From assembly GCA_905178155.1 (NCBI GenBank), contig CAJINV010000009.1, positions 2,395,373 through 2,459,372 of the forward strand: a stretch of 64,000 nt of DNA, given 5' to 3'. Positions within the stretch are counted from its first letter, which is position 1. Every line of letters begins with the position of its first letter. Below, one piece after another: positions 1 to 64,000 of this stretch. The translations under genes and the position numbers were made by a program. A model generated the notes under the pieces. The model worked only from the letters and a program-made list of their open reading frames with translations, did not search any database and had not been told where the DNA came from. This DNA is from Amoebophrya sp. A120. Its lineage: Eukaryota; Protista; Dinoflagellata.

Positions 1-1
1 A

Positions 2-130
2 CATGCGGCCGGCACAAGCCTGCGCACGATCATGGCCATGACGGGGCACTGCAGCGTCGATACGCTGCATCGCTATAATGAAGGAGATTTTACATACCAG
101 CGTCTTGCGGCGACAAAGGTGAAATGCTAG
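2..130 (+). CDS. C-terminal end of a tyrosine recombinase (phage integrase/Cre-like); gene starts upstream of the window
   Basis: Frame 2 reads HAAGTSLRTIMAMTGHCSVDTLHRYNEGDFTYQRLAATKVKC*, matching the tyrosine-recombinase box II pattern G.s...I...tGH.s..t..rY with the catalytic His and Tyr; stop TAG at 128-130. Confidence 0.75.
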   Translation, partial: HAAGTSLRTIMAMTGHCSVDTLHRYNEGDFTYQRLAATKVKC

Positions 131-152
131 CACCGAGGCCGACGCGACCCTT

Positions 153-1322
153 TTACTGCGAACCCGCCCTCGACAGCGACGACGACAATGTCGACGGTCG
201 CTGCGGACATGCAAGGCATAACAGATGTGACGCTGCGTGGGCGATCAGTCCACCTTGCTCGTGCGAGGTGGACTAAACGTTCAGTTTCACTTTCACACTC
301 ATGCTGATATATGTGGTAGTATGCAAAACTTTTCAACCGCAAGAACAAGTCCAAGTACAAGCTCGAGCACAACAACAACTACGACTAGATGCACACTTAC
401 AAAGCCAAAATTTAAAAAAATACCTGCTCCATGATTCCTTGCAGTTTTTCACAGAAGGCTGTTTTTAATGTCGTGTTTGCTTCGTTATCTAAACGAATCC
501 ACAACGATAATAACGAAGGAAGTTTCGTCATTAAATCGTTGTGGAAAATGAAGGCCCTGGAGAGATTTTTATTTTTTGTTTTTCATTTGTGAAGAGCTAC
601 ATGCGGATTTGTATGAGAGTAAGTTTGTAAATGTAATTGTATCTCGAGAGAAGGTATTGGTATGATGTCACACGAGACGAATGCAAGCATGAGTGGGTGA
701 AAGTTGAAAATAATAATGGAGAGCATCATGAAGATAAACATAGACATGAGCATGGTTATTGAAGCACAAATTTTAATCACACAATGGCACCTGAATCCGA
801 GTTCCTTCCAGCGATTCTCACCGTGGGACTCGAAGTACATCAATCCGGCTTGCCAACTATGATTGAGGCCGACCACTTCGAAAGCGTCGCCATTGTCCAC
901 GAGGAACATGAATCTCCTCATTACATAATTCCCGCGACACATTTCGCGATATAAAAACTCGCGGTGGCGGGTCGACCTCAGCCGGTTAAACGACGACTCT
1001 TTGATCTTGGGCATCATGCTCTTGCTCACCAGCGCACCGGGCTCGTACTTGTCCGAACGGAAGCGATCGACGAACGTCATCATCTCGTTCTTGGAGACCT
1101 GAAGTTGTAGATTTTTTCTGAAATTACATGAGAAAAATCTGATAAGCATGATGAGTTCTACACTGTTGCATCACGAAAAACACATCCATACAGAAGGGAA
1201 AAAGTACTAATGTATCGCACCTGTCCCTGCTGCCAACGGCCAACGATCATCTTGACTTCCTCCTCAGTCGGCATGTTCAAGGCCTCAGCAAGTTGGCCCT
1301 GAACGGCGGCTCCGAACTGCAT
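153..1322 (-). CDS. Hypothetical 220-aa protein, probably a transposon passenger; exons 1322-1221, 1098-791, 556-424, 272-153
   Basis: Three GT-AG introns join with consistent phases into an open 663-nt frame (MQFGAAVQGQ...SRAGSQ*); it ends 22 nt from the recombinase stop, convergently. Confidence 0.65.
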
Positions 1323-1465
1323 TTTCACACAAACTTCTGAAGAAAACTACGAAGAAACACTGTCGCTCCTACGGAATTTTTGCTGAAATATTGATGATTT
1401 GTCGCTGCGTTTGACATGAAATTCATGGAAAATTGACAGAAATTCACAACCTCCAAAATCCCCGC

Positions 1466-1596
1466 TCTGGAATAATTCAAGGATCTGAGCTCAAAAACCA
1501 TGGCTTTTCATGAAAATTCCAGGAATTCATCATTAATTTTGCGAATATTTGCCAAAAGTGATGGCTTTTGAGCTCAGATCATGGAATTATTCCAGA
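1466..1596. repeat. 36-bp imperfect inverted repeat with a 59-bp spacer
   Basis: tctggaataattcaaggatctgagctcaaaaaccat (1466-1501) pairs with 1561-1596 with 3 mismatches. Confidence 0.8.
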
Positions 1597-2440
1597 ACGA
1601 TGATTTTCGGGATCATGCATTTCAAGCAAAAAATGATGAAAAGCGAAGCAAAAAGTAATGAAGTCGCGCGTAGATTTTTGCTGATCACAGGTTGAAACTT
1701 CATGTATTTGCGTTGTATTTTGCTGGAGGATCTACTGCGAATTCTCTTGGAAATGATGTCTGTTGAGGGGAAAGTTGGCATATGGGGGAACGGTTACAGT
1801 CTCCAGTCGAAGAGTACATGGAAGGGAGCTGGTGTATGGAAATGGATATCGCACAACGAAAATATCAGTGACCGAGTTGCGGAATGGATCGAATACGACC
1901 GAGGACAAAGTGCTTGACTACCTGAAGACGCCTCTTGTATTGCGCGCATTTTCTCACTCATCGCACTTCTCCGCTGCTACGCTTTTTCACTTTCTCCTCA
2001 AAAATACCGCTTGACTTTTGTCAAATTATTTTTTGAAACTAAAGCTCAACGACCCGTCGCAAGCTCAAGTATGTTGCTGTTCGTAGTAGTGCTTGCATCT
2101 CAACCGCGGTGTTGCTACATCTAACACAAAGTGAAAAACTGCAAGCACCGGCGACGCGCATAGCGATGATTTTCTCGCATAAACATAAGATGTGATATGT
2201 AAAAACCATATCAAAAAGCTAAGCACTTATCGCCATGCTGTTAGTGAGTACGTAGCTTTACTGACATGTAGAACGCAGCGGCATGATTGTATTTCTATCT
2301 TGTCGTGAATAAAAAAGTACTGGCGAATCAACGTACTGGTACTGAAGTTGGAGTTGCTCGCTACAGCTATATCACACGAAGGTTATGAACAGAAAAAAAA
2401 TCAGAATCGCTAGTGACCTACAGGCACTTGAGAAGAAAAC

Positions 2441-5400
2441 TCAGGTCGAAACAGACATCTCGTCGTCCGTGCTGCCCTCCGAAGCCGAAGTATCCTCTGC
2501 CATTGTGTCCACTTTTTTGGTCGCGGAGATGTACGGCTTGATGTGGTCAAACGCGGCGTTCTCCATGGCAGGCGTAATCTGTCCCTCGGGGTAGTCGCAG
2601 CCAACAAATTCGCAGACTTTCTTCAGGCACCGCACACGGGCGTTCATCACGGAGTACTTGTCCATGAAGCGTCCGGTGGTGGTACTTCCGCAGGACTTCG
2701 GCTCGAAGATCTCGTCATCCGCATCCTCGTCGGAAGCGAACACATGCCCGTGCCAACAGGCCTGATCCGGGCGGAAGATGCAGTAGACGCGCTTTCCCGC
2801 CAGAGCTGGGCAAACCTGTTTCTCCGGGATGGCGATCGACGGCGTCACGGTAGCCTTCCAGCGCACGTCGCGTTCGTCACGCCTGTGCCCTCCGGGATTC
2901 ACGCGCTCGTCCTTCGCGGAAGGATCAAACTCCAACATCTTCTTCTCGGGCATAATCGTAGACCGCTGGATCTTGGCCTCCACCCAAAGCTCGGGCTTGG
3001 TGACCAAGTATAACTTCCCCTGGATGAAGTAGGTATCGACAACCGACGCTTTGGAGAAGATCAGGTACGACGCCGGGTTCAGCTTTGCGGTCAAGCCGCC
3101 GAGGCGGTTGCACCAGTGCGAGATGGTCACCGATTTGGTGCGGTCCATCGAAAGCTCAAATATCTCTTTCGTCGCGTCGTTCACGAGGCGCTCCGGAAGA
3201 GCCTTCATGGCGGTGTAGTTTTTTCCTTCGAACGGGTTGACAAACATGTTCTCGCCCATTCCGAAGGGGGACGGCTTCATCAACTCCGAAGGTCCGTTTT
3301 CCAGTGCCATCGGCTGCGCCTTCGCTTTAGCCTTCGGAACAGGCTTTACGCAGGACAGAATCTTGCGGGCCGAGGTCGGAACGAAAGTGCACAGCTGGGC
3401 GTGACCCTTCTCGCCGGAGGTCGAGTAAACAAAGTAGACTCCACCACACGCCTGACCAGCAAGTTTCTTCTGGATCAAAATGCCATTGGCAATCTCGTAG
3501 GTCGGAATCAGCGTCGTCTTCATTCCTCCATACCACTTCGGCACAACCGGCGCGCACGGGAAGTAATGGCGCACGATGTCGGGGACCACAAGCGGCGTTT
3601 TTTGGTGGATAAATCCACCGAAAAGCTGCGCCTCGAGCGTGTGCTTGATACTCTTGTTGTCGCGGTAGGCCTGCATGGCGGTGGTCAAGAACGGGTGGTG
3701 GTCGTCGGAGTAGCAATCGAAGTCCAACATCACGCGGCTATCGTTGAGCTTTTTGCGACGGGAGTCGAAGTATGACCTGTTGTTTTTTTTGCAATTGGAA
3801 ATGAGACGAAGCTGAAGGCGTAGCTGTAGCAGTAGATGATTACTTTGACTGCGAAGTGGAAGTAGAAGAGAAACAGGAAGTGCATTTGGTTCACAAAAAA
3901 GTCTGCAGATCAAAATCAAAAAATCCATGCTCGAGTCAAAATCTAAATACATGTTCTTGGTCGAGTTAGCACCTTAGTTTTTTCTATACCGCCACTGCTC
4001 GATCAAGTCGCAGTATTCCGGCCACTCCAGCTTTTCGGAACGCGAAATCTGCGTGCGCAAACCCGCCCGCTCCTGTTTGATGTTGGGGGCGATCCGCTTC
4101 CACTGCTGCCCGGTGGAGTGCAAAGACTCAGTAAACTGAGTACACGGTGTCGACAACGCGTTAAGCGGAAGCAAGACCTCCTGCAAGGCTTCGGAAACGT
4201 CGACGCCATCAGCTTTCAATTTCACCAGCTCCGTCTTGTAAGCCTCGACGAACCAATGCAGAAACTCGTCCCGACACTCGCCTTCCGTTTCCAAAAACAT
4301 TTCCGCCGCAAGCTTGGCATTCCGCGGATCCAACAACCACGTCAAGACCCAAGGGAAGGTCCATAACTGCAACTCCCTCGATGGCAACCGCATGTACAGC
4401 AAAAACGCGAGCTGGAGGGCAGCCACGTCTTCGGGCGCAATAGCGAGGATTCCTGAGAAGAGACGACGGAAATCGGTTGCCTGCGTACCAGTGATGCGGT
4501 GCTTCGCTTGTTCCGCGACCGTAGCGTTCCCGAGAACAACGGTGGAATCGCCGATGGTGCCCAGGTACCGCTCGTGCACGACGCGGAGAACTTTGGTGTA
4601 CGACCCAAGCACCTGCCAGAACACCGGATCCTTTCCCGCTTTCTTAGCTTTGATGAACGTAGCTCTCGTTTCCTTCTTCCTGTTTTTCTCGGCAAGAGAG
4701 AGCAGCTTGATCATCAGCGCCTTCTGGGTGACGTAACAATTCAGCCGCTCGGCACACGGGTAGATCGATAACCAGCGGTGCTGCTGAAATTGCGGAATCT
4801 TCGAGTACAATACATCCAAGCACCACATGTTCCCCGCTTCCGTAATCTTCTGCATTCCTTCGGTGAAGCCGGGGTACAGCGAATTGACGAGATCCTGTAG
4901 ATCACCGACAAGTCGATGCAGTTGATGGGCTTGGCAAAAGAATTGCACTATGTACGTTTCACACAGCCACTGCGTCGCGCCCCGCGCAATCTGTTTTGCG
5001 CGCTCTGCATTGCAGGCCGCCGAGTACACCCGCAGCTTCTTGTACGCTTTCAAAACGTCTGGACCCGCGTCCGAGAGACAACACCAGATGGTGATTGGGT
5101 CTCCTGGGAAATGCCGGGTGTCGCTCCCCGGCAACGGCAGGTAGTTGCCGAGCATCGCATACACCTCGCTCAGAACAGACTTCCAACCGGCCGAACTCTT
5201 CCGCGACTTTGGGATGAAGGGCCGGATGTGGCACTTCAACTTGCCGCTTGCGTCCATGCGCACGTAGCCGATCAGAACGTCCAGGCTCAGCATCCCGTCC
5301 TTCTTAAAAGTAGTGGAATCGGGGGCCATGCGGACCACAACGATCCTGCGCTTCAGTACCGGGTTTTTCTTCGGTCCGATCTTGCAGATCGGGGCAGGGT

Positions 5401-7944
5401 GGGCCTGGCCGGGCTGGAGCGGGTGTCCGGGCGCGTAATTCACGACGAAGAGTGCTTTTCCCGACGAGTCTTTCTGCACGTGGCGCGTGGTCTCCTTGAT
5501 CCGCTGCTCCTTACTACCTGAAAAAAAGTTGAAGATTCAATTTTAAGTTGCAAATTATCTCGAGCGTCATCTCTTTCAACTTTCATATGTGTAGCGAAGC
5601 ACGCGCAAAAGGACAAGCTTCGCTATCGTTTTGCTACAGCTATAGACGTAGAAGAATCGCTACTGTTTTTGTTATTGTGGTTGTGTGCGCTCGCACCACG
5701 TGCTAAAGCGTTTTGTTTGTTTTGGCTACAGCGTTACATATCGCGATGACCACGAAGGCGGGCAGACTGCAAAGCGGTGGCTTCGCTCTGCGGGCCAGTC
5801 AACACGAACGCTCGCTGAGCTTGATGTACGAAACCGAAGTAGTCGTAGTGCAGAAACGAAGTTAAGACAAAGAGAAAGCTCCGTCAAAATGGATATCAAA
5901 AATTGCAACCACAAGAGTCAGTCGCTGTTTCGCTGTTTCTCTTGGCGCTGGTATTGCAAAGCAAAACCACATCTTTGCCAAAGAGCCGTAGGTGGGACTA
6001 GGAGTGCGTGTCAATCTCAGCGCTTATGCCGAATACACGTACACCTACACTCACACACACACACTACTGATAGCATTGGAAGTTGATCTTGCCGTAGCTG
6101 TAGCCACAACCAAAAGTATAAGTATTACTCAAACTCGCTTTCGTACCAAAAATCTCATCCATGTCATTCCGCACATCCATGTCGAGCGCACGACCGTAGT
6201 ACGTCTCCATGCGCTCGCAAAACTGGCGGAGGGCGTGCTTCTTTTGCGCTAGTGACAGCTTAATTTTCTTTTGGTCGTCGCGGTCTTCACGGAAGGTCTT
6301 GTCGTTGTCGAGCTCGAACGACCGCGTGCGCTTGCGGGACGGAGAGTTGCCCACGTACTGCCCCCGCTGGAGCGTCGACGCCACGTCTTCGGGTGAAAAC
6401 AGCGACATCAGCAGCTCCTGTTTTTTCTCGGAGGTTGCCGACGATTTCCCGATGACGTACCCGATGTACATCACCTTCTCCTCCGTCGAATCCAACTTGT
6501 CGAAGACGGACCACTCAATCGCGGTTCGCCACATCTCTGGAACAGAGTTTTCCTTTTTCCTCTTCTCCTGCATGTGGAAAAACTCGTGGTCATCGAAGAC
6601 TCTCCGCAGCGTGTCCTGGGTCTGTTGTGCGAACGTTGCCACGTGAGTCACCTGAAAACAAAATCGAAAATAAATTAAGTGCGTGCGAGTGTGTGCGTTT
6701 TGAATTTCGTTTTGTATTTGTATTCCTATCTGTATTTGTATTTTCTAAGCAGAATAGGTTTGGTTTCAAGCGTAAGCTATGCTAGTGACTTCGCATTTGT
6801 TTTCGTATTCGAGATCAAGGTCGGAGCCTGGACCTGAAAAAAACAGCTGCATGGTCTTTAGTCACAATCATACCAGAGGAAAAATCGCAAGCAACAGTCT
6901 CAGTAGAGATAGGCTAACACAGTCCGCCTGCGATTTGCGAAAGAGTTTCACACCAAGACAATAAGTCTAGGGCGATTGAAGTTGAACGTCGCATCGCGCG
7001 TCATACTGATATCGTGCTGCCATTATCTCTTACGAATTTTTTGTAGGCGTAGAGGATCACATTCACATTCACACTCACAATCACACGCGCGCTCAAATCT
7101 GTTTCGCACTAACATAGGCGCTCACGCTGGAACGCAAGTTAGGCACTTGTAAGCATTGCGGATCATAATCATAATCATTGATTTAGATTTTCATTATCAT
7201 GCACAACTTTGCTTCACATCTACACACACTTTCGCAGTGACTGCGCAAGATCTTTTTTCCACTTCCTCAATCTTGCATAGTCAATTACTAAAAAAAAAAC
7301 CGTACTTCAATCGCATATATTTTCCGCAACATGTGAAGGGCGAACTCCGGCATGTCATCCTTCTCTGCCGCACCTCTTTTTCCTTTTGCCTCAGCAGACG
7401 GGTCCAGCTCGAGGCGCCACTTGGTGTAGTGCTTCTGCAGCTGCTTGTTGGTGGGGCACTGGGTCGGCACGAAGGACTTTTTCTGAAAGTGCGACTCGTC
7501 CTTCACGTGGTTCGGAAAGTCCTCCGCGGCCTGTTCCAGCAGCACCGACACATCGTTGATCGTCTTAGCTTTCAACACCAACCGCAACGACTCGAACTTG
7601 GAGCTTTCGCTGGCGATGAGACGGGGAAAGTCGGCTTCCGGATCTTTCGGCTCATCAAGCGTCGAGGGATCGCGCTCGAAGTTCATGTCGCTCTCCTGCA
7701 TAGCATGCTCGAGGTAAGCCAGGTGGGCCGAACTCCGCAGCTGATTCGAAGGGTGCGGAGCATGCTTGGAAAGTTCGGAGCGAAATTCGTCCATGAAAAC
7801 TTCGGGGTTTTTTTGGAACCGTTGGTTGATCCACGCTTGCACCGAGGGGAAGTGTGGATCCGCAGAACCACCCAACGGAGGGTCAGGGGCATCAGCCGCA
7901 TCTTCTTTTCCAGCCGGAGGCATGGAGTTGGCGAAGGGCTCCAT
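2441..7944 (-). CDS. Large DDE transposase, hAT-like (CxxH class), ~1335 aa; exons 7944-7306, 6651-6147, 5517-3990, 3776-2441
   Basis: Four ORF-track fragments join through phase-compatible GT-AG introns (YAIE|VTH, EIFG|SKE, QWR|SYF; 4008 nt). Motifs in hAT order: CLSDAG (D), FCQAHQLH (CxxH), HRWLS (RW.S), TQFTESLHS (E). Confidence 0.75.
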
Positions 7945-9011
7945 GTATGCCTTTGGTATGGCCGGAGGGTCGAATAATAAATGACTTTCAAGCGAGTATT
8001 TTTATCCCTGCAATAAAGTTTTAGTTGATGTCGAAAGACAAGTAGAAGCGCGAATCATAGATAGTAAATAGAGTTCATTTCGGAATCATTTTGTTTTTGG
8101 TTTTCAATGTTTGTTTTTGCAGCAAATGGAAAACGAAAACAAAAAGCGCACTTCAATAGAAATTAAAAACCGAAAGCGCCGCGGCCGCCGAGTGCGAGCG
8201 GTTGATCATGTTGCATCGCAAAAACATCTGATCCAGAGAAGATCTTTTTCTCCGCCAATAAGTAGCAAAAAGAACTTTTGCGGTTCAAAAAAAACGCAAC
8301 GACGGATCTATCTTCTAGTTGATCTTCGAGCTAAGACCAAGATCTCTTTTTATCCTAAAGATTCATATTCCGCGCATGACTATGTCCGAGCACAATTTTT
8401 AAAAGAAAAAGAGAAAGTGAAGCCGAAGCACAAGTAGAAGTTGGATGCGAAGTCGAAGTGCAAGACGAACTTCTTGGCTTTTCATGAGCAGCTCCTTTCT
8501 GATCTTGCAGCTCTGATCCTTTCTTCTCTCTCATCATCCTCATTTCCAAAACACTTCTTGTTTCAGACATCATCATTTTCACTGCAGTTCTTCCTTCTCT
8601 TACTCCTTGGCGCCCGTTCCGACGTTGGCGCAGGCACTCCACTTCCGCTTACACGATGTCGACGCAGACAGATGATGGCTGTCGGAATAGCCATCGATGT
8701 CCAGAATCGCGCGGCTATCATTGAGCGGTGTGCGAAGTCGAGCTGTTGTTGTTTTTTATTTGCAGATTAAAAAATAGACACCGCGCCCGTAGATGAAGAT
8801 GAAAGCCCAATGATCTATTCACGAAGATAGAGAAGAACATAATCTATTCTCGTGACCACCACCAATTCCTTCGCGACCTACACCTATGAAAGAGAAAAAC
8901 ACATAACCTGGGCGTCGCATCTCCTGCTGCTATCCGCTTGCTTCATCCTTCGCTTTTCACTTTCAGTCCTTCGAAGCTGAAACGCAATGCCACCAAACCT
9001 CGCCTGGTCCT

Positions 9012-9093
9012 CGAATAGTTGTGGTTCTGTAATAAACCACAACTATTCGCGCAGTTAGCCCGGTGAAGCTGACTGCGCGAATAAGTTGTGGTT
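9012..9093. repeat. Overlapping inverted repeats with 8-bp spacers (lox/FRT-like)
   Basis: cgaatagttgtggtt-ctgtaata-aaccacaactattcg (15-8-15, 9012-9049); second IR 9035-9059 / 9068-9093 around ccggtgaa. Confidence 0.85.
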
Positions 9094-9095
9094 TT

Positions 9096-9312
9096 CTTGA
9101 AGGCGAGACTCGGCTTTCTGGAAGGTAATTCGGTTTTTCTGCAAGGTAAATCGGTTTCTACTTGAAGGCAAATCGGTTTCTACTTGAAGGCAAATCGGTT
9201 GCTACTTGAACTCAAATAGCCTCAAGTGTGGTCAATTGCAAAGCTCGGTGTTGCCATATTGCAAAGCTCGGAACATGCAACTTGCAACCAGAAATTCTAT
9301 TGAAATGCTCGG
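9096..9312. repeat. Subterminal direct repeats
   Basis: About 5 copies of a ~22-bp unit cttgaaggcaaatcggtttcta, followed by ttgcaaagctcgg x2-3. Confidence 0.8.
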
Positions 9313-9883
9313 TGTGTCAAGATCAAATTCAAGGTAAAACGAGATCGAGTAGAAACCGTTTTCTTGAAAATAAAACATGGTTTATGGGGGGGCAAATTAT
9401 ATTTTAAGCATTCATATTATACTCCTTCTCTTTTTATTTTCCCTTTCTTTTCGTTTTAGGCCTCTCCTCCTGCCTCACCTTACTGAATTACCATGAGCCA
9501 TGGGTGCAGAGGGATGTATAGTGCATGTCGCGTTGTAATTGTTCTTTGAGAATGACAGCAAATCGAGCCGGTCTTTGCCTTTGCCGGGGAGGCCGTCTAA
9601 TGATATATCATTCGCAGCCTATGCGCGGGATGTTGCCATGCTTTCTTTGCTTTTGCATTTGCTTTAGAGTCTGAGTCTTGAAAAACCATAACATTTTCAC
9701 AAAAAGATGTACATTAACACATACAGGTCGTGGTCAAGTCAATATGGTATATCAATTCATATGCGGGTCGCGGGTAGTAGCTATGGTGGACGCATGTTTT
9801 TCCTTTCGTATTTCTTTATCGCGAATTCAAAAGGTGCATCAAGAATGACTATCATCTCCTTCATTTGATGCTTGCTGATCGTC

Positions 9884-12800
9884 TCACTGCACCTTCCTGG
9901 CTTGCTTCAATCGTTCCTCGAGCAGCTCGTAGTCTCCTTCCAGGTCGGTAATGGTCTTGATATTAAACTGTTTCTGGATACCCAGCATGAGCTCCTTTTC
10001 TCTCCTGTCGACCATGTTCACGGCGATACCCTTCATGCCGAAGCGTCCCGTACGACCGGTTCGGTGCAGGTAAGTTTCCCCGTTGGCTTCTCTATCGCCA
10101 ATCCTGTTGATGTTCAGTGTTTTTCTGGCTTCTCGATACTTTCTTTCTTGCCTTGGTGGCGTCAGTCTCGTTGTTCTCTTTCCTTTGCTATGAAGTTGTA
10201 CCAACTACATATCAACCACCTTTCAACGAGCCCTTTCTTTTCGTATACTCATGTCATCATCATGCAAACAAAATGCTACACTTCATCCAAAAATTGTAAT
10301 ACCTTGATCCCGCAGTCCATATGGTCGGGATTTCGTAGTTCACCACGAGCGTCACCGCCGGCACGTCGATTCCGCGCGCGAGGACGTCGGTAGCCACTAG
10401 AACTTTGGTGATGCCTATCATTTGTAAAAACGTCCCCACACCAGAGTCAAGATGGGGATTCTGCAACACAAACCTTGAAGTTTTGGGAACCACGCATGAC
10501 AAGTTGCAGGCTGTAGTGTAGTACAGGTTAGCAAGGACAGTCGCATGACAAACCCATCTCCTCATCCTGTTTACAGCATTACAAGTGCCAAAACACGATT
10601 GGAAATGCCTCTCATGTAGGTGCGCATTACAAATTTTCCTGTCATTGCAAATCTGCATGACAACTCTGGGGTGGGGACGTTTTTGCTCAGGATAATGCCC
10701 CGCCGAAACTCGTCCATGACTTTGTCGCGGTGTGCGGGATCGATCTTTTCTGGCCCGGTCTGTATCAAATGTAAAAGTGTCTGGGTCTGGAAGGATACAA
10801 CTTGTGATGCTACTTTTGGAATCTACAGAAAAACTGTATTGCATGAACAGCAAAAGAGGTGTGATTTGTGCTACGCGGACAGGGCATTTCTCATGCTGTA
10901 TGAGCGTCAGAAAGCCCTCGCAAAATCTCTGATGCTATGGCATGCATCACAGACCTCATGGATCATGCAAAATCTGCATGACAAACTCCTGCATTCTTCC
11001 AGACCCAGACATTTTTGCAATCCATAGTCTGCTGCGTTCCGCAAATCAGCGACACGGCATACCCGTCCTTTCGCAATCGAACGGAAACTTCGAACCTGTT
11101 AGTAGGGACAATTGTGGGTAGTTTTGGTGCTTTATTATCCTCCCCCGATTTATTTGATCCCTGGTCTATCTTGGCATGTAGAAATTCTCTTCTGTGCGTG
11201 TGTACCTAGCAAGACCAGCACAAAGGAACAAATGGAAATCGAAATAGATGAATAATAATAAACAAAAGCATAAATCAAATATAAATAGATCGTTCTCAGT
11301 ACGCAGTTTTCCTGCTGTTCATGAAGATGATGGACTGCCCAACATTCAAGTGTGCGTATATTTCCTTCAGGGCCTGGTATTTCTCGTCGTTATTTGCACA
11401 CTGCTGGTAAAAGGAGAGAATGGTGTCAATCGCCAAGTCCTTGTTTTGCACCGTGATTTTTGCTGCGTTCGGGACGATGGCCTTCGCGAACTCTCGCACG
11501 TGATCCGGGTATCTGGTGGAGTTGTTTTCTTTTCCCATTGGAGAAGGCCGGCTTCAAAAACGCATTTTCGTGATCTACTTCGGCACGCTAGTAGATCTAG
11601 ACAATGAAACCAACACAAACAAAAATCTCAGGAGAAAACAAATTGAGTAAATACGTGGCGGAGAAGAATAAAACTTGGCAATCTGGTGAGAGCCACTTTC
11701 GGACGGACGCGACGTCGCGGCCCATTTGATTCTCTTGGTCCAACATGACGTCAGCTTCGTCAAGGATGAAAACCTTCACCCGGTCCACGTTCAATATGCG
11801 CTTCTTTGTCACGTCGTAGATCTGTAGTGAATTTTGTGTTTTCGCGAAGTAGCGACTTCTTGCTGACAAACTTGTTCATGCTCACGGGTTTGCCGGAGAA
11901 AAAATAAAAAATCACGTGGTACGACAGCTTTGCTCGGTGACATGTTTTCAACAAAAAATGCGCAACAACGCAAAAATGCGATCTGTACCCGTCCTGGTGT
12001 TCCGACTAGAATGTGTGCTTCGCATTTTCCCTTTTCGATTCTGTCTCCCTGAGGCAGCACCTTGAGGACCTTAATGCCCATGAATTTCCCGAGCTTCATG
12101 ACGACCTCCTCTGTCTGGTTCGCGAGTTCTCGTGTTGGTGCCATCACCATGGCCTGCGGATAGGTGAGCTTGGGATCTATGTTCGCAAGCATTCCCAGTG
12201 AGAAGGTTGCCGTCTTACCGCTTCCATTTGCAGCCTGCCCGATCATGTTCTTCGATTTTGGCGGGCAGATGAGTGGCAGTGCGGCGGCTTGGATCCGTGA
12301 AGGTCGAACGTAGTTCATGCCGTGGATGCCCTCCATTAATTCCCTAGAGTAGTAGAGTTGTCCAGAGTTGTTGAATTCTTTTCCTTTTTTTTCGGTAGCT
12401 TGCTGCGTAGCAGCACGGCGTGAGAGGTTGCACTACGAGGCCATGACGCTCGATCTGCGCAGTTTTCACGTAAGGAGAACCGCCAAAATATTTCATCTAA
12501 TGGAAAAAATGACAATAAGTGTGTCTTTTTACGATGAAGTAAGAAAGTACTTTGTGAGGTTTAGCGAGTCCCAGGATTCCGCAGCGAGCAAGGCCTCGCG
12601 ATAATCAGCGTCAGCCCATTCTACTTGCACTTCGGCAGCCTTTTCGGAGATCAGCCCGCCACGGATGATAGGCGGTCGACCGTCCTCGTCCAGTTGGACT
12701 GGCGGCGCTGGTGCTGGTACTCCGTTCCCGTTGGCTGCAGACGAGGAGGCGCCTTTCTGGCCCACCGGTATTACCTGCACCGGAGGTGCTGCAGCGGGTG

Positions 12801-13029
12801 CGGCTGCTGGTGCCACGGCGGGGGCGACGGCTCCCGGAATTGCTGGTGCCCCGGGCGGTCCGGCCATGACAAGTCCCTGCTGCTTCATCCACTCGGCCCA
12901 CTCCGCAGCGGTGTAGCTCTGACCCTCGGTGGCAGCGGCCGCGTTACCCGTGTTCATGGCGGCAAGCAGCAGGGAGGGATCCACATCCTCTTCCAGGCCC
13001 GGCGGCAAAGGCTGCTCGGCGTCGGTCAT
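9884..13029 (-). CDS. DBP5: DEAD-box RNA helicase DBP5/DDX19 family; exons 13029-12551, 12343-11989, 11821-11655, 11512-11303, 11095-11027, 10757-10695, 10410-10303, 10103-9884 (introner junctions ambiguous within the 5-bp TSD)
   Basis: Q motif PSRIQ, GSGKT, PTRELA, GTPGR, DEAD, SAT, ARGID, YLHRTGRTGRFG; 5 GT-AG introns plus 2 introners whose removal restores QQT|GPE and RRG|ITK. Confidence 0.9.
10416..10694. mobile_element. Introner, family B (TIR AAAAACGTCCCCAC)
   Basis: TAT...ATA, TSD atgcc/atgcc; interrupts DBP5. Confidence 0.9.
10763..11026. mobile_element. Introner, family A (TIR TGTCTGGGTCTGGAA)
   Basis: TAT...ATA, TSD gtctg/gtctg; interrupts DBP5. Confidence 0.9.
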
Positions 13030-14237
13030 GGTTTTCAATTATAATATCTTCCTCCACTAAATGACAAGCGCTGGCTGCTCACTAAAAAATTCTTCAAGTT
13101 CTTGTTTACGTGTCTGTGCTCTAATAAAGTGATTATGATAGAGCGTCAATGCTAGGTTACACAGTTGTCGCAAAGGAATGAAGTCGCAAAGCTGCGAATA
13201 ATTGAAGGCTGCGTGTAACCTTGAAGAAAGTCAACATCTAAGGCCCTAAAAACTTGCCTGTTTGGATTCCAATTTTGACGGTGTACTTACAACAAGAAGG
13301 GGGCATACAGTATAGAAAACTTGTCCTATGATCTTTCGTTAAGCATGCAGGTAGTCATGGATATTGATATGATCTTCGTCTTTCATCTCTTACTTAATTC
13401 AACAAAAAATGCGATCGCTTCCACTTTTCTCACCCAACTTTCTTCGACTTGGCTTTGTGCATTTTTGGATCATTTGCACGGCAACACAAATGAGATGACC
13501 GACGATCTTCGACGAAAATCAATATTAATATTTCGTAAAATTCTTCTAATCGAGTCGAATCTTCCATACGGATACACTATGACAGCGACTCAGATCGAGA
13601 CAACATTGAGATTGAGATCTCCATTTGGATGTGTACGACGCCAATTCTTTGAACTCGGTTTTGATCTTGATGCGCAACGAATGGGCCTCAGGACCAATTT
13701 GCATTTTATGATCTTCCATCAGAGTTATGTCGTTTCTGTCCCCACCCGCTTTTGCACATTATCCTTGCAGCAGCAGGAGCTGCGGTTTCTCTTAGGTATT
13801 ACTAGGAAACGCAAACACAAAGCCACGTATGCAAGAATCCGTGGCGCAAAGGCGTTCTGAAGGTAGTGAGCTCCCTACCTTGAGGAGCACAGACAAAGAA
13901 CGCAGTGCATCATGCGTTAATATATCCATCAACTCGCAGTTGCGTGAGTAGAGGTCTCGCCTACAAACACTTCGAGGTGTTCAGTCTTCTACAGGAGCCC
14001 ACTTAAGGTCCTATGGTGCTGACATCAGTGTAGAAAGAGGTCAGGTGATGTAACTCCAGCTGCTGCACAAAAGTACTACTATTCAACACTTTACACTTCC
14101 GCGATGCGCTTGATATGCTGTATCAATATTTTTGTGGTTCGTCGCTTTACTAGTCAGCAAGCGCTGGTAGAATTTAATTTTGGAGCGCCGAACAGCGTAT
14201 AAATCTTCGCAGCTTTCGAAAAAGCTGATCTGCATGA

Positions 14238-15452
14238 TCAATCGCCACGTTCCCTTGACCAAATGTCTTCACCTGTGGGAAATGTGCCTTGATCCAGCAC
14301 CTGCTGGATGGCTTCCATGTGGTCGGCTGCGAGGAAAATCTTCTTTCCCGTGTTGTCGCGCTGCTTGCCCCCACTTTGGATGATTTTGGTTTCATCGAGG
14401 TGTTTCGCGTCGCGCACACCGATGATAACCGCACCGCCAAACCCGTCGGTCTCCAGTTTTTGCAGAACCCACCACGTTGCGACAACGGCAATTTTCGTCT
14501 GGGTCGCGTTCGCGATCTTCTCCAGCGTGCGCAGCAACCGCTGGAACAGGTCCCAGTCCCCGCGGCACCACGACATCAGGCTGGAGTAGTACATTCGCAA
14601 GGAAACCGTGGAGGACTCCTGGAACTTTCGGGAACTACGCATCGGATCGGACTCCATGCCCAAAAACTTCTCGCTCAACCACCCCCCGGCCACCGAGCCA
14701 AAGCAAGTCAACTTGAACTGGTGCTTCTTCGCGAGCTGCAAGACCCCGTTCTCCGGACGCCGGTCCAGCAGGGAGAACTGCACCTGGTTCACCCGGACGG
14801 GGAACTGAGCCTTTTCGATCAGTTCCCTCAAGTGGACAGTGTCAAAATTTGTGACCGCCAAGTGCTCAATTTTCCCCTCGGCCTGCAGCGACATCAGGTC
14901 CCGCGCGCCCTGGATGTGCCCGCGGTCGGCGAAATTCCACCAGTGGAACTGCACGAGTTCCAGCGGGTAGTCATTGTCTTGCTCTTTCTTCCGAAAGTCC
15001 TCCTGGAAAAGCGCTTTGCGGGATAGCTGGTTGATCCGCAGGGCGGACTCCTGGGGCCCGGAGGGCACGTACTTCGTGAACACGTGGAAATCGAGATCAG
15101 TCTTGTTACCCGTGTTCTTTGCATTTTGCAGCAACTCCAGCCGGATTGCTTGCCGGGCGAACCCGAGGAGTGTCTCGCTGGGGCCGTAGATGTCGGCGGT
15201 GTCAAAGTGGTGAAAACCATTTCTGTAGTACTCCTGCAGAAGTTCCACCGCTTTCTCATTGTTCTTCAATCGCTCCGTCAACTGCCAGCACCCAATCACG
15301 ACCGTGGGAAAACTGTCGTAAAAAGTTTTCACCTTGGCTGCGTCAGCACTTTGTTCCGACATGCTATCGAGCGCGGAGTCGGCTGTCGCTGACAAGGTTC
15401 CCCGGGGTTCCGTTGCTACGGTCGTTTCTGCGGTCGCTTCTGCTTCAAGCTC
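14238..15452 (-). CDS. Aldo-keto reductase, 3' exon; 5' part lost at the gap
   Basis: IGCWQL, FDTADIYG (D,Y), FTKY (K), QFHWW (H), AVTNF, NQVQFSLLDR AKR motifs. Confidence 0.9.
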   Translation of the reverse strand, partial: ELEAEATAETTVATEPRGTLSATADSALDSMSEQSADAAKVKTFYDSFPTVVIGCWQLTERLKNNEKAVELLQEYYRNGFHHFDTADIYGPSETLLGFARQAIRLELLQNAKNTGNKTDLDFHVFTKYVPSGPQESALRINQLSRKALFQEDFRKKEQDNDYPLELVQFHWWNFADRGHIQGARDLMSLQAEGKIEHLAVTNFDTVHLRELIEKAQFPVRVNQVQFSLLDRRPENGVLQLAKKHQFKLTCFGSVAGGWLSEKFLGMESDPMRSSRKFQESSTVSLRMYYSSLMSWCRGDWDLFQRLLRTLEKIANATQTKIAVVATWWVLQKLETDGFGGAVIIGVRDAKHLDETKIIQSGGKQRDNTGKKIFLAADHMEAIQQVLDQGTFPTGEDIWSRERGD

Positions 15453-15594
15453 TATGAAAGTGTCAGAATCGAAATCGACAAAATCGAAAAATTTGTGATG
15501 CATAAAATCGATACCAGTTGGGCCCTCAGTTTCCGAGTGGCGCATGACAAATTTCGGGAGCACCCAAATCCAGTCTGTCATGCTGTTTGGGCAA
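15453..15594. mobile_element. Introner family D, truncated by the assembly gap
   Basis: Starts TATGAAAGTGTCAGAATCGAAATC, closely similar to 23025-23160; N at 15595. Confidence 0.8.
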
Positions 15595-15595
15595 N

Positions 15596-16761
15596 ACAAG
15601 GGATGGGGCACACGCACCGCGCGCGCGAAAAAAATTTTTGTCGGGCCCCCGTGCAAGAAACTGCAGGGGTGAAGGTGTGGCGCGCACGCAAAAAAATTTT
15701 GTGTGGCACCCACGCAGGAAACAAACTGCAAGGCCGCTGACGCGAAGCAGAGAAGGGTGCGGCGTGTGTGCGAAAGATTTCTGTCGGGTACCCGTTCAGG
15801 CAACTGCAAGGGCGCTGGCGCGAAGCAGCGAAGGGTGGAGCGCGCGCCGCGCGCGCGAAAGAAATTTTTATTTGTCGGCCGGCCGCCCATGCAAGAATGA
15901 AAGCGCAAGGGCCTCGGCGCGGCGCAACGCAGTGTGGAACGCGCGCGGCACGCGCGCGACTAAAATTTTTGCCGTGCGCACGTGAAAAAAAGCGCAAAGC
16001 CGTCGGCGCGAAACAACGACGAGGAACGGAGCACGTGCTGCGCGCGGGCGGAGGCAATTTTGAAGGTCCGCGAACGAAGGCGCAGGGCCGTCGGTGCGAA
16101 ACAACGACGGGCAGAGCGTGAGCGGGTGCGGCGCGCGCGCGAAATAAAAAAAGCCGTTGCGACCGCGACGGTGCAGGAATTTGAAGCGCAGCGCCGTCGG
16201 CGCAAAGAAAGAGGGGACGCAGCGCGCGCTGCTCGTGTGCGGAGCAAGGTCTTTGCTCTGCAAGGCCCGGGACTACATGCGAGTAGAAAAAGCCGGCTCT
16301 TGCTGTCGGCCATGCAAACCGCACAGCCGAACCGGCTACAAAGGGACCCACAGGCAGGGGCACGCGCGCAACGCGAAAAGTTCTTTGCTTTTTTGCTAAC
16401 CATTGGCGACTGGGTCGCGCGCAAAAGTAGAAGCTGTCGTGTTCTGTTCAGTTTCAAAGACGCAAACACCGAACAAAAGAAATGCCGCCAGCACCGCGCC
16501 GCCGGGAGCCAATCAAGAGGAGAGCTGCTGCGCGCCTGCGCGCGTTTTGTATGTAAGGACGGAGCGAAGCCTGGGCTGATGCTGCAGCAAGGCTGGCGCC
16601 ACACGGGCGGGGCAGGCGGGCGAAGGGCAGGACCAAAAAGTCTTCCGCCCCCGGTGCGCAGGCGGGCCGGGGGCTCTTGGTGGCAACGGTCAGCGCGCAC
16701 GTAGTTTGGCCCACGCTCATCCCTTCATCTTGCACGGGCGCCAGCGCTCGTCTTGGTCTAC
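15596..16761 (+). mobile_element. GC-rich repetitive element, possibly Helitron-like, 5' end in the gap
   Basis: Degenerate subrepeats (gcgcgcgaaaaaaatttt, gggccgtcggcgcgaaacaacgacg); terminal hairpin acgggcg-ccag-cgctcgt followed by cttggtctac. Confidence 0.4.
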
Positions 16762-16899
16762 TATTTCTTTCTATGCTAATATGAGCATGAAGCTCGACGC
16801 CAGTTCATAATCTAACTTTTATGGGGGGGAATCTCCTTGAGGGAGAATCTCCTTAGGCCGTCGGTAGAATTTCCTTGAGATTTTTTTTTTTCCAACATA

Positions 16900-16980
16900 A
16901 AGTCTCTGTCATGCAAAAAAAATCTATGATGCTGTTCCTGCAAAAAAGTTACACTTACACAGTTTTTTTCTTCTTGGATA
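16900..16980. mobile_element. Right end of a family G introner (left end not found)
   Basis: ...aaagttacacttacacagttttttt...cttggATA matches the right ends of 26090-26298 and 30887-31105. Confidence 0.65.
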
Positions 16981-19900
16981 GCCCCGACCACGGCCGACGC
17001 CACTGCGTTCTGCTTCTGCCCGCCTTCCGGCCGCTTGAAATATAAAAGCTGCAACGCTTATGAATTGCAAAAGTATCGCACTCGTAAAAAAGCATGACAA
17101 ATTATTCCCTCAGCATGAGAAGTAAAGTTTGTAATGCGGATTTACCTTGAGAAAAATGCATGATTGCAATTACTACGACTACGATACTTTTGCACAGGAT
17201 AACGCTAGCTGGTGCACCAAAAGCCGGACGATGAACTCGACGGGGCCCAAAATCGGACTATGGGTTGCAGAAGTGTCTGGGTCTGCAAGATTGCGGCCAG
17301 GCTACTTGTCAAGAATATTTTGAATGACCCATGATCTCTGTGATGCATGCCCTAGCATCACAGATTTTTAGAGGCCATTGCGATGCCTCTACAGCCTGAG
17401 AAATGCCCTCTCCGCGTAGCACGAACTGGGGTCCTCTTGCTGCTGGTCATGCATTGCAAATTTTTTTAGCATCCAGAGGCAGCATCACAAGTTTAGAATC
17501 TTCCAGACCCAGACTTTTTTGCATTTGATACGGACAGATCTTCGTCAACACAAAGAAAACGTAAGGAAACACATAATCCACCACGGTGCCATATGGCGCT
17601 CTCAAGCGTCACATTCGCAACTGTTACATGGATTTGTAATGCAAGAACAACAACAGTGAGAGTGGCAACAGTGATTGCAGCTTTCGCATCACAGCTTTTC
17701 CACAGATCATCATGCTGTTTTGCCATGCTAAGCACCTTGATCAAGTGGAGGCTAATGGCAATTTTGCATCACGAATTCATGTAACGTTTGAGAATGTAAC
17801 ATCAGTTGAGAACGCCATATGCCAAGCACCACCTCCGCGACTGTACGAACGGAGGCGAACAGGCTCCGGGCCCCGACGGTTTTCACGTAGTCCATGAAGC
17901 CCTTTGTCTTTCGGGAGATAAAGTCGGTGACGCGGCTTATGCTGTGCAAAAGCATCGTACTAGTACTAGACCATTACGCCGGCGTCCAGGACGCCGGCGA
18001 TAGGTGGCCTAGTAAATCTAAACGCAACTACCAAGCAAACTAACAACAAAGAGGAAAAAACTTGGAGAGCGTTGGGCTGAAGACTCGTCGAAAGAGTCCC
18101 GCTCTTGGGAATCTGCTAGCGGAAACGCGGCCACTATTCGAAGCCCTTCGGGCCGCGGTCTTAGCATGACAAAACGGGCTCCGCTTGCTACTGAAGCCCT
18201 TCACTAGTAGCGGCCCACATTAGTGGGCGCGCGCGCCTTCGCTTCCGGGGCTTCTTCCTAACTAGCTCGCCCCCGCCCGGCCCGGCCGTCGGCCCTGGCC
18301 CGATCCCCCGCTTTTGGGCTTCCTACCCTGATGTCTAGAGAAGGCCTCTCCCCCAGATAAGTAGGTCCCCGGACCCAGATGTCTCCCCGGATATCTCCCC
18401 AGATATTTCCCGCATCCCCAGATATCTCCCCAGATATGTCCCCAGATACCTCCCCAGATATCTCCCCAGATAGATCCCCAGATAGATCCCCAGATATATC
18501 CCCAGATATATCCCCAGATATATCCCCAGATATATCCCCAGATATATCCCCAGATATGCCCCCAGATATATCCCCAGATATCTCCCCAGATATATCCCCA
18601 GATACGGGAAGGGCCGCCCTCTTCATTTTGCATGCCGAGCTTCATCGCCCCCCCTACCCCCCCAAACGGGGCCGGTCTTTGGGGGTAGCCAGAATAGACC
18701 TGCTAAAAACCGGCCGGACCGCCCGCGGGCGTGGAGGACACACCGGCAGGATGTTTGTTCCCCGCGATGCCTTTTTTTTTCTTACGCGCGCTCCCTTAGA
18801 AGCTTCCTTTAAGGGCTCCCTTAAGGGAAGTTTCTAAATTCCCTTTTTTCTAGAATTCATTTTCTAAGGGCGCCCCTATAATCTATAAGGGCGAAAAATC
18901 CGAGTAAAAATTCTATAGTGTTATTTTATAAATCGCATGACAAATTGCCTCAGCATGAGAACCAAAATTTGTATATGCAGATTTAACTTCAGAAAGAAAT
19001 TTGTAACGCATGAATGCGATTAGTACAACGAGTACGATATTACTTTTGCACAGGATACGGCTTGTGGCGACACGAAACTTTTCGAGCGCGTCGTTGAAGT
19101 TTCGCTGCATGTGGCCAATGGGATTGCGAAACCATGAGAATGGGCCGCGGCTCTTGACGACAATTTCTCCACTTCCAGTAGTCCGCGATATCCTGTGTAA
19201 AAACGTCCCCACACCAGAGTCAAGATGGGGAATCTGCTAGACAAATCAGCCAGCTTTGCCTTTGCTTGTTTGGCATGACAAGTTTGTCCGCGTAGTGTGA
19301 TCCTGTTTAGCTAGTTAAGAAGCATCACAGATCTAGCATAGAATGCTGATTCTAGCATCACAAGTTCCAAAACACGAACAGAAAACGCTCTGCATAGGGC
19401 TCCGCATGAGAAACTTTTTTGGCATGCGGAATTGCATGACAACTATGGCGTGGGGACGTTTTTACTCAGAATACACGACGACCCATCTTCATCGTCTCCG
19501 GCCCGGTGCTTCAACAGTATGGAAGCGCCAGGTTATTTGAAATCGACAGAGTTGAAATAAGTAATTTGTCATGCATAAAATGGATACCAGTTGGAAGACC
19601 AAGCTCCAAGCGGAGCATGACAAATTTTCGGAGCACCGAAATCCAATTTGTCATGCTGTTTGGGCACAGATGAAGAGTGCTTTTGTCATGCTCCTTTAGC
19701 AGCTCGATCCCAAAGCCTAAATAGGCTCACAATCTGCCTCACTTGCCATCCCGGCAAGACAGGCACTTCATGCCTTGCATTTTATGCATGACAAACCATT
19801 TCAACTTTGACGATTTCAATCCTGTTCCTGACACTTCCATAAACAGTTCGGCCTCCGTACTCGCGATGACGCCGTGTTCGGTCCCGTGCCCCTCTTCCCG

Positions 19901-22900
19901 AGCGGCTTTTATTGCGAGGAAAAATCCCCCCTCCCCATATTGAAAAGGTATGTTTCCGAAAATTTGCGCTGCTGATTTGTGGCCACAGATCAGGTTTGTC
20001 TTGCAAGAAGACAAGTGCAGAGGCATCCGCCCAATTGTGGAAGCGATTTGGCATGCTGTTGGTCCTAGAGGGTAGCCGTTTGCATCAATGCTGAGCAACT
20101 AGACCTGCGCGCTCCCACCTAGGCTGCCAGACATCTGGCCGCAGTGCCTTACTGCAAGACAGGTCGGATTTGTGTACGCAAATCAGCATCAGAAATTTCC
20201 ATTTTGATATGGGGAGGGGGGATTTTGATTTTTCATTTTGATAGCTTTGCTTGCAGCTCCTGCGATCGTCTCTGCGATCGCACTAGCATAACGGCGCGGC
20301 GTGGACTTGGACGTGGTCCCTTCAGCGGCATCGGATGTTCTATGCATTGCAAAAGTATCGTACTCGTATAAATGCATTACAAATTCCCTCAGCATGAGAA
20401 ATGAAATTTGTCATGCGGATTTACCTTAGGAAAAAAATTTGTATTGCATGACTGCAATTACTACGAGTACGACACTTTTGCACAGGATATGTTCCCCTTC
20501 CGAACAACGCACTGATCCTGCCCCAAGCACTTGTCCAGGTCTTCACTATCCTCGATATGCAATACAAATTTCCTGTACATGTACAAAATGCATCACAAAT
20601 GTCACCAACAACTTGGAGCATGCCACTTGCCATGCTGAATAGAATTTGAGGAAAGTTTTGTCATGCAGAAATCGCATTTGTACATGTACAGGAAATTTAC
20701 TGTGGATACTCGACTTGAGCCATGCGAGTGTCTGATGAGGCAGAGTCATCAATACGCTGCCGAGCAACCTCCGGAGCTTTTCTGCTCCAGACTTCATGAA
20801 CAATTTAAATTTCTGAGCCACAGTGGGCAAGTGGTCATAGAGTACGCGTTGTATGGATGTGTCAGAGTTGAAATCGACAAAGTTGAAATAATTTGTCATG
20901 CATAAAATGGATGCCAGTTGGAACCCAGTTTCCAAGTGGCGCATGACAAATTTGGGTAGAGCCGAAATCCAGTTTGTCATGCTGTTTAGGCAAAGAAGAG
21001 CGATTTTCTCATGCTACTTCAGCAGCTCGAGCTGTAACCGCAAACAGGCTTACAATCGGCCTCACTGGCCTGCTCTGCAACACACGTGCCTCGGGTCATG
21101 CATTTTATGCATTACAGATTACCAGCCATGCTCCGGCTAACGCCGGAGCGCAAGGCTGTTGTGCTGGGGTTTGACTATTTGCGGATCGGGCCGCGACACA
21201 AAAGCTTTCTTTGGGCACAGCGTGAAGGACCGAGGAAACTTTGAGCGCCATTTTGCGCGAGGTCAACTCGCAGGGCCTCCTGCGCGCTTCCCGCGCCTTT
21301 AGGCGCTATGCGCAGGGGGCAGCTGCAGTAAACCTTGCGGGCGAAGAGAAAGAGATGCCGCCCCGGCGTAGGTGCGTGCCGAAAGAATCAGACAGAGGCC
21401 GGCGCTGCTCTTTGTTTATCACCACCCCGCACCCGCCCACCTGATTCCCCGGGGAAATAAAACTGTCGGCGCGAGAGGGTGGCGCAAGACGGTGGCGCGA
21501 GAGGGTGGCGCGAGAGGGTTCGGGCTTTTGCATGAAAGGGCCGCAAAAAAATAAGCCCTGTGCCGGGCGGATTCGGGTTTTTCTACCCCTCTCGCAGACC
21601 CTCTTTTTCACCTCTTCCGAGAGGTGTTGCTAATAATCCGGCTATACTCGCCGGTGGAGGTCTACAAAGGTGGCCGAGAGGTGGCCCAGAGGGTGCGCGA
21701 GAGGTCTCCCCTTATTCGCGCAACCTCTCGGCACCTCTGCCCACCTCTCGCTTGCCCTCTTTTTTACCTCTCGGCCACCTCCGTGCCGCTTAGCGGCCCT
21801 AAAGGGTGACCGGTTCGGCGGGCTATACTCGCGCCCCCTCTCGGCCACCCTCTCGAATTACCTCCCGCGCCACCTCTCCACCTCTGTCGACCTCTTTTTT
21901 ACCTCTTTTGACCTCTTTTTGACCTCCCTGCCACCTCTCGTTTACCCTCTCTAGACCAATATTTTCGCATGAATATAATAGATAGTAATTTCAACTTTGA
22001 CGATTTCAAACCTGACGCTTCCATACGTTGCAGCAGTTCGGTAATCTTGTCTTGGAATTGGACACCGAGGACCACCACCACGGTTTCCACCAAATCGTTG
22101 GTCACCCGTCCAGTTAGCCAAGGGGGCAGGTGAAAGAGATGCAACACGTTGAGCAAGAGGTCGGAAATATCAAATGTAAAAATGTCTGGGTCTGGAAGAA
22201 TACGCAACTTGTAATGCAGCTTTTCCATGAAGACCCATGAGATCTGGAATGCAGGACCTAGCATGACAGATTCTGTGAGATCTATGTATATCATGTTGCT
22301 TATTCTGCATGAGAAATTCCCTCTCACCCGGGTCAAAAATGGACGGCTTTTGGTACTCTTGCAACAGAGATTCCTGTATGATTCAGATGTAGCATGACAA
22401 GTTGCTATGTTCCAGACCCAGACATTTTTGCAATTCATAGGAAACGATCCCCGCCAATTTGAACAGCATGGCATAGAACACCGCGCTGGAAAGTATGGAA
22501 GCGTCAGGTCTAAAATCGTCAAAGTTGAAATAATTTGTAATGCATAAAATGCGATACAAAAAGTGACTCTATTGCAGAGGACCCACGGGAGGCAGATTAT
22601 AGTCCTGGCAAGGGTCAAAAGTTGGACTGCTAAGTAGCATGACAGAAGGCAGCTCTTTTGCCCTAAACCGCATGACAGACTCTTTTCCAGGACCGGGAAA
22701 ATTTGTCATGCACCGACTACAAACTGTAGGTCTAACTGCCATCCGTTTTATGCATGACAAACTACTTCAACTTTGACGATTTCAAACCTGACACATCCAT
22801 AGAAAACAGGCGGGCCATATGCGTAGACAGCCACCCGAGCACATCCAAACCCGTTTCCCACGTCTTGTCAATCGCTTTCCTCAACGTGGATTCCTCCCCG

Positions 22901-25900
22901 ACAAGAAAGTCCCAGACCTTCTCTTTGATGCGTCCAAGAAAAGGCTTCTTTACTTTTTCCGGGACCTCCTCCGGGACTTCGGGCGCCAAAGCCTTTATGA
23001 ACATTTCTCCTTCTGCCTTCTCTTTATGGAAGTGTCAGAATCGAAATTCACAAAATCGAAAAATTTGTGATGCACAAACTCGATGTCAGTTGGAGCCTCA
23101 GTTTCCAAGTGGCGCATGACAAATTTCGGGAGCACCCAAATCCAGTCTGTCATGCTGTTTGCGCAAAGAAGGCTGCTCCTGTCAAGCCACTTTTGCAGCA
23201 GTTCCATACCCCTAAACAGGCTCACAATCGGCCTCATTTGCCTGCCCCGCAATACAGGCCTTGCGTGCCATACATTTTACGCATTACAAGTTTTTCGATT
23301 TTGTTGATTTGGATCCTGACACTCGCATACTCTTCTTGATCATGTTTGACACCGTTCTTGAAGACTTCTTCTGCCAGTTTCGCCACCTGCTTGTCCATTC
23401 CCTGCCAAAGTTCCACCGCTTCCACTTATTGAGAGGAAAAATCCCCCCCTCCCCATATCGAAAAAGTATCTTTCCGAAAATTTGCGTTGCTGATTTGAGC
23501 CTTAGTTCCCCATGATATCCGTAGGCCAGACGTGCGTTGCTGATTTGAGGTCACAAATCATATTTGTGTTGCAAGAATGAAGACAAGGGTAGAAGCTTCC
23601 GCCCCATTATGGAAGCGATTTGTCATGCTGTTGGGCCTAAAGGTCAGCCGTTTGCAATGCTGAACAACTAGACCCATACGCCCCTAGCTAGCCTGGGGAT
23701 CTGGTCGCAGTGCCTTCCTGCAATACAAATCTGATTTGTGTACGCAACTCCAGCATCACAGATTTCCTTTTTGATATGGGGAGGGGGGATTTTTCCTTTT
23801 CATACCACTTCCAGGGTATCCACTTTCTCGTTTCCTTCTACGTCGGCGAGCACATGTTGCAGGGCCGCTTCGCTCTTCTCATCGTCCGTCTGCTCGTGCT
23901 CGTCTTTATTACCCGAGTCGTTCTGGTTCTGCTGTATGCCGTTGATGTGGTCGTTCTGTGGTGGAAGTGGTAAAGCTGCAACTTTTGTAGAAGGTTGTGA
24001 CGTGATCGTGATGTTGTCGACTGCTGGCTGTGCAGCTTTTGGTGTTTTGTTCTCGAGGAAGTTGAAGAGCTTTTGCGAAAGGAATGTCGCGAGGCGTTTG
24101 GCCATGCTTTGCAACCCTTTGCCTAGCGTCGCCAATCCGTGTGCCACGTGGGTCACAAGCTTCTTGAGTTGCTCACCCGTGGCCTTTATGCCCCACGAGA
24201 CAAGTTTGCCGGCCTCGCCGAGCAGTTCGACAGCTTTCGAAAAAGCGCCGGAAACAAGCGCCCAGACCTGCGAGAGCGCAGACCGCACCAAGAAGGGCAC
24301 AATGGATCCCACAAGCCCTTTGCCCACGATGTTCTGAAATAACTCGCGCAAAAAAGTAAAAGGCTCCCCGTTCATGAACTTTTCGACCATTTTCTTCACG
24401 GTGCCGTGCAGGTAGTCGCCGATGGGCACCGCAACCCCTGGAACAAACCGAAACAGGGTTGCCTGCGCCGCGACGCCAAGGCTCAAACTGGCGGTCTGCG
24501 CCAAGCGGTCGGTCAGCACCCGGAACATACGCTTGAAACTCAACTCACCAAACGCCAGCTTGGCAATGAACTTCGAAAAGCTAGAGCCCGCATCCTTCAC
24601 TTTGTCTTTCAGCCAAGTCGCCTTCTTATAAAAGCCTCAGGTTGGAAATCCTCAAAGTGGAAAGAATTTGTGATGCATGAAATGCAAGGCAAAAAAGACT
24701 GCATTGCAGAGGACACAATGGAGACCGACTCTTGTCCTGCTAGGGGTGAAGAGTTGGAGTGTTGCTTAGCACGAGAGAAGGGCACCCCTTTGCCTTAACC
24801 TGCATGACAGACATGCTTGAAGGGCCCGGGAACTGTGTCATGCGCCGACTACAAACGGCGCTTCTATTGGAGTCGTTTTTTTGCATTACAAATTATTTCC
24901 ACTTTGAGGATTTCCAACCTGAGGCTTTCATACTTCTCGAGCAGGGACCGGAAGATGTTGCGCAAGTCCGGAATCTATCACATGCAAAAGTGTCTGGGTC
25001 CGGAAGATTCCAGGAGTTTGTCATGCATGTTCTGGATCACGCAACGAACTGGTCTCTAGTGCACGCAAAAGCATTACAGGTTTTGCCCAGGCCTCCTGAT
25101 GTCTATCCCGCATGAGAAATAATTCCCTATTTGCGTAGCACGAAGTGGAAAGCTTTTGGTGCCTATGCAATACAAATTTTTGCCTATTCCAGAAATTGCA
25201 TGACAAGTTCCAATTCTTCCAGACCCAGACATTTTTGCATTTGATAGAATCCGCCGCTTCACTCCTTCCCAAAAATTTTTCGCAACCCCGCCGAAGAAGG
25301 AGCTGGACTGGTACCAAGCTACAACCTCTTCGGCTTTTACTTCTCTTTTCCCAGCAGCTAGGCACTGCTGATTTATTTCCTGCTTCTTTCCATCAGGAGC
25401 TTGAGCTTCTACTGGGCACTGCAAGTCAGTTGTTGCAGCAAATGTTCCTTCTCCCTGCAACATTTTCGCCACTGCAAGCGGGATGATTTCATCGTTTTGC
25501 AGCACGTCGCTCTCGGAATTTGTGTCGTCCAAAGTTTTTTGTTGCTGTTCCTGGATGCGACGAAAGCGTTCAGCTTGGCGACGGGCTTCGGCTTCCTCCC
25601 GTTCTCGCTCTTGTTCTTCCTCGCGCCTTTTCAGGGCTAAAAGGTCGTCCCGAGCTTGCTCGTACGGTCTACCGAACGCAGCGGCAAACTCCATGTCCAT
25701 ATCCTTATGGATGTGTCAGAGTTGAAATCGACAAAGTTGAAATAATTTGTCATGCATAAAATCGATGCCAGTTGGAGCCCAGTTTTCAAGTGGCGCATGA
25801 CAAATTTCGGCGGTCCCTAAATCCAGTTTGTCATGCTGTTTAGGCAAAGAAGAGTGGTTTTCTCATGCTACTTTAGCAGCTCGAGCTGTAACCCCCAACC

Positions 25901-27309
25901 AGGCTTACAATCGGCCTCACTTGCCTGCTCTGCAACACACGCGCCTCGGGTCATGCATTTCATGCATTACAAATTATTTCAACTTTGACGATTTCAAACC
26001 TGACGCTTCCATAATCCTCCGGACTTCCGTAATCGAAGTCGTCGTCGTAGAAGGGGGACAGTCCTCGCTGCAGCGCACTGCTCTGCACTTATCCAAGAGA
26101 AAAACGTTGTTAGTGTAAATTTGTGATGCGCAACATGCAAGATGATTGCGTCTGTCATGCTTGGCATGCATTGTAGGGTCCATCACAGGGCGTTTTCACG
26201 TACTATCTGCGCATGACAGGTTTTTGCTCTCATGCCAGACAGATTTGTAATGCTGTTCCTCCAAAAAAGTTACACCTACAATGTTTTTTTCTTGGATAGC
26301 ACTTGCTCCGTTTCCAGTATCTTCCCCGAGAGTGACGTCGAGTAGACATGCGCCAGCACCTCCTGCTGCTCACTCTGATCAACCTGCTGATCATCGTCCT
26401 CGTCATAATCGTATCAAGTGTAAAAATGTCTGGGTCTGGAAGAGTGTTAAACTTGTCATGCAGGTTATTTTCCATGACCCATGAGGTCTGGTCTGGAATG
26501 CGGGACCTAGCATGACAGAGTCCGCGAGGTCTCTGTCATGCCTATCCTGCATGAGAAACTCCCTCCCAACTTGGTCGAAACTGGGCAGCTTTTGGTAGTC
26601 ATGCAACACAGATTTTTGCATGATTCGGCTTCAGCATGACAAGTTGCAATCCCAATCTTCCAGACCCAGACATTTTTACATTTGATAAATCGGCTGAGTG
26701 TCCGAGGTACAACTCCAACATCGGCCCGTTATCGTCTGCTGGTAAATCATGTAGTTCTGCCTCCTTCTCGCGTGCAAAAGACACGACTGCTCCTTCAGGG
26801 TCGACGTTCCTGGTGCCCTCAAATGGGCGAGTATACGATGCTTCGTCCTCACGGCGGAGGTTCGACGAATGCGGCTGGTCCGCGAAGATTCTACTGCGAG
26901 GTACGTCTTGCGTCTGCAGGAACGCACGGCCCCCCTGCGCATCAGATTTTTCGTTTGGCGAGGACGATAAGGATATTAACCTAGGCGTGCGCGGCTCCGC
27001 CTCCGGCTCCGGCTCGTCGGAGTCGTCGGAGGAAATTGTGTTCTCAATACTACTAATCATCCCAGCATCTGCCTCGGGTGAGTCGTTTTCAGTCTCCTGA
27101 CCCTCCTTCCTCCGCAGTTCCATCAGCTCTGCAGCAACGAATAAGCCGCAGCCGGAGTAGAGCGTTGTGTTGGAGGCCGAGGTGCTGGTAATCGTGGTAA
27201 AAATAGTACCGGCATTATTAACACCGCCTCCCAGGAGCTCGAGCGCCCTGGCCAAGAAGAGATGAAGTACGCCACATGTAGAAGCAGTACGACCCAGCAG
27301 CAACAACAT
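16981..27309 (-). CDS. Large hypothetical protein split by 19 introners; 3' end unresolved
   Basis: Exons stay in frame at the junctions translated after removing element + one TSD (e.g. HSAD|YDEDDDQQ, SPED|MDMEF, EVVLG|TVVDYVFP, KICP|ILGPVEF); start codon tentative. Confidence 0.7.
17059..17201. mobile_element. Introner family C (TIR TGCAAAAGTATCG)
   Basis: TAT...ATA, TSD acgct. Confidence 0.9.
17259..17530. mobile_element. Introner family A
   Basis: TAT...ATA, TSD cggac. Confidence 0.9.
17592..17819. mobile_element. Introner family H (TIR TATGGCGTTCTCAA)
   Basis: TAT...ATA, TSD tgcca. Confidence 0.9.
17966..18928 (-). mobile_element. Non-autonomous Helitron-like element (family 1)
   Basis: Minus-strand 3' end: palindrome cgccggcgtcc-t-ggacgccggcg then taatggtCTAG; inserted between A and T with no TSD; 5' end TA rather than TC. 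Confidence 0.7.
18380..18604. repeat. 12-bp minisatellite (CCCCAGATATAT)n inside the Helitron-like element
   Basis: About 18 tandem degenerate copies. Confidence 0.95.
19189..19473. mobile_element. Introner family B
   Basis: TAT...ATA, TSD cgcga/cacga. Confidence 0.85.
19518..19841. mobile_element. Introner family D (TIR TATGGAAGYGTCAG..GAAATCG)
   Basis: TAT...ATA, TSD aacag. Confidence 0.9.
19910..20243. mobile_element. Introner family I (TIR AAAAATCCCCCCTCCCCATAT)
   Basis: TAT...ATA, TSD gcttt. Confidence 0.9.
20341..20489. mobile_element. Introner family C
   Basis: TAT...ATA, TSD tgttc. Confidence 0.9.
20556..20708. mobile_element. Introner family E (TIR AAATTTCCYGTACATGTACA)
   Basis: TAT...ATA, TSD ctcga. 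Confidence 0.9.
20852..22025. mobile_element. Introner family D carrying a nested Helitron-like insertion
   Basis: TAT...ATA, TSD cgttg; flanks match the uninterrupted copy 25706-26013. Confidence 0.9.
21122..21988 (-). mobile_element. Non-autonomous Helitron-like element (family 2, copy 1)
   Basis: Minus strand starts TTACTATCTATTATATTCATGCG and ends hairpin GCTCCGGC-gtta-GCCGGAGC + ATGGCTGG (CTRR); A|T target, no TSD; homologous to 44088-45023. Confidence 0.8.
22168..22439. mobile_element. Introner family A
   Basis: TAT...ATA, TSD ggaaa. Confidence 0.9.
22494..22801. mobile_element. Introner family D
   Basis: TAT...ATA, TSD gaaag/gaaaa. Confidence 0.85.
23025..23329. mobile_element. Introner family D
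   Basis: TAT...ATA, TSD ctctt. Confidence 0.9.
23427..23804. mobile_element. Introner family I
   Basis: TAT...ATA, TSD ccact. Confidence 0.9.
24627..24932. mobile_element. Introner, D-related subfamily (TIR AAAGCCTCAGGTTGGAAATCCTCAAAGTGGAAA)
   Basis: TAT...ATA, TSD cttct, TIR of ~37 bp. Confidence 0.9.
24976..25246. mobile_element. Introner family A
   Basis: TAT...ATA, TSD gaatc. Confidence 0.9.
25706..26013. mobile_element. Introner family D
   Basis: TAT...ATA, TSD atcct. Confidence 0.9.
26090..26298. mobile_element. Introner family G (TIR TATCCAAGA.AAAAA..TTGT..GTGTAA)
   Basis: TAT...ATA, TSD gcact. Confidence 0.9.
26412..26687. mobile_element. Introner family A
   Basis: TAT...ATA, TSD aatcg. 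Confidence 0.9.
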
Positions 27310-29409
27310 GTTGATCGCGAACAAACAGAAAAGGACCAAGACCCGCCCACTTCTCCCGCATGATACCAGTCTTCGACCGCTGGAGTGCTCGTCGTGGTGT
27401 GTGCGCAAAAATCTCCTGTCCTCACTAAGGCCTGCATTTTTATTCCCACTGTCGATAGACTTAGACGCTCTGCATCTGGGAAAGCCGCGCCCAGGGCCCT
27501 GAAGAATAAACGGAGGAGGTCGAACCTCCATCGATAAAGTTGAAGTTCTGCTGCAGCTTTTTGATTATTTTGTCTTGGCTCCCGTCGACGACAAGTAGGC
27601 CTGGTTTGGTTTTCATGTACGAAATTTCATTGCGTGGGGCAGTGCATCAATCATGAGGCGCGACAAGAATTTCTTGCACAAAATTCAAGTTCAATCTTCG
27701 AAGATCCGCATAAGAAAACAACCCCGACCTGGACCTCCAAAATAGCAATACTAGGTACTATAAACACGCTGCAGAACAACTACAAAGTTGGAAGTATACC
27801 GTTATGAAATGACTCAGCAGCGCCTTCTTCGCGGTGTAGATATTCAACGGGCCGAGAGGTGAGTCGTGGTGGTTGATGAATCTGTGGAGCACCCTGTGGA
27901 AAAACTCGCCCCCGAGTACTTACAGCAGCTAGGTCGCGGCTCTTGATGAAGATTGCTCCATCGCTGTGCTGATCTTCATGATCAATCGAGCAGCCGGGGG
28001 GGCAGAAAGTAGGAAGTCAAATCATGATTCAAAGTGTCGATCTTTCTCCTAGGCGGGGGGAGGTGCCTCGTCAAGTGGTAAAACTAAAATTCATAAATAT
28101 ACTTAAAAAAGAAATTCAAATTATCGGGATACTTGAAGAATTAAAGGGAAGGTGATGTCCTCGTCGCGTCACAAATGTAGTTGGACGCGCAAGAACAAGT
28201 TGAAGCTCTGTCCAAATAGAAATATCACTTGTTAAACATAATATCGCGACAAAGTTATTTCGCCTTGTTTTCCTCCATGCGCGATATCCATAATATGTTA
28301 TGTGAGTGTTCCAGCACCGCGACCAACTTATATAAAAACGATGAGACAGACCAAAACGCACGGCGGCCGACCGATCAAGACTGACGTCAACATCTTTGGC
28401 ATAAAGTCTTTTCTTTGGATGCACCGATCTCGATCCTAGTCCTATCAGGATTTCTGACAAGAACCCCTCGACGGAAGGGGTGACCGACTCAGACAGTAAA
28501 AAGAGTGGACGACGAGTTCTTGCAGCACTAGTAGAAGTCAAGTGGAAATCATATTTTGCAATAGTAGAAGTCGACGAGTAGTTCTTGCATTAGTGGAAGT
28601 GGTGGACGAGTTGCACTCACGCAAAAACCGAAGAAACCGCGTAGAAGTTGTAGCTGTAGATACCGATTAATTTTGAAAAATACAGAGACCGACACGCGCT
28701 GAGGCCCAGAATTGTAATCACGCCGCTACGAAGAGCGGCACTATTTTTGCGTCGAGCATACCATCGGGGAAAGCAGGGTGGGCCCGCCTCCCGCCCTTTC
28801 GCCCGCTGGGGATCCCGCCTGCGGGGGGGCCCTTCACACTGCGCACAGGGCGAGAAAGTGTGCTTGTTCTTCCCTACCAGACTTCATTCCATTTTGGTTT
28901 TGCTACACTTCGTTAAAGTTAATATGCTTCAATTTCTCTTTTCCCGCCATCTGTAGTTTCTATATTCTTTGGAAAGAGCTCGACAAAATTGTTGACCAGC
29001 AAAACATCCACCTCCACCACAAGGCACCGAGCAGCGAGCCCGGCGACGAGACGGCGCGTGCATTGCTTATGCTTGTCCGAATCTTCGTACTAGCCAAAAT
29101 TGGGGTGAACGATGATGATCATCTCGTCCTCACGACTTATTTATCATTATTAAGAAGAGTAGTTGTTGAGAAAAAATTAAGTACAAGGCAAATCTATTTT
29201 AAGTATGAGTTAGTAGTAGACGATGAAATAAAAATGATCACAGCTCCGGTCGTTCCTTTTCTCAGAAAGAAAAGCCCTGAGGTACTTAATTTACGCAATA
29301 TTAATCAGCAGGCAAGTTACGCAGTGAAGAAGAGATATTCTAATTTTCGCTTTGTTCCCAAATATCGCTGGCCTAAGTCCGAGAGGACTAGCTTGGCCAC
29401 GTTGTTGTC

Positions 29410-29646
29410 TATGAGTGCGCACAACTCCCCCTCGTCCCCCTCATCTTCTGTCATACAAAACATCAAATCCACCCTTTGATGCCTCTTGGCACCTCTTGCA
29501 TGACAGGTTCTGGTAGATCAAACAGCACTACAATACTGGGTAAACTTGTCATGGAAAACCCGCATTCTTGCCGACGCTCGGGCTCGTATTGCTGCTCATG
29601 TGTCAATACAAATGAGGGCCGGGAGGATGAGTTGTGCACTTTCATA
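29410..29646. mobile_element. Introner family J (TIR GTGCACAACTCCCC), downstream of a stop codon (probable 3' UTR)
   Basis: TAT...ATA, TSD ttgtc. Confidence 0.85.
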
Positions 29647-29779
29647 TTGTCCTTTTCTTCTTGAAGTAGCACTAGTAAGCAAAGACGAAGCTGCCAACAT
29701 GTCCGGAGATGACCAGCTTCATAAGTGGTTTGTTTGTTTGTTGAGGATAGAGTCAGCCCATGATCTCAAAAAATATTTT

Positions 29780-32700
29780 TTATGTTGAATAAACACACAA
29801 GCCAAGAAAAACAAGGCCAATCCCAACAGGTAGCAGAACCTGAAAAAGCCCGAGAATCTATAAGAGTGCACAACCCGTTATGGCGTTCTCAAATGTTACA
29901 TTCTCAACTGTTACATGAATTTGTAATGCAAGAACGGCAAAAAGAAAAACGAATGGGGGAAGCTTGCGCCTCTTGCATTACAGATTTGGCACAGATTTAC
30001 ATGTTATTTAGCCCTTTCGGAGATTTGTCATGCGAAGCAGCTTAATGGTGGCGAGCTTGGTGGCAAATTTGCATGACAAATCATGTAACAGTTGAGAATG
30101 TAACAATTGAGAATCCCATACCCGTCCCCCTCTCGCCCTCATATCCAAATCCATGCTATGTTGTCATGCAAAATACTAAATCCACATGACATGCTGCCAC
30201 TGCCTTGTACACTGTTTGCAAGGCAAATTCTGGAGGCCAAAACTAACAGTACCCCCGTAGAAGGCGCATGAACTATGCACGACGGCATACACGACGTGCG
30301 CTGGCATTTGTCTTGCTGGTCGTGGCATACAAATGAGGGACGATTTGTGCACTCGCATAAAATCGTATACAAAAAAAACATCTTCACGGCGCAAACCACT
30401 ACAGCGCCCAGGGTCAAGCCCCCATCTGCAAGACCTTGCCGAAAACGGTGCACCTGCAGAAGCGTGGTTGCTTGATCAGTCTCAATCTGGTCGTGTGTTC
30501 TTGTTGTTGACAGCACTGCGGCCCCCCTTCTCGTCGGCAAATAAGCCACAGGAGTGGTCTCATGCGCGGCCATTCTTGTCGGCAAAGCTAAAGCAGTCTC
30601 ATCACCTTCGGTTTTTTGAAGCGTCGAGCTTTTTTCGGTAACATCCGGAGCGTTGTTTTTTTTGTTGTTCTCCGCTCCTGTGTATGCAATGCAAAAGCAT
30701 CGCACTTGTACAAATTGCATTTACAAAAAACTTGATGCTCTGGGTGACAAATGCAATTTGTGATGCTGTTTCACCTTAGGAAGAAGATTTGTCATGCATA
30801 TTTGCAATTAGTACCTACGAGTACGATACTTTTGCACATGATACTGTGGTGTCAACCTCCACCTCCGCGCTGCCGGGCAACGTGGTTATGCAAGAAAAAA
30901 CCTGCGTAAGTGTAAATCTGTGATGCAGAATTATGTAAAACAGTTATCAATTGTCATGCTGGATTTGCGTCATAGGCAACTTTTATACGCGTTTCCGATG
31001 ATACTAGCTGCGCATGACAGGTTTTTCCTGTAATGCAAAGCGAAAGCGAACTTGTGATGCTGCTTTTCCTACAAAGTTACACTTACACAGTTTTTTTCCT
31101 GGATAGTAGTGAGAACATCGGCAATGCGAAGCTCAGCCTTGTCCGTGCCAAAACCTGGGATCGTACTCATCACGTCATACCCGCTGGTTTGCAAGTATGC
31201 AATACAAATTTCCCGCACATGTACAACATGCATCACAAATTTCACCAGTTTGGAACGTAAAACTTGTCATGTTAAACTTGGATCGAGACCAAGTTTTGTC
31301 ATGCAGAAACCGCATCTGTACGTGTACGGGAAATTTACTGTGGATAGCAAGAAGTTCCACTTCTCTTCCTCAGCTAGAAATTGCACCTGCCGCGAAAGAA
31401 CCTCGTCGGAGGTCCTCGTGGTTTGTTCTTGTTGTTGCAAGGGGACCACCCCTGGCGACGTCGTCCCCGTCCCCGTGCCCAGGAAATAGGAGATACCGAC
31501 TTCGAAGGTTTTATGGATCTGTCAGGATTGAAATCGTCGCATTGTCATGCATAAAATGCAATAGACAATAGACACCCGTGCATAAAATGCAAGGCATGAA
31601 GTGCCTGTCTTGCCGGGATGGCAAGTGAGGCAGATTGTGAGCCTATTTAGGGTTTGGGACAGAGCTGCTATCTAAAGGAGCACGACAGAAGCAGTCTTCT
31701 GTGCCCAAACAGCATGACAAATTGGATTCCGGCGCTTCGTAAATTTGTCATGCGCCGCTTGGAAATTGGTCTTCCAACTAGTATCCATTTTATGCATGAC
31801 AAATCATTTCAACTATGTCGATTTCAAACCTGACGCTTCCATAGGTTTTTTGTGCGGTGGCCGTCAGCAGCTGCAGCATTTTTTGTTCCCGGGCTTGATC
31901 CGATACAACAAGACCACGAGCGTCGCGGTCCTCATCTGCAAGTCGCACGAGAGTGGGGAGCGGTTTACTAGGGTCCAGAGACCGGAAATAGGTAGAACCA
32001 TTCGCAGGATTTGGATTCGGCGAAACATTCGAAGCAGGAGTTGTAGTATCCCCGGCCGAGGATAATTCTGTTGTTTTTCCTGTTGCTGTTCCCAACCCGC
32101 CCTGCCGCAGGAAGGTGGCAGCGAGTCCTTTATCCTGTGCAAAAATGTTTCGCATTCGTATAGCAATCATGCAATGTTTTTTTTAAAAACGTAAATCGGC
32201 ATTTGCATTACAATTTTTATCTCTACTCATGCTGAGGAAATAAGTTGTAATGCATTTATACAACGAGTACGATACTTGTTTTGCAGTTCATATGCTTGGA
32301 CCGAGTGCAACGATGCGGCGAAGGGAGCGATGAATATTCTGAGTAAAAATGTCACCACGCCAGAGCTGTCATGCAAATCTGCATGCCAAAAAAGTTTCTC
32401 ATGCGGAGCGTCATGAGAGCCGTTTCCTAGTCGTGTTTTGGAATTTGTGATGCTATAATCAGCACGATATGCTAGATCTGTGATGCTTCGGAACTAGCTA
32501 AACAGGACTACACTACCAGGACAAACTTGTCATGCGAAACAACCATAGCTGGTTGATTTGTCTAGCAGATTTCCCATCTTGACTCTGGCATGGGGACACT
32601 TTTACTCAGGATAATGAACGACTTTTCCTCTTCCTCGATTATCAACTCGACTGCCCCGGCCTCACTACCGCCCCCCGCATTGTGGAACATGCGGGGAAAA

Positions 32701-35700
32701 AAAGCCGTGCCGTTGGGCTGAATCGGAAACAGGATGTACGTATCAAATGTAACTAAAAGTGTCTGGGTCTGGGAACTTGTGATGCTGGGTGGCGTCTCAT
32801 GATGAGGCCACAAGTGCTTTTTGCATGACAAGTTTCTGAGCCACCTCTAAGTGTTGCCTATTCTGCATGACAAACTGCGTTTCTGCATCACAGAAAAGTG
32901 GAGCTCTTGGGTAACGTGCATGACAGATTCTCGAGTCATGCCAGACAAGCATGACAAACTTGCATTCTTCCAGACCCAGACATTTTTACATTTCATAGTA
33001 CGGCTGCGGCGCTGCCGGCTGCAAATTGGTGCTGCTTGATGTCGTTTTCCTGGTTCTTGTACTAGCGATTATACCTTCAACATCGCTCCTCCCGCTGGCA
33101 CTACTTCGAGAGTCAACTACGCCGGCAGAGTCATCTTCACGAGGACCTTCGTCGTCTTTATCCTGTGCAAAAGTATCGTGTACTCGTATAAATGCATTAC
33201 AAATTTTCTCACCATGAGAAATAACATGCGGATTTACCTAACGAAAAAGATTTGCAATGCATGACTGCACTTACTACGAGTACGATACTTTTGCACTTCA
33301 TAGTCTTCTTTTGTCAGCAACGACAAGGGGTCCATTTCCTTCGCCATCTGCCGCGTTTGCTTCATAAGTTTGGGAATGTCGCGCGCGAGAATCTTCTTTT
33401 TCAGCACTTGCAGCTTGCGCAGCCGCCCCGCCCGAGGGGCGGACTTCAAAAAGTTCAAAAACCGATTTTCGGATTCCATAGCGTGCAAGACTTTCTGCAC
33501 TTCCTCTTCGACCACCTGCAGCTGCAGCTTCTGTTCGTCATACAAGCCTTCAATGAGTTTCTCGTGCATGGAGAGCAGCGTTTCGCTCACTTTCAGGTTC
33601 AGCTGACAGCGAAAGGGGACACTATCCAGTCCGTGCTGTTTTGTGTAAGATCGGAGGGCATCAAATGTAAAAATGTCTCTGGGTCTGGAAACTTGTAATG
33701 CTGCGTTGGGAAAAATAGTGAGTGCTCTGGTATGTTGCACAGGCAAGCATGAGAAATGTCTGCGCTTCTTTGTGTTGCATTTTGCGCATGACAGACTGCG
33801 TTTCTCTTTTTGCATGACAGGCAAAAGGGTCTCTTCTTGGACACGCATCTACAAACTTTTTGGTCATGCCAGACAAGCATGACAAATCTCGCAATCTTCT
33901 TCCAGACCCAGACACTTTTTCATTTGATAGAGGGTGGAGAGGTCTTTATGGTTCTGCTCGCGCTCAAAAATCTTTCCGTTTTCGTTTGTGCCCAAAGGTC
34001 CGTCGTCGAAAGGCTTGAAAATAAACATATCCGAGGTTTGGCGCTGCACCACACGATATCATGTGCAAAAATGCCAGGGTCTGGAAACTTGTAATGCTAA
34101 AAGTGAATGATAGACGCACTGCAATACGCAGCTATGCATGACAAATTTTTTGGCTCCCATGTCTTACGTATTCCGCATGGCAAACTGCGTTTTCGCATGA
34201 ACGGCAATAGGGCCTTTTGTTGCCTATGCAACATAGATTCTCGAATCATGCCAGACAAGCATGACAAACTTGCATTCTTCCCGACCCAGACGTTTTTACA
34301 TTTGATACACGAAAAGAGGGCGGCAGCTTCAAATAGTGAAGGTCAGCGATGGGGATAGCTTTCTGCAGGTCGGTATGGATTGCAAAAGTGTCTGGGTCTG
34401 GAAGATTGCAACTTGTGATGCTGAATCCGAATGATGCAAAAATCTGTGTTGCATGAGTGCCAAAAGCTATCCCCCCTTTCGATCAAGTTGGGAGGGAGAT
34501 TCTCATGCAGGAGAGGCATGGCAGATGAGACCTCACAGACTCTGTCATGCTAAGTCCTGCATTACAGACCTGCTCATGGGGCATGAAAAATATGCGTGAC
34601 AAATCTGCATCTTCCAGACCCAGACATTTTTGCATTTGATAGTCGGTGCACATGTCACGCTTCTGCCGCCGATCCAGTACGGGCTGCGGGTGGTTATCCT
34701 GAGGAAAAACGTCCCCACCCCACAGTCAGGTTGGTAAAGTTGCAACACAAATCTCCAAGTTTTGGGAGTTATGCATGACAAGTTTGGCCTCGTAGTGTAA
34801 TGCTGTTTAGCTAGTTAAGCAGCGTCTTCACAGATTTAGCACATCATGCTGATTGGAGCATGACAAATTCCGAAACAAAACTAGAAAATGTCCCTCATGG
34901 GGCTCCGCACGAGAAATATTTTCAGCATGCAGATTTGCATGACAACTCTGGGGGTGGGTGGAAACGTTTTTACAAATGATAGTGGTACAGCATGACCTTG
35001 TCGCTTTCTACGATCATAACTTCGCAGACAAGCGGAAAGGATTATCCTGTGCAAAAGTATCGCACTCGTATACGTATTGCAATCATGCATTACAAATCTT
35101 TATCTTTCTCTCAAAGGTAAATCCGCGTTACAATTTTTACTGACGAGGAAATGAAGATTTGTAATGCATTTATATGAGTACGATACTTTTGCAGTTCATA
35201 AGGATTCTCCTTTCACCATGACTGCAATCATGTCCCGCGTTTTTAGGCTAGCTTCCTGGTCAACCTGGGACCAATGCGCGAGGTCGGGCGTAACCCCTGC
35301 TACGGGAGCTGCACTAACAGTTGTAGTTGCGTTCAAGTTATGGATTGTAAAAATGTCTGGGTCTGGAAGGTTGGAACTTGTAATGCTAGCTTTCCATACC
35401 TAGAAAATCTGTATTGCATAACCAACAAAAGTCGCAGCCTCTTTTGTCATGCAAAAACGCAGTTTCTCATGCGGATTGCCTATGAGAAAGCGTTTTGGGA
35501 AGTTGTCATGCCGGACTGCATTCGGAAGTGTCTTCATCCTGCACATTTTAGCATCAGAAGTTTCCAGACCCAGACATTTTTGCATTTGATACAAGTCGGG
35601 AGAATTATTACCCTCTCCAATCCGCTCCACCGCCGTTTTCATCCGATATTACAATGAAAAATGCCCCCTCCCCATATCAAAACGGAAATCTGTGATGCAG

Positions 35701-36916
35701 ATTTGTTGTCACAGATCAACTTTGTGACGCTAGAAGGCAAAAGATGCGGACTGTAGTGCTGCCTAGCGTGGGAAAGCCTTGCAGCTCCAGGATAACAGGA
35801 GGCAACTGAAAGTGGGAAACAGCATGACAGATTGCCTGCAATTTAGGCCGCAGCTTCGTCTCTTGGACTTCTAGCAATACAAGTCGATTTGTGTACTCAA
35901 ATACAGCATCACAAATTCGCGCATCTTCCGTTTCCGATATGGGGTGGGGGCTTTTTTCACTTTGATATCCGGTCGGCAAAATTTTCTCTCTTCTCAGTGG
36001 CATCTCCGACCGCTTCCAAGTCTTGTAGCTTTTCCCCCCCAGAGACGGTAACCACTTGATCAGTGAAATTGCTCCAGACTGCTTGCATTTTGGTCAGCAG
36101 CTCCCTACGTTTCTGTTCCGTGAACGCCTCCCCCCGCGACCGCAGCAACCGCCGGGCCTTGTTGCCCCACCAGAGCCAGGCGATCGCGGATCGCATAGAG
36201 CGCACACTTTTGACAATATTCGTGTCTCCCCAAGTAGGTGCCGTCGCAATGTCCTTCAGGGTGTCCACAGCCACCTTGCCAGCAACAGTTCCCAAGACGA
36301 TCTTCCCAATGATCGTCCAGGCGGGCTTTTGTTTTTTTTGCAATTGCAGCATCGACATCAGCTGTTGCTGGTGGTGGTGGTGCTGCTGCTCCATCTTCTG
36401 GGTCGACGTCGTGGTTGTCTTCTCTTTCATTTTCTTCGTCCGTCGTGAAAATTTTTGGAGGAAAGCGTAGTGCACTTCGCTCGTCCGAATAGCACCAAGC
36501 TGGTCCTCTACTTCGTGGCTTCCAGTTCTTCTCTCGTCGAAAGAGCTCAGGGAGGTAATGTCGGTTGTAGTACCAAAAATGTTGACGTCTGTTGTACTAT
36601 TCTGGAGGTCCAGCGGTACAACAGGACCGTGAGTACGCTGGCGATCCTCAAGATGATGAGGAAGTCGTTGTGAAGATTTATGATATAGGACGAGTTCCTG
36701 TTCCCCTTGTTCTCCTTCTTCTTCCAATTCAACATCAACTTGCCGCTGGCCCTCGTGCTGCATTAAAAACACCATGCCACACGTTTCTCTCGTCGAGAGG
36801 AAAAACGCGGCCAGGGGAACAGAAGCGAGAGAGATCATCCTCCTTGTCCTTGAGGGGCTTGTTCCGAAGTTGTAGGCGTCGTTCATCTTCAGGTCGTCGT
36901 TTTTGGTGCTCTTCAT
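29780..36916 (-). CDS. Hypothetical protein with a C-terminal hydrophobic segment, split by 16 introner introns
   Basis: In-frame joins at the junctions checked (FADR|MKT, VLTT|LPG, VDTT|GAE, LYTI|LGLFQVLLPVGIGLVFLGLCVYST*); start tentative. Confidence 0.7.
29859..30359. mobile_element. Introner family J containing a nested family H introner
   Basis: TAT...ATA, TSD gaatc/aaatc. Confidence 0.85.
29879..30120. mobile_element. Introner family H nested inside the TIR of the J element
   Basis: TAT...ATA, TSD cccgt. Confidence 0.9.
30683..30843. mobile_element. Introner family C
   Basis: TAT...ATA, TSD ctgtg. Confidence 0.9.
30887..31105. mobile_element. Introner family G
   Basis: TAT...ATA, TSD gtggt/gtagt. 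Confidence 0.85.
31196..31346. mobile_element. Introner family E
   Basis: TAT...ATA, TSD gcaag. Confidence 0.9.
31512..31843. mobile_element. Introner family D
   Basis: TAT...ATA, TSD ggttt; body resembles 19518-19841 in reverse orientation. Confidence 0.9.
32131..32292. mobile_element. Introner family C
   Basis: TAT...ATA, TSD tcctt/tgctt. Confidence 0.85.
32335..32613. mobile_element. Introner family B
   Basis: TAT...ATA, TSD atgaa. Confidence 0.9.
32741..32997. mobile_element. Introner family A
   Basis: TAT...ATA, TSD gtacg; very similar to 47754-48011. Confidence 0.9.
33159..33302. mobile_element. Introner family C
   Basis: TAT...ATA, TSD gtctt. Confidence 0.9.
33659..33929. mobile_element. 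Introner family A (variant left end CAT)
   Basis: CAT...ATA, TSD gaggg. Confidence 0.85.
34057..34307. mobile_element. Introner family A
   Basis: TAT...ATA, TSD cacga. Confidence 0.9.
34374..34641. mobile_element. Introner family A
   Basis: TAT...ATA, TSD gtcgg. Confidence 0.9.
34695..34981. mobile_element. Introner family B
   Basis: TAT...ATA, TSD gtggt. Confidence 0.9.
35043..35200. mobile_element. Introner family C
   Basis: TAT...ATA, TSD aggat. Confidence 0.9.
35339..35591. mobile_element. Introner family A
   Basis: TAT...ATA, TSD caagt. Confidence 0.9.
35647..35967. mobile_element. Introner family I
   Basis: TAT...ATA, TSD tccga/tccgg. Confidence 0.85.
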
Positions 36917-37807
36917 TTGCTTTTCTTGCAGAAGAAAATAAATGCAGGTAAATAAAGGTAACTTAAATTTTTTCTTCAATCTACTGTATTGACTTCTTGA
37001 AAGATTGTTGAAGAGTAGAACTCCATTCAATCGCTTGATGAAAAATACATACGTGCAGTAACCAACACTAAGTGCTTCCTACTTGTACTTGAAAGTGTTA
37101 TTTTTCTTGGGATAAAGTAGAAAACTGCGCCGATCTCTACTCTGTGCCGGAATTATAGTCGAGTGGAGGTAGTAGTGGAAAAAGTAGAGCACAGAGTCCC
37201 CTTCACGGCGGCGGGTCACTAGGCTCTAAAAATCTTCAAGACCGACAACAATCATCTCTAGTTTTTTAGCGCCGCAAACTGCGAGTTTATGACCGAGAGT
37301 TTTAATAGTTCTGGCAGAGGAAAATAAAGCAGCAGGACAGATAAGCAGGACGGCTGCTTCTTCGATAAGTACACACGGCGGAGTCGCACCAGCAGCTACT
37401 GCGCCTTCAACCGACGCACTTCTTCGAAAGCGCAGAATCACAGAGAAGCAGAGCAGTAGTGGACATCATCAGACCACTAGGCCAAGAAACCGAGCTATTT
37501 CAACATCAACCGCACGTCACGTGCGATCTTGGGAAAGGCATTATCTATTATCCGATGTAAAATTGGATACAGAATGCTTATTGTCATCTTCCACTGCACC
37601 GATGAATATTCAGCTGCAACGTCGTGGTCGTATGAACCGAGTTCCTCGCCTGAGTGTCAAAAAAGAAGCACCTCCCATCTTGACCACGAGCGCAAAGACC
37701 GACCGGGCGCGGGCACTGTATTACATGCAAGTGCATCCTGATACTCATTTGAATGCTAACTTGGTAGGTGGAAGAGCCAACTTCAACTGGCTTTTGTTGT
37801 TGGTCGA

Positions 37808-37889
37808 AGATGTGGAACATCAAGAGCAGTCCAAGCTTTTGAGCGGATGAAGATTCATTGCTTTACTTTCGCCATTCTGCTGAAGATCT
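37808..37889. repeat. ~85-bp dispersed duplicate, copy 1
   Basis: agatgtggaa..aagagcagtcca.gcttttgagc..atgaagattcattgctttactttcgccatt..ctgctgaagatct recurs at 39845-39928. Confidence 0.85.
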
Positions 37890-38276
37890 ATTAAAGTTGT
37901 AAAAGTAAATGGGTATCCGTACTATGGCCAAAAAGTAATACGACTCAAATGAGAGCTATCGCTTTGCATGCCCAAAATCAATAAAGGCGCAGTCCCTGCT
38001 CCCGCATATGGAGCTGGAGGACTGTCTCGACATCATAAAGTTCAGGCTTATCTGTCATCTGGAGAAGTGATGAAATTGAAACAAGAGAGCACATCATACA
38101 TCTATTTTCACACATCACACCACTCCTGCAAGCTCTTCAATACTTTTGTCTAAAGAGCAGAGACGCCGATGTTGTACGTTTTTTCGCGTTTTGTGGTTCG
38201 TTATCCGCGGCTGGATGCGTAAAGTTCGTTGTGCTTGATGTCCCCAAGTAAGTATCTCATTTTTCCAGTGCAGAGG

Positions 38277-39571
38277 CTAGTACTCGAGGTCCTCCTGTGC
38301 TGGTGCAAGTTGGCGGCACCAAGGAACCCAAATGTCGTTGATGTCGCGAAAATTGGCGGGAGTAAGGTTTTCGCACATATCTTTCTTCATCTGATCTACT
38401 ATGGAAGTACTACACAGACTGTCGGAGAAAAGGCTGTTCGCTGTGTTCACAATATCAAACAAAAAACTGTCAAACGTTAACGGTTTTCATAGATTGCAAA
38501 TATGCATGACAAATTCTTAGCATGCATGCTACGCATGACAAACACAAGTTTTGGCTTTTGTGGTGCATTACTGCATCACAAATTTCGTTAACGTTAACAC
38601 TTTTTCCTGTGATACAAAATCGGTAGCTTTGCGCGAGAAGATGATGCGCCGTCGTTACTGGTAGTAGCTGTCGTGGTTTTATTACTTTGTAGCGGGTAGT
38701 TCACATCGTCCTGTTTTTTGCTGATCTTGCACGCCGCCAGCTCCTCGTGGTCCTCTTCTTGTTCTTTCTTCGGAGATGTTGCAAGGAACCCTTCCGAGAA
38801 GGCGGAGCCGTTGGATGACGAAGATTTCTTCGCTGAACTATACAAGGACATTCTCTTCATCCCTTCGTCCAATTGGTCAAGCTGCCGCAAATAGTCCTCG
38901 TCCATCAGCAGGCGATGGTCGTCGATGATGTCTTGAGAAACCAGGCGGCGCATGGTTCCGGAGCAGGTGCTAAAAGCCCCCGACTGCTCACTGTCGCTCG
39001 GAGAAAACTGTCGCCACAAATGATCCGCGAACCTGTCAAGAACAACCTCCGGTGCTGGGTGTTGTTGATCTTCACTGTGCTGCTGCTGCTGCGCCGGTCC
39101 TCGTGGTTGAAGCATCTGATCTCGCTCGTTGACGTTGGTCGTCCCGGCTAGTGGGCGCAACAAGAACGGGGCGTCGGGGCCCTGTGGTCCTCCTCGGTGC
39201 ACAACATCAGAGCCGCCTGGCAGGTCGCCCGGAATAAATGCATTGTCGACCGGATGCGACAGCGGCGCTAGCTTCGCGTCCGGAGAATACCAGTCGCGGG
39301 CCGGCAGGAGTCGTGGCGCCAGCTTCGCGTCCGGAGAATACCAATCGGCCGGCAACGGGGCCATTTTCCCGTCCGGAGAGAAGTCGTGGGCAAAGACCGG
39401 CTCGTGGCCCTCTGCGTCCGCATGAGCTGCTGCATCCGGGTCGTCGAACGGGGCCGGCGGCGCCAGCTGTGCATCCCCCGGGGCGATGAATCCACGCGAC
39501 GTCAAACGCACCGCTCCGGCTTGCGCAACAGAAGTGGCTGCAAGAGAGGTAGAGAGGCAGCGAAGCAACAT
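38277..39571 (-). CDS. Hypothetical protein with a probable signal peptide and a short internal repeat (WYSPDAKLAP); 2 exons
   Basis: ORF 39571-38615 joins 38447-38277 in frame after introner removal (KLPI(L/V)NTANSL...EDLEY*). Confidence 0.75.
38453..38614. mobile_element. Introner family L (TIR AAAAA.TGT.AACGTTAACG)
   Basis: TAT...ATA, TSD cacaa/caaaa; reverse-orientation relative of 47511-47686. Confidence 0.85.
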
Positions 39572-39844
39572 CGTCGGAAATGGTTTTTAGCTTCAGGACC
39601 AGATGAACCAAGTTTAGGTATTAATCGAGAACAAATTGGTACAAATATGTTTGAGGTAAAACCACTCAAAAGAGTAAACGAAATGTAAACGAAAACGATA
39701 AGGATAACGATAACGAACGTGAAAATATTAGAATATAGAAATACGATCAGTGTACTTACATGAGGAATATCAAAATCTATATCACTGGTACAGAGGACCA
39801 CGCCTGGCGTCCTTCTTACGATGCCTGGCTTTGTTGTTGTTCGG

Positions 39845-39928
39845 AGATGTGGAAGAAGAGCAGTCCAGCTTTTGAGCACCACATGAAGATTCATTGCTTT
39901 ACTTTCGCCATTCATCTGCTGAAGATCT
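39845..39928. repeat. ~85-bp dispersed duplicate, copy 2
   Basis: Matches 37808-37889. Confidence 0.85.
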
Positions 39929-40404
39929 TTATCTGATTCATTTCGAATTCGAATTGGAAGACTTCATTGCTTTGCACCAGCGGAGCGGCTGCGTGAAAGG
40001 TGTAGGTAAGCTCTTTCGTTTCGAATTTTTTCCGCATGCTCTGGGATAGGTTTCATCTTTGCATCTTCCCCGGCAGTAGTAGATCTTTGTGCAAGAATAG
40101 ATTCCACGTGCTCCATTCCTAACGGTTGATATTAGATTCCACTTATGCTCATATCAGAATCCAAGGAATAGTTCAAAGCTCAGCTGTCTATATTCTGTTT
40201 CACCTCCGCATCTTTAGTGCGATAGACAAAGCATCAAAGACAGGCTTTTGACCAATTAAATGTACAACAAAAACAAGGAGCCTACACTACTGCTAGTTCG
40301 TGTGAAAATTACAAACATCGGTGAGGATTTCTAAGTTACGTGGATCTCTAGTACAATCGCTTCAATATTATTTCTCTCCTAGTACAACAACCGGCGCATG
40401 CAGG

Positions 40405-43400
40405 CTACAGTATCCGCCTACTAGTAGCCATGGTCGACGCAGCTGCATCGACTGATGCGTACATTTTCCCCAGCCCGCTTCCGCCCTCGACGTCGACGGT
40501 TTGCGTACTCCGCCCGGGCGAAAAGGTCAGCACCGAGCAATCCGGACCGACCCAGTACATGTCGCAGACACACTATCCCACGAAAAAAGTGTTACAGTTA
40601 CATATTTGTTTTTGTAGTGAATTCAGCAACACAAATTTCTCTGCATGAGAGAGAAAACTTGTAATGCAGAAATCCTAGGGGAAAACACGTATGAAACGAG
40701 GCTCCTATGCATATCCGGCATGACAGAGCTTGTCTGTCTTGCTTGGCCTGCAACACAATGTGTAACTGTATTAACACTTTTTTCTTGTGATACACACTCC
40801 CCGTCGACGCACACCCCGTTGCCGGAGCACTTGTTCAGACACAATTTCCGCTCGCAGTAGCTCCCCTCGTAGCCCTGCACGCAGATGCACTGCTCGGCCG
40901 GAAACTCATTCCAGCAGGTTCCCCGGTGCTCTGTCGGGGTGGAGCTGCAATTTTTGAAGCACGCCGCCAGACTGCAGTCCTCGCCCGTCCATCCCGTGTC
41001 ACACTCGCGTCTAACAGTGCACAACTCCCCCTTCTGCCCCTCATTTGTAATTGTGCACGAACGAGTCAACACAAGCAACGACAGAAATGGGCCTGCGCCC
41101 ACAACATAACGAAGAAATCTTCTACACATGGAATGTAGCACTATTTCAGGTTATTTCGAAATTTGTGATGCGAACAGTGCTTGTTCAACGCAAGTGGCAA
41201 ACGTGTACGTGGAATTGGTATTTTGCATTACCACAAACGAGGGGGAGGGGAACAAGTTGTCCACTTTCATATCGCACCTTCGTACTACCGTGTCCTTCAA
41301 TGCTGCCGCACCTCCAAGCGCGTAGGCGTTTTTGATGCCTGCGGGTATGTTGGGGTGCGAGACCCCATAGCGAACGTCGTCCGTGACGCACTGACCCCGC
41401 CCGGAACACTCAATGCAGTGATATTCCATCGAGTTCGGATCCGTGTAGCAGGGCGATCCGGGGCACATCGGTAAGGAGCAGTCCGGCCCCGTCCACCCAT
41501 TTTCGCAGACGCAGTGGGAAAACTCGCAAACGTATTACAACGAAAAATGCCCCCACCCCATAGTCAAAATGGGGAATCGGCTAGACAAATCCACAAGCTT
41601 TGGCTGTTTTGCATCACAAATTTGGACTCGTAGTGTAGTGCTGTTTATTGAGGTAGTTCAGAAGCATCACAGATCTGGTATATCATGCTGATTGGAGCAT
41701 GGCAAATTCCAAATCACGACTAGAAAATGCTTCTCATTGGGCTCCGCATGAGAAACATTTTCAGCATGCAGAGTTGCATTACAACTATGGGGTGGGGACG
41801 ATTTTCAATACGATAAAACGCCCTTCCCCGTGCAGTTGTTGGGGCACTGGTCCGGGCGGAGCCGTATGCATTGCAAAAGTATCGCAATCGTACTAGTCTA
41901 AATTGCATTACAAATTTGCTCAGCATGAAAACTGGAATTTGTCATGCTGCTTTACCTTAAGGCCAAGACTTGTCATGCATGATTGCAATTAGTACAAATA
42001 CGATACTTTTGCAGTTCATAAGCCGCCACATGCCCAGGTGCATGGTGGGACGAAAGACGGGGATAAACTCGTCTACGTCGCTATGGAAGCGTCAGGTTTG
42101 AAATCGTCAAAGTTGAAATAATCTGTAATGCATAAAATGCATGACCCGAGGCGCGTGTGTTGCAGACAAGGCAAGTGAGGCCGATTGTAAGCCTGTTTGG
42201 GGTTACAGCTCGAGCTGCTAAAGTAGCATCAGAAAATCGCTCTTCTTTGCCTAAACAGCATGACAAACTGGATTTAGGGACCGCCGAAATTTGTCATGCG
42301 CCACTTGGAAACTGGGTTCCAGCTGGCATCCATTTTATGCATGGCAAATTATTTCAACTTTGTCGATTTCAACTCTGACACATCCATAGTCGCAGATCCC
42401 CTTGCACAGAAACCGCATCGCGGTTAAGTTCAGAAAACCCCCCTCGACAATCGCGGCCGGGCCCTCGCGGACGATCAAATCGTATTCCCGCGTAACCCCT
42501 ATCCTGATTAAAAACGTCCCCACACCAGAGCCAAGATGGGAAATCTGCTAGACAAATCGACCAGCTTTGGCTGTTTGGCATGACAAATTTGTCCTCGTAG
42601 TGTGATCCTCGATTCAGCTAGTTCACATATCTGCATCACAGATCTATCATAGCATGCTGATGGTGGCATCACAAATTCCATAACACGAATGGAAAATGCT
42701 TCTCATAGGGCTCCGCATGAGAAACTTTTTTGGCATGCAGAATTGCATGACAACTCTGGGGTGGGGACGTTTTTAGACAGGATAACCACCTCCTTGTCCT
42801 CATCGATCGCTTCGGCCACAATTTTCTCTTTCGACAACCCGTTCTCATCCGCTATGACCAGGTTCCTGCAACCGTTCTCGAAAGTAAACTGCCCCGGGAC
42901 ATCGCAGATCGGCGGATTCACGTCTGTCCGACAGCCGTTCGCCGCGGTAAATTGGCCGTCCTGGTCACAGATTGCCGGATTTTTGTTGGGTTTTTTGTTC
43001 CACAACTGGTCTTCCAAGTCACTCCCGGGCTCCGGAAAGTTGTTCGCCAGGGGGCAACACAAGCCCCGCAACGCGCAGTTTCGCTTGATGGACCGCAGTA
43101 AATCGGTCGTCAAAGGGTTCTTCGGGTCTCCCTCCAGGATAAACAAATCCGTGATGTTTGGGTACTGCAGTTTCGTTTCCGGGTCGTGAAACGTCGTGGG
43201 CAAGTCTTTCGCGGATTTGAAACAGCGTCGATCTCGATCTCGTCGCGTGTCCGTCACGTTCAAATCCGTTTTCACCCAGCTGTATTAGAGTGCACAACTC
43301 CCCCGCCCCCTCGTTTGTCATGCAAAATGCCAAATCCGCGCCTTGCTCTTTGGCACCAAATGCATGACAAGTTCTCGATGCCAAAACCGCACTACAGTCC

Positions 43401-46400
43401 GTACGTGGATTTGTGATGCGACAGCCACATATGTGCCATTGCTTGTGATGCCGGTTATGCTATACAAATGAGAGGGAGGGGGAGTTGGGCAGTCTCATAA
43501 GCTGATGCCGCCGAACACCAGCATTTCGTTCGTGTGGTTATCCCAAACCGCAGAATGGTACGCCATCTTCGCCGGACGTATTCCCTCGAACGTGTTGTCT
43601 AGGCGTTGCCACTTCCGATCGCGGGGGTCTCTCTCCACATCGTACGTCCACAGATCCTATCAAATGCAAATATGTCTGGGTCTGGAAGGATGCAAAGTTT
43701 GTTATGCACATTCTGCATGGTTCCTGACGTCTCGTCTGTGATGCATGCCCTAGCATCACAGACTTTGTGAGGGCTTTCTGATGCCTATACCGCATGAGGA
43801 ATGCCCTCTCGCCGTGGCAAAAATCGGACCTCTTTATTTTCTGTTCATGCAATACTGATTTTTGTAGTATGCAAATGCAGCATCACAAGTTGCAATCTTC
43901 CAGACCCCGACATTTTTGCATTTGATAGATCCCCCAGCGGCTCGTCCTGTAACTGCCCGCCGAAAATATCCAATGCAAAAGTATCGCACTCGTAGTATTA
44001 ATTGCAATCATGCATTACAAATCTCCATACCAAGGTAAAACAGCATGACAAATTCCATTTGTCATGCAAAGGCAATTTGTAATGCAATTGCTATCTATTA
44101 TATTCATGCGAAAAAAGAGGTCTACAGAGGGTCGAAGAGAGGTGGCCGAGAGGTAAAAAAGAGGTCGACAGAGGTCAAAAAGAGGTCGACAGAGGTGGAG
44201 AGGTGGCGCGGGAGGTCATTCGAGAGGGTGGCCGAGAGGGTGCGCGAGTATAGCCCGCCGAAGGACTCGCCCTAAAGCCGCGCCTATGGGGCCCGGAGGT
44301 GGCCGAGAGGGTCCCGAGAGGGTAAGCGAGAGGGGGACAGAGGTGCCGAGAGGTTGCGCGAATAAGGGCGAACCTCCCGCGCACCCTCTGGGCCACCTCT
44401 CGGCCACCTCTGTAGACCTCTACCGGCGAGTATAGCCGGATTATTAGCAACACCTCTCGGGAGAGGTGAAAGAGAGGGTCTGCGAGAGGGGTAAAAGAAG
44501 CCGAATCCGCCCGGCACAGGGTCGATTCTTTTGGGGCTTTTTCATGCGTCGGCCCGCACCCTCTCGCGCCACCCTCTCGCGCCACCCTCTCGCGCACCCT
44601 CTCGCGCACCCTCTCGCGCACCCTCTCGCGCCACCCTCTCGCGCCACCCTCTCGCGCCACCCTCTCGCGCCATCCTCTCGCGCCACCCCCGCGCCCACAG
44701 CTTCCGCCAGGGAATCAGATGGGCGGGCGCGGGAGAGTGATCAACAAAGCAAGGGCAGCGCGGTCCCCGTTCTGCTTCGGCACCTACGTCGCGGCGGCTT
44801 CTCTTCGCCCCCAAGCTTCGCTGCAGTTGCTCCCTGCGCATAGCGCCTAAAGGCGCGGGAAGCGCGCAGGGGCCCCTGCGGGTTGACATGGCGCAAGCCG
44901 GCGGCAGTACTTCCCTCGGCCTGTCACGCTGCCCCCAAAGCTCTTATGTCGCGGTCCGATCCGCAAATAGTCACACCCCAGCACAACAGCCGTGCGCTCC
45001 GGCGTCAGCCGGAGCATGGCTGGTTACTACTAGTGCGATGCTTTTGCAATTCATAGAAAAGAATCATCTGCGAATCTTGCAGCTGCCCCGGTTCCCAGGC
45101 CACCTGGCGTCGGACCACCATGGAGTGCCCCTTCCGCGCCTTGGGCCGCTCGTAGGTGCCCTCTTTGTAGTAGTGCTTGGTCCAGAGATTCACGCCCGGG
45201 TCGTAAATCCACGTGTCGTCGTAGTAGTAGCGATTCCGCTCGAACTCCGGGTCGATCGTCTCAAACGCGTAATCGCGCCGCACCGCCGAGGCGTTCTGTT
45301 TATTGATTTATGATTTCAAATCACTGCTATGGCTTGTTCTGCATTACACAGCTAATTTGGCATCCAACTATCTGCATGAGAAATTGTTCCTCTCAAAATT
45401 TCTATATGTGCCGTACCCTTGTGTAATTCTCCCCGGTGAATTCCGGTAATGGATACAAATAGCTCCACTCCGTGCTAAAACCCGCGAACAGCATCAGCGG
45501 TGAGTTGTCCCCCCGGAAGAAGACCATCTGACTGTCCCCCCTTCCCTTCGGCGTCCTTCCCCCCTCCAGCCTTTTCTTCTTCAGAGCCCCACACGCGATT
45601 TGCTTGATCTCGCACAGTATGCATCGCAAAAATATCCTCTGGCTCTGGGTCTGGAAGGATGCAAGGTTTGTCATGCTTGTCTGGCATGACTGCAGAGTTT
45701 GTGATGCGTGTCCAAGAGTACACGCTTTTGCTTGTCATGCAAGACGCAGTTTGTCATGCGGAAAGCGCAACACTAAGCAGCGCAAATGCTTCGCGTGCTT
45801 GGCTGTGCATTACAGAGAGGTCACTATTCGCAACTCAGCATAACAAGTTTCCAGACCCAGACATATTTGCATTTGATACACAGTTGTCCGGTGACGGACG
45901 TGGGGGAGATGTTTTCGTCCACCGCGGGGTCGTACAAGCTGGCGTCGAGAATTTGCGGGTTAATTTCGTTATTGTAGTCAATGGCGAGCCTGGTGACGGA
46001 CTTTATCCCCGAAGGATCCAGATCCTCCCACATATCCGTGTACACCCGGTACCGGAACAGCGTGGTTTCCCACCGGCCAATGCCCTGCCCGCCGAACACG
46101 AACAGAAACTGGTTGTCGAAACTGGCCACCATGGAATGCCGAAACCGACCGCAGTACTCCCCTGGTGGGCAGAGTTTCGTCGCTTTGGACCGGAGGAACC
46201 ACCTGATTACATTGGATTTTTTCGCGCCCAGCTGCAGCTGTAGTCGTGTAGCTTCACAAAGCTCAAGTTGTGTAAATGGTAATATTACCACTAGCACGAC
46301 CAGTCAAAGCATTTACAGATTTGGATGAGAAATCGACGGAAAAATCTATCATACTGATTGCCCTGTTGCCACGCCCGGGCCGGAAACTGCGGGTAGTAGG

Positions 46401-49400
46401 CCATCGATGCCCAGGGAATCTCGTACCGCCACAAATCATCACAGAGCCCAAACCTGCACTGCATCGCCGCCCCGCCGTACATGTACATGTACTGCCGTCG
46501 CACGTTATCTGGATCGGAGGCCCGGGTGTAGATGACCAGTTGCGACGCGTGGGCGTACCGGGCAGTGGGTGTCCCAACCATGTTGGTACTGGTGTCCGAC
46601 TGCGACGTGTCAAATTTCATGAACTGCCACTGGTGCCGCACTATGCAGCGCAAAAGTGTCGCACTCGTATAAATGCATTACAAAAAATTTTCTCAGCATG
46701 AAAGATAAAATTTGTATATGCGGATTTACCTTGAGAAAGAGATTTGTAATGCAAGACTTGCATTTATACGAATACGATACTTGTTTTGCAGTTCATACGC
46801 ACCGTGTCGTACCGCCAGAGTTCGTCGGTCGCGAGCTCCAAACAGGACCGCAGCTCCCGCCGCCCGTGCCCCTTCTCCGGGTCCGCCGGCTGGGGAAAAC
46901 TTGGCGGGTCCTCGAAGGCGCCCTTGTTTATCCATTGCAAAAGCATCGCATTCGTATTTAAATGCCAGTCTTGCATGACAGATGTACTTGCTATACCTGA
47001 ATCTGCATGACAAGTTGCATGTTTTCTTCTGCAAAAATTTGCCATGCTATTTCTACCAGTACGATACTCTTGCAATTCATATTGTCCATGAATTTGCAGT
47101 TGTGCCAGATCAGCTCCGACTGCACCCCAACCTTGTTCGGATCTGTGTCCTGCACTATCCCCGGTAGATACGCGGAATTCAACATCTCTTCCCCGCCCGG
47201 CTGGTGGTACCAGCTAGGGCGGTCCGGGTACTTCGGAAACGTGTAGTCGTGCACGTAGGTCCGGCCGCCGAAAACCAGTAGCTGCGTTCGGTCAAAGGGA
47301 ACCTCCGTCCCCGTCACGTCGTGGGTGCGCATGCACATTCTTCTAGATTTGCAGCACGACGGCGGGCAGGTCATGTGCGTGTTTTCCAACAGCGGCTCAA
47401 ACTCGCCGTCATCGTTGTCCGTGAAAAACGCCGTACGGAAAAAGTAATTCCCGCGGACATCCTGCCGCGCGAAGTACGCATCCACACCGCCCAGGCAGGT
47501 CAGGTTGTAATATCACAGGAAAAAGTGTTGTTAACGTCAACGGAATTCGAATTTGTGATGCAGTAATGCATCACAAAGCGAAAACGTGCCCAAGTTTGTC
47601 ATGCATAGCATGCATACTAGGCAAAATCTGTCATGCATATCTGCAACCTAGGAAAACCGTTAACGTTAACACTTTTTTGTTGGATATGTAATGGCACACG
47701 TTCATGTCGTCGAGACACAGCTCCGGCGACTGTAGAGGTTCGCCGGCGCAAAGTATCAAAAGTGAAAATGTCTGGGTCTGGAAACTTGTGATGCTGGGTG
47801 GCGTCTCATGATGAGGCTACAGATGCTGGCTTAGCATGACAAGTTTCTGAGCTCCTAGGTGTTGCCTATTCTGCATGACAAACTGCGCTTCTGCATCACA
47901 GAAAAGCAGAGCTCTTGGGTAACGTGCATGACAGAATTTGAATTAAGAGGCATGCCAGACAAGCATGACAAACATGAATTCTTCCAGACACAGACATTTT
48001 TACAGTTGATACAAAGATTCAAGTACGCTTCGTAGTGGGACCAGGTTCGGTACCAGTATAACAGTGCGCAACCCCCCCTGCCCCTCATTTGCCATGCAAA
48101 ATCCCAAATCCAGCTGCTGCCTTCCTTCTCCTTGTAGCATTCTTTGCGTGACAAATTCTGGAAGCCCAAATAACAGTACTACAATCGGCGCATGAACTTG
48201 CCATGCTCAGCCTCCACGCGTCTTGATGTTTCTATTGCTGTTCATGCCATACAAATGGGCGGGAGGGCAAGTTGTGCACTGTCGTAACCAGATCATGCTG
48301 TGCATAAACCGCCCTGACGGGGCGATCGGAATGAACCAACAGGAGGTCCCGGTCTTGCAGTCATTGACGTAGCGCCAGTCTTGTTGCGGGTAGTGGGTCA
48401 CGGACCAAAGTGACGTCTCCTTCACGACCGGCTTGAGCAACCTATTGGATCCTCAAGCGTCACACTCTCAACTGCGTCATGAATTAGTCATGCAAAACTA
48501 CCATCATCATCCACACGATCACGCTGCTTCGCATGACAAATTTGCGAAGGCCTAAACTACAGCCGAAATTCGTAATGCTACAGGTGCAGCTTCGCCCCTT
48601 ACCCTTTTACTTTTGCCATTCTTGCATTACAAATTCGCGTAACAGTTGAGAATGTAACTGGTTTGAGAACGGCATACAACCCAGTCACCGGATCGTACTT
48701 TTCCAACCACGTGTAGTTTGCCTCGCCCAATTGCAGCTCGTACCTGTCATTTGCAAAAGTTGTATCGCACCTAATCGCATTGATGCATGACAAATCTAGT
48801 CTCCTACTTGATGAATCTGCATGACAAGTCCCATTTTTCTTCTTGAAAAAGTTAAAGTTTGTCATGCGATTTATACATGAAATGCGATACTGCTTCTGCA
48901 ATGCATAGTACCCGTTCGCGACCGATTTGATTCCGTCCTGCCAGGCGATCCGGCGGGTGAGAATGAAGTAATTCAGCTTGTAGTCCGTGATGTGGCTTGG
49001 GTATTCATACACCGTGTGTTTCACGGTCGCGCAGTATGCAATACAAATTTCTCGTACATGTGCAAAGTGCATCACAAATTTCACCAATTTGGGGTGTAAC
49101 ACTTGTCATGCTAAACTGGGATCGAAGCCCATTTTTCTTTTTGTCATGCAGTGCCTGCGTTTGTACCTGTACCGGAAATTTACTGTGGATACGCAACCCT
49201 TCATCTTGATTTTTTTCTCCTGACACACCGGAATCAGTTGGTGCTGGGTCAAAATGCCGGGGGAAATGTCCATCATGTAGGCAATATCCCACGAAAAACG
49301 TGTTACAGTGACACACTTCTTGCTGATGTAACTTCAGCATCACAAGTTTTCTCCGCATGACAGAGAAAACTTGCAATGCAAAGATCATAAGGGAAAACTG

Positions 49401-51629
49401 GAAGGAAACGACAACGAGGCTCCAAGTCCAAAGCATTTCCTGCATGAGAGACGTTGTCTGTTTTGCCAGTTTTGCAACACAATGCGTAACTGTAACACTT
49501 TTTTCTTCCCGTAGGCGATCTCCATGCTCCAGTGCCGGTTCGGGATGTGACAATGCACAACTCCCCCTCCCGCTCAACATTTGTGATGCAAAGTACCAAA
49601 TTGAAACCTTGCTCGCAAGCGCTGTAGGCATGACAAGTTTTGGAACCTGAAATTGTACTACAATCCGCACGCAGATTTGTCATGCGGGCGCCCCATTTCT
49701 GCTGTTGCTTGTATTGCTGTTCTTGCCATACAAATGAGGGGGATGGGGGAGTTGTGCACGCTCATACGGGGTCTTCACGTTGAACAAATCATCTGTCAAC
49801 TCCGCGAGCGGATCTAGCGTCCCGGGGATGATTTCCGGCACGTATTGCGTCAACGGGCTGGACAGCTGAAACCGTCGGTGGAGTAACTGCAATAACGAGA
49901 TCCAAACCCGACCGACGACGTGCAGTCTCGCTCTCGGTTTCAAAGTCGTCCCGTCCGCTTCGAATTTGTTGGTCGCAAAATTCGGCGTCCCCGCGGCGTC
50001 AAGGAAGGGTTTGTCTGGATTCAGCGCTTTCGCGGCGTCTATGATTACGTACTTGTTGTCCGTCGTTCACTATGCATTGCAAAAATGTCTAGGTGTGGAA
50101 AAGTGGAACTTGTGTTGCATGTCTTGCATTCCTGAAAAATCTGTGTTGCACAGCCAGCAACAAAGGCGCTACTTTTTCGTCCTGCAAAAACGCAGTTTGT
50201 CATGCCTGCTACGCATCAGACGGCGTCAAGTATACTTGTCATGCTTGGCTGCTCTTGAGAGCGCCAGTCTTATCCAAACTGTAGCATCACAAATTTCCAG
50301 ACCCAGACATATTTGCATTTGATATTCGCTCCCCGGTGATGTGGATCCCGGGCGCGACCCACTGCGGATTTGGATATGCAATAGAAATATCCTGTACATG
50401 TACAAGATGCATCACAAATTTCACCAATTTGGAGCATAATAAAACTTGTCATGCTAAACTAGGATCGAAGCCGAGTTTTGTCATGCAGAGACCGCGTTTG
50501 TATGTGTACGGGAAAGTTACTCTGGATATCGGAAGTTTCCCGTCCATAAAATCTTCCCCGGTCGGCACGTCGAGGAGCCAGCGGAGGCTCGTGTCGTGCT
50601 GGTTCACGCAGACGGTAAACCTTGCTGCGGCGGTGGCTAGCGCCGGATCTAGCGTGACCGGAATGGTTGTCGTGTCTGGATACAAGAACCGGTTCGGAAT
50701 CCAGCTTGGTTTTATCGGCGCACCGGTGTTGTCAAACCGAAGGCTGTATCCTGTGCAAAAGTATCGCACTCGTATAAATGCATTACAAATTTCCTCAGCA
50801 TGATAAATAAAATTTGTAATGCAGATCTCCCTTGGAAACAAGATTTGTAATGCAAGACTTGCATTTGTACGAGTACGATACTTTTGCACAGGATAGGCTG
50901 TTGTCCAAATACGTAACCACTGGCGGCCAGACGGCCCGGGGCGTGGATTTTTCGGTACAAGCTTTGTCCTCCCAGAGTAAAGTGAATTCGGATTCGTTCA
51001 AATGGTTTGCGGGTAATGGTATGGAAGTCTCCACCTGCGGGGTTCCGGTTGTCGCGATCCACTTGCGGAGGCCGTGGGTGACCGATTTCTTCAGCTCTTC
51101 CATCGTCATCAGCCAGTCGACGGAGTTTAGCGTGTAGTTCCCCTCAATCACAGCGACCGCCTTCGCCGGGGGGACAAAGGGGTCCGGCCGTTTGGCGACC
51201 AGGGGGATGCGGAGGTGGGGGTCTAGGAGGTCTTATGCGTTGCAAATATGCCTGGGTCTGGAAACTTGTGATGCAAGAAAGGGAAGAGTGAACTCACTAT
51301 AAAAATGCGCTGCCAAGCATGACAACTTTTTTTCATGGTTCCCAGTTGCGTATTCCGCATGAGAAACTGCGATTTTGCACGACAAGGAGGAGGAGCTCTT
51401 CGCGGCCATGCAACACAGAGTTCAGAGTCATGCCAGACTAGCATGACAAATCTCGCTATCTCCCAGACCGAGACATTTTTGCATTGGATAGGTCTTGCTG
51501 CTGTTCGAAAGTGAGAGTGGTCGCGGCCGTTTTCGTCGTCGGCGCCATGGTCTGGGTCTGGGCTGCGACTTGTGGGAAAAGTTGAAGAGAGAGAAGATAG
51601 GATAGAAGACTTGGGATGATAGAGAGCAT
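40405..51629 (-). CDS. Secreted Kelch-repeat + C-terminal EGF-like domain protein; 24 introner introns and 2 GT-AG introns (45296-45416, 46203-46354)
   Basis: Signal peptide MLSIIPSLLSYLLSLQLFPQVAAQ; Kelch motifs PSGRFMHSM, PTARYAHA..MYGG..DLWRY, GRFRHSM..LFVFGG, PKARKGHSM; EGF motifs CECDTGWTGEDCS, CICVQGYEGSYCE, CSGNGVCVDGECVCDMYWVGPDCS. Confidence 0.85.
40574..40792. mobile_element. Introner family G-like (TIR AAAAAAGTGTTA.A..TAC)
   Basis: TAT...ATA, TSD cacac. Confidence 0.9.
41010..41271. mobile_element. Introner family J (variant left end TCT)
   Basis: TCT...ATA, TSD tcgcg/tcgca; removal restores EGF RCECDTGW. Confidence 0.85.
41533..41815. mobile_element. Introner family B
   Basis: TAT...ATA, TSD aaacg. 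Confidence 0.9.
41865..42020. mobile_element. Introner family C
   Basis: TAT...ATA, TSD agccg. Confidence 0.9.
42082..42388. mobile_element. Introner family D, reverse orientation relative to 25706-26013
   Basis: TAT...ATA, TSD gtcgc. Confidence 0.9.
42500..42784. mobile_element. Introner family B
   Basis: TAT...ATA, TSD acccc/accac. Confidence 0.85.
43283..43499. mobile_element. Introner family J
   Basis: TAT...ATA, TSD agctg. Confidence 0.9.
43658..43927. mobile_element. Introner family A
   Basis: TAT...ATA, TSD gatcc. Confidence 0.9.
43967..45055. mobile_element. Introner family C carrying a nested Helitron-like insertion
   Basis: TAT...ATA, TSD gaaaa. Confidence 0.85.
44088..45023 (+). 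mobile_element. Non-autonomous Helitron-like element (family 2, copy 2)
   Basis: Starts TTGCTATCTATTATATTCATGCG, ends GCTCCGGC-gtca-GCCGGAGC ATGGCTGG; A|T target; internal (ccctctcgcgcca)n expansion at ~44560-44690. Confidence 0.8.
45618..45878. mobile_element. Introner family A
   Basis: TAT...ATA, TSD cacag. Confidence 0.9.
46642..46797. mobile_element. Introner family C
   Basis: TAT...ATA, TSD cgcac. Confidence 0.9.
46929..47081. mobile_element. Introner family C (subfamily)
   Basis: TAT...ATA, TSD ttgtt/ttgtc. Confidence 0.85.
47511..47686. mobile_element. Introner family L
   Basis: TAT...ATA, TSD tgtaa. Confidence 0.9.
47754..48011. mobile_element. Introner family A
   Basis: TAT...ATA, TSD caaag. 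Confidence 0.9.
48057..48286. mobile_element. Introner family J (variant right end GTA)
   Basis: TAT...GTA, TSD accag. Confidence 0.85.
48443..48676. mobile_element. Introner family H
   Basis: TAT...ATA, TSD caacc. Confidence 0.9.
48745..48907. mobile_element. Introner family C subfamily (variant left end TGT)
   Basis: TGT...ATA, TSD gtacc. Confidence 0.85.
49035..49191. mobile_element. Introner family E
   Basis: TAT...ATA, TSD cgcag/cgcaa. Confidence 0.85.
49285..49513. mobile_element. Introner family G-like (variant right end GTA)
   Basis: TAT...GTA, TSD ggcaa/ggcga; related to 40574-40792. Confidence 0.85.
49546..49766. mobile_element. Introner family J (variant left end TGT)
   Basis: TGT...ATA, TSD cggga/cgggg. 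Confidence 0.8.
50071..50324. mobile_element. Introner family A
   Basis: TAT...ATA, TSD ttcac/ttcgc. Confidence 0.85.
50375..50528. mobile_element. Introner family E
   Basis: TAT...ATA, TSD ttgga/tcgga. Confidence 0.85.
50747..50895. mobile_element. Introner family C
   Basis: TAT...ATA, TSD ggctg. Confidence 0.9.
51234..51490. mobile_element. Introner family A
   Basis: TAT...ATA, TSD ggtct. Confidence 0.9.
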
Positions 51630-52149
51630 CTTGCGACGCTTACCTTCGAGATGAGGACGTATTGGTATTGAACTCCTGCTAGAAGTTCTCGTCTTCATCT
51701 TTACGTCCGTCGCTGCTTTTTCACTCTCCTCTCTTCTCCTCCGCATGTTCTCCTTTCTCCAACGCGAAAATATCCTCGGGCCGCACGTGCCGGAACTTAT
51801 TCCCTCGCGCAACTCAATCATGACGCTGCAGCCCGTTTTCGTGCGGCAAGCGTCACAGGCACGCTGCTATTCAAGCGTGGTTCGCTGGCTGTGTGCCTCT
51901 TCTACCATCCGAAGGGGCACCGGAGGAAACAGACGAAGGGACGAGGTAGAACAACGAAAACGGTCTGTCCCCCCGCATCTTCAATAACTAAATCACAAAC
52001 ACAATCTTGAGTTGGCGGAGCAAATACAATATTAATTCTTGTACAGGATGCATTCTTGTTCTTGGAAAAACCCTCCGTCCTCTCCGAACCAGCCGGCTGA
52101 TCATGAGTATGTGTGCGATATTAATTGATCCAGGAGGTTACTGCACAGT

Positions 52150-55100
52150 TACTCGTTGCTCACAGGAGCTTTTCTCACCACCGAGATATATTGACTTGCG
52201 TCTTTTTCTTTTCCGCCCACGCCACCCTCCGGTAAGGTTGCCTGCGCTCTATTTCAATGAATTGATCATCCTCTATCTTTCAGCGTTCTCCTGGCACCTC
52301 TCTCACTCTAACGAACAAGGGCAGAGAGACCGATAGCTCATGCGACTGAAGAGTCTGAGTTTCAATTTCAAACTCAAACGCAGCCAGCGGACGTAGGAAA
52401 ATAAATGACACACGCTCCGGGGCATAGATACATGGGCGCCCTCCCAGGCAATGGGCCCGGCACACATCGATCGGAGTGAGTGTCGGCGGCAGCAAACTGA
52501 GCGAAGCTATTCATTTGCGCCGGCAACCGGCGCTCGCTCGGTGCACGCCCGGGTGCGCGGCGGGCCAGGCGGAGCTGCGTGCGCGACTAGTCTTGCGCCT
52601 GGGCTGGCCTGCTTCAGTAAAGGCCTACCCTGTCGCCGCGGCGGCGCAGCACTTCAATGCACACAGAGGCCGCCCACCGTCCGTCCGTCGGTCCGTCCCA
52701 CCAATGCAAAGGCTGCAACCACGAAAGAAGGGCAACCCCGATCGGAGTAGGTCTGTGCCTGCGCGCACCACGCGCGGCCCTTTCCATCACCGGGCCCCCA
52801 AGGTGCCCGGCAGTGATCAGGCGGCCAAGGCGCCAAGAAAAGGCAACCCCCACCCGCCCCCCGCCAAAGATTGGCACGCCGCCCGGGCAATCATCGCGAG
52901 GACCTCGCTCGGTGTCTGCGCTGGTTTTCTTTTTTATTGGCCACGTTGTCGCATGTGATGGACGCGGCGGGCCCCGGGCGACTGGCTGCAATTCGTTGGA
53001 GGCGACGCCCACGCACTGGAACAAGCGCACGCCCGGGCGGGTTGATCTCTGCGAGAGTGCCCGCCCACCAGACACGTGCTGCACAATGATGCCGCAAGAA
53101 GGGGCGCCCTGAATGCAACGCAGGCACCATCTTCGGGAAGATGGCAGGTTCTCCCTACACTGACGCCGCGTCTTCTTTGGCGTTGTCATTGCTCATCCTC
53201 AACGTCTTGCGAGCCAACAAGCTGAGTGCGTTTCCCTATGTATAATTTTCAAGGCCGTGCTGGCAATTGTGTTCCTTTGCACTGGTTTATCGCTGCTCAG
53301 AGGTGCTTTTCGTACAAACAAGTGGATCTATTTAAGTAGTTCCTATCTACTGTTCCCTCCATATCCCTCCAGGAAACTATCCTGCGCTCTATTTCAACTG
53401 ATCAGGACGCGCAACGCCCTCTTTCATTCAATCTTGCTCCCCAGCGATAGCTCTCTCTGACACACAAGAACAGAACGACCAAAACCAGCCGGCCTCTACG
53501 ACCGCGTTGGGAACTCAACAAGGACAAACAACAGACATAAGAAAGTGGCCAGGTGCGCGCCGAGGCATACATGGGCGCCCAGGCGGTAGGCCCGGCGCGC
53601 ACGGCCACACGCACCAGACACGAAGTGGCAACAAGAATAGCTCATAGCCGTAACTGCGCCACCGGCGGCCCACACCTGGACCGACACAGAGGAGTGGCGG
53701 AGCGTGGCCGCGAGCCAGCCGACTCCTGCCACAGCAGTCTGCGTCCCCATACAGAACGTCGCCCGTGGTCGCGGCGGCGCGCCGACCATATGCCCCCAAA
53801 GGCCGACCAGCCAGCGCGCCGCCGGCCGGCGACAAACAAAGGTAGAGACCGCCGGCGGGCCCAAGCGAGCGACTACGGCACGCAGGCAGCGCAGGAGGGC
53901 CATCCGGTTGCAGGGTAACAGCCCGGGGGCCCCGAAATCGGCGCGCGCCCGCGGTCCCGCGCGCGCCGGTGCGGCGGCAAACAGCCAGGCCAACGCAACG
54001 CCGGCCGCCCACCCGGGATGGAAGAATCTGCGCGCGGCCGCCCCCCCATGGCTACCATTTCGAATTAACAAAATCGAAACCGCGCGGGCCGCTCCTCCGT
54101 TGCGGTTGGGCTCGGCGTTTCAGGCGCAACGCGCGGCCCGGCTCCCCCGACCTCACTGGCACAGGCAGGGGCGCGACACCAGGCAGCCGGCCACCTGTTG
54201 GGGGGGGGGGGCGCGCAGGCTGCTCCCTGCCACAGGCACCACAATGCGCCCCCCCATGTGTATCACCGGGACCATGCCCAAACGGGGACCAGCTCAAAGC
54301 CGGAGAGAGCGCGGCGCACAAACGCGCGAGGCGCGCCGGCCACAGCCCCGGGCGGCCCAGTATGAGAGTACCGCAAAGCCCCTCTATCCCTGCGCGCCAG
54401 GCAGGCCGCATCTCCACACACCTAGCAAAAGCCGTCTTCTGTGTCTATGTTCGCATCGAGTTCCTATCTTGGTAAATGGCGCGGACGCCAGCACCACTCA
54501 TAGTCATCTTCGCGCCCGCACACAAATATCGCTCCGTCCTCGAGGGACCACTGCTCTCAGAATGCCCTGGCTCTACCCCCTCCTCCTGTTCTCTCCTCAT
54601 AGATAGATATACCCTCTGCTCCAGGTAGATACAGAGAGATACGAAGTGGTCGCCTGCTTCATTCCGGGCAGATGCTCTCTCTGAAGAACAGGCGCTAACA
54701 AAACCACCGACCGAGCTTGTGCGAAGCGGCTTGGACTTCAAGCACAGGAGTCTACGGAAAAAAGAAAATGAGAATCACCAGCCGCCGGCGCACGGAGGCA
54801 CACACGGATGCCAACCCAGGCGGCCCGGCAAAGGCCCGCCGTGGTCCTGGAAGGTATGCACCAGAAGCGGGCTGGCGGCAACAACTCCATAAGCCTTCCT
54901 GCGCCAGTGACGACCAGCCCAGCCACACACAGACCCACGGCCGACACATGGGACGAAGCTCTGTGGTCAACTTCCCAGCCCAATCCTATCTCCCCGGGCG
55001 GCGCCAGAATACTACAAAAGTACCTACGTACCGGCACCAACGAAGGGAGGAACACCGCCGCCCCAATGGGGCGCTATCTATCTAACCAACAGCCGGCGGC

Positions 55101-55800
55101 CCCAGAAGAGAACAGCTACGCCCGGGCGCCTCTTTCGATCGTTAGCCCGCTGCGACGGCAGGCAACAAAAGAAGGCGCCGGCGATATCTGCCAGCAAATT
55201 AATACAACGGCCACGAGGCACATCGGGCGCCCGGCTTTGATCAATGGCGCGCGTTGTTGCTGTGTCGGCGCACGATTCGCGCATTGCCGCGCCCGCGCAT
55301 GAACGGCGAGGCGGGAAACTGCGCAGCCCAGTCGCGGCAGGGCTCGGCGATTGGGCGACTCAGATGCGCGGCAGGTAGTGGCGCATCTTGCGGCCCCTGC
55401 TACCACCTACCACAGACAATCGGATCAGCAGGGCGCGAGCGAGCGCCTGGGCTAGCTGCCCTCTCCCAAACGAGCGAGGCCGCGCCCCAATGCAAGCGGG
55501 ATCAATGTGAAACCGCGAGGCGCACCGGGCAAACGTCTCCTGGAAGCCACAACTGCCAGACGGGTCCTCGAATAGGACAACTCTGGGCCACCTTGGTCTA
55601 TGTTCGCGTCGCGTCTTATTTTATTTGGATGGCGCCGCCGATCTTCTCATCTACAAACGAACAAACGTCGTTCCCTGGCCCCCTGCTCTCAGAATGCCGT
55701 GGCTCTGCCCCCTCCTGTGCTTTCCTCATATAATCTCCACTCAGAGCTGATACAAACAAAGTTATCGCCTTCGTCACTCCTTCCTTCTGGTCTTTTTCTC
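52150..55800. repeat. Degenerate tandem array with a ~1.13-1.15 kb period (pyrimidine-rich block + GC-rich block), ~3 units
   Basis: cctgcgctctatttcaa at ~52241 and ~53381; atacatgggcgccc at ~52428 and ~53567; gttcctatct at ~53340 and ~54460; tctatgttcgc and ctgctctcagaatgcc at ~54444/54551 and ~55597/55683. Confidence 0.55.
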
Positions 55801-56211
55801 TAGCAGAAATGAAAAGTAAAGGCGATCAAATTATGAAGGGGAGCAAGATCTGCCATTCGCATTCCCGACCTGTTCCTTCATTCGGCGAGAACTTGACCTT
55901 TTCTTTCACCCTCACTCTCCGTAACTAATCTTCTCCCATCTATCTCTCGCTGCTGAACAAAGTCATTGACAACGTACCATCTTGACGAGGACCAAACAGT
56001 TCCAGTAACCTCCTTTAGATCCAAAGCACCTGCTTAGGCCGGAAACGAAACACTAATTCAAGTTCAACATCTTACACCATCGAAGAAAGAGTGCACTACC
56101 TACGGTAGAGGTTTCAAAATCAGGTTCGGCAATAAGCAAAGCAAAATGAAATGGAAATGGTCGCTCAACTCATGATACATTCCCTGCTCCTGCCAGATGA
56201 CTCACAAAATC

Positions 56212-59200
56212 TTACATCAAGCCCACACCAAACTTCCCCATGGTCCAGCTGTGTAGATCGTGCCAAAACAGCGCCAGAAACCGATCGCTTAAACTGCTGG
56301 AATTCTTCATCGCAAATTTGTCTGCGTCCGACAAATGGACACCGAAATTGTTCTTGGAATGAAAGTCGATTCGTTCAAAGTTCGGGATCGGGTCGGTGGT
56401 CAGGTAGCTCTGTATGCAATACAAATTTTCCGTACATGTACAAGAATCACGAATTTATACCAATTTGAAGCGTAAAACTTGTCATGCTAGAGTAGGGTCG
56501 AAGCCTATTTTTGTCATGCAGAGACCGCATGTGTACGTGTACGGGAAATTTACTCTGGATACTCTGGAAAATCATCTTCCCGACGTAGTCCTCGTTCACG
56601 TTCACACTGGGTTATGCAACACAAATTTTCCGCACAAAAACATGTACTACGAAACGCATCGCAAGGTCTTGCAACAACTTAGATGAAGAGCACACGACAA
56701 CTTGTCATGCTGCATAGGCTTGAAGAAAAGTTTTGCCATGTAGAAACTGCATATAATTATAACGCGTTCAACTGTTGAATCAAAAAAAGTTTTCAAATTT
56801 TTTTTCAAGTGTAGAAGTGTGTTGCCGCGCAACCTCGACCGGCCTTGGAATGTTTTGCCTGAAAAGAGTCGTGCTCTTTTTCTGTCGCCCCTGCCGTCTC
56901 GGTTTCTAGTTGCCGCTTGCGTGCTCATTGCGAGTACGCGCCGGCCATCGCAGCGCAAGGGCCAAAAAAATCGCCTGTCGGGAAGTGGCTTCGGGGGGCA
57001 ACAGCGCAAGAGCTCCGCAAAAGCCCTCCAGCAAGGCATGCCACGACCCCAGCTGGATGCTGTCTGACACGAGGCGAGTGGCGCCGCCGCAGCCGTGTGG
57101 CCTTAGAAGCCCAGACCCCGCTCGAAGGCATGGCTCTGCTCCCTTCCTATTAGACCCGGATCATTTGAGCTCCTGCCCTGGCACGGGGGCAGAGCCTGGA
57201 TCGCAGCGGGATGGGAAGACAAGCCGTCAGAGGCATTGCCAAATTACCAGACGCGAAGCCGACCATAAGACTGCCGTCACCCGCGCCGCGGATAGAGGAG
57301 TGCGTCGAAACATGGCGCAAAAGCCTTGCTGCCCCACTGGCGGCGGAGGAGCCAGGATGGGGATCCACAAGGCCAGCCCCGGCATGCCTGTTGCCCTGAG
57401 GCAATTCGACCTGCATTGCTTTGGATTTGTGCTGCTTCGGGACCTCCCCGGGGGACCTCCCCGAGGGACCTCCTAAATCCGACCAAAAGTGGAATGGTTC
57501 GGAAAATCTTCGCCCGATGGTATGAGACCTCCTCGTAGAGGTCCCTTGAGGACCTCCCTTGGGGACCTCCGGGAACGCCTCGAAAGGCCAGACTTCGGCT
57601 CTCACCTTTCCGCAGGACAAGGTCAGCGCCCCCCACTCCTGGAGCAAAGCGAACGGCCAACCCCGGAGCCCCGACCTGAAGGCGGGCGCACGGGTTTCTG
57701 CCAACACTGTGGCGGACTTGTAGGGCCCAAGCTGCGCATGGTGGAAACGCCACGCAGCCTGCCGCCCGAAAATAACAGTCGCGAAATCTGAGCGAAGGGC
57801 ACACAAGCTTCGCCCAAAAACGCCATCCCGCTGGCCAGCGCCTGTTCCTTCATTGCAACAATGGCCGCGCGCCATGAGGTTCACTAAGAAAACCAACATG
57901 TCTTCCGCGACAGGCGAGCTTCAGAGGCCGTGGCAAATTGGTGGACAAGACAAGACGGGCGTCTAGCTAGTCTCCGATATGATAGCTTTCCGCGCCCGCT
58001 TCACCGTCATGCTTCCGGAGCCGCGCAAATTGCCCCAAAGGCTACGCGACTCCGTGCGGCGGCCTTTTTACCCGGGCCCGTGCAGCACAACTGTGCGACC
58101 GGTCGAGGGCTCGACTCGGCGCCCGACTCTAGCATAAGTCAGTTTGAATGCTCAAGATCTGCGCGCTGTGTGCGGATTCTTTGCTCGCCGATTCTGGTGG
58201 GCTTCTGCGCGCGCGCTTTCCGATACTTAAAGAAAAATTTGAAAATATTTTTTGATTTAACAGTTGATCGCGTTATAATAATCAGCCGTTGTGCGTTGTG
58301 TACGGAAAATTTCTGTGGATATGGGCCACCGTTTCACGTTCAACACGTAGGTTCTCGGGACCAAGTCCGTCGTTCTGGGACAGAGCTTCAACATCTCCTT
58401 CTGGACGCCGTGAATCGCGGTTGCGTCCTCTCGCAGAAACGACGGATCCGTGTTGGCGATCTCCTGGTCCAATGTTTTCGAAAACATCGCCCGGGCCTTC
58501 CCGAGCATGGAGGTTTTGCTGAGCACCAACTGCTATCAACTGCAAATATGTCTGGGTCTGGAAGAGTTGGGGCTTGTCATGCACATTTTGCATGACCCGC
58601 GAGGTCTGTGATGCTGGTGCTAGCATGACAGAATTTTTGAAAGCTTCTTGATGCTAATTACACATGAGAAATGCCCTCTCTGCGTGCCAAGAGCTGACTC
58701 CTCTTGCTGCTCATGCAATACAGACATTTTTAGAATCCGCAGACAGCATTACAAGTTCCACTCTTCCAGACCCAGACATTTTTGCATTTGATAACTGCTT
58801 CTGGTTTCGCATGTTGTACACGGCGTCCCACAGGACCTGCCCGGCGTATCGCAAGAACAAACTGCTTCACTTTGAACTTGTGATGCATAGAACGGAACGC
58901 AAATGTGTTTGTCTTGCTGCACATGCAAGACATTGGTTTTTTAGCTGTGTTTTCCCTTAGGAAGCACGCATGCCAAGTTTTCTTTGTCATGTGCAACAAA
59001 CTTGTGATGCAGATCTTGCAAACTCGTCACAGTGAAACATTTTTTTTTGTGGGATACGGCGGTCGTGTCCTCTAAAGTGACGTGCAAATACGGGTTGGGT
59101 TTGTTCGCGAAACTGTCTCCAAATCCGGTCGTGTCCGAAATCTCCAAATCTGCCAACTTCAACCAGGGATGCGGCGGCTCCTTCGCCAAATCCTTCGGCA

Positions 59201-60922
59201 AATTCGCGGAGTTCAAAAGATCCGCAGCGGGGTTGGAAATCCGCAAATTCGGCACCCCGCTGTTCGCCTTGGTCTTCGCCGGGTCGCGGGAAAAAAGCCC
59301 GACTGATGTTGAACTCGCCCCGTCCCCGTGTCCGTCCGGAATCGCGTTGTAAGTTTTTTTGCCGGTAAGCGGGTTGACTTGCTGTTTCTGCGACTTCGAG
59401 GACCTCCCTCTGTAGTAGTACGACGGGTACATCCGCTGTGCGTGTTTGATCGCTTTCGCTTTTTGCCGCAACAACGCGATTATGCACTGCAAATATGTCT
59501 GGGTCTGGACGGGCAGAACTTGTATTGTTTGTCTCGCATCCCCAGAAAATCTGTGATGCAGCGGGACCAACAAAAGCAAGACTTCTCGCTTCATACAAAG
59601 ACGCAGGTTGTAATGCGCGCCACCCATCATGAGCAAGCAGGCATAATGAAAATATTTGTCATGCTTGGCCCCACTTGGAAGGTTGTTCAATTATGACCAT
59701 TCAGCATCACAAGTTTCCAGAGCCAGGCATATTTGCAGTGCATAGCGATCCGGACATCCCGCGCTTCCCGGCTGTTGTCGATCGTGGGGTGGAGGGGTTT
59801 GGAAAGCAGATCGCTCCCGCTTTTCGCCTGTTTCGGGGGAAACATCCAATACTTTGCACTCTTGTAGAGAAAGTACGGACCGAGATACAAGGGGTTACTC
59901 GTCACCAAATACGCCCCCACCGCCCCCGGTCCGGTCAACGCCTTTCCGAACTGCCGGCCGACGTCCCAGGCAAGCGCCTTCCCGGCTTGGACCCGGTACG
60001 TGTCCGACCCCGCAGCCTCGTTCGGCGCCCTCTCCTGCTTCACCCGACTGGTATGCCAACTTTCCAACGCCTCTCGGGAGAGGTATTGCCCAATCCGGCT
60101 GTACAGCCAGATCGGATTTCCGGACCACTTCGTCCAGGACTTCTTTGGCCGGGCCGCTAGACTCCACAGCATCGGGGTGTTCGTCTGCGGGTCCTTCCGG
60201 AACGGCGCGAATAGCATCGGGTTCGGGTACTCCTGCTTCCCCATCCCCCGTTTCGTTGTCGGGAAGTTGTTCCGGGTGCAGAAGAAGTCTTCTAGATTCG
60301 TCCCCTTCAAATTCTCCGATCGGTACAGCTCCGTCAGGTGCGGTTTGTACTGAATCTCCTCAATCCCGTACCGGGTTCGACCCCCGGTTTCGTAATTCTT
60401 CGTGTTGGCGTTGCTATTTCCGGTTTGCACAGTACTCGTCCCGTTGTAGACGTGGACTCTGGAGAACGGGTTGGAGGGCGGCTTCGTGTAGTTCCGCTGC
60501 ATGATGGCGTTGTCCTTGTCCAAGTTTGTCCGGTCGCTGTCCTCGGACTTCAAATACTCCCGCATTTTCGTTCTGTCCGTGTTCAGAAAATCCTGCCAGT
60601 CCGCGAATTTCTCACTAACCTCTCCAGAAGGTTCCGGACGGGTCTCGACGTCAAAGGGGTGCGGCGGGAGGTCTTTGAAGGAAGTAGGCTGGTCTTCGAC
60701 GTCCTGTTCGAAATCTGGTTCTGGAGCTTTGTTATTTTCATTGGCCATTAGTTGCTCGGGTGGAGGAGGATCGGGTGGCGGGTCGGTTTCAGCTGCTGTG
60801 GCTGGGTCGACCGGTTTGATGTCGGCTGCATTGGAAGCAGGATCTTCAGCAACAGCTCCTGGAGGCTGTGCAACAGTAGTTGCTGCAGTTGGAGATGAAT
60901 TGGCGTTGCTGCTGCCCAACAT
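56212..60922 (-). CDS. Hypothetical protein (Pro/Ala-rich N-terminus, possible C2-like segment), 5 introner introns
   Basis: Long exon 60922-59745; in-frame joins such as DVRI|ALLRQ, KRWP|SVNVNE, IFQ|SYLTT; start tentative. Confidence 0.7.
56413..56561. mobile_element. Introner family E
   Basis: TAT...ATA, TSD ctctg. Confidence 0.9.
56613..58321. mobile_element. Introner (E-related) containing a nested 1.5-kb TIR element
   Basis: TAT...ATA, TSD tgggt/tgggc. Confidence 0.85.
56758..58277. mobile_element. 1520-bp non-autonomous TIR DNA transposon with TAT...ATA ends
   Basis: ~55-bp TIR tataacgcg(t/a)tcaactgtt(g/a)aatcaaaaaa..ttttcaaattttt; TSD ataat on both sides; GC-rich interior with no convincing ORF. 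Confidence 0.9.
58534..58793. mobile_element. Introner family A
   Basis: TAT...ATA, TSD actgc. Confidence 0.9.
58847..59056. mobile_element. Introner family G-like
   Basis: TAT...ATA, TSD cggcg. Confidence 0.85.
59481..59744. mobile_element. Introner family A
   Basis: TAT...ATA, TSD gcgat. Confidence 0.9.
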
Positions 60923-61925
60923 GTCGAGTGGGGAGGGTGCGTGTGACGCCACGATCGCGTTACCGAGGTCGGAAGCAACCTCTATCTTTATTCCCGTTAG
61001 TTATTGTTCAAAATTCTACGCGACAAGCACCAGGTCATCTCGTCTGATATTATCATGTGTTCCCAATCTCAATGTGGTAGGTTGCGTGATAGATCTGGGC
61101 TGGGGCGAGTGATGATAGACACTGACCTCAAGAAATAAACAAAGACGAACGACAAACAGAAAGGACTCTTCTTATCACGACATCAAAGCGTCGTCGAGCT
61201 CCCGTTTGTAGTACAACTCGTCACTCCTACTAATTCCGTTAACCACCTGCACCAGACAAGTTCTCTCAACTACTCTCTCCTGCTTTCAACAATTAAGTTT
61301 TTCTAGGTCTAGGGAGGATCCCAGTCAAATATAAAAGCAGCCGATAACGACGCATATAATACCGGACGAGGAGACGAGAGGAGCGAACAGGGGAAGCAAG
61401 CCTCCAACGCATGGGAATGGATGTTGATCTGCTTCTACAAGATAGGACCGGCACCGCCCTTGGTGCTGCGTGTGATCATGTTCTACTTTATGTCTCATGT
61501 TCATCTAGTACTTTCACTTTGCTATACTTGATGCTCTGCTGTGGTTCACTTACTGGACTCGTCTGGATGCCTCGTCCGGGCGGGGAGGCTACAACTTAAA
61601 TACTATACTCTACTTTTTACAAGAACTTCTCGAAGGTCAGCAAAGATAACTTGTTCCAAAATCGGGCACGGAAACTGTAATTGAGTGGGTCTTCTAGATT
61701 TTCCATCCAGAGGCGAAACACTGTTTGTTGTATTTAAGTGTAGTTTTCTTTTTTCTATACGAAGTCACTGATTTTGTTTTTCTATACGAAGCGGGCTGCT
61801 CTTGATGAGAGTACCAGTACCGCTGGCGTTGCGTCACCAAGTAAAGCAAAAGATATGGCATCGATTTCGATTTGTACACCAATCCGATTTCGTAGCAGCA
61901 GCTGCCAGAAGCTTGAGCTTTTGTT

Positions 61926-64000
61926 TTAGATTCCACAGTACTCGTAAACGTGACTCCAAGTCAAATCGGCTTGTTCAGTCGCTTCATCCTGCAACATGAA
62001 AAGCGAGTACGGCTGGTACATTACTGTGGTCAGAATGAAGAGAAAGTAAAAGCAAGTAGTAACTTGCATAAGCGTGAAAACCTCCGGAAACAACCGCCAC
62101 GAAGCCCCTGCTACTTGCTTCGGCTCGGAATCCGGTAAAAAAATTCCCACGAACCTCGGCAACAACACCTCCGCTTGCTCGTCATTAAACACCGCAAATT
62201 TCCAAGTAATAACAGCCCACTCGACGATGTCGTTTACGAAGAAAATAATCGAGGCAACCTATCGTGCGGAAAAATCCCCCCTCCCCCTATTCAAAAGAAA
62301 ATTTCTGATGCGCGGTTTGTGTAGTAGTACTTACACAAGTCGGTTAGTACCACTAGAATACTAAGGGATCCAGCTGCGGCTTCGATTGCAGGCAGTTGCC
62401 TTCCCCCCACGCCAGACTTGGGACGACAGTCTGACAGATTCCGACTCTCTCCCTTTCTAGCATGACGCATTGAAGTAGATTTGTTTTTGTATTCACATAT
62501 CATGTTAAAGCTACACAAATCTCGCTTTGCATACGGGGAGGGGTGATTTTTCATTTTGATGCAATCAGTCCGAACATAATTTCCTCGTTCGTTTGCGGAA
62601 ACCCGGGGAACAGTGACACGTTGTTCGCCAGTCCAATGAGAGGGACGAAAATCAGCGTCAACGACGTCATCATCCGGCAGTGCGCGCGAATCTGGTACCG
62701 TTTGAAGTTTTCCTGGCGGTAAAAATCAATGCAGTGTTTGAAAGCCTTCAGCTCTGCCGCAGAAACCGGCTCCACTGCTTCTGTTTTTGCTACTTTGTCT
62801 TCCTGCCCAAGTAAAAACTTCACTAGCGTCCGGGTCGTCGCCGCTGCCTGGCGCGCGCCAGTAGAGACGTCCTGCCGGAGACTGCTGGTCTTCAACACCG
62901 TGTGGCTTTTCGACCCGACCGGCATGCTCAGGGCCTTCTCGACTGACATTACAGCTACGCCGGCAGAATTGCAGGTGCCGGCTAGCTATCGACTGCACAC
63001 ATGTCTGATTCTGGAAATTTGCAACGCTTGTCATGCCCGTTTTCCATACTTAGCCCACGAGGTGTAGCAGAATTTAGGACCTAGTATGACAGATTTTGTG
63101 AGATAGAGATCCCACGCATGCCTATCCTGCACGAGAAACTCCCTCTGAACTTGGTCAAAAGTGGACAACTTTTGGTAGGTAATCACGCAACACAACACCT
63201 GTAAGCTTTTGCACGATCCCGACTTAGCATCAAAGATTGCAGCTTTCCAGACTCCGACACATTTGCAATACGTACTAGCACCCTACTGTTTTCGCAGCTG
63301 CGCGCTTCGCTTCCGCTTGTTCGTCCGTCCATTGGCGTATTAACTTGCTTCTCCTCTGCAGCTTCTTTCGCAAAAACAGTTTGCTTCTCCGTTTCCATTG
63401 CGAGCAAGTTGGGAAAAAAGGCTGCTTCTTCATTGCCGCGCTCGGATCCGCCGGCGTTCGGCGGCTCTTCTGGTACGACTTGCACTGCTCCGTAAGAGAC
63501 ATCTGCCACCTCTTGGTTGTACAAATCCCGAAATACTTTTTTCGGTACGTTTCGGATCTTCAGCCGGATGTTCGAAAAGTGCAGGGCCAAAGTTTTCTTG
63601 ATGCCGCTAGTACCCGAGTCCTGCTCTTTCTGTTGTCCGTCGTCAGCAGCACCAGCGCCACTATTCCTATTTTGCTCCTCTGCAAGTTGCTGCTCGAAGT
63701 CAATCTCCTCGTCAAAAGCGATGGAAAAGCGTCGATTAACAGAACTTATGCGTTGCAGGTTGTAACAAACTTTAGTAACCCAGCGCCAACTCTGCGGCAC
63801 GTGCTCTAGATCGTCGAAGTCGCAAATTTTCAACGCGAACACCAAAATCGCTTCACTTTGCCGCAAAGCGAAGTGCCAAACGTGGTAAGTCAGGTCCCGG
63901 AACAATACAAAAGCGATGGTCGCAGGAGATAAAACCAGGAAAACCCCGCGGCCCATTCCGAACCGCATCGAGTCGAACATGTAGTGGAGGACGCAGGTAA
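61926..64000 (-). CDS. Hypothetical multi-pass membrane protein, 3' part; 2 introners; 5' end outside the window
   Basis: ORF pieces 63183-63980, 62551-62949 and 61926-62192 are separated only by introners; FGLI|ASIIFF join is in frame; several hydrophobic segments. Confidence 0.7.
62260..62561. mobile_element. Introner family I (variant right end ATG)
   Basis: TAT...ATG, TSD caacc/caatc. Confidence 0.8.
62987..63274. mobile_element. Introner family A (variant right end GTA)
   Basis: TAT...GTA, TSD ctagc. Confidence 0.85.

Follow-up and report, generated by a model that had tools for sequence, protein, structure and literature searches.

The first 9.4 kb of the window (the whole 64,000-nucleotide stretch of DNA that was analysed) is the right-hand part of a mobile DNA element of Amoebophrya sp. 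A120 that measures at least 13 kb. With modest confidence, we read it as one composite element that likely moves by a Hermes-like cut-and-paste mechanism and likely carries its own tyrosine recombinase, acting on two putative palindromic sites. The data show the anatomy of the genes and their contiguity, conservation of the catalytic motifs, a right terminal inverted repeat (TIR), a diverged second version of that repeat and an 8-bp target duplication.

The largest gene is the transposase (2441..7944, minus strand), which is predicted to consist of four exons (7944-7306, 6651-6147, 5517-3990 and 3776-2441) with one stop codon and three GT-AG introns, and to encode a protein of 1335 aa. Its motif residues are D448, D531, C576xxH579, R629W630 and E845, with codons at 5320 (D448), 5071 (D531), 4936 (C576), 4927 (H579), 4777 (R629) and 4129 (E845). 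In the order D, D, C, H, R, W, E they are conserved in 10, 11, 11, 12, 13, 12 and 11 of 13 relatives, so the spliced transposase of about 1335 aa with D/CxxH/RW/E motifs proposed in the preliminary description is borne out. The relatives derive from 17 matches, after removal of P0013 (a bacterial adhesin repeat protein) and P0016 (too long to scan), and the family comprises 13 models in AT5.2, one fragment in A25 and the A120 element. Loci of relatives in AT5.2 include g14525, g8336/g8337, g18063, g14887, g2073, g11844, g1760 and g6567. The predicted model of exon 3 (pLDDT 70.9) was compared with known structures by Foldseek and gave Hermes as best match (E-value = 2.8e-5), all nine matches at E ≤ 0.001 being Hermes. 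Superposition on Hermes gave Z 16.3 and rmsd 5.7 with 343 residues aligned, the next structure being the P element (Z 8.0). The modelled fold, an RNase H-like DDE core with a large helical insertion, thus agrees with the class suggested earlier and supports a hAT-like transposase. No Pfam hAT domain was matched by the window exons or the relatives, whose sequences are very diverged, and no CxxC of a BED zinc finger was found within the first 440 residues. Elements of the hAT superfamily have short TIRs starting with (C/T)A(A/G)NG, and their transposases commonly bear an N-terminal BED zinc finger. Since the TIR here starts with TATGA and not with the canonical hAT bases, the element is filed as hAT-like and not as a hAT member. 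Two minor features accompany the gene: a decayed internal duplicate (8673..8779, 73%) of 3696-3807, covering the start of exon 4 and its acceptor, and, lying between the stop codon of the transposase and the start of ORF2, an imperfect 92-bp inverted repeat (1439..1623, 74% complementary; z -2.8 over 150 of the 185 nt).

The right TIR (9012..9416, about 405 bp, imperfect) was delimited from X2 contig records. Compared with the other end, 9012-9177 is near-identical (1 difference), 9168-9404 has about 85% identity (29 substitutions, 6 gaps) and the outermost 42 bp (9375-9416) are perfectly identical. The right end, previously placed at 9401, is moved to 9416 by contigs from the DNA runs. It is followed by the 8-bp target site duplication TTATACTC (9417..9424, plus strand), which lies within a DEAD-box helicase gene of the host, in its 3' region; from its motifs we take the gene to be DDX19/Dbp5-like. 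The alternative exit past 9416 opens with the reverse complement of TTATACTC, and the duplication, known for one insertion site, is supported by a DNA contig and by an X8 contig of a second study with the same flank. The X8 contig contains the host locus, both 8-bp repeats and only about 12 + 20 bases of the element ends, the trace that excision with abortive gap repair would leave; it may be an artefact, being a single contig with 29 letters on its short side. Splicing of the whole element out of a host mRNA is an unlikely origin for it, given the lack of GT-AG borders and the length of 13 kb. A Kolobok affiliation was also considered and rejected. Kolobok elements have a TTAA duplication and RR...YY ends, and a TTAA does lie at 9404-9407, but all ends share nine further bases up to 9416 and the 8-bp repeat follows. 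Subterminal repeats had also been claimed and were found as tandem arrays (9121..9271) that are likely transposase binding sites, with 4.5 copies of 22 bp at 9121-9217 and two of 23 bp at 9226-9271; the two copies of a 14-bp motif within the latter (9235-9248 and 9258-9271) are free of differences from the other end.

The inner TIR edge, where the two ends become alike, coincides with the first base (9012) of a perfect palindrome (9012..9049). Its two arms of 15 bp (CGAATAGTTGTGGTT) flank an asymmetric spacer of 8 bp. It is the longest palindrome in the window and lies far beyond chance, the longest arm in 200 simulations being 12 (0/200 above 12). A second contig path departs at 9012, and the arms are shared with other repeat families; two further sequence families, at depths of 262 and about 79, have the palindrome between flanks of their own. 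It is likely present at both element ends. Its layout corresponds to the site plan of tyrosine recombinases, inverted arms around a 6-8-bp spacer, which makes it a candidate recombinase site on sequence grounds. Such sites are described with arms of 11-13 bp and a spacer of 6-8 bp (PMC3212892), and the arms here exceed that range by 2 bp. Alternatively, the palindrome may be a binding site for ORF2 or for the transposase.

In the contigs from the DNA runs, the recombinase tail, ORF2 and the transposase are contiguous at about twice the host depth (40 against 23-32 in X1; 72-78 against 41-47 in X2). About two element copies, 99.6% identical, are seen at contig level. The contig with the recombinase tail (7313 nt) spans -3539 to 3774 at element depth, and since it continues without a break for 3.5 kb or more beyond the left window edge, the tail lies inside the duplicated unit. 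The left flank of the duplication comes from contig loose ends, and the left end of the element and the recombinase were not seen together on one contig. Depth is even across the block and spikes to 10^4-10^5 over introners at 10121-11440. At the element end it is 187, equal to about four ends, while the two listed exits lead into the helicase gene (47) and the left flank (about 148), a poor fit to two independent insertions. Three of the four element ends appear to have one flank in common. X8 gave only a few short contigs inside the element (depth 3-4), the raw RNA run X4 gave no reads on the block or on host exons, and Rfam had no match within 1-9500.

ORF2 (424..1322, minus strand; exons 1322-1221, 1098-791 and 556-424) is a conserved companion gene, and its membership of the element is supported by its linkage to the transposase in 4/13 AT5.2 relatives. 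Its residues 10-181 match P0019 (E-value = 6e-27) and P0003 (E-value = 4e-10), and all three exons match P0022, whose ORF2 has about 725 aa; that of P0005 is also much longer. The gene may end at the stop at 412-414 (184 aa) or splice on from the donor at 423. A 220-aa product had been described, with a last exon at 153..272 (minus strand). Its stop at 153-155 is arithmetically possible, but homology is confined to residues 10-181, exon 272-153 has none, and the codon score is negative in all six frames of 131-271. This, together with the length of ORF2 in P0022, makes the 220-aa model doubtful and weakens the 22-nt distance given between the stops of ORF2 and the recombinase. ESM Atlas matched ORF2 to ParB_N (0.93; 19% of cluster members, 137/256 features) and to DUF3723 (0.93); no ParB-like match was returned by Pfam, PHROG or PDB, and a ParB-like N-terminal domain is put forward as a lead only.

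On the opposite strand, 42 codons and a stop (2..130, plus strand) form the likely C-terminus of a tyrosine recombinase, carrying box II and the H...Y residues, the remainder lying left of the window. The frame is open from 2 to 127, stops at 128-130 and ends in GHCSVDTLHRY as reported earlier, and its matches to integrases are weak but consistent. Pfam Phage_integrase is matched at profile positions 143-168 of 172 (E-value = 0.14, below the curated threshold), PHROG gave integrases in two of three rows (E-value = 0.094 and 0.24, also below curated thresholds), and in ESM Atlas, where the first match scored 0.98, the sole Pfam-labelled cluster among 30 matches is Phage_integrase (11% of members). 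No match was found in NCBIfam or PDB, the protein search returned no longer proteins carrying the 42-aa tail, and neither the viral contigs nor two metagenome scans contained the recombinase or linked loci. Concerning the proposal that the three genes are one element, the linkage of ORF2 and transposase recurs in relatives, while the recombinase tail is seen to share their roughly two-copy contig in A120, and no recombinase was linked to a relative in another strain.

If the 42 codons were a chance frame, or antisense to another ORF2 exon, the element would be a hAT-like transposon that has a single accessory gene. In register on the minus strand, frame 244-2 is open with an acceptor at 232, it scores -0.07 bits per codon against -0.14 for the tail, and the weak integrase E-values and the empty search for longer proteins point the same way. 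However, three libraries agree on one family, matched at its C-terminal position as expected, and the minus frames are unlike the ORF2 tails of the relatives, so we consider this reading highly improbable. A fairly unlikely alternative is a two-gene hAT-like element, with a transposase and a long ORF2, that received a Crypton- or DIRS-type recombinase insert in or just after ORF2 before it was duplicated. In P0022 (725 aa) ORF2 runs on past the position where the window has its GT splice donor, and the recombinase may therefore sit inside an interrupted ORF2; the left 3.5 kb could hold it plus the rest of that gene. The recombinase motif is absent from 14/14 AT5.2 models, into which an opposite-strand gene would not be fused. 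Such an insert does not account for a site of recombinase type that lies at the TIR edge and is retained in several families; in 131-423 no repeat was found that could mark the border of an insertion, and the interior contigs have no depth step near position 1, so that the insert would have to lack other copies.

Accepting one element, the preliminary description had it transpose replicatively through a cointegrate resolved by the recombinase, a role also proposed for that of Tec. Where copies are directly repeated, their sites could allow a cointegrate to be resolved, and two near-identical copies of the element exist. Against this, hAT enzymes of the Hermes type cleave both DNA strands, with hairpins formed on the donor flanks, the X8 contig, if genuine, fits excision with abortive gap repair, and the element likely has two inverted sites in place of one internal res site. 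Replicative transposition is thus doubtful, and we hold this mechanism to be very unlikely. Cut-and-paste transposition is likely and classical cointegrate formation less likely. In the mechanism that we favour, the transposase would bind the subterminal arrays, cut at the TATG ends and integrate the element with an 8-bp stagger. The recombinase would take no part in integration and would act on the two palindromic sites at the inner TIR edges. With the sites in inverted orientation, recombination within a single copy would turn its interior round, and recombination between two copies or sister chromatids would take fused products apart; the latter is the most likely purpose of the enzyme, an assignment we make tentatively. 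ORF2 would serve as an accessory DNA-handling protein.

The 8-bp duplication is the usual one for hAT elements, some groups of which have 5-7 bp (PMC12730594). The element resembles Hermes and Ac in its predicted fold, the D-D-CxxH-RW-E order, the duplication and the subterminal arrays, but differs in the length of its protein (1335 aa, with about 490 residues beyond the catalytic E), in the lack of a BED finger and a Pfam hAT domain, in the TIRs of about 405 bp with an inner palindrome, and in two extra genes. The precedents first listed (Tec, Tn3-family elements and Cryptons) were incomplete, as DDE enzyme and recombinase are also paired in Sardine, Thon and MarCry-1. Ciliate Tec1/Tec2 and Paramecium Sardine and Thon combine a DDE transposase, a tyrosine recombinase and ORFs of unknown function, and such ciliate elements have long palindrome-bearing TIRs (425 bp in Sardine; PMC3464196, PMC5405496). 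Long TIRs with an internal palindrome, extra ORFs and an alveolate host are thus shared with our element. Their enzymes are of the IS630/Tc1 type, target TA and have a D-E spacing of 32 residues, in contrast to 314 residues between D531 and E845 and an 8-bp duplication here, and the pairing in Amoebophrya would therefore be independent. In MarCry-1_FO, a Mariner-Crypton fusion of Fusarium, the DDE enzyme transposes and the recombinase rides inside; it differs by a mariner enzyme, 16-bp TIRs and a TA duplication, and its available description mentions no recombinase site in the TIRs (PMC3212892). Cryptons are described as having no TIRs and 4-6-bp terminal direct repeats (PMC3212892). They are likewise eukaryotic DNA elements with a tyrosine recombinase, but on that description they differ from the whole Amoebophrya element, which has long TIRs and an 8-bp duplication. 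The FLP/FRT system of the yeast 2-micron plasmid has two long inverted repeats, each with a site of two arms around 8 bp. Paired inverted sites, a recombinase and a possible partition-type protein are common to both; the plasmid has no transposase and our element is known as integrated DNA.

Pairing of a DDE transposase with a tyrosine recombinase has been described for IS630/Tc1/mariner elements (PMC3212892, PMC3464196, PMC5405496), and our search of the full-text literature outside subscription journals and Repbase found no case with a hAT-class transposase. If the pairing arose independently and with a strict cut-and-paste enzyme, the usual interpretation of such recombinases as cointegrate resolvases would be challenged. 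With a candidate site so sharply defined, the role of the recombinase can be tested directly.

Regarding introners, the block was said to contain GT-AG introns and no introners, unlike every host gene. No TAT...ATA introners were found within 1-9416 (three weak other matches have 4-bp repeats), against 42 candidates in 9420-64000. In the neighbouring helicase gene three GT-AG introns were checked, and this gene has introners as well. Like the element end, 39/84 introner ends of the window start with TATG, all 84 having been preselected for TAT, and beyond TAT(G) the TIR resembles introner ends no more than expected from background (9/10, reached by 121/600 random TAT 20-mers). Introners with an apparent 8-bp duplication proved to be tandem-array artefacts. 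Because the duplication is 8 bp for the element and 5 bp for introners, only a sister family could be the introner mobiliser. A further possibility, which we regard as improbable, is a plasmid-like transposon, combining a hAT-type integrase with an FLP/FRT-like module, whose Pfam-invisible family contains that mobiliser. The two inverted sites, the recombinase and the ParB-like protein would then amplify or stabilise an excised copy before its reintegration, and the transposase family with TAT-starting ends would include the mobiliser of Amoebophrya introners. General mobilisation of introners by transposases was ruled out on finding two putative transposases in A25 and none in A120 (PMC7789003). 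The transposase family described here is diverse and goes undetected by Pfam, and it may be relevant to the as yet unexplained movement of introners in Amoebophrya.

The composite element at the left edge of the window (1-9416) is real and was duplicated recently. In X1 and X2, two DNA runs of one sample, depth was 36-40 and 72-78 on the element block versus 23-32 and 41-47 on host contigs, and the X1 contigs presented 20 differences from the window in 3774 bases and 16 in 5193 bases, which together point to about two near-identical copies. A single X1 contig covers 1-3774 and extends 3539 letters further left; the element is therefore at least 12,955 bp long and the recombinase tail at 2-130 (+) lies within the duplicated unit. 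The flank depth assigns roughly three of the four ends to a single flank, which counts against the one-element model given below; the two copies need not stem from independent transposition events. At all 16 differences from the X1 contig in 3849-9041 (region 3849-9108) the window base is A, mostly A versus C. Probably, two copies were collapsed by the assembly and ambiguity codes written as A; therefore, a few transposase residues may be wrong. At 3775-3848, within intron 3, contigs of both DNA runs stop and depth rises, so this stretch is repeated elsewhere in the genome.

The transposase is a predicted 1335 aa protein from four minus-strand exons with GT-AG junctions. Its full-length relatives (23-31% identity) align with exons 2, 3 and 4, an agreement in sequence that argues for the splice model. 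Searching 1.84 billion representatives with exon 3 returned 17 matches; two were left out (one spurious, one unscannable), while 14 of the 15 looked up are Amoebophrya AT5.2 or A25 proteins or cluster with such, which places the host among Amoebophrya-like syndinians. Among 13 AT5.2 models, the residues retained are D448 (10/13), D531 (11/13), C576 (11/13), H579 (12/13), R629 (13/13), W630 (12/13) and E845 (11/13). A Pfam search of the exons and relatives gave nothing relevant. The AlphaFold model of exon 3 (14-sequence alignment, mean pLDDT 70.9) matched Hermes in 9/9 Foldseek hits at E ≤ 0.001, and a wide structural search again ranked Hermes best (Z 16.3, rmsd 5.7, 343 aligned) versus the P element as runner-up (Z 8.0), with unrelated proteins in lower rows. 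The predicted fold thus bears out the preliminary description of a hAT-like transposase; because the element TIR departs from the hAT consensus and the protein has no BED finger, it is called hAT-like, short of a hAT member. The C-terminal region (residues about 1090-1325), without known domain, is kept in most full-length relatives. Upstream of the transposase, a 121-codon lysine-rich open frame at 8072-8437 (+) had no Pfam match and is probably not a gene.

Residues 10-181 of ORF2, the small minus-strand companion gene, match the C-terminal parts of the fused AT5.2 models P0019, P0003 and, weakly, P0005; ORF2 also matches the N-terminus of g8337, numbered beside the transposase g8336. It lies directly downstream of the transposase in at least 4/13 relatives, the remaining nine being covered by one word-based search. 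The ESM Atlas alone gave a lead to a ParB-like domain, with no match in other domain and structure searches of ORF2 or its relatives (Pfam, PHROG, PDB). Concerning the recombinase, 42 codons fall within the window. This tail had E-values of 0.14 against Pfam and 0.094 against PHROGs, and a score of 0.98 in the ESM Atlas, whose sole labelled cluster carries Phage_integrase on 11% of its members; the three libraries concur on what appears to be the C-terminal box of an integrase. These matches to the earlier reading as a recombinase C-terminus are weak but agree with each other; NCBIfam and PDB gave no match and codon usage was neutral, the frame being indistinguishable from its open antisense frame. 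A search for proteins with the tail found no full-length relative, and viral contigs and metagenome scans yielded no locus with a recombinase beside a transposase relative.

The element ends were placed more closely in X2 (8 of 14 records listed). Among these records, 9012-9177 is common to two paths, 9168-9404 occurs in an exact version at depth 101 and in a diverged one at depth 86 (29 substitutions, 6 gaps), and the 42-base piece 9375-9416 is common to both versions (depth 187). One exit past 9416, into the host DEAD-box helicase gene, opens with TTATACTC, and a second with the reverse complement of TTATACTC, the pattern to be expected if the left end is inverted and 8 bp of target were duplicated; the left end position was inferred from contig ends. 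An X8 contig, from a second study, has the same flank as the DNA-run contigs. About four ends traverse the terminal 42 bp (9375-9416), with only two exits among the records listed (depths 47 and about 148). An end-swapped flank-element-flank derivative would yield exactly this 3:1 exit pattern with equal TIR variants, and so would inflated contig depth with filtered records. In one X8 contig (9396-9424; a single contig, 29 letters on its short side), no more than about 12 + 20 bases of element ends separate the 3' part of the host gene from the left flank. Both 8-bp repeats are kept, and the contig may represent an excision footprint.

A perfect 15-8-15 palindrome begins at 9012, the exact start of the region common to the two ends, and is the longest in 64 kb; in 200 simulated sequences the longest arm was 12. 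Recombinase sites described in a section of PMC3212892 have 11-13-bp inverted arms with 6-8 bp between, and we infer a candidate recombinase binding site, which could instead be bound by ORF2 or the transposase. At least two other X2 families among the records listed have identical arms and different flanks. One arm-sharing family (9011-9049; runs X2 and X7), at about six single-copy depths and with one mismatch, carries the adjacent GCTCGGTGT motif also present in the element TIR; in a second (same interval and runs) the spacer is altered. Both are likely sister or non-autonomous elements.

Both the 8-bp duplication and the predicted Hermes fold suggest that the transposase integrates the element by cut-and-paste. 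The recombinase, acting on two inverted sites, would then invert the interior of the element and separate fused copies, the role favoured for it here; the one-element model is held with somewhat better than even confidence. Classical cointegrate transposition is improbable, because hAT enzymes break both DNA strands. Another alternative, less likely than the one-element model, is a separate recombinase element nested inside or after ORF2. The protein of P0022, a relative, runs about 570 residues beyond the point where the window holds a splice donor, and the last exon of the 220-aa ORF2 first proposed lacks support, which suggests that ORF2 is either short or interrupted here and longer in P0022, keeping the nested insertion alive. 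Beside the one-element model stand Tec1/2, Sardine, Thon and MarCry-1, which in excerpts of PMC3212892, PMC3464196, PMC5405496 and PMC13465315 likewise combine a recombinase and a DDE enzyme in one element, all of them of the IS630/Tc1/mariner type; the architecture is known and the transposase class differs. The listings from full-text searches of openly available literature gave no case of a hAT-class transposase paired with a recombinase, and the consulted portion of PMC6431247 mentions none.

As noted in the preliminary description, the block is free of introners: 42 candidates whose inverted ends read TAT...ATA, all with 5-bp direct repeats, lie in 9420-64000 and none inside the element. 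Their ends fit the A120 pattern in the relevant part of PMC7789003, where general transposase mobilisation of introners is ruled out, transposases lacking. Some A120 introners are ascribed to TIR elements, with superfamily unknown in two rows (PMC12130899, 2 of 118 supplement places). Tandem arrays of 12 bp (18374-18604) and 13 bp (44557-44695) probably sit in introner-type elements. The element end opens with TATG, its likeness to introner ends stopping after four bases, and the element copy has an 8-bp duplication versus the 5-bp introner repeats; hAT groups with 5-bp duplications exist, according to a passage of PMC12730594. We hypothesize that introners may have been moved by a sister family of this element.

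Follow-up and report, generated by a model that had tools for sequence, protein, structure and literature searches.

A lox-like inverted repeat on the inner border of a hAT-like transposon's terminal repeat in Amoebophrya sp. A120, a probable crossover site of the element's own putative recombinase

Our analysis points to a 38-bp inverted repeat (dyad) in the dinoflagellate Amoebophrya sp. A120 as the probable crossover site of a transposon's own putative tyrosine recombinase, apparently present at both ends of the element and predicted to yield as its direct product an inversion of the interior, not an excision. The dyad is likened to a tyrosine-recombinase core because of its shape, its pattern of conservation and its linkage to a recombinase-like frame; because the two sites are inverted, inversion of the interior is expected and neither excision nor circles. 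The element's ends were made by its transposase, which also moves it, and not by the recombinase; they are ascribed to a hAT-like transposase because of the fold of this protein and an 8-bp target duplication. All coordinates refer to the window, i.e. the whole stretch of 64,000 nucleotides of contig CAJINV010000009.1 that was analysed.

Results

The dyad and its third arm comprise the following features:

9012..9026, plus strand: arm 1 of the dyad, with the first base marking where the terminal repeat begins on its inner side; a contig starts at 9012
9027..9034: asymmetric 8-bp spacer, the predicted strand-exchange region (from the sequence; another contig has another spacer between the same arms)
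9035..9049, minus strand: arm 2, the perfect inverse of arm 1 (inverted-repeat scan)
9050..9077: 10-8-10 hairpin with 9 of 10 positions paired, separating arms 2 and 3 (folding)
9078..9093, plus strand: third arm of 16 nt, direct to arm 1, a candidate accessory site (sequence comparison)

The perfect 15-8-15 inverted repeat with an asymmetric spacer, which an earlier note on this DNA had described, is confirmed by direct reading of 9012-9049. The whole window has 11 perfect inverted repeats whose arms measure at least 9 and whose spacers measure 3-14; this one is the longest, the runner-up having arms of 11. No arm above 12 occurred in 20 block shuffles, about 7e-4 perfect inverted repeats with arms of at least 15 are expected by chance per window, and the folding z-score of the dyad is -10.8. 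Core sites of tyrosine recombinases consist of an asymmetric spacer of 6-8 bp with an arm of about 11-17 bp on either side, the two arms being inverted, and this core geometry is found in the dyad. Between partner sites of such enzymes the arms are conserved and the spacer is free to vary, provided that it is equal in both partners.

The same note had also reported a third arm, a second inverted repeat about an 8-nt loop and a likeness to FRT. The third arm is present, but it is 16 nt long, with one extra base relative to arm 1, and starts 66 bases after the start of arm 1 and 28 bases after arm 2. A contig aligns there without a gap, which shows the additional base to be genuine. The second inverted repeat likewise exists but is larger, 9035-9059 pairing with 9068-9093 (25 vs 26 nt, one mismatch, one extra base) around the 8 nt at 9060-9067. 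Because this loop is bordered by 10 bp of non-arm sequence, the repeat of arms 2 and 3 does not form a second arm-8-arm core. The folds of arm 1 with arm 2 and of arm 2 with arm 3 are both very stable (z -10.8 and -11.1). In the full 48-bp FRT the third arm abuts the core as a direct repeat; with arm 3 lying off the core and carrying an extra base, identity with a full FRT was rejected, and the FRT-like interpretation of the third arm has to be dropped.

An Rfam search returned only two miRNA hairpin matches, both below threshold. The arm pattern had 0 matches in metagenomes and 0 in prokaryotic genomes; in viral contigs five matches to a 9+9 pattern were obtained, about the number estimated for chance, none of them with the outer arm bases. 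Inside the window two inverted 8-base matches to the arm core, near chance level, lie 232 bases apart in an intron (5675 and 5907).

The terminal repeat was reconstructed from contigs of two public runs (X1 and X2) of one sample, which is possibly the source of the assembly and does not provide independent evidence; 14 contigs per run were aligned to 8900-9700, and the reconstruction is based on 8 of the 14 for each. Its parts are:

9012..9197: inner block, common to both ends, with at most one difference (9108)
9198..9374: middle of the terminal repeat, in two versions about 20% apart (35-36 differences) at equal depth
9375..9416: terminal 42 bp, the same at both ends (a 42-bp contig); the element stops at 9416
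9417..9424, plus strand: 8-bp target-site duplication, TTATACTC, with a central TA (reverse-complement match of the second flank)
9127..9214, plus strand: 22-bp tandem repeats, likely subterminal repeats of the transposase, with three good copies (9148, 9170, 9192) and weaker ones from about 9088

In the contig graph the interior contig stops at 9041 and a 166-bp contig begins at 9012 with about twice the interior depth (68 vs 36 in X1, 153.5 vs 72 in X2). This contig is also entered by a second, unlike sequence, the two unlike interiors joining exactly at 9012. Further out, 9168-9404 is present as two versions of similar depth (48/45 in X1, 101/86 in X2), one identical to the window and the other with 35-36 differences. 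Flank contigs begin at 9387, and the path leaves at 9416 either into the flank of the window or into a second flank, which opens with 8 loose letters that match 9417-9424 in reverse complement (a coincidence with a probability of about 2e-5). The duplication measures 8 bp and not 9, all 8 letters agreeing, in a single flank pair whose pairing is itself taken from this match.

In our reading 9012-9416 forms a terminal inverted repeat of 405 bp bordered by an 8-bp target duplication, its left-end counterpart being deduced from the contig graph. The dyad makes up the innermost 38 bases of this repeat, and it is precisely with the first base of arm 1 that homology between the ends breaks off. Since two unlike interiors lead into the repeat at 9012 and the 8-bp duplication closes it, the dyad would be present at both ends in inverted orientation; the duplication suggests that both ends are those of one insertion, the second being inverted. 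The earlier claim of a site near the end of a recombinase-bearing element is thereby sharpened as to position, the dyad lying at the inner edge of the terminal repeat; the ends are the work of the hAT-like transposase. The element is at least 13 kb long, because one contig extends 3539 letters to the left of the window. If a single rate is assumed, the contrast in divergence between 9012-9197 and 9198-9374 has a probability of 2e-17.

Two other readings of the graph were rejected. A direct-repeat (LTR-like) arrangement leaves the 8-bp reverse-complement match unexplained and is also contradicted by the second inner contig, which in the solved depth bins has an interior-like depth (32/69) and not that of a flank (32/47). 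A 5-bp duplication would require three extra bases and another coincidence.

Flanks other than that of the window sum to a depth of 90/148, about three times the window flank, and the contigs show 0 differences from the window in 1,371-1,556 flank bases and scattered differences in the interior. These flank depths and the scattered interior differences beside a clean flank suggest two slightly diverged copies of the element, depth being a weak measure that leaves one contig per run over. At all 16 places where the X1 contig departs from the window (within 3849-9041 and at 9108) the window has an A (P about 2e-10). Ambiguities between the copies may have been entered as A, in which case the window could be a mixture of two copies.

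An inverted copy of the 22-bp repeat is found at 9345-9362, near the tip of the element, where transposase sites are expected. The rival that the earlier note had named, an ordinary subterminal repeat, finds no match in the arms: their best agreement with the 22-bp repeats is 7/15, which is equalled by 96% of 5000 shuffles and means no similarity. At its tail, arm 3 passes into a weak 22-bp unit.

The arms recur in two further contexts with unlike neighbours, known from 23-30 flanking letters, and there retain 14-15 of 15 arm bases and the 8-letter spacing. One is a 62-bp contig of about five times the flank depth, which matches 9011-9049 with one difference (at some base within 9019-9041) and is unlike thereafter. 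In the other a contig covers 9013-9050, is unlike past 9013 and has a 9-bp hairpin of its own there; its 8-letter spacer is different, the letters being deduced from two runs that place gaps differently and are compatible with four changes. Contig ends lie at most one base from the outer edge of an arm in all three contexts, and both ends of the element carry the same spacer. The result that the earlier note had named as a refutation, an inverted repeat that is not conserved among copies, was not obtained, the arms being kept in two other contexts while the neighbours and one spacer change. Its crossover-site reading is supported, indirectly, by the inner-edge position of the dyad, the arms kept in two contexts, their lack of relation to the 22-bp repeats and the recombinase-like frame 2-127; it does not hold for an FRT-like third arm, and the sites are apparently inverted.

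Coding features of the element are:

3974..5536, minus strand: catalytic exon of a hAT-like DDE transposase (homologues, alignment, fold)
6064..6651, minus strand: probable upstream exon of the transposase gene (tblastn of a homologue, E 4e-7)
2441..3775, minus strand: probable downstream exon of the transposase gene (tblastn of at least six homologues, best E 5e-12)
790..1298, minus strand: probable last exons of the transposase gene, convergent with the recombinase (homologue P0019 matches 1149-1298 and 790-1098)
7288..8001, minus strand: open reading frame within the element, perhaps a first exon
2..130, plus strand: probable tyrosine recombinase, C-terminal 42 residues and stop (frame 2-127), the rest lying left of the window

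Pfam, PHROG and NCBIfam contain no meaningful match to the frame 3974-5479. HMMER found 17 matches among 1.84 billion proteins; all 10 clusters that were looked up contain a protein of Amoebophrya sp. AT5.2 of 1270-2240 residues, and one of the seven matches left outside this look-up is an adhesin repeat artefact. A search with P0019 gave only two relatives, both already known, a word-based homologue search with the transposase exon gave no match, and no related loci were found in viral and metagenome contigs. The catalytic residues are D54, D137, C182xxH185, R235W236 and E451. In an alignment with 13 segments D137, CxxH, RW and E451 are kept in at least three quarters of the rows; D54 stays below this line because several rows are partial there. 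A model built from 11 sequences (pLDDT 73.6) had Hermes as all of its top 10 PDB matches, with E-values of 4e-4 to 6e-3 and modest TM-scores of 0.26-0.39; the single-sequence model (pLDDT 40) was uninformative, and an Atlas search points to hAT/ZBED1/DUF659 with scores at the level of a lead. Judged by model and alignment, the transposase is hAT-like, with a predicted Hermes fold and the signature D-D-CxxH-RW-E. A BED zinc finger gave no Pfam hit and no CxxC..H..H pattern in any of the five window frames, where small unrecognised exons are possible; 12 of 13 homologues have no match to a BED-like pattern, and one has a match in mid-protein.

Most of the minus-strand frames are probably exons of one gene, because homologues also match 6064-6651, 2441-3775 and 790-1298; the frame 7288-8001 has no Pfam, PHROG, NCBIfam or homologue match. 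The homologues P0002-P0012 and P0019 form a family of Amoebophrya proteins of 1270-2240 residues with no Pfam match, which are hAT-like transposases; some of their alignment rows lack parts of the catalytic core. Further observations within the element are a palindromic insert at 1377-1654 (92-nt arms, 74% complementary), within a probable intron of the transposase gene; a copy, 78% identical, of the transposase-gene piece 3691-3758 at 8668-8735, upstream of the gene; and the 10-mer GCTACAGCTA at 2360, 3821, 5633 and 6095, in introns or at exon edges of the element and nowhere else in the window.

The recombinase fragment has His16 and Tyr25 near its end, a spacing that we take to be that of tyrosine recombinases; since only the end of the protein lies in the window, the catalytic set is seen only as His and Tyr. 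Its matches to positions 143-168 of 172 of Pfam Phage_integrase (E 0.14) and to two PHROG integrases (E 0.09 and 0.24) are above threshold, and its best Pfam match is an 11-residue zinc-finger match. Annotated integrases account for 18 of the 20 plasmid matches listed (of 180 records; best E 0.02) and for 4 of 5 phage matches, and the sole Pfam family among 30 Atlas matches is Phage_integrase, on 11% of one cluster. NCBIfam, PDB and a word-based homologue search gave no match to the 42-residue fragment. Each match is weak, and the frame 2-127 is the probable C-terminus of a tyrosine recombinase.

Outside the element lies a host gene:

9881..10853, minus strand: last exons of a host DEAD-box helicase gene (Helicase_C, E 5e-8)

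The contig of the helicase gene has a lower depth than the element. From 10416 to 59744 there are at least 37 MITE- or introner-like inserts, 140-325 bp long and bounded by TAT...ATA; the repeats that flank them measure exactly 5 bp, as is the case for 37 of the 40 insert candidates that have a repeat of at least 3. Their tips resemble that of the big element (TATGAATGC), which has an 8-bp duplication. Tandem units of 12 bp, about 15 or more in number, occupy 18378-18640.

Discussion

In the mechanism that we propose, one recombinase monomer would bind each 15-bp arm and strand exchange would take place across the 8-bp spacer, with arm 3 and the hairpin as accessories to the core. For a pair of inverted copies that share one spacer, established chemistry predicts that the interior is inverted while the outer ends stay put. 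Junctions started at the dyad could convert the adjacent 150 bp and leave the ends identical there; selection or a recent template switch would be alternative explanations of the identical inner block. Excision of the element by the recombinase was rejected, as the sites are inverted and the ends bear a transposase-type duplication. The 31-letter contigs, which do not phase across the shared block of 186 bp, show neither crossover joints nor an end-to-end circle junction, a result that says nothing against circles. hAT elements cut and paste and need no resolvase, which counts against a crossover site. The payoff would most likely lie in amplifying excised circles or joined copies, or in reducing them to monomers, on the pattern of the 2-micron plasmid and Tn4430: an excised circle would carry two sites within inverted repeats, like the 2-micron plasmid, or alternatively the sites would resolve joined copies, as TnpI does in Tn4430. 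According to the part of the literature at hand, hAT elements form circles (PMC2803484). Different spacers would stop sister families from recombining with each other. It is conceivable, if rather doubtful, that a whole group of giant hAT-like transposons in parasitic dinoflagellates has a Cre/Flp-type system of its own, in which inverted lox-like sites flip the core, amplify circles or swap cores between shells and the spacers of sister families are orthogonal.

That the dyad is a binding site without strand exchange, either an operator bound by the recombinase or by some other protein of the element, or else the transposase's innermost site, helping the ends to pair, is unlikely. Conserved arms around a variable spacer of fixed length would also suit a dimeric repressor, and the right copy of the dyad lies about 1 kb upstream of the probable start of the transposase gene. 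hAT ends require at least 100-200 bp of subterminal DNA, and Hermes, in the part of the report available, uses two BED domains to bind a quasi-palindrome in its end (bioRxiv 10.1101/2022.09.16.508221), so a dyad within a transposon end can be a transposase site. Hermes sites, however, are 4-bp motifs near the tip, whereas the arms are 15 bp long, lie 370 bp inside and do not resemble the 22-bp repeats; a BED-like pattern is missing from all five window frames and from 12 of 13 homologues; and a plain binding site has to account for a dyad that apparently stands at both ends and sets the homology boundary to the base.

Even less probable is a single-strand structure, in which the three arms would form alternative hairpins as a priming, nicking or hairpin-resolution signal of an extrachromosomal form. 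Both folds are indeed very stable, the one mismatch in the 25-bp stem is a G-T pair on the plus strand, and the variant context also has its 9-bp hairpin beside the arm. Against this, the arm sequence and not just its pairing is kept across contexts, compensatory change was not seen there, and the visible part of the element has no gene for a replication initiator or polymerase; the asymmetric spacer is also ill-suited to a telomere resolvase. We consider it very improbable that template switching or hairpin repair left the dyad as a scar without function, spread to both ends by gene conversion. Template switching does produce nested patterns of A, inverse A and A, and recent conversion could account for the identical inner block, but the arms survive in two contexts despite diverged neighbours and, in one, a diverged spacer, and arms 1 and 2 remain perfectly complementary. 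A crossover site is the reading that we prefer; it would give a testable target for the kind of recombinase that such eukaryotic transposons carry.

The 38-bp candidate site is sharply bounded, has natural spacer variants and sits in an element whose left and right outer ends can be distinguished. Should the group-wide Cre/Flp-type system considered above exist, a recombinase borne by a eukaryotic transposon of the DDE type would for the first time have a defined target site, and new recombinase/site pairs of eukaryotes could be drawn from it. A further outcome is a transposase family without annotation, which has 10 clusters containing Amoebophrya proteins and no match in Pfam. The many introners of this lineage lack a known mobiliser, and a paralogue of the transposase family may be the missing one.

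Comparison with known systems

Cores of inverted arms around an asymmetric spacer are common to tyrosine recombinases. As in Flp/FRT of the 2-micron plasmid and Cre/loxP of phage P1, the spacer here is asymmetric and 8 bp long between inverted arms; unlike in these systems the arms are 15 bp, the third arm lies off the core, the site resides in a chromosomal transposon and crossover is predicted. The 2-micron plasmid has two sites inside long inverted repeats, and recombination inverts one part of it.

Closest in composition are Tec1/Tec2 of Euplotes and Sardine/Thon of Paramecium, which as far as the parts of the papers considered go likewise combine a DDE transposase, a tyrosine recombinase (here probable and partial) and long terminal inverted repeats (PMC3464196, PMC5405496, PMC3212892). 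According to the same parts, these repeats are long (425-700 bp) and complex, and the role of the recombinase, to resolve intermediates, is merely proposed. In the portion of the Sardine consensus available (supplement 13), each terminal repeat, read by eye, has two dyads with arms of about 21-23 bp and an asymmetric 4-bp centre, which the portions of the Tec/Sardine/Thon literature examined do not call recombination sites. Those elements have an IS630/Tc1 transposase and a TA target, again as far as these sources were seen, unlike the Hermes fold and 8-bp duplication found here; the distance from D137 to E451 is 314 residues, vs the DD(32-35)E of IS630/Tc1. Here, moreover, the host is a dinoflagellate, the terminal repeat is not palindromic overall and the one dyad stands exactly at its inner edge.

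In Tn4430, as described in the part of PMC2847244 consulted, TnpI, a tyrosine recombinase, works on a core of inverted 14-bp motifs with accessory direct motifs on one side. The combination of a DDE transposon with a tyrosine recombinase and of an inverted core with accessory motifs is shared with this TnpI/IRS system (PMC2847244), which in the same part has one internal site, serves cointegrate resolution and is replicative, in contrast to the two inverted end sites and the cut-and-paste type found here. MarCry-1_FO of Fusarium oxysporum, to judge from a partial view of PMC3212892, joins mariner to Crypton and differs in its 16-bp terminal repeats and TA target; that part describes no lox-like terminal site. 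Assignment to Crypton, DIRS or Starship elements, with recombinase-made ends and short direct repeats, was rejected in view of the terminal inverted repeat, the 8-bp duplication and the DDE transposase. The searched literature, seen in part, yielded no hAT element with a tyrosine recombinase, and such sites may have been described before in Tec terminal repeats. In the main text of one Amoebophrya genome paper (PMC7789003) the words 'recombinase' and 'integrase' are absent, and the part of PMC12130899 consulted does not describe this element.

With hAT elements and Hermes, as presented in parts of two sources (bioRxiv 10.1101/2022.09.16.508221, PMC2803484), the element shares the fold, D-D-CxxH-RW-E, an 8-bp duplication with a central TA, and dissimilar subterminal regions of about 400 bp with short repeats. 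Buster-type hAT elements are described, in what was seen of the literature, as preferring nnnTAnnn, which TTATACTC fits. Of the features that define hAT elements, those found here are a DDE transposase whose inserted helical domain has CxxH and RW, the Hermes fold and the 8-bp duplication. Unlike known hAT elements, this one has no BED finger that was found, relatives of 1270-2240 residues, a length of at least 13 kb and a recombinase aboard; and where short terminal repeats cap dissimilar ends in hAT elements, here 42 bp are the same at the tip, the ends align over 405 bp and the inner 186 bp are identical. The arrangement works like that of Tec/Sardine or the 2-micron plasmid without belonging to either, agrees with part of the hAT definition, and appears to be an independent pairing of a recombinase with a hAT-like transposase.

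What the first reader, a model, noticed from the sequence alone, without database searches (positions are those of the whole stretch)
10416..63274. 71 non-canonical transposon-introns from ~10 TIR families share one strict boundary rule
Seen: elements start TAT and end ATA (8 have a one-base variant), have family-specific TIRs and are flanked by a 5-bp duplication (54 perfect, 17 with one mismatch). At the junctions translated, deleting element + exactly one TSD copy restores conserved frames such as DBP5 and the EGF cysteines, with no GT-AG requirement. Known: IR/DR-bearing non-canonical introners were reported in Amoebophrya (Farhat et al. 2021, BMC Biology); as far as I know their removal mechanism is unresolved. 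Inference: a dedicated excision machinery reads the TIR stem, the TAT/ATA ends and the direct repeat.
Basis: partly seen in the sequence, partly recalled or inferred. Interest (0 to 1): 0.85.

Follow-up and report, generated by a model that had tools for sequence, protein, structure and literature searches.

The report
Transposon introns cut by a ruler
The genes here are packed with 72 small transposons that RNA data show being removed together with exactly five extra bases at every junction checked; this kind of intron is already described in the parasite Amoebophrya, and the new point is that the cuts likely fall at fixed distances from the transposon ends, probably made by a relaxed spliceosome.

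Summary
Confirmed. I find 72 TAT…ATA inverted-repeat elements: 55 have a perfect 5-bp duplication, 17 have one mismatch, and 8 have a variant end. RNA-type contigs skip element+5 nt at 12 of 12 single junctions and give the exact sum over 9 more. This holds in both orientations, in a 3'UTR, and inside-out for a nested pair; DNA-type contigs run through 8 boundaries. An independent assembly gives 223 perfect and 36 one-mismatch 5-bp duplications among 283 elements found blind to the duplication. These match the published Amoebophrya A120 introners (Farhat 2021), so the thing itself is known. Added here: mismatched duplications fix one common cut, 1 nt before TAT and 4 nt after ATA (this rests on two junctions). 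The intron then starts N-T-A-Y, like local canonical introns (GTAY, 4 of 4), and ends in any dinucleotide. The direct repeat need not match, so it is probably a by-product of insertion, not a signal. Families share an internal GCATNACA motif, and a Hermes-fold transposase lies in the window, with no link shown. The enzyme is unresolved: relaxed spliceosome about 0.5, Euglena-like stem-guided cut-and-ligate about 0.3.

The parts
10416..63274 (.). 72 TAT..ATA TIR introner elements (143-378 bp; six longer ones carry nested inserts or are themselves long), 21,094 bp in all; every host gene modelled lies on the minus strand
   Evidence: all coordinates printed
10416..10694 (.). Introner in the DBP5-like DEAD-box helicase gene, perfect 5-bp TSD
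   Evidence: flanking exon hits Pfam Helicase_C 67-94; DEAD domain upstream; not covered by RNA
10763..11026 (.). Second introner in the DBP5-like gene, perfect TSD
   Evidence: not covered by RNA
9933..12350 (-). DBP5-like gene with two introners and four canonical introns whose donors read GTAT or GTAC
   Evidence: (intron ends placed by eye from frames and helicase motifs)
16815..27564 (-). 1280-aa frame restored across 19 introners; the pair 24627-24932 and 24976-25246 is removed in RNA
29410..29646 (.). Introner in an inferred 3'UTR; RNA skips 242 = 237+5; an unspliced contig at about one tenth of the depth
29859..30359 (.). Outer introner, TSD mismatch at transcript position 5; RNA keeps the downstream copy, so at most 4 nt of the upstream copy stay
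   Evidence: joint 29854->30361
29879..30120 (.). Nested inner introner, removed (+5) while the outer one is still present
   Evidence: joint 29872->30120 in 3 of 4 runs
30887..31105 (.). Introner with TSD mismatch at position 3; upstream copy kept
   Evidence: joint 30881->31106
32131..32292 (.). Introner with TSD mismatch at position 4; upstream copy kept, so at least 4 nt stay
   Evidence: joint 32125->32293 in 3 of 4 runs
29783..37078 (-). 1067-aa frame across 16 introners; one 3194-nt RNA contig spans 15 of them at exactly the predicted length
38453..38614 (.). Introner with TSD mismatch at position 3; RNA skips 167 = 162+5, upstream copy kept
   Evidence: record 18
40408..45307 (-). EGF-repeat and Kelch-like gene with 9 introners; cysteine spacing is best at +5
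56613..58321 (.). Introner not in my first list of 71, holding the nested 1520-bp TAT..ATA element 56758-58277
15453..16972 (.). Two partial introners either side of the single N (assembly gap at about 15594); not counted
3977..5536 (-). hAT/Hermes-fold DDE transposase core; part of a longer protein with pieces at 2444-3973 and 6067-6744; candidate mobiliser only, no link shown

Best explanation
These are non-autonomous TIR DNA transposons that duplicate 5 bp on insertion and are removed from the transcript as element plus 5 nt, with cuts that likely fall 1 nt before TAT and 4 nt after ATA, probably made by a relaxed U2-type spliceosome. Shown: the ends, the 5-bp TSD, removal of element+5 in RNA-type contigs, removal in both orientations, in a UTR and inside-out for a nested pair. 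Inferred from two decisive junctions: one register, exon..N1N2N3N4 | N5-TAT ... ATA-N1N2N3N4 | N5..exon. Because 1+4 equals the TSD length, every insertion is seamless without the repeat being read. Inferred: the palindromic ends present a 5' N-U-A-Y in either orientation, which lines up with this genome's canonical GUAY donor at +2 to +4. The acceptor would be measured from ATA, helped by the TIR bringing the ends together, instead of being read as AG. Inferred: one transposase family moves all families by binding a shared internal GCATNACA motif.
For: RNA: 11 of 11 element joints in 29300-33700 skip element+5; 38453 likewise; contig lengths are exact over 2 and 7 further elements. The only register common to all 12 resolved joints is 4. 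Family 1 members in both orientations are spliced (30683, 33159 versus 32131). DNA-type contigs cross 8 element boundaries unbroken and lack the 29404->29647 joint. In the deduced register 71 of 72 introns start NT and 3' dinucleotides are scattered. All 9 top A120 non-canonical end pairs in Farhat's Table S4 start with NT, and all 9 A25 pairs start TT. Four of four DBP5 canonical donors are GTAY. In 202 oriented elements the 5' end reads TAY in nearly all; variants at TIR positions 1-2 number 3 at the 5' end against 11 at the 3' end. Farhat found 83 of 89 spliceosomal proteins and U2, U4, U5, U6 but no U1 in A120. Precedent: Fritillaria removes TIR/TSD non-canonical introns with a modified spliceosome. 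The motif is in 63 of 66 window and 128 of 130 outside elements with no strand bias.
Against: No lariat, branch point or protein was observed. G at +1 is barely enriched (0.35 against 0.30 background) and AG at the 3' end is 20 against 13 expected. TAY may be conserved only because the transposase needs it. The 5'-versus-3' asymmetry at TIR position 4 was 1:11 in the window but only 4:9 (p=0.27) in the independent loci. The register assumes that all elements share one cut, and rests on one junction for each bound; one of them is a nested outer element. TSD position 5 is rarely mismatched (2 of 52; 2 against 11 at the phase-matched position 2, p=0.02), which a pure ruler does not explain. All RNA evidence is assembled contigs from 2 samples of 1 study, labelled RNA by guess, without strand. 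The canonical donors were placed by eye, n=4.
Confidence: 0.5

Rival explanations
1. A spliceosome-independent endonuclease and ligase recognises the TIR stem and cuts at the same fixed offsets, as proposed for Euglena nonconventional introns, releasing circles or linear RNA.
For: No AG or branch consensus; independence of orientation; a predicted stem with mean pairing probability 0.7-0.87 at TIR positions 9-22. Euglena uses fixed spacers between a paired motif and the cuts (abstract and discussion), and its introns leave as circles (review).
Against: No enrichment of G-U over A-C in transcript orientation; TIR positions 4-8 are often unpaired; TAT/ATA itself pairs with probability only 0.54-0.60; the 5' end matches the canonical GTAY donor.
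Confidence: 0.3
2. The machinery aligns the two direct repeats and removes one copy.
For: Perfect 5-bp repeats in 55 of 72 and 223 of 283 elements; a deficit of mismatches at position 5.
Against: Exact splicing at four mismatched junctions; elements with a decayed repeat keep the +5 frame; displaced repeats were seen only at an offset of 3 nt (4 cases) and no perfect 6-, 7- or 9-bp duplication occurs among 283, as expected if a fixed ruler sets the frame.
Confidence: 0.1
3. The elements are cut out of DNA in one life stage (as ciliate IESs are), and the RNA merely copies the edited template.
For: They are DNA transposons, and the DNA-type run may come from a different stage than the RNA-type runs.
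Against: DNA-type contigs cross 8 boundaries unbroken and lack the joint; retained and half-processed forms sit beside the joined forms. Contigs drop rare variants, so this is not an exclusion.
Confidence: 0.05
4. Cryptic GT-AG sites near the ends are used by an ordinary spliceosome.
For: 5 of 72 elements offer G[TCA]..AG in some register on the transcribed strand.
Against: 6 of 72 do so on the antisense strand, so this is chance; RNA joints show element+5 with non-canonical ends.
Confidence: 0.02

Closest known systems
Amoebophrya sp. A120 introner elements (Farhat et al. 2021, PMC7789003)
   Same: IR motif of TAT, seven variable bases, then AAA; direct repeats at the borders with a 5-bp example (Fig. 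S19 legend); about 240 nt; RNA-seq-validated non-canonical introns; co-oriented gene blocks. The window is probably A120 or a close relative; this is inferred from the signature, not shown.
   Different: The paper describes DRs of 3-5 nt varying in length and position, and leaves the border position unknown. Here the TSD is uniformly 5 bp and one register fits. I did not see the shared internal motif in its main text. It reports no transposase in A120, whereas a Hermes-fold gene lies in this window.
Euglena nonconventional introns (Nomura 2025, PMC12501133)
   Same: MITE-like origin, paired ends, fixed spacers between motif and cut, no GT-AG.
   Different: The Euglena signature is N3CDG...CH'GN5-6|R; here N-TAT...ATA-N4 with no purine preference. 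Circles are shown in Euglena and untested here.
Fritillaria borealis non-canonical introns (via review PMC11282704 and abstract of PMC13326754)
   Same: TIR/TSD transposon introns removed despite non-canonical ends.
   Different: Preferred ends AG-AC/AG-AT and a TAC target; U1 retained and U2AF duplicated. Here there is no end preference beyond N-T, and U1 was not found in Amoebophrya.
Micromonas and Aureococcus introners (via review PMC11282704)
   Same: MITE-like TIR elements with a TSD that become introns.
   Different: They carry or co-opt GT/GC and AG; these do not.
IS3EU/GingerRoot and hAT5 DNA transposons (PMC10045372, PMC12730594)
   Same: IS3EU ends TA..TA (TAYGG in fungi); hAT5 makes 5-bp TSDs.
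   Different: IS3EU TSDs are usually 6 bp (0 of 283 here). No autonomous copy ties these elements to either group.

Membership tests
Amoebophrya A120 introner elements | IR starting TAT, 7 variable nt, then an A run | tested here: met
   TAT in 64 of 72 at both ends; A in 54-63 of 72 at 5'-end positions 11-14
Amoebophrya A120 introner elements | Direct repeat of 3-5 nt at the borders | tested here: met
   5 bp, perfect in 55 of 72
Amoebophrya A120 introner elements | Removed from RNA with non-canonical ends | tested here: met
   21 of 72 elements covered by RNA-type contigs, none contradicting
Amoebophrya A120 introner elements | Repeated families across the genome | tested here: met
   (71-95% identity to outside copies)
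Amoebophrya A120 introner elements | Window lies in the A120 assembly | not testable with these tools
   no genome held; organism name coded
U2 spliceosomal intron | GT/GC donor and AG acceptor | tested here: not met
   0 of 72 GT-AG in the deduced register
U2 spliceosomal intron | Branch point and lariat | not testable with these tools
   no raw reads of this strain; the GCATNACA motif is not a required branch site (spliced 29410, 33159, 38453 have only antisense copies)
Euglena-type nonconventional intron | N3CDG..CH'GN5-6|R signature | tested here: not met
   ends are N-TAT..ATA-N4; first exon base unbiased
Euglena-type nonconventional intron | Release as circular RNA | not testable with these tools
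   needs sequencing of excised introns
IS3EU/GingerRoot | TA..TA termini | tested here: met
IS3EU/GingerRoot | 6-bp TSD | tested here: not met
   0 of 283 perfect 6-bp
hAT5 | 5-bp TSD | tested here: met
hAT5 | Autonomous hAT transposase within matching ends | tested here: inconclusive
   Hermes-fold ORF present but no TAT..ATA ends or motif round it within bases 1-10400; one end could lie outside the window

The most novel reading that the evidence does not exclude
Amoebophrya splices tens of thousands of introns with a machine that needs neither G at +1, nor AG, nor a branch consensus. It cuts 1 nt and 4 nt outside palindromic transposon ends, so that any 5-bp-duplicating TAT..ATA transposon becomes a perfect intron in either orientation: a U1-less ruler spliceosome or a second, spliceosome-independent splicing system.
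Probability: 0.55. Interest if true: 0.85.

Novelty: already known. Interest (0 to 1): 0.58.

Why it matters
How more than 60% of Amoebophrya introns are removed without GT-AG is an open question. A defined register (N-TAY ... ATA-NNNN) turns it into specific tests: where to look for a branch or circle junction, which bases to mutate, and which U6/U5 contacts to examine. It also explains how a genome tolerates a transposon every few hundred coding bases: cut offsets that sum to the TSD length make every insertion silent. The shared internal motif suggests that many of the published families may be one mobilisable system.

Tried and rejected
The run search listed no holder on record as RNA. G-U wobble test: no signal. 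GCATNACA as a branch point: rejected. Complementarity of TSD positions 5 and 1: 52 of 202, chance level. A dynamic-programming search for canonical introns was too noisy to use. Codon-phase bias (70:39:24 in outside loci, not significant in the window) is reproduced by a symmetric target profile, but that test is circular. One of 8 genes could not be scored because my interval cut through an element. Two 22-aa DBP5 exon pieces gave no Pfam hit; a DBP5 homolog search timed out. The transposase ORF had no Pfam, PDB-sequence or word-index hit; the protein atlas did not answer. Earlier scan findings: none.
Full report
Observation. A search for inverted pairs that demanded neither a terminal motif nor a duplication found that perfect flanking repeats peak at 5 bp and that 42 of 68 such cases are TAT..ATA. 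Rule-based scans and curation gave 71 elements (8 of 78 candidates dropped as shuffle-level, one added), plus an outer element at 56613-58321. Of the 72, 55 have a perfect TSD, 17 have one mismatch and 8 have a variant end. They cover 21,094 bp and fall into 10 multi-member groups and 7 singletons at 66-95% identity. Removing element+5 restores minus-strand frames of 1280, 1067, 589 and 582 aa. EGF cysteine spacing prefers +5 to +2 or +8. The DBP5-like gene reads through both of its introners, but no RNA was laid there.

RNA. The run search gave contigs guessed to be RNA (X3-X5, X8: 2 samples, 1 study) and unlabelled contigs that behave as DNA (X1). In 29300-33700, 11 of 12 listed joints correspond to the 11 complete elements, and each skips element+5; the twelfth is a depth-3 joint inside an element. 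Element 38453 also skips +5, and contig lengths are exact over the pair 24627/24976 and over seven elements from 33659 to 35647; one 3194-nt contig matches the prediction over 15 elements. So 21 of 72 elements are covered and none disagrees. Both orientations of family 1 are removed. An element in an inferred 3'UTR is removed, with a retained form at about a tenth of the depth. The nested element 29879-30120 is removed while its host is still present. X1 lacks the 29404->29647 joint, and four of its eight listed contigs cross eight boundaries with 31 or more bases on each side. Contigs cannot show strand or rare variants.

Cut register. Mismatched TSDs reveal which copy survives. In transcript orientation the upstream copy is kept at position 1 (35647), position 3 (30887, 38453) and position 4 (32131), and the downstream copy at position 5 (29859). 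The only register shared by all 12 resolved joints keeps 4 nt of the upstream copy. The mismatched genomic bases at 30360 and 32127 lie inside X1 contigs with no differences, so they are not assembly errors. The intron is then N-TAT...ATA-NNNN: 71 of 72 start NT, none is GT-AG, and acceptors are scattered. This rests on one junction per bound and assumes a common register. Two independent hints agree. All nine top A120 non-canonical end pairs in Farhat's Table S4 start NT and all nine A25 pairs start TT, although aligner habits may contribute. The four canonical DBP5 donors read GTAT or GTAC (placed by eye).

Independent elements. A pattern scan returned 155 stretches (154 stored, 409 kb) from one public assembly with the same families and no overlap with the window's exons. 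Detection blind to the TSD and to the first four bases found 283 elements: 256 TAT..ATA; after offset correction 223 perfect and 36 one-mismatch 5-bp TSDs, and 24 with more; no perfect 6-, 7- or 9-bp and one 8-bp duplication. The same detector recovered 53 of my window elements among 55 calls. Of 245 elements in loci of 1500 bases or more, 133 could be oriented by a codon model trained on window genes; all 38 loci with two or more calls were unanimous. Pooled with 69 window elements, TSD mismatches by transcript position were 21, 11, 7, 11 and 2; half were synonymous, and three downstream variants would be stops. So positions 1-4 of the downstream copy drift freely, while position 5 is constrained for a reason I cannot give. 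Two elements with three mismatches keep the +5 frame, and displaced repeats occur only at an offset of three. No G-U bias was found. The position-4 end asymmetry (1:11 in the window) was weaker outside (4:9, p=0.27).

Mobility. GCAT[G/C/T]ACA occurs in 63 of 66 window and 128 of 130 outside elements, equally on both strands, often 32-46 bases from an end. Outside catalogued elements there are five hits, four of them in the gap-broken partial copies. I infer transposase-binding subterminal repeats shared across families. Target sites show a symmetric preference for G at -7 and C at +7. The ORF at 3977-5536 has 17 distant relatives and conserved D156, CxxH, RW and E470. Its model (pLDDT 74.7) returns Hermes transposase as the top ten matches (best E 3e-5, TM about 0.4). 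It has no introner ends or motif nearby, so it is a candidate only.

Mechanism. Shown: DNA-transposon anatomy and seamless removal in RNA-type contigs. Inferred: fixed offsets of 1 and 4 nt, which sum to the TSD length. Least certain: the enzyme. I favour a relaxed U2-type spliceosome (0.5), because the 5' end aligns with the local donor, the spliceosome lacks only U1 among the major snRNAs in A120 and Fritillaria gives a precedent. A stem-guided nuclease and ligase as proposed for Euglena is the main rival (0.3).

What is known. Farhat 2021 (PMC7789003; I read the abstract, sections 10-12 and 16, passages, supplement legends and Table S4/S5/S7 rows; figures not visible) already reports the TAT motif, IRs, DRs with a 5-bp example and RNA-seq support, and states that DRs vary and that borders are unknown. 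[quoted passage not shown] Gozashti 2025 (PMC12130899; passages, 22 of 58 A120 supplement rows; files 13-14 not searched) lists most of these families as TIR DNA of unknown superfamily, with TSD calls of 2-5 and mixed splice models. Also seen: passages of PMC11282704, PMC10045372 and PMC12730594; abstract and discussion of PMC12501133; abstract and three passages of PMC13326754. The original Huff, Henriet, Roy and Guminska papers were not read. Four searches naming Amoebophrya showed no paper stating a fixed register or the shared motif; subscription journals and bioRxiv supplements are not covered.

Verdict. Real, and an already known kind of element. The register, the dispensable repeat and the shared motif are refinements that make an open mechanism testable. 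Interest 0.58.

Noticed in passing
window 2444-6744 (-): Multi-piece gene whose middle ORF (3977-5536) folds like the Hermes hAT transposase with D/CxxH/RW/E conserved; relatives are 1200-2200 aa with no significant Pfam hit. Farhat reported no transposase in A120.
   Followed up: partly
window about 21120-21990 and 44080-45030; L020 about 356-1208: A roughly 900-bp repeat without TAT/ATA ends (87-92% identity over about 550 bp) that was seen only inside introners, which seem to act as safe landing sites; class unknown.
   Followed up: partly
window about 17975-18930: A different insert of about 950 bp with a 12-bp tandem array (18374-18604) inside introner 17938-19057.
   Followed up: no
window 56758-58277: 1520-bp TAT..ATA element with a perfect 5-bp TSD, its own TIR and no GCATNACA motif, nested in another introner; possibly a second TAT-ended system.
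   Followed up: partly
L076 3329-3608: Introner with identical TIRs at both ends and a perfect 8-bp duplication, the usual hAT length; a ruler cut would add one codon in frame.
   Followed up: partly
window 51880-56400: GC-rich (about 60%) introner-free stretch with internally repeated segments and no clear gene; perhaps another mobile element.
   Followed up: no
window 20556, 31196, 49035, 50375, 56413, 56613: All six members of one family lie in the same orientation to transcription, whereas other families occur both ways.
   Followed up: no
window 9121-9271 and 1439-1623: 22-23-bp tandem repeats and a 185-bp imperfect palindrome flanking the transposase region.
   Followed up: no
window 14241-15449 (-): Aldo-keto reductase exon of about 400 codons free of introners (Pfam E 2e-40), next to the assembly gap.
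   Followed up: no

Follow-up and report, generated by a model that had tools for sequence, protein, structure and literature searches.

A conserved motif common to the introner families of Amoebophrya sp. A120 is a putative binding site for a shared mobilising protein

We found that one 12-bp consensus, GCATBACARRTT, is arrayed inside the introners of all ten TIR families in a window of Amoebophrya sp. A120, the 64,000-nucleotide stretch of DNA analysed here. This is the full motif, longer than the eight letters (GCAT[GCT]ACA) recognised in an initial annotation. We read it, with a probability of roughly 60%, as a putative site at which one shared mobilising protein binds double-stranded DNA; it is likely a landing site for the protein that copies introners and not a splicing signal. 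The elements display enrichment, conservation and regular spacing of the motif, indifference to strand, and common TAT ends with a 5-bp duplication.

Results

Distribution of the motif

Strict GCAT[GCT]ACA matches numbered 214 in the window (112 on the + strand and 102 on the - strand), against a shuffle expectation of 7.83 +/- 2.69 (largest 16, 100 shuffles). A motif-blind end detector, which sought TAT..ATA, a TIR and a 5-bp direct repeat with at least 4 of 5 bases matching, returned 67 elements containing 197 of these matches. Five elements and two broken halves were added at leftover matches and are not blind, because they were located from the motif itself. After these additions, 213 strict matches lay in 21,318 bp of elements and one in the 42,682 bp elsewhere; the 1.5-kb element held none and the three nested inserts held one. 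This bears out the initial annotation, which had placed the motif in every introner family and called it scarce elsewhere, and its proposed comparison of enrichment and spacing inside and outside introners yielded both this excess and the 30-33 bp pitch described below. Multiple copies per element, also claimed there, hold for nearly every introner (3-7 copies), but copy 41010 has a single site, and three of 71 (19910, 48057 and 62260) carry degenerate copies only. The example that it gave, 50747-50895, has one + and two - strict copies plus one degenerate copy, as described. The claim that both orientations occur in every family stood only in part, since 24/25 family-A and 5/5 family-K copies in a second assembly carried sites in a single orientation. 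The features are as follows.

10416..10694, + strand: family A introner, ~280 bp, sites nearly all in one orientation, with 30-33 bp pairs; further copies at 19189-19473, 32335-32613 (reversed), 34695-34981, 41533-41815 and 42500-42784
10763..11026, strand not given: family B introner, ~260 bp; further copies at 17259, 22168, 24976, 26412, 32741, 33659, 34057, 34374, 35339, 43658, 45618, 47754, 50071, 51234, 58534, 59481 and 62987-63274
50747..50895, strand not given: family C introner, ~150 bp; further copies at 17059, 17938-19057 (nested insert), 20341, 30683, 32131, 33159, 35043, 41865, 43967-45055 (nested insert), 46642, 46929 and 48745
20556..20708, strand not given: family D introner, ~152 bp, related to C; further copies at 31196, 49035, 50375, 56413 and 56613-58321 (contains the 1.5-kb element)
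43283..43499, strand not given: family E introner; further copies at 29410, 29859-30359, 41010-41271 (single site), 48057 and 49546
17592..17819, strand not given: family F introner, without a 30-33 bp direct pair; further copies at 29879-30120 (nested in 29859) and 48443
19518..19841, strand not given: family G introner, ~308 bp; further copies at 20852-22025 (nested insert), 22494, 23025, 24627, 25706, 31512 and 42082; broken left half at 15453-15594
26090..26298, strand not given: family H introner; further copies at 30887, 40574, 49285 and 58847; broken right half at ~16903-16972
38453..38614, strand not given: family I introner; second copy at 47511-47686
19910..20243, strand not given: family J introner, ~320 bp; further copies at 23427, 35647 and 62260-62561
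56758..58277, strand not given: 1.5-kb element nested inside a family D introner, with TAT..ATA ends, a 5-bp duplication and no strict motif
41611..41787, + strand: motif array in family A copy 41533, six + sites at element positions 48, 79, 132, 165, 214 and 244
45296..45416, - strand: GT-AG intron with the sole strict match outside introners (45341) and a 33-bp direct pair (45341, 45374)

The GT-AG intron is possibly a decayed introner. The one match in a viral contig was set aside, the contig being from a phage and the match due to chance. The reverse motif may resemble Sox-Oct, RBFOX or ApiAP2 sites, a likeness on which our reading does not draw. Family A copy 10416 lies within a gene for a DEAD-box helicase, whose exon upstream of the copy matches PF00270, and a Pfam search of 29 exon pieces flanking family-A copies gave nothing above cut-off. 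The two longest frames of the 1.5-kb element had no Pfam match; this element, which has the same ends and duplication as the introners without the motif, counts against our preferred reading. Nor did a candidate for the mobilising protein emerge, which also speaks against that reading: no transposase frame was seen at 51.5-58.4 kb of the window, and none of 320 elements in 494 kb was longer than 1.1 kb.

Element ends and family relationships

TAT occupied positions 1-3 in 141-142 of 144 element ends, and C or G occupied position 4 in 130 of them (C 0.48, G 0.43; G at position 5, 0.25). Positions 11-14 were A-rich, with A in 106-128 of the 144 ends; families E, F and G deviate at positions 11-12. 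The duplication was exactly 5 bp in 328/392 elements, a figure conditioned on the detector, for which 4 matching bases of 5 sufficed, and an exact 6-bp repeat was found at none of the 392 pairs of called ends, where the detector sought 5 and contig skips of the element plus 5 nt agree. A reversed-sequence control gave 12 calls in 204 kb and is not clean, because reversed elements keep their TIR and duplication. In families B, C, D and K the terminal motif score is maximal at position 4, adjoining TAT; the family D TIR consists of TAT and then a motif copy from position 4, with the next copy at 35.

When motif and ends were masked, the 45 family-versus-family alignments reached a z of at most 2.7, in a test of limited power (family H against itself gave only 0.7-5.7); families C and D cluster together. 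That the TIRs are unrelated, as the initial annotation had it, holds only in part: they have in common TAT, C/G at position 4 and A-rich positions 11-14.

Spacing of the motif

Same-orientation pairs 30-33 bp apart accounted for 13 of 28 in ten family representatives and occurred in 9 of the 10 families (null, 2.1 pairs and 1.9 families), and none of 3000 nulls reached 9 families in any 4-bp window. With random representatives, a median of 6/10 families had such a pair. In the second assembly the counts, with null values in brackets, were 101/120 (28.7) for family B, 34/46 (6.6) for C, 25/25 (7.0) for A, 22/25 (4.0) for J, 15/32 (2.3) for H, 8/13 (0.6) for E and 7/14 (0.6) for G, and the pair was absent there from families F (0/12) and N (0/3). 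Other direct spacings had no general 10.5-bp phase (cos -0.06). The six sites of copy 41533 are separated by steps of 31, 53, 33, 49 and 30. That families with non-aligning spacers have this same-orientation pitch in common is a new observation.

Outward sites lay 29-31, 38-41, 49-53, 60-61, 69-73 and 80-84 from the element end, in register with it (R 0.40 at 10.5 bp, p 0.0016), the register being weaker in subsets (p 0.11 for the window only, 0.06 for families of 5 or more). That outward copies favour distances of about 30, 40 or 50 bp to the element end is likewise new, and suggestive (p range 0.0004-0.11); inward sites had no end register (p 0.63).

Conservation and branch analysis

Divergence at the motif core was 0.02-0.045 against 0.166 at other internal positions, 4-8 times lower, and the core was the less diverged in 18/18 subfamilies, while variable base 5 drifts freely. 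Such conservation in families that do not align supports the earlier proposal of a site for one shared factor. In 13 subfamilies comprising 249 copies, the ratio of changes in the core to those in other internal columns was 0.39 for tips against 0.11 for inner branches; the odds ratio is 3.5 (p 4e-7), and 12/13 subfamilies go the same way. The definition of sites on majority sequences slightly lowers the inner-branch counts. TAT changes were 19 on tips and 0 on inner branches, and free base 5 was without effect. It is new that motif changes fall on tip branches and are rare on spreading lineages, as they are for TAT ends. Tip core changes are just 0.34-0.39 of those at other sites, so host-level selection is possible. 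The implied post-insertion decay of 2.1% is near the 1.6-1.8% obtained from mismatched duplications. Copies with imperfect duplications showed no clear excess of decay (core 0.042 vs 0.035). Among the 33 entries listed, none was an insertion orthologous between the two assemblies.

Strand and removal from transcripts

Among 258 elements there were 555 sense and 615 antisense sites, with 20 elements lacking a sense site and 26 lacking an antisense site. Family A has inserted in both directions (14 sense vs 10 antisense copies), though its sites sit on one strand; copy 32335 has sense sites only. In contigs from one sample, presumed to be RNA, 12/12 of the joints listed skip the element plus 5 nt exactly, with no GT-AG (A 41533 and 42500; B 43658 and 45618; C 41865, 43967, 46642 and 46929; E 41010 and 43283; G 42082; H 40574), and two GT-AG introns were skipped in the same contigs. 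The removed copies include single-site copy 41010, a copy carrying a 0.9-kb insert, and copy 41533, whose host gene lies on the - strand and whose six sites are all on the non-mRNA strand. One-site and all-antisense copies are removed and changes pile up on tips, so the earlier idea that the motif converts a MITE into an intron finds no support; it is not refuted, since none of the copies seen to be spliced lacked the motif. The raw RNA runs X9 and X10 were uninformative, with just 26 and 172 partial reads, which fell on repeats. DNA-like run X5 reads through exon-element borders, with no element-skipping joint among the 15 of 231 joints listed, and DNA-level excision found no support, though this does not disprove it.

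Discussion

The elements match the A120 introners reported by Farhat et al. 2021 (PMC7789003) and Gozashti et al. 2025 (PMC12130899) in having TAT, seven less conserved bases and AAA, inverted and direct repeats, non-canonical ends, lengths of ~150-330 bp and many families dense in genes; a TAT-start TIR, a 3-5 nt border repeat, non-GT-AG removal and families are all found here. Direct repeats are 3-5 nt according to Farhat (PMC7789003), whereas in our elements their length is 5 throughout, and the intron equals the element plus 5. The internal motif goes unmentioned in the main and supplementary text of Farhat ('gcat', 0 hits; PMC7789003), and 'gcatgaca' is absent from 12 of the 14 Gozashti supplements (PMC12130899). 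Subterminal protein-binding repeats are known from maize Ac/Ds (AAACGG), En/Spm (a 12-bp motif) and the Arabidopsis Lemi1/Emigrant MITE (PMC3260210, PMC2613891, PMC1636448). Like these, the introners repeat a conserved, short, non-palindromic word inside the ends of non-autonomous TIR elements. Those words are bound by an element-encoded protein and act in cis for mobility, whereas for ours such binding is putative and a need for it in cis would follow only indirectly, from the tip versus inner-branch contrast; moreover, sequence, ends and duplication length differ, and here one word recurs in 10 or more families with different TIRs, at a fixed 30-33 bp pitch, in elements that are removed from mRNA. 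IS3EU DNA transposons (PMC12730594) have long TIRs and TAY-starting ends (TAY..RTA, as here), but their ends are TAYGG..CCRTA with 6-bp duplications, against 5 bp and no conserved GG in our elements. Nonconventional introns of euglenids, in the portions of PMC11282704 consulted, likewise have a TIR stem joining the ends, non-canonical junctions, border repeats and a probable MITE origin; the terminal consensus differs, and those portions describe no internal motif array.

Under our preferred reading, the shared protein would be either a TnpA-like helper or the DNA-binding domain of a transposase. Its copies may sit on one face of the DNA at intervals of about three helical turns, in register with the end, and bring the two element ends together. 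A DDE-type enzyme would then cut at TAT and integrate with a 5-bp stagger. Recognition would be limited to TAT, the A-rich positions 11-14 and the motif array, which would account for the differences in TIR and filler between families. For splicing, the terminal hairpin would then matter most, and not the motif. Farhat 2021 detected no transposase in A120 and argued against general transposase mobilisation (PMC7789003). Shared spacing may also descend from an ancestor too old to align, which counts against this reading.

The initial annotation had offered both a splicing or marking protein and a transposase domain as the factor; our data favour the transposition side, and copy 41533, removed without a sense site, speaks against a splicing-protein RNA site. 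Action of the motif in RNA, as such a site or through internal stems with an opposite copy, is very unlikely and already largely contradicted. Predicted folds pair 140/348 sites in 86 elements in register with an opposite site, and motif cores are more often paired than other internal bases (0.76 vs 0.59), but in family A 0/40 sites do so. Nor is the variable base kept complementary, by the kind of covariation check that the initial annotation had suggested: the fraction of opposite pairs with matching base 5 is 0.33 (0.35 expected), and 39/110 mirror pairs match there (chance 35%), so stems fail as a general rule. The sites have no strand bias towards mRNA, and each of the 24 family-A copies, if kept in the transcript, would bring in 1-7 stops. 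It is possible, if unlikely, that the double-stranded motif is bound by a chromatin or transcription factor of the host, which labels the element and draws in the machinery for co-transcriptional removal of splice-site-free introns. Strand indifference and spacing would fit it equally well, as would the retention of at least one site in 312/314 simple elements of the second assembly, the below-neutral core changes on tips, the 33-bp pair in the GT-AG intron, the apparent lack of U1 snRNA, which was not found in Amoebophrya (PMC7789003), and the motif-free 1.5-kb element, which lies inside another intron and needs no removal of its own. Against it, the tip versus inner contrast of the core parallels that of the TAT ends, the one-site copy and the copy with the 0.9-kb insert are both removed, and open-frame copies show no stronger conservation than unassigned copies (core divergence 0.036 vs 0.034, on crude strand calls).

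It is highly improbable that the motif and its 32-bp spacing are functionless remnants of one ancestor with a tandem 32-bp unit. TAT ends and the 5-bp duplication common to all families, the clustering of C with D and the limited power of the alignments speak for such descent, but the core is conserved in every subfamily while base 5 is free, the spacers have no common sequence, and the inner-branch ratio is 0.11. Neutral decay from a single ancestor, which the initial annotation had named as one outcome that would overturn its reading, is contradicted by these data; common ancestry of the families is possible. A dual role seems quite unlikely: in all A120-type introners a helically phased array would be recognised by one DNA-binding protein that both mobilises them and measures their ends. 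Staying bound or host-domesticated, such a protein would guide the cutting of the element plus 5 nt from nascent RNA, allowing removal without splice-site sequence and without U1; were this true, the motif would be the address label of a DNA-guided intron-removal pathway.

In conclusion, the recurrence of one motif at a fixed pitch in different families makes it likely that one protein serves all of them. Both the mobility and the splicing of Amoebophrya introners, present in tens of thousands of copies, have been stated to be open (PMC7789003). The motif is a ready bait for catching the shared protein and gives a way to annotate many 'singleton' introns, and its mutation would be a clean test separating mobility from splicing.

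Distribution and form of the motif

The strict motif GCAT(G/C/T)ACA has 214 matches in the window (112 on the plus strand and 102 on the minus strand, against 7.83 expected), the first no earlier than position 10416. A motif-blind detector, relying only on TAT..ATA ends, terminal inverted repeats (TIRs) and a 5-bp direct repeat, identified 67 elements that contain 197 of these matches; leftover matches then led to five further elements and two broken halves. The complete set holds 213 strict matches in 21,318 bp, with one in the remaining 42,682 bp, and this bears out the initial annotation, which had the motif concentrated in introners and scarce outside them. The flanks of the 214 matches lengthen the word to GCATBACARRTT, with A or G at position 9 in 211 and at position 10 in 198. 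Weight-matrix sites at score 12 occur at 12.8 per kb inside elements and 0.05 outside, with a matrix trained on the window and circular there.

By end sequence and BLAST, the 72 window elements comprise ten introner families and one 1.5-kb element. Families C and D were grouped together in later clustering, and the independent families may therefore be fewer than ten. Introners are already known, and the window elements match the published description for Amoebophrya A120, in which TAT is followed by seven variable bases and then AAA, with direct repeats and without GT-AG (PMC7789003). The word 'gcat' is absent from the main and supplement text of that paper (Farhat), figures and logos lying outside a text search, and 'gcatgaca' is absent from those supplements of Gozashti 2025 that were examined (PMC12130899). 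Further papers and reviews, in the portions available, contained no earlier mention of the motif; subscription papers, Roy 2023 and figures could hold one. The motif is a real feature.

One other assembly, scanned for the motif together with a family-B end, yielded 156 loci, and 58 of the 66 long loci (493,961 bp; eight left out for overlap) were analysed. They contain 320 elements, 314 of them shorter than 420 bp. They are at most 95% identical to window copies (median 80%) and therefore represent further copies, mostly from the same families; the small families K, M, N and O are new. A site scoring at least 10 is present in 312 of the 314 elements, family B having been ascertained on the motif. 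The annotated elements (97,494 bp) hold 1,153 strict matches and the other 396,467 bp hold 115; of the latter, in one stretch inspected by eye, several belong to further TAT..ATA elements and others are not assignable.

Removal from probable transcripts and orientation of sites

Runs X1 and X4 come from one sample, probably RNA. Of 42 joints in their contigs 15 are listed, 12 of them at elements, and in each of these 12 an element plus exactly 5 nt is missing. One such skip, of 1,094 nt, spans an element that carries a nested insert; the same contigs skip two GT-AG introns. The cut falls within the 5-bp repeat, whose sequence shows no preference. Across all element ends, complementarity is 0.96-0.98 at TIR positions 1-3, only 0.48-0.70 at 4-9 and 0.90-0.96 at 11-14, implying a short stem, a loose zone and a long stem.

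Strand calls from restored open frames cover 258 elements (123 of 390 junctions are unassigned and four window calls are probably wrong). Sense sites number 555 and antisense sites 615, with any sense site lacking in 20 elements and any antisense site in 26. The introner starting at 41533, whose six sites all lie off the mRNA strand, and the one starting at 41010, which has a single site and an altered terminal base, are still removed in the contigs. Both orientations had been proposed for every family: the balance holds overall, but family A sites nearly all face one way, with 14 copies sense and 10 antisense, and retention would introduce stops in all 24. The proposed internal RNA stems fail as a general rule: 140 of 348 sites do fold onto an opposite site, mostly under a long TIR, but none of 40 do so in family A, and no covariation was found at the motif's free base in paired copies.

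Spacing of sites

Same-orientation sites with a 30-33 bp gap occur in nine of the ten site-richest family representatives (13 of 28 pairs versus a null of 2.1); nine families were reached in no 4-bp window across 3,000 nulls. With random representatives instead, the median is six of ten families. Spacers within these pairs have no evident common sequence, and the pairing is repeated in 12 of 14 families of the second assembly, the exceptions being F and N. Because no 10.5-bp phase was found among other direct spacings, the pattern is one fixed pitch, roughly three turns long, and not general phasing. Sites that point outward are concentrated at 29-31, 38-41, 49-53, 60-61, 69-73 and 80-84 bp from the element end (37 modes, 14 families, R 0.40, p 0.0016), and inward sites, tested likewise, gave p 0.63. 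We regard the outward register as suggestive, since p runs from 0.0004 to 0.11 over five subsets and common ancestry may account for similar end layouts in different families.

Inserts and other features

Features of the window and of two further loci (L023, L123)
21123-21987 and 44094-45013; L023 778-1568; L123 1-69: GC-rich insert, about 0.8-0.9 kb
56758-58277: 1.5-kb element lying within an introner; TAT..ATA ends and a 5-bp duplication as in introners, without a strict motif
45296-45416: GT-AG intron with motif-like words, 33-bp pair
46203-46354: GT-AG intron with motif-like words, weak sites and TIR-like ends
29859-30359: nested introner, family F (29879-30120) in a family E introner, 20 bp into its TIR
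15453-16972: broken halves, family G left and family H right
17970-18913: other insert, 0.94 kb with tandem repeat, within an introner of family C; its end is a few bases short of a motif
51800-56000: GC-rich over 4 kb, with neither introners nor recognisable genes; interrupts the flanking gene
1439-1623: inverted repeat of 92 bp with 74% complementarity and no relation to the TAT families

All four copies of the GC-rich insert seen lie inside introners (families G, G and C, and A by eye), in each case no more than about 5 nt from the edge of a motif; possibly the insert targets introners. The fetched loci of the other assembly contain no copy of the 1.5-kb element. The two GT-AG introns may be introners turned canonical. 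The broken halves flank a single N at 15596 and a GC-rich repeat of about 1.3 kb, likely an assembly gap.

Ancestry, mobility and host function

We consider the motif a putative double-stranded DNA site for a shared mobilising protein, at a probability of roughly 0.6. Parts of the literature offer precedents in the AAACGG hexamers of Ac (PMC3260210), En/Spm TNPA and its 12-bp motif (PMC2613891), and Lemi1, which binds Emigrant subterminal motifs (PMC1636448). Against this reading, the 1.5-kb element has no strict motif, and no mobilising protein was found: window 51.5-58.4 kb has no transposase frame, and none of the 320 elements of the second assembly exceeds 1.1 kb. Integrase-like enzymes are reported to leave 4-6 bp duplications. 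Farhat, which found no A120 transposase, also counts against this reading (PMC7789003), and a candidate source of the protein is an A120 TIR family with integrase-like frames, among the table rows listed in Gozashti 2025 (PMC12130899). IS3EU, as described in part of PMC12730594, shares TAY ends with the window elements; identity with it was rejected, as duplication length and GG disagree.

With sites and 16 terminal bases masked, the 45 between-family pairs align locally at z no higher than 2.7 (60 shuffles each). Within-family controls mostly exceed 5; family H aligns with itself at just 0.7-5.7, and the families may therefore share very old kinship. Neutral decay of the motif from a common ancestor, raised initially as a competing account, is rejected: over 18 subfamilies, divergence from the majority is 0.02-0.045 at the first three motif bases versus 0.166 at other internal bases (0.20 at motif base 5). 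If the motif were needed for copying, changes in it would be expected on tip branches, without transmission to later copies. Trees for 13 subfamilies (249 copies) place 150 core changes on tips and 14 on inner branches, versus 2,147 and 698 in other internal columns (odds ratio 3.5, p 4e-7; same direction in 12 of 13 subfamilies; 3.4 in an alignment-only variant). Purifying selection of any kind, however, also concentrates recent changes on tips. TAT changes behave like the core (19 tip, 0 inner), and motif base 5 has no tip excess. A motif free after insertion would imply 2.1% post-insertion divergence; mismatched duplications give 1.6-1.8%, a lower bound. The tip-branch pattern is consistent with a role of the motif in mobility only, and leaves room for some host selection beside it.

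Follow-up and report, generated by a model that had tools for sequence, protein, structure and literature searches.

The locus examined here raises the question of how copies of one intron-like element can be removed from transcripts whichever way round they lie. The window, a 64,000-nt stretch of DNA from Amoebophrya sp. A120, contains 67 inverted-repeat introner elements, all flanked by a 5-bp duplication, and three proteins encoded in it match, at 100% identity, entries deposited under the name Amoebophrya sp. A120. The elements are those described by Farhat et al. (2021; PMC7789003) in this organism, in which introns lacking GT-AG ends number tens of thousands and are removed although no U1 was detected.

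The 5-bp direct repeat was perfect at 53 of the 67 elements and carried one mismatch at the remaining 14, while a 6-bp repeat was found at none; with swapped flanks as a control, a 5-bp match was obtained in 0.09%. Each terminal inverted repeat starts with TAT, followed by approximately seven loose bases and an A-run, with TAT at 65 of the 67 transcript-5' ends and A dominant at terminal positions 11–14 in the window. The terminal inverted repeats, the duplication of fixed length and the lack of coding capacity are traits of MITEs, or non-autonomous TIR transposons, and TIR-type introners are listed for A120 (PMC12130899). No cognate autonomous transposase was found in A120 (PMC7789003), and the element end motif gave no matches when compared with viral contigs. 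A conserved inner motif lies approximately 43 nt from each end of the element; it more probably serves a transposase, because nested inserts part the motif from the end without blocking removal.

Multi-copy families take in 65 of the 67 window elements, and the same families were seen in 148 further stretches. From this sample 68 stretches shorter than 2 kb were left out and the other 80 were scanned, giving 280 unique elements; six without a confident strand were dropped, leaving 274. The element detector, when tested on the window, recovered 60 of 64 known simple elements and one further real element.

The first-pass annotation had described family mates lying in opposite orientation within genes of the same strand. 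The coordinates of all its pairs hold, every named pair is inverted and the hosts are all minus-strand genes (Table 1). Identity was measured from same-orientation and reversed alignments, both overall and for an interior comprising the central 56%, which excludes the inverted ends. Elements 25706–26013 and 42082–42388 gave 0.65 in the same orientation against 0.95 reversed (interior 0.51 against 0.95), and 20852–22025, with its nested insert taken out, gave 0.66 against 0.95 when aligned with 42082 (interior 0.53 against 0.92). Only these two pairs deserve the earlier description as near-identical; 19518 and 31512 (0.62 against 0.85; interior 0.56 against 0.84) and 38453 and 47511 (0.61 against 0.82; interior 0.54 against 0.77) are less alike. 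Two observations are additional to that description: family D occurs in both orientations inside gene A (22494 and 24627 against 19518, 20852, 23025 and 25706), and both orientations are represented in 7 of the window's 10 multi-copy families. When the window and the 274 further copies were combined, all 13 families were two-way; family 0b had appeared one-way (7:0) until a reversed copy turned up (8:1). The inverted pair 25706/42082 and the neighbours 46642/46929 provide ready-made matched controls.

Table 1. Positions of host genes, introner elements and one canonical intron within the window; for genes and the canonical intron the third column gives the strand.
Feature	Position	Orientation or strand	Gene	Observations
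Gene A	16983..27450	-		19 elements, whose removal leaves 1186 open codons; frame extends 5' of first Met
Gene B	30382..36898	-		15 elements in stretch; 976 codons open after removal
Gene C	38280..39586	-		1 element; 380 codons open after removal
Gene D, kelch- and EGF-repeat protein	40408..51638	-		2 GT-AG introns besides 24 elements; open frame of 1566 codons
Family 3 introner	19189..19473			Repeat mismatch at position 4; upstream copy kept in deposited protein
Family D-type introner	19518..19841	+	A	Deposited protein fits removal
Family D introner	20852..22025	+	A	Nested insert of ~866 bp at 21122-21987; P0121 and paralog P0122 ungapped across site
Family D-type introner	22494..22801	-	A	Repeat copies differ at position 1; upstream one kept
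Family D-type introner	23025..23329	+	A	Identity and deposited protein
Family D-type introner	24627..24932	-	A	Paralog ungapped across site
Family D introner	25706..26013	+	A	TAT..ATA ends, 5-bp repeat; absent from deposited protein P0121
Family D-type introner	31512..31843	-	B	Absent from P0123
Short-family introner	32131..32292	-		Repeat mismatch at position 4; upstream copy kept in deposited protein
Family L introner	38453..38614	+	C	Frame growth to 380 codons points to removal; RNA contig starts at 38615, first base beyond
Family 4 introner	41010..41271	-	D	Opposite to 48057 and 49546 of same gene; DNA contig spans element
Short-family introner	41865..42020	+	D	RNA contig accounting
Family D introner	42082..42388	-	D	95% identical to reversed 25706; RNA contig coordinates fit removal
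Short-family introner	43967..45055			Nested insert of ~940 bp, 26 nt from transcript 5' end; RNA depth 0.08 over insert
GT-AG intron, element-like ends	46203..46354	-		RNA contig skips intron, DNA contig spans intron
Short-family introner	46642..46797	+	D	Adjoins opposite 46929 in one RNA contig; 319 nt missing = 161 + 158
Short-family introner	46929..47081	-	D	DNA contig spans element; RNA contig lacks element
Family L introner	47511..47686	-	D	RNA piece ends at 47505; length accounting fits
Family 4 introner	48057..48286	+	D	Transcript 5' end TAC
Short-family introner	48745..48907	-	D	RNA contig accounting
Family 4 introner	49546..49766	+	D	RNA contig accounting

The host genes were examined for the effect of removal on their reading frames. 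The exons of gene D gave Pfam matches to kelch and EGF repeats, and a leave-one-out codon model favoured the sense strand over the antisense in all 8 genes scored. Cutting each element together with 5 nt left no stops in any of the four genes A to D. Removal lengths of +0, +4, +6 and +10 left 15–34 stops in genes A, B and D and 1–4 in gene C, and lengths other than element plus 5 nt were ruled out by these stop codons. Among the 274 further copies the +5 removal was best in 119 of 144 majority-orientation and 88 of 101 minority-orientation copies (83% and 87%). No entry for the unspliced form of the gene C protein was found in the deposited protein collection, an absence that is uninformative about removal.

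In gene D, three intervals of the run X3 RNA contigs are short by 1542, 319 and 1708 nt, which are the summed lengths expected for removal of 6, 2 and 8 elements; the evidence consists of contigs of one sample, and of interval sums rather than single junction reads. By this accounting 16 elements are missing to the base; the boundaries of 41010, 48057, 49285 and 49546 were placed by eye once the RNA numbers were known. The X3 contig represents spliced RNA, since a GT-AG intron present in a DNA contig is left out of it. Opposite family mates are gone from the same transcript, 41865 and 46642 (+) with 46929 and 48745 (-), and 41010 (-) with 48057 and 49546 (+). Two RNA contigs near 45541–45558 overlap by 18 nt rather than 30 nt.

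A further 34 elements match removal in deposited proteins whose annotation is transcript-based (P0121 and P0123; PMC7789003). After removal of its 19 elements gene A was identical to P0121 at 1186 of 1186 residues, and gene B without its 15 elements was identical to P0123 at 983 of 983 aligned residues, although the same RNA data may underlie the deposited proteins, and their annotation favours the longest frame. A 49%-identical paralog of P0121 aligned without gaps across 14 of the 19 element sites. For 25706, 20852, 19518 and 31512, which are among the 34, removal is read from the deposited proteins, runs X3–X6 having no listed exon cover over 19080–32100. The loss of the element and one repeat is exact, occurs for both orientations in working genes and does not need GT or AG. 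The first-pass annotation had expected its reading to fail if one orientation were unspliced or confined to pseudogenes; RNA contigs and deposited proteins instead give removal of both from working genes.

That this removal takes place at the RNA level, in both orientations, is very likely. Ciliate internal eliminated sequences with pointer repeats are lost from DNA together with one direct repeat, a process that needs a somatic nucleus, and an excision of this kind before transcription had been raised earlier as the alternative for the A120 elements. Exact loss of an element and one repeat, indifferent to orientation, is the outcome of precise transposon excision, and RNA contigs alone cannot separate removal from RNA and removal from DNA. 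However, the DNA contigs keep the elements whereas the transcripts lose them: among the matches listed (15 of about 1400 joint rows), unbroken DNA contigs of one sample, a type of assembly that drops rare variants, run through elements at 40742–41587 and 46768–47568 with a depth of 19–38x like that of the flanks. In the RNA runs, element ends also occur attached to long foreign flanks, with no depth over 26910–29519; this points to transcripts that contain the elements and not to DNA carried over. At both sites with a repeat mismatch at position 4 (19189 and 32131) it is the transcript-upstream copy that is kept, which likewise argues against excision from DNA. Amoebophrya is not known to have a separate somatic nucleus; any excision in the feeding stage would thus pass to the next generation, and the elements would disappear. 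We consider DNA excision highly improbable.

The element ends were analysed for signals that a splicing machine could use. A GT/GC..AG reading in any register was available in 21 of the 341 copies and lacking in 320 (GA donors are outside this count); within the window 3 of 67 elements had such a reading, and 31 of 67 had AG at the end in some register. Splice sites drawn from the duplication were rejected on this lack of GT/GC..AG readings, and the sequence of the repeat is near random. None of 1202 internal columns passed Bonferroni correction for dependence on orientation (minimum p 0.004), although a signal inside the inverted repeat would escape this test. The elements also yielded no branch point, pyrimidine tract or 3' AG. 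An asymmetry between 5' and 3' ends at position 4 in the window (1 against 10, p 0.009) was gone in the 274 further copies (12 against 13). The canonical donors that were read were GTAY in 7 of 7, five of them by eye; TAC replaced TAT at nine transcript-5' ends against two 3' ends, and G occurred at repeat position 5 in 117 cases, where the mean was 98.5 (p 0.03 before correction). These three features are weak hints at a possible N|UAY donor register.

Symmetric and structure-based recognition had been proposed for these elements, and the lack of any orientation-dependent column agrees with the symmetric part. The structural part could take the form of a terminal RNA stem acting as the signal, with cuts made at fixed offsets from its base by a second splicing machine or by an endonuclease and ligase that work independently of the spliceosome. 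Orientation would then be irrelevant, since the reverse complement of a hairpin is the same hairpin. The predicted fold pairs the element ends on either strand (63 and 65 of the 67 window elements), and such a stem would fit with near-random flanking repeats, the missing strand-specific internal column and the undetected U1; in euglenids, pairing of the ends holds the intron, which is released as a full-length circle (PMC11282704). The stem can always form, because positions 1–3 and 11–13 are complementary in 94–98% of copies, so that a role for structure remains plausible. However, no sign of selection for RNA pairing on the transcribed strand was obtained in tests of modest power: within the terminal 25 nt G·U against A·C counted 319:283 in all copies (p 0.15) and 238:216 in independent loci, and the transcript strand folded lower in 184 of 341 copies (p 0.15) and 144 of the 274 further copies. 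An earlier G·U excess (p 0.018) and folding bias (p 0.02) vanished after the strand of one locus, miscalled by the open-reading-frame rule, was corrected and more loci were added. An element's own ends pair no better (0.70–0.87) than ends taken from different copies (0.68–0.87). Terminal position 4 is C or G at 646 of 682 ends, yet it is Watson-Crick paired in 179 of 341 copies, and position 7 is paired in 142 of 341. A 5' TAC creates a C·A mismatch but does not prevent the removal of 48057 and 49285. Recognition of a stem is possible but less likely on these results, which do not single out the structure-based part of the proposal.

Orientation is not fully neutral. The minority orientation accounts for 122 of the 312 copies assigned to families (29 of 341 have no family) against 134 expected, a mild bias (p 0.025), and three families are skewed (52:76, 13:2 and 8:1). 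Orientation could set splicing efficiency, one orientation splicing worse and surviving mainly in weakly expressed or tolerant genes; the two-way classes of Polarella glacialis are likewise biased (bioRxiv 10.1101/2020.10.14.339549). As the main story this is unlikely, given the two-way state of every family, the similar restoration of frames in majority and minority copies and the loss of opposite copies from one RNA contig; the bias could also arise at insertion. As a partial modifier, an orientation effect is compatible with the explanation preferred below.

The preferred explanation, to which we assign a probability of about 0.55 as a whole, is that a symmetric end signal is read on either strand, by what is predicted to be a modified spliceosome, and that the element is removed with one repeat. 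The elements would be inserted by a DNA transposase blind to gene direction that duplicates 5 bp, and would be taken out of the pre-mRNA rather than the DNA. The signal would be the terminal ~25 nt (UAU-C/G, loose gap, A-run), read as sequence at each end, while the long stem may merely help to draw the ends together. The cuts would fall after nucleotide 4 or 5 of the upstream repeat and at the matching point in the downstream one, a register based on two informative sites. Either strand would thereby offer the same end signal to the predicted modified spliceosome. In support of a spliceosome, 83 of 89 spliceosomal proteins and U2, U4, U5 and U6 are reported in A120, and 15% of the canonical A120 introns share the repeat layout; against it, U1 was undetected in the genome (PMC7789003). 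The lack of an orientation-dependent column also counts against a spliceosome, which might leave one. The earlier premise that spliceosomal signals are strand-specific is nevertheless compatible with two-way introns, because terminal inverted repeats carry their signals on either strand, as in the introners of Polarella (bioRxiv 10.1101/2020.10.14.339549).

Two-way removal implies that everything needed must lie in the inverted ends common to both strands and that interior direction is dispensable. We tentatively suggest a route without GT, AG, U1 or a strand-specific branch signal, in which an inward end motif and cuts at fixed offsets would serve at any site and in any direction; in its boldest form it would use an N|UAY donor, the last base of the duplication in place of the canonical G and a four-base acceptor ruler after AUA. 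Two-way removal also explains the scale of the introner invasion, because insertions can succeed without a particular target and in either orientation.

Part of this was already known, namely the A120 elements themselves (PMC7789003) and either-orientation introners in Polarella (bioRxiv 10.1101/2020.10.14.339549). The elements described here share with the published A120 introners TAT-start inverted repeats, the A-run, short direct repeats, the lack of GT-AG and RNA-supported removal. They differ in a direct repeat of 5 bp at 67 of 67 elements against the 3–5 nt given there, and the published hairpin model contrasts with the present tests, which single out no pairing. The main and supplementary text of that study, figures aside, does not treat element orientation and uses the word for gene order only (PMC7789003). 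No published report of two-way removal without GT/AG ends was found, although the result is little surprising given the inverted ends and the two-way introners already present in a related dinoflagellate. Euglenid nonconventional introns, for which a second splicing machine has been proposed, share non-canonical borders, terminal inverted repeats, duplication-like junction repeats and a probable MITE origin, but have pyrimidine|purine junctions, CAG/CTG pairing and circle release, whereas the A120 ends are UAU..AUA (PMC11282704). The non-GT/AG introns of Fritillaria borealis are also transposon-derived and non-canonical and are removed by an adapted U2 spliceosome; they have dominant AG-AC/AT ends and a conserved U1, whereas A120 has no fixed end dinucleotide and U1 was undetected. 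The introner-like elements of Polarella glacialis are derived from DNA transposons and occur in either orientation with a bias, as here, and either-orientation introners of Aureococcus anophagefferens are cited in the same text (bioRxiv 10.1101/2020.10.14.339549). The Polarella elements use GT/GC/GA donors and AG acceptors supplied by the element or the duplication, which constrains the target sequence, in contrast to the 320 of 341 A120 copies and their near-random duplication. The A120 elements work like the two-way introners of Polarella and Aureococcus without being members of that type.

A comparison of the window with itself revealed dozens of repeats of 140–380 bp, lying in both orientations. 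Elements (introners, named here by their start coordinate) were recognised by TAT..ATA at their ends, by inverted repeats and by a duplication of 5 bp on either side, and the list, completed by eye, contained 67 elements occupying 29% of the window. The duplication was perfect in 53 of the 67 and carried one mismatch in 14, and a 6-bp duplication was found at none of them; when flanks were swapped between elements as a control, 0.09% matched. All pairs that the first-pass annotation had named as opposed were inverted, even with the inverted ends excluded (Table). A single N at 15595 interrupts a family D element (15452-15594) and may mark a junction between two pieces of sequence, because the proteins on either side of it are recorded on contigs that differ in length (13,157,294 and 3,962,956). 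Every named element is located to the right of this N.

Table. Host genes after removal of elements, and interior identity of inverted element pairs.
Feature	Coordinates	Strand	Open codons	Removed	Identity, same	Identity, reversed
Gene A	16983..27450	minus	1186	19 elements
Gene B	30382..36898	minus	976	15 elements
Gene C	38280..39586	minus	380	1 element
Gene D	40408..51638	minus	1566	24 elements, two GT-AG introns
Pair	25706/42082				0.51	0.95
Pair	20852/42082				0.53	0.92
Pair	19518/31512				0.56	0.84
Pair	38453/47511				0.54	0.77

Excision of every element together with one copy of its duplication gave stop-free frames in all four host genes, and other removal lengths (0, 4, 6 or 10 extra bases) left 15–34 stops in genes A, B and D. 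Gene D contains kelch and EGF exons, and gene A is not a decayed copy, since a 49%-identical paralog aligns ungapped over 14 of its 19 element sites. The minus strand also encodes an aldo-keto reductase, 100% identical to an Amoebophrya sp. A120 protein, and a DEAD-box helicase whose nearest solved structure is Dbp5. The helicase gene carries two introners (10416-10694 and 10763-11026, the latter in its family's minority orientation), and by eye its conserved motif region was restored once both were taken out.

Contigs of sequencing run X3 were placed on 30400-50350. In one of them 46200 is followed directly by 46353, so that a GT-AG intron present in a DNA contig is missing, and X3 therefore holds spliced RNA. 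Between its listed pieces the same contig lacks 1542, 319 and 1708 nt, the summed lengths (element plus 5) of 6, 2 and 8 elements; the checked coordinates agreed in 8 of 8 cases, this evidence consisting of interval sums with four element boundaries fixed by eye once the RNA numbers were known. Among these 16 elements are family mates in opposite orientation (41865 and 46642 versus 46929 and 48745; 41010 versus 48057 and 49546), as well as 42082 and 47511. For genes A and B there was no exon cover among the RNA contig matches listed, and the deposited proteins P0121 and P0123 served instead. The predicted proteins matched them at 1186/1186 and 983/983 residues, covering 34 elements that include 25706, 20852, 19518, 22494, 24627 and 31512. 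Section 25 of PMC7789003 states that the A120 annotation was built on transcript alignments, standard tools having failed on such introns, and takes the longest frame. The weakest case is 38453, whose removal rests on frame extension and a contig starting at the element edge. The proposal that introners are tolerated either way round is upheld: both orientations were removed, with frames restored in both classes and neither class confined to pseudogenes.

The first-pass annotation had also raised excision from DNA, as for ciliate IES, with one repeat left behind. This is unlikely, as DNA contigs cross whole elements without a break and the RNA runs hold element ends on long flanks, with no depth over a silent stretch. 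Amoebophrya is not known to have a somatic nucleus that could absorb the loss.

A scan with one end motif recovered 148 stretches of one public assembly, carrying the same families as the window; these look like separate insertions, since the matches shown against the masked window were of element type. The 80 stretches above 2 kb held 280 unique elements, of which 274 were kept after strand calling with a codon model, whose calls coincided with those of an ORF rule at 44 of 45 loci. With the window included, 312 of 341 elements fall in 13 families, every one of them two-way. Minority orientation was seen in 122 of the 312 against 134 expected (p 0.025). The strongest skews were 8:1, 13:2 and 52:76, in families 0b, 6 and 1 (examples are window 20556, 19910 and 10763, and L040:6021 from one of the other stretches), with p uncorrected over the 13 families. 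Among the 274 further copies, element plus 5 was the best-scoring removal length for 119 of 144 in the majority orientation and 88 of 101 in the minority orientation.

Recognition of GT-AG was rejected: whatever the register, only 21 of 341 copies permit it, and the duplication has a nearly random sequence. At the power of this sample, none of 1202 internal columns was strand-specific after correction; early signals of asymmetry failed to replicate. All families share ends composed of TAT, C/G, loose bases and an A-run, and an inward-facing motif at a median 42–44 nt from each end. In 17938, 20852 and 43967, a nested insert lying 26–38 nt from an end separates that end from this motif with removal intact, so that the outer ~25 nt are likely to suffice. 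The ends are predicted to pair on either strand. Selection for RNA pairing gave no sign in a G·U versus A·C test (319:283) or in folding, the transcript strand being more stable in 184 of 341, and own ends were not more complementary than those of other copies. Position 4 is C/G at 646 of 682 ends, yet paired in 179 of 341 copies. As no test points to pairing selection at the RNA level while position 4 stays C/G though often unpaired, a sequence read-out is favoured, in which two identical ends would be read as sequence and a stem would help. Of the symmetric, structure-based recognition first proposed, the symmetry stands and the structural basis does not gain support.

At mismatched repeats the transcript-upstream copy was kept, as read from the edges of RNA pieces at 42500, 46929, 49546 and 50071 and from deposited proteins at 22494, 19189 and 32131. 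The repeats of 19189 and 32131 differ at position 4, which places the cut after position 4 or 5. Weak hints of register come from the canonical donors of the window (GTAY in 7 of 7), elements reading N-TAY from repeat position 5 onward, TAC at nine 5' ends versus two 3' ends, and slight enrichment of G at position 5 (117 versus 98.5, p 0.03 uncorrected). The GT-AG introns 46203-46354 and 45296-45416 have ends resembling decayed elements, with G followed by TAT/TAC and, after the far end, five bases ending in AG (removal of element plus 6); conversion of introners into canonical introns is possible.

Related inserts of ~0.9 kb (21122-21987 and 44090-45029; 87% over 526 nt, opposite orientation) are nested in introners and have no obvious inverted ends. 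Relatives occur in two of the other stretches, L072 (96%) and L014 (92%). The inserts represent a putative mobile element, here found inside introners. Element 17938-19057 holds a ~950-bp insert (17969-18925) with a tandem array at 18374-18605 (unit ~10–12 bp), and a 1.6-kb insert (56625-58240) lies within a probable element. Introner 29879-30120 sits 20 nt inside another, 29859-30359, into which P0123 reads; taking out both gives a different, hydrophobic C-terminus, and the deposited end is either an annotation error or the result of a nested copy left unspliced. The region 52000-55900 is GC-rich (up to 60%), without element or assigned gene.

For A120, the sections consulted of PMC7789003 already describe the same elements, report U1 as missing and give a hairpin model; orientation is not treated in its text and one supplement, as searched by word, and Figs S19–S25 could bear on it. 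A literature search, with subscription papers mostly outside its scope, returned no paper on the orientation or excised form of Amoebophrya introners. Two-way removal is well supported as a real property of these known elements, and it sharpens the open question of mechanism without settling it. Introners in either orientation are reported for Polarella in the consulted part of bioRxiv 10.1101/2020.10.14.339549, where the same property is cited for Aureococcus, and the method in the part seen of PMC9860276 allowed insertions in opposite orientation. The A120 elements add another case of introners removed either way round, but one that differs from those known in that no canonical splice site is needed.
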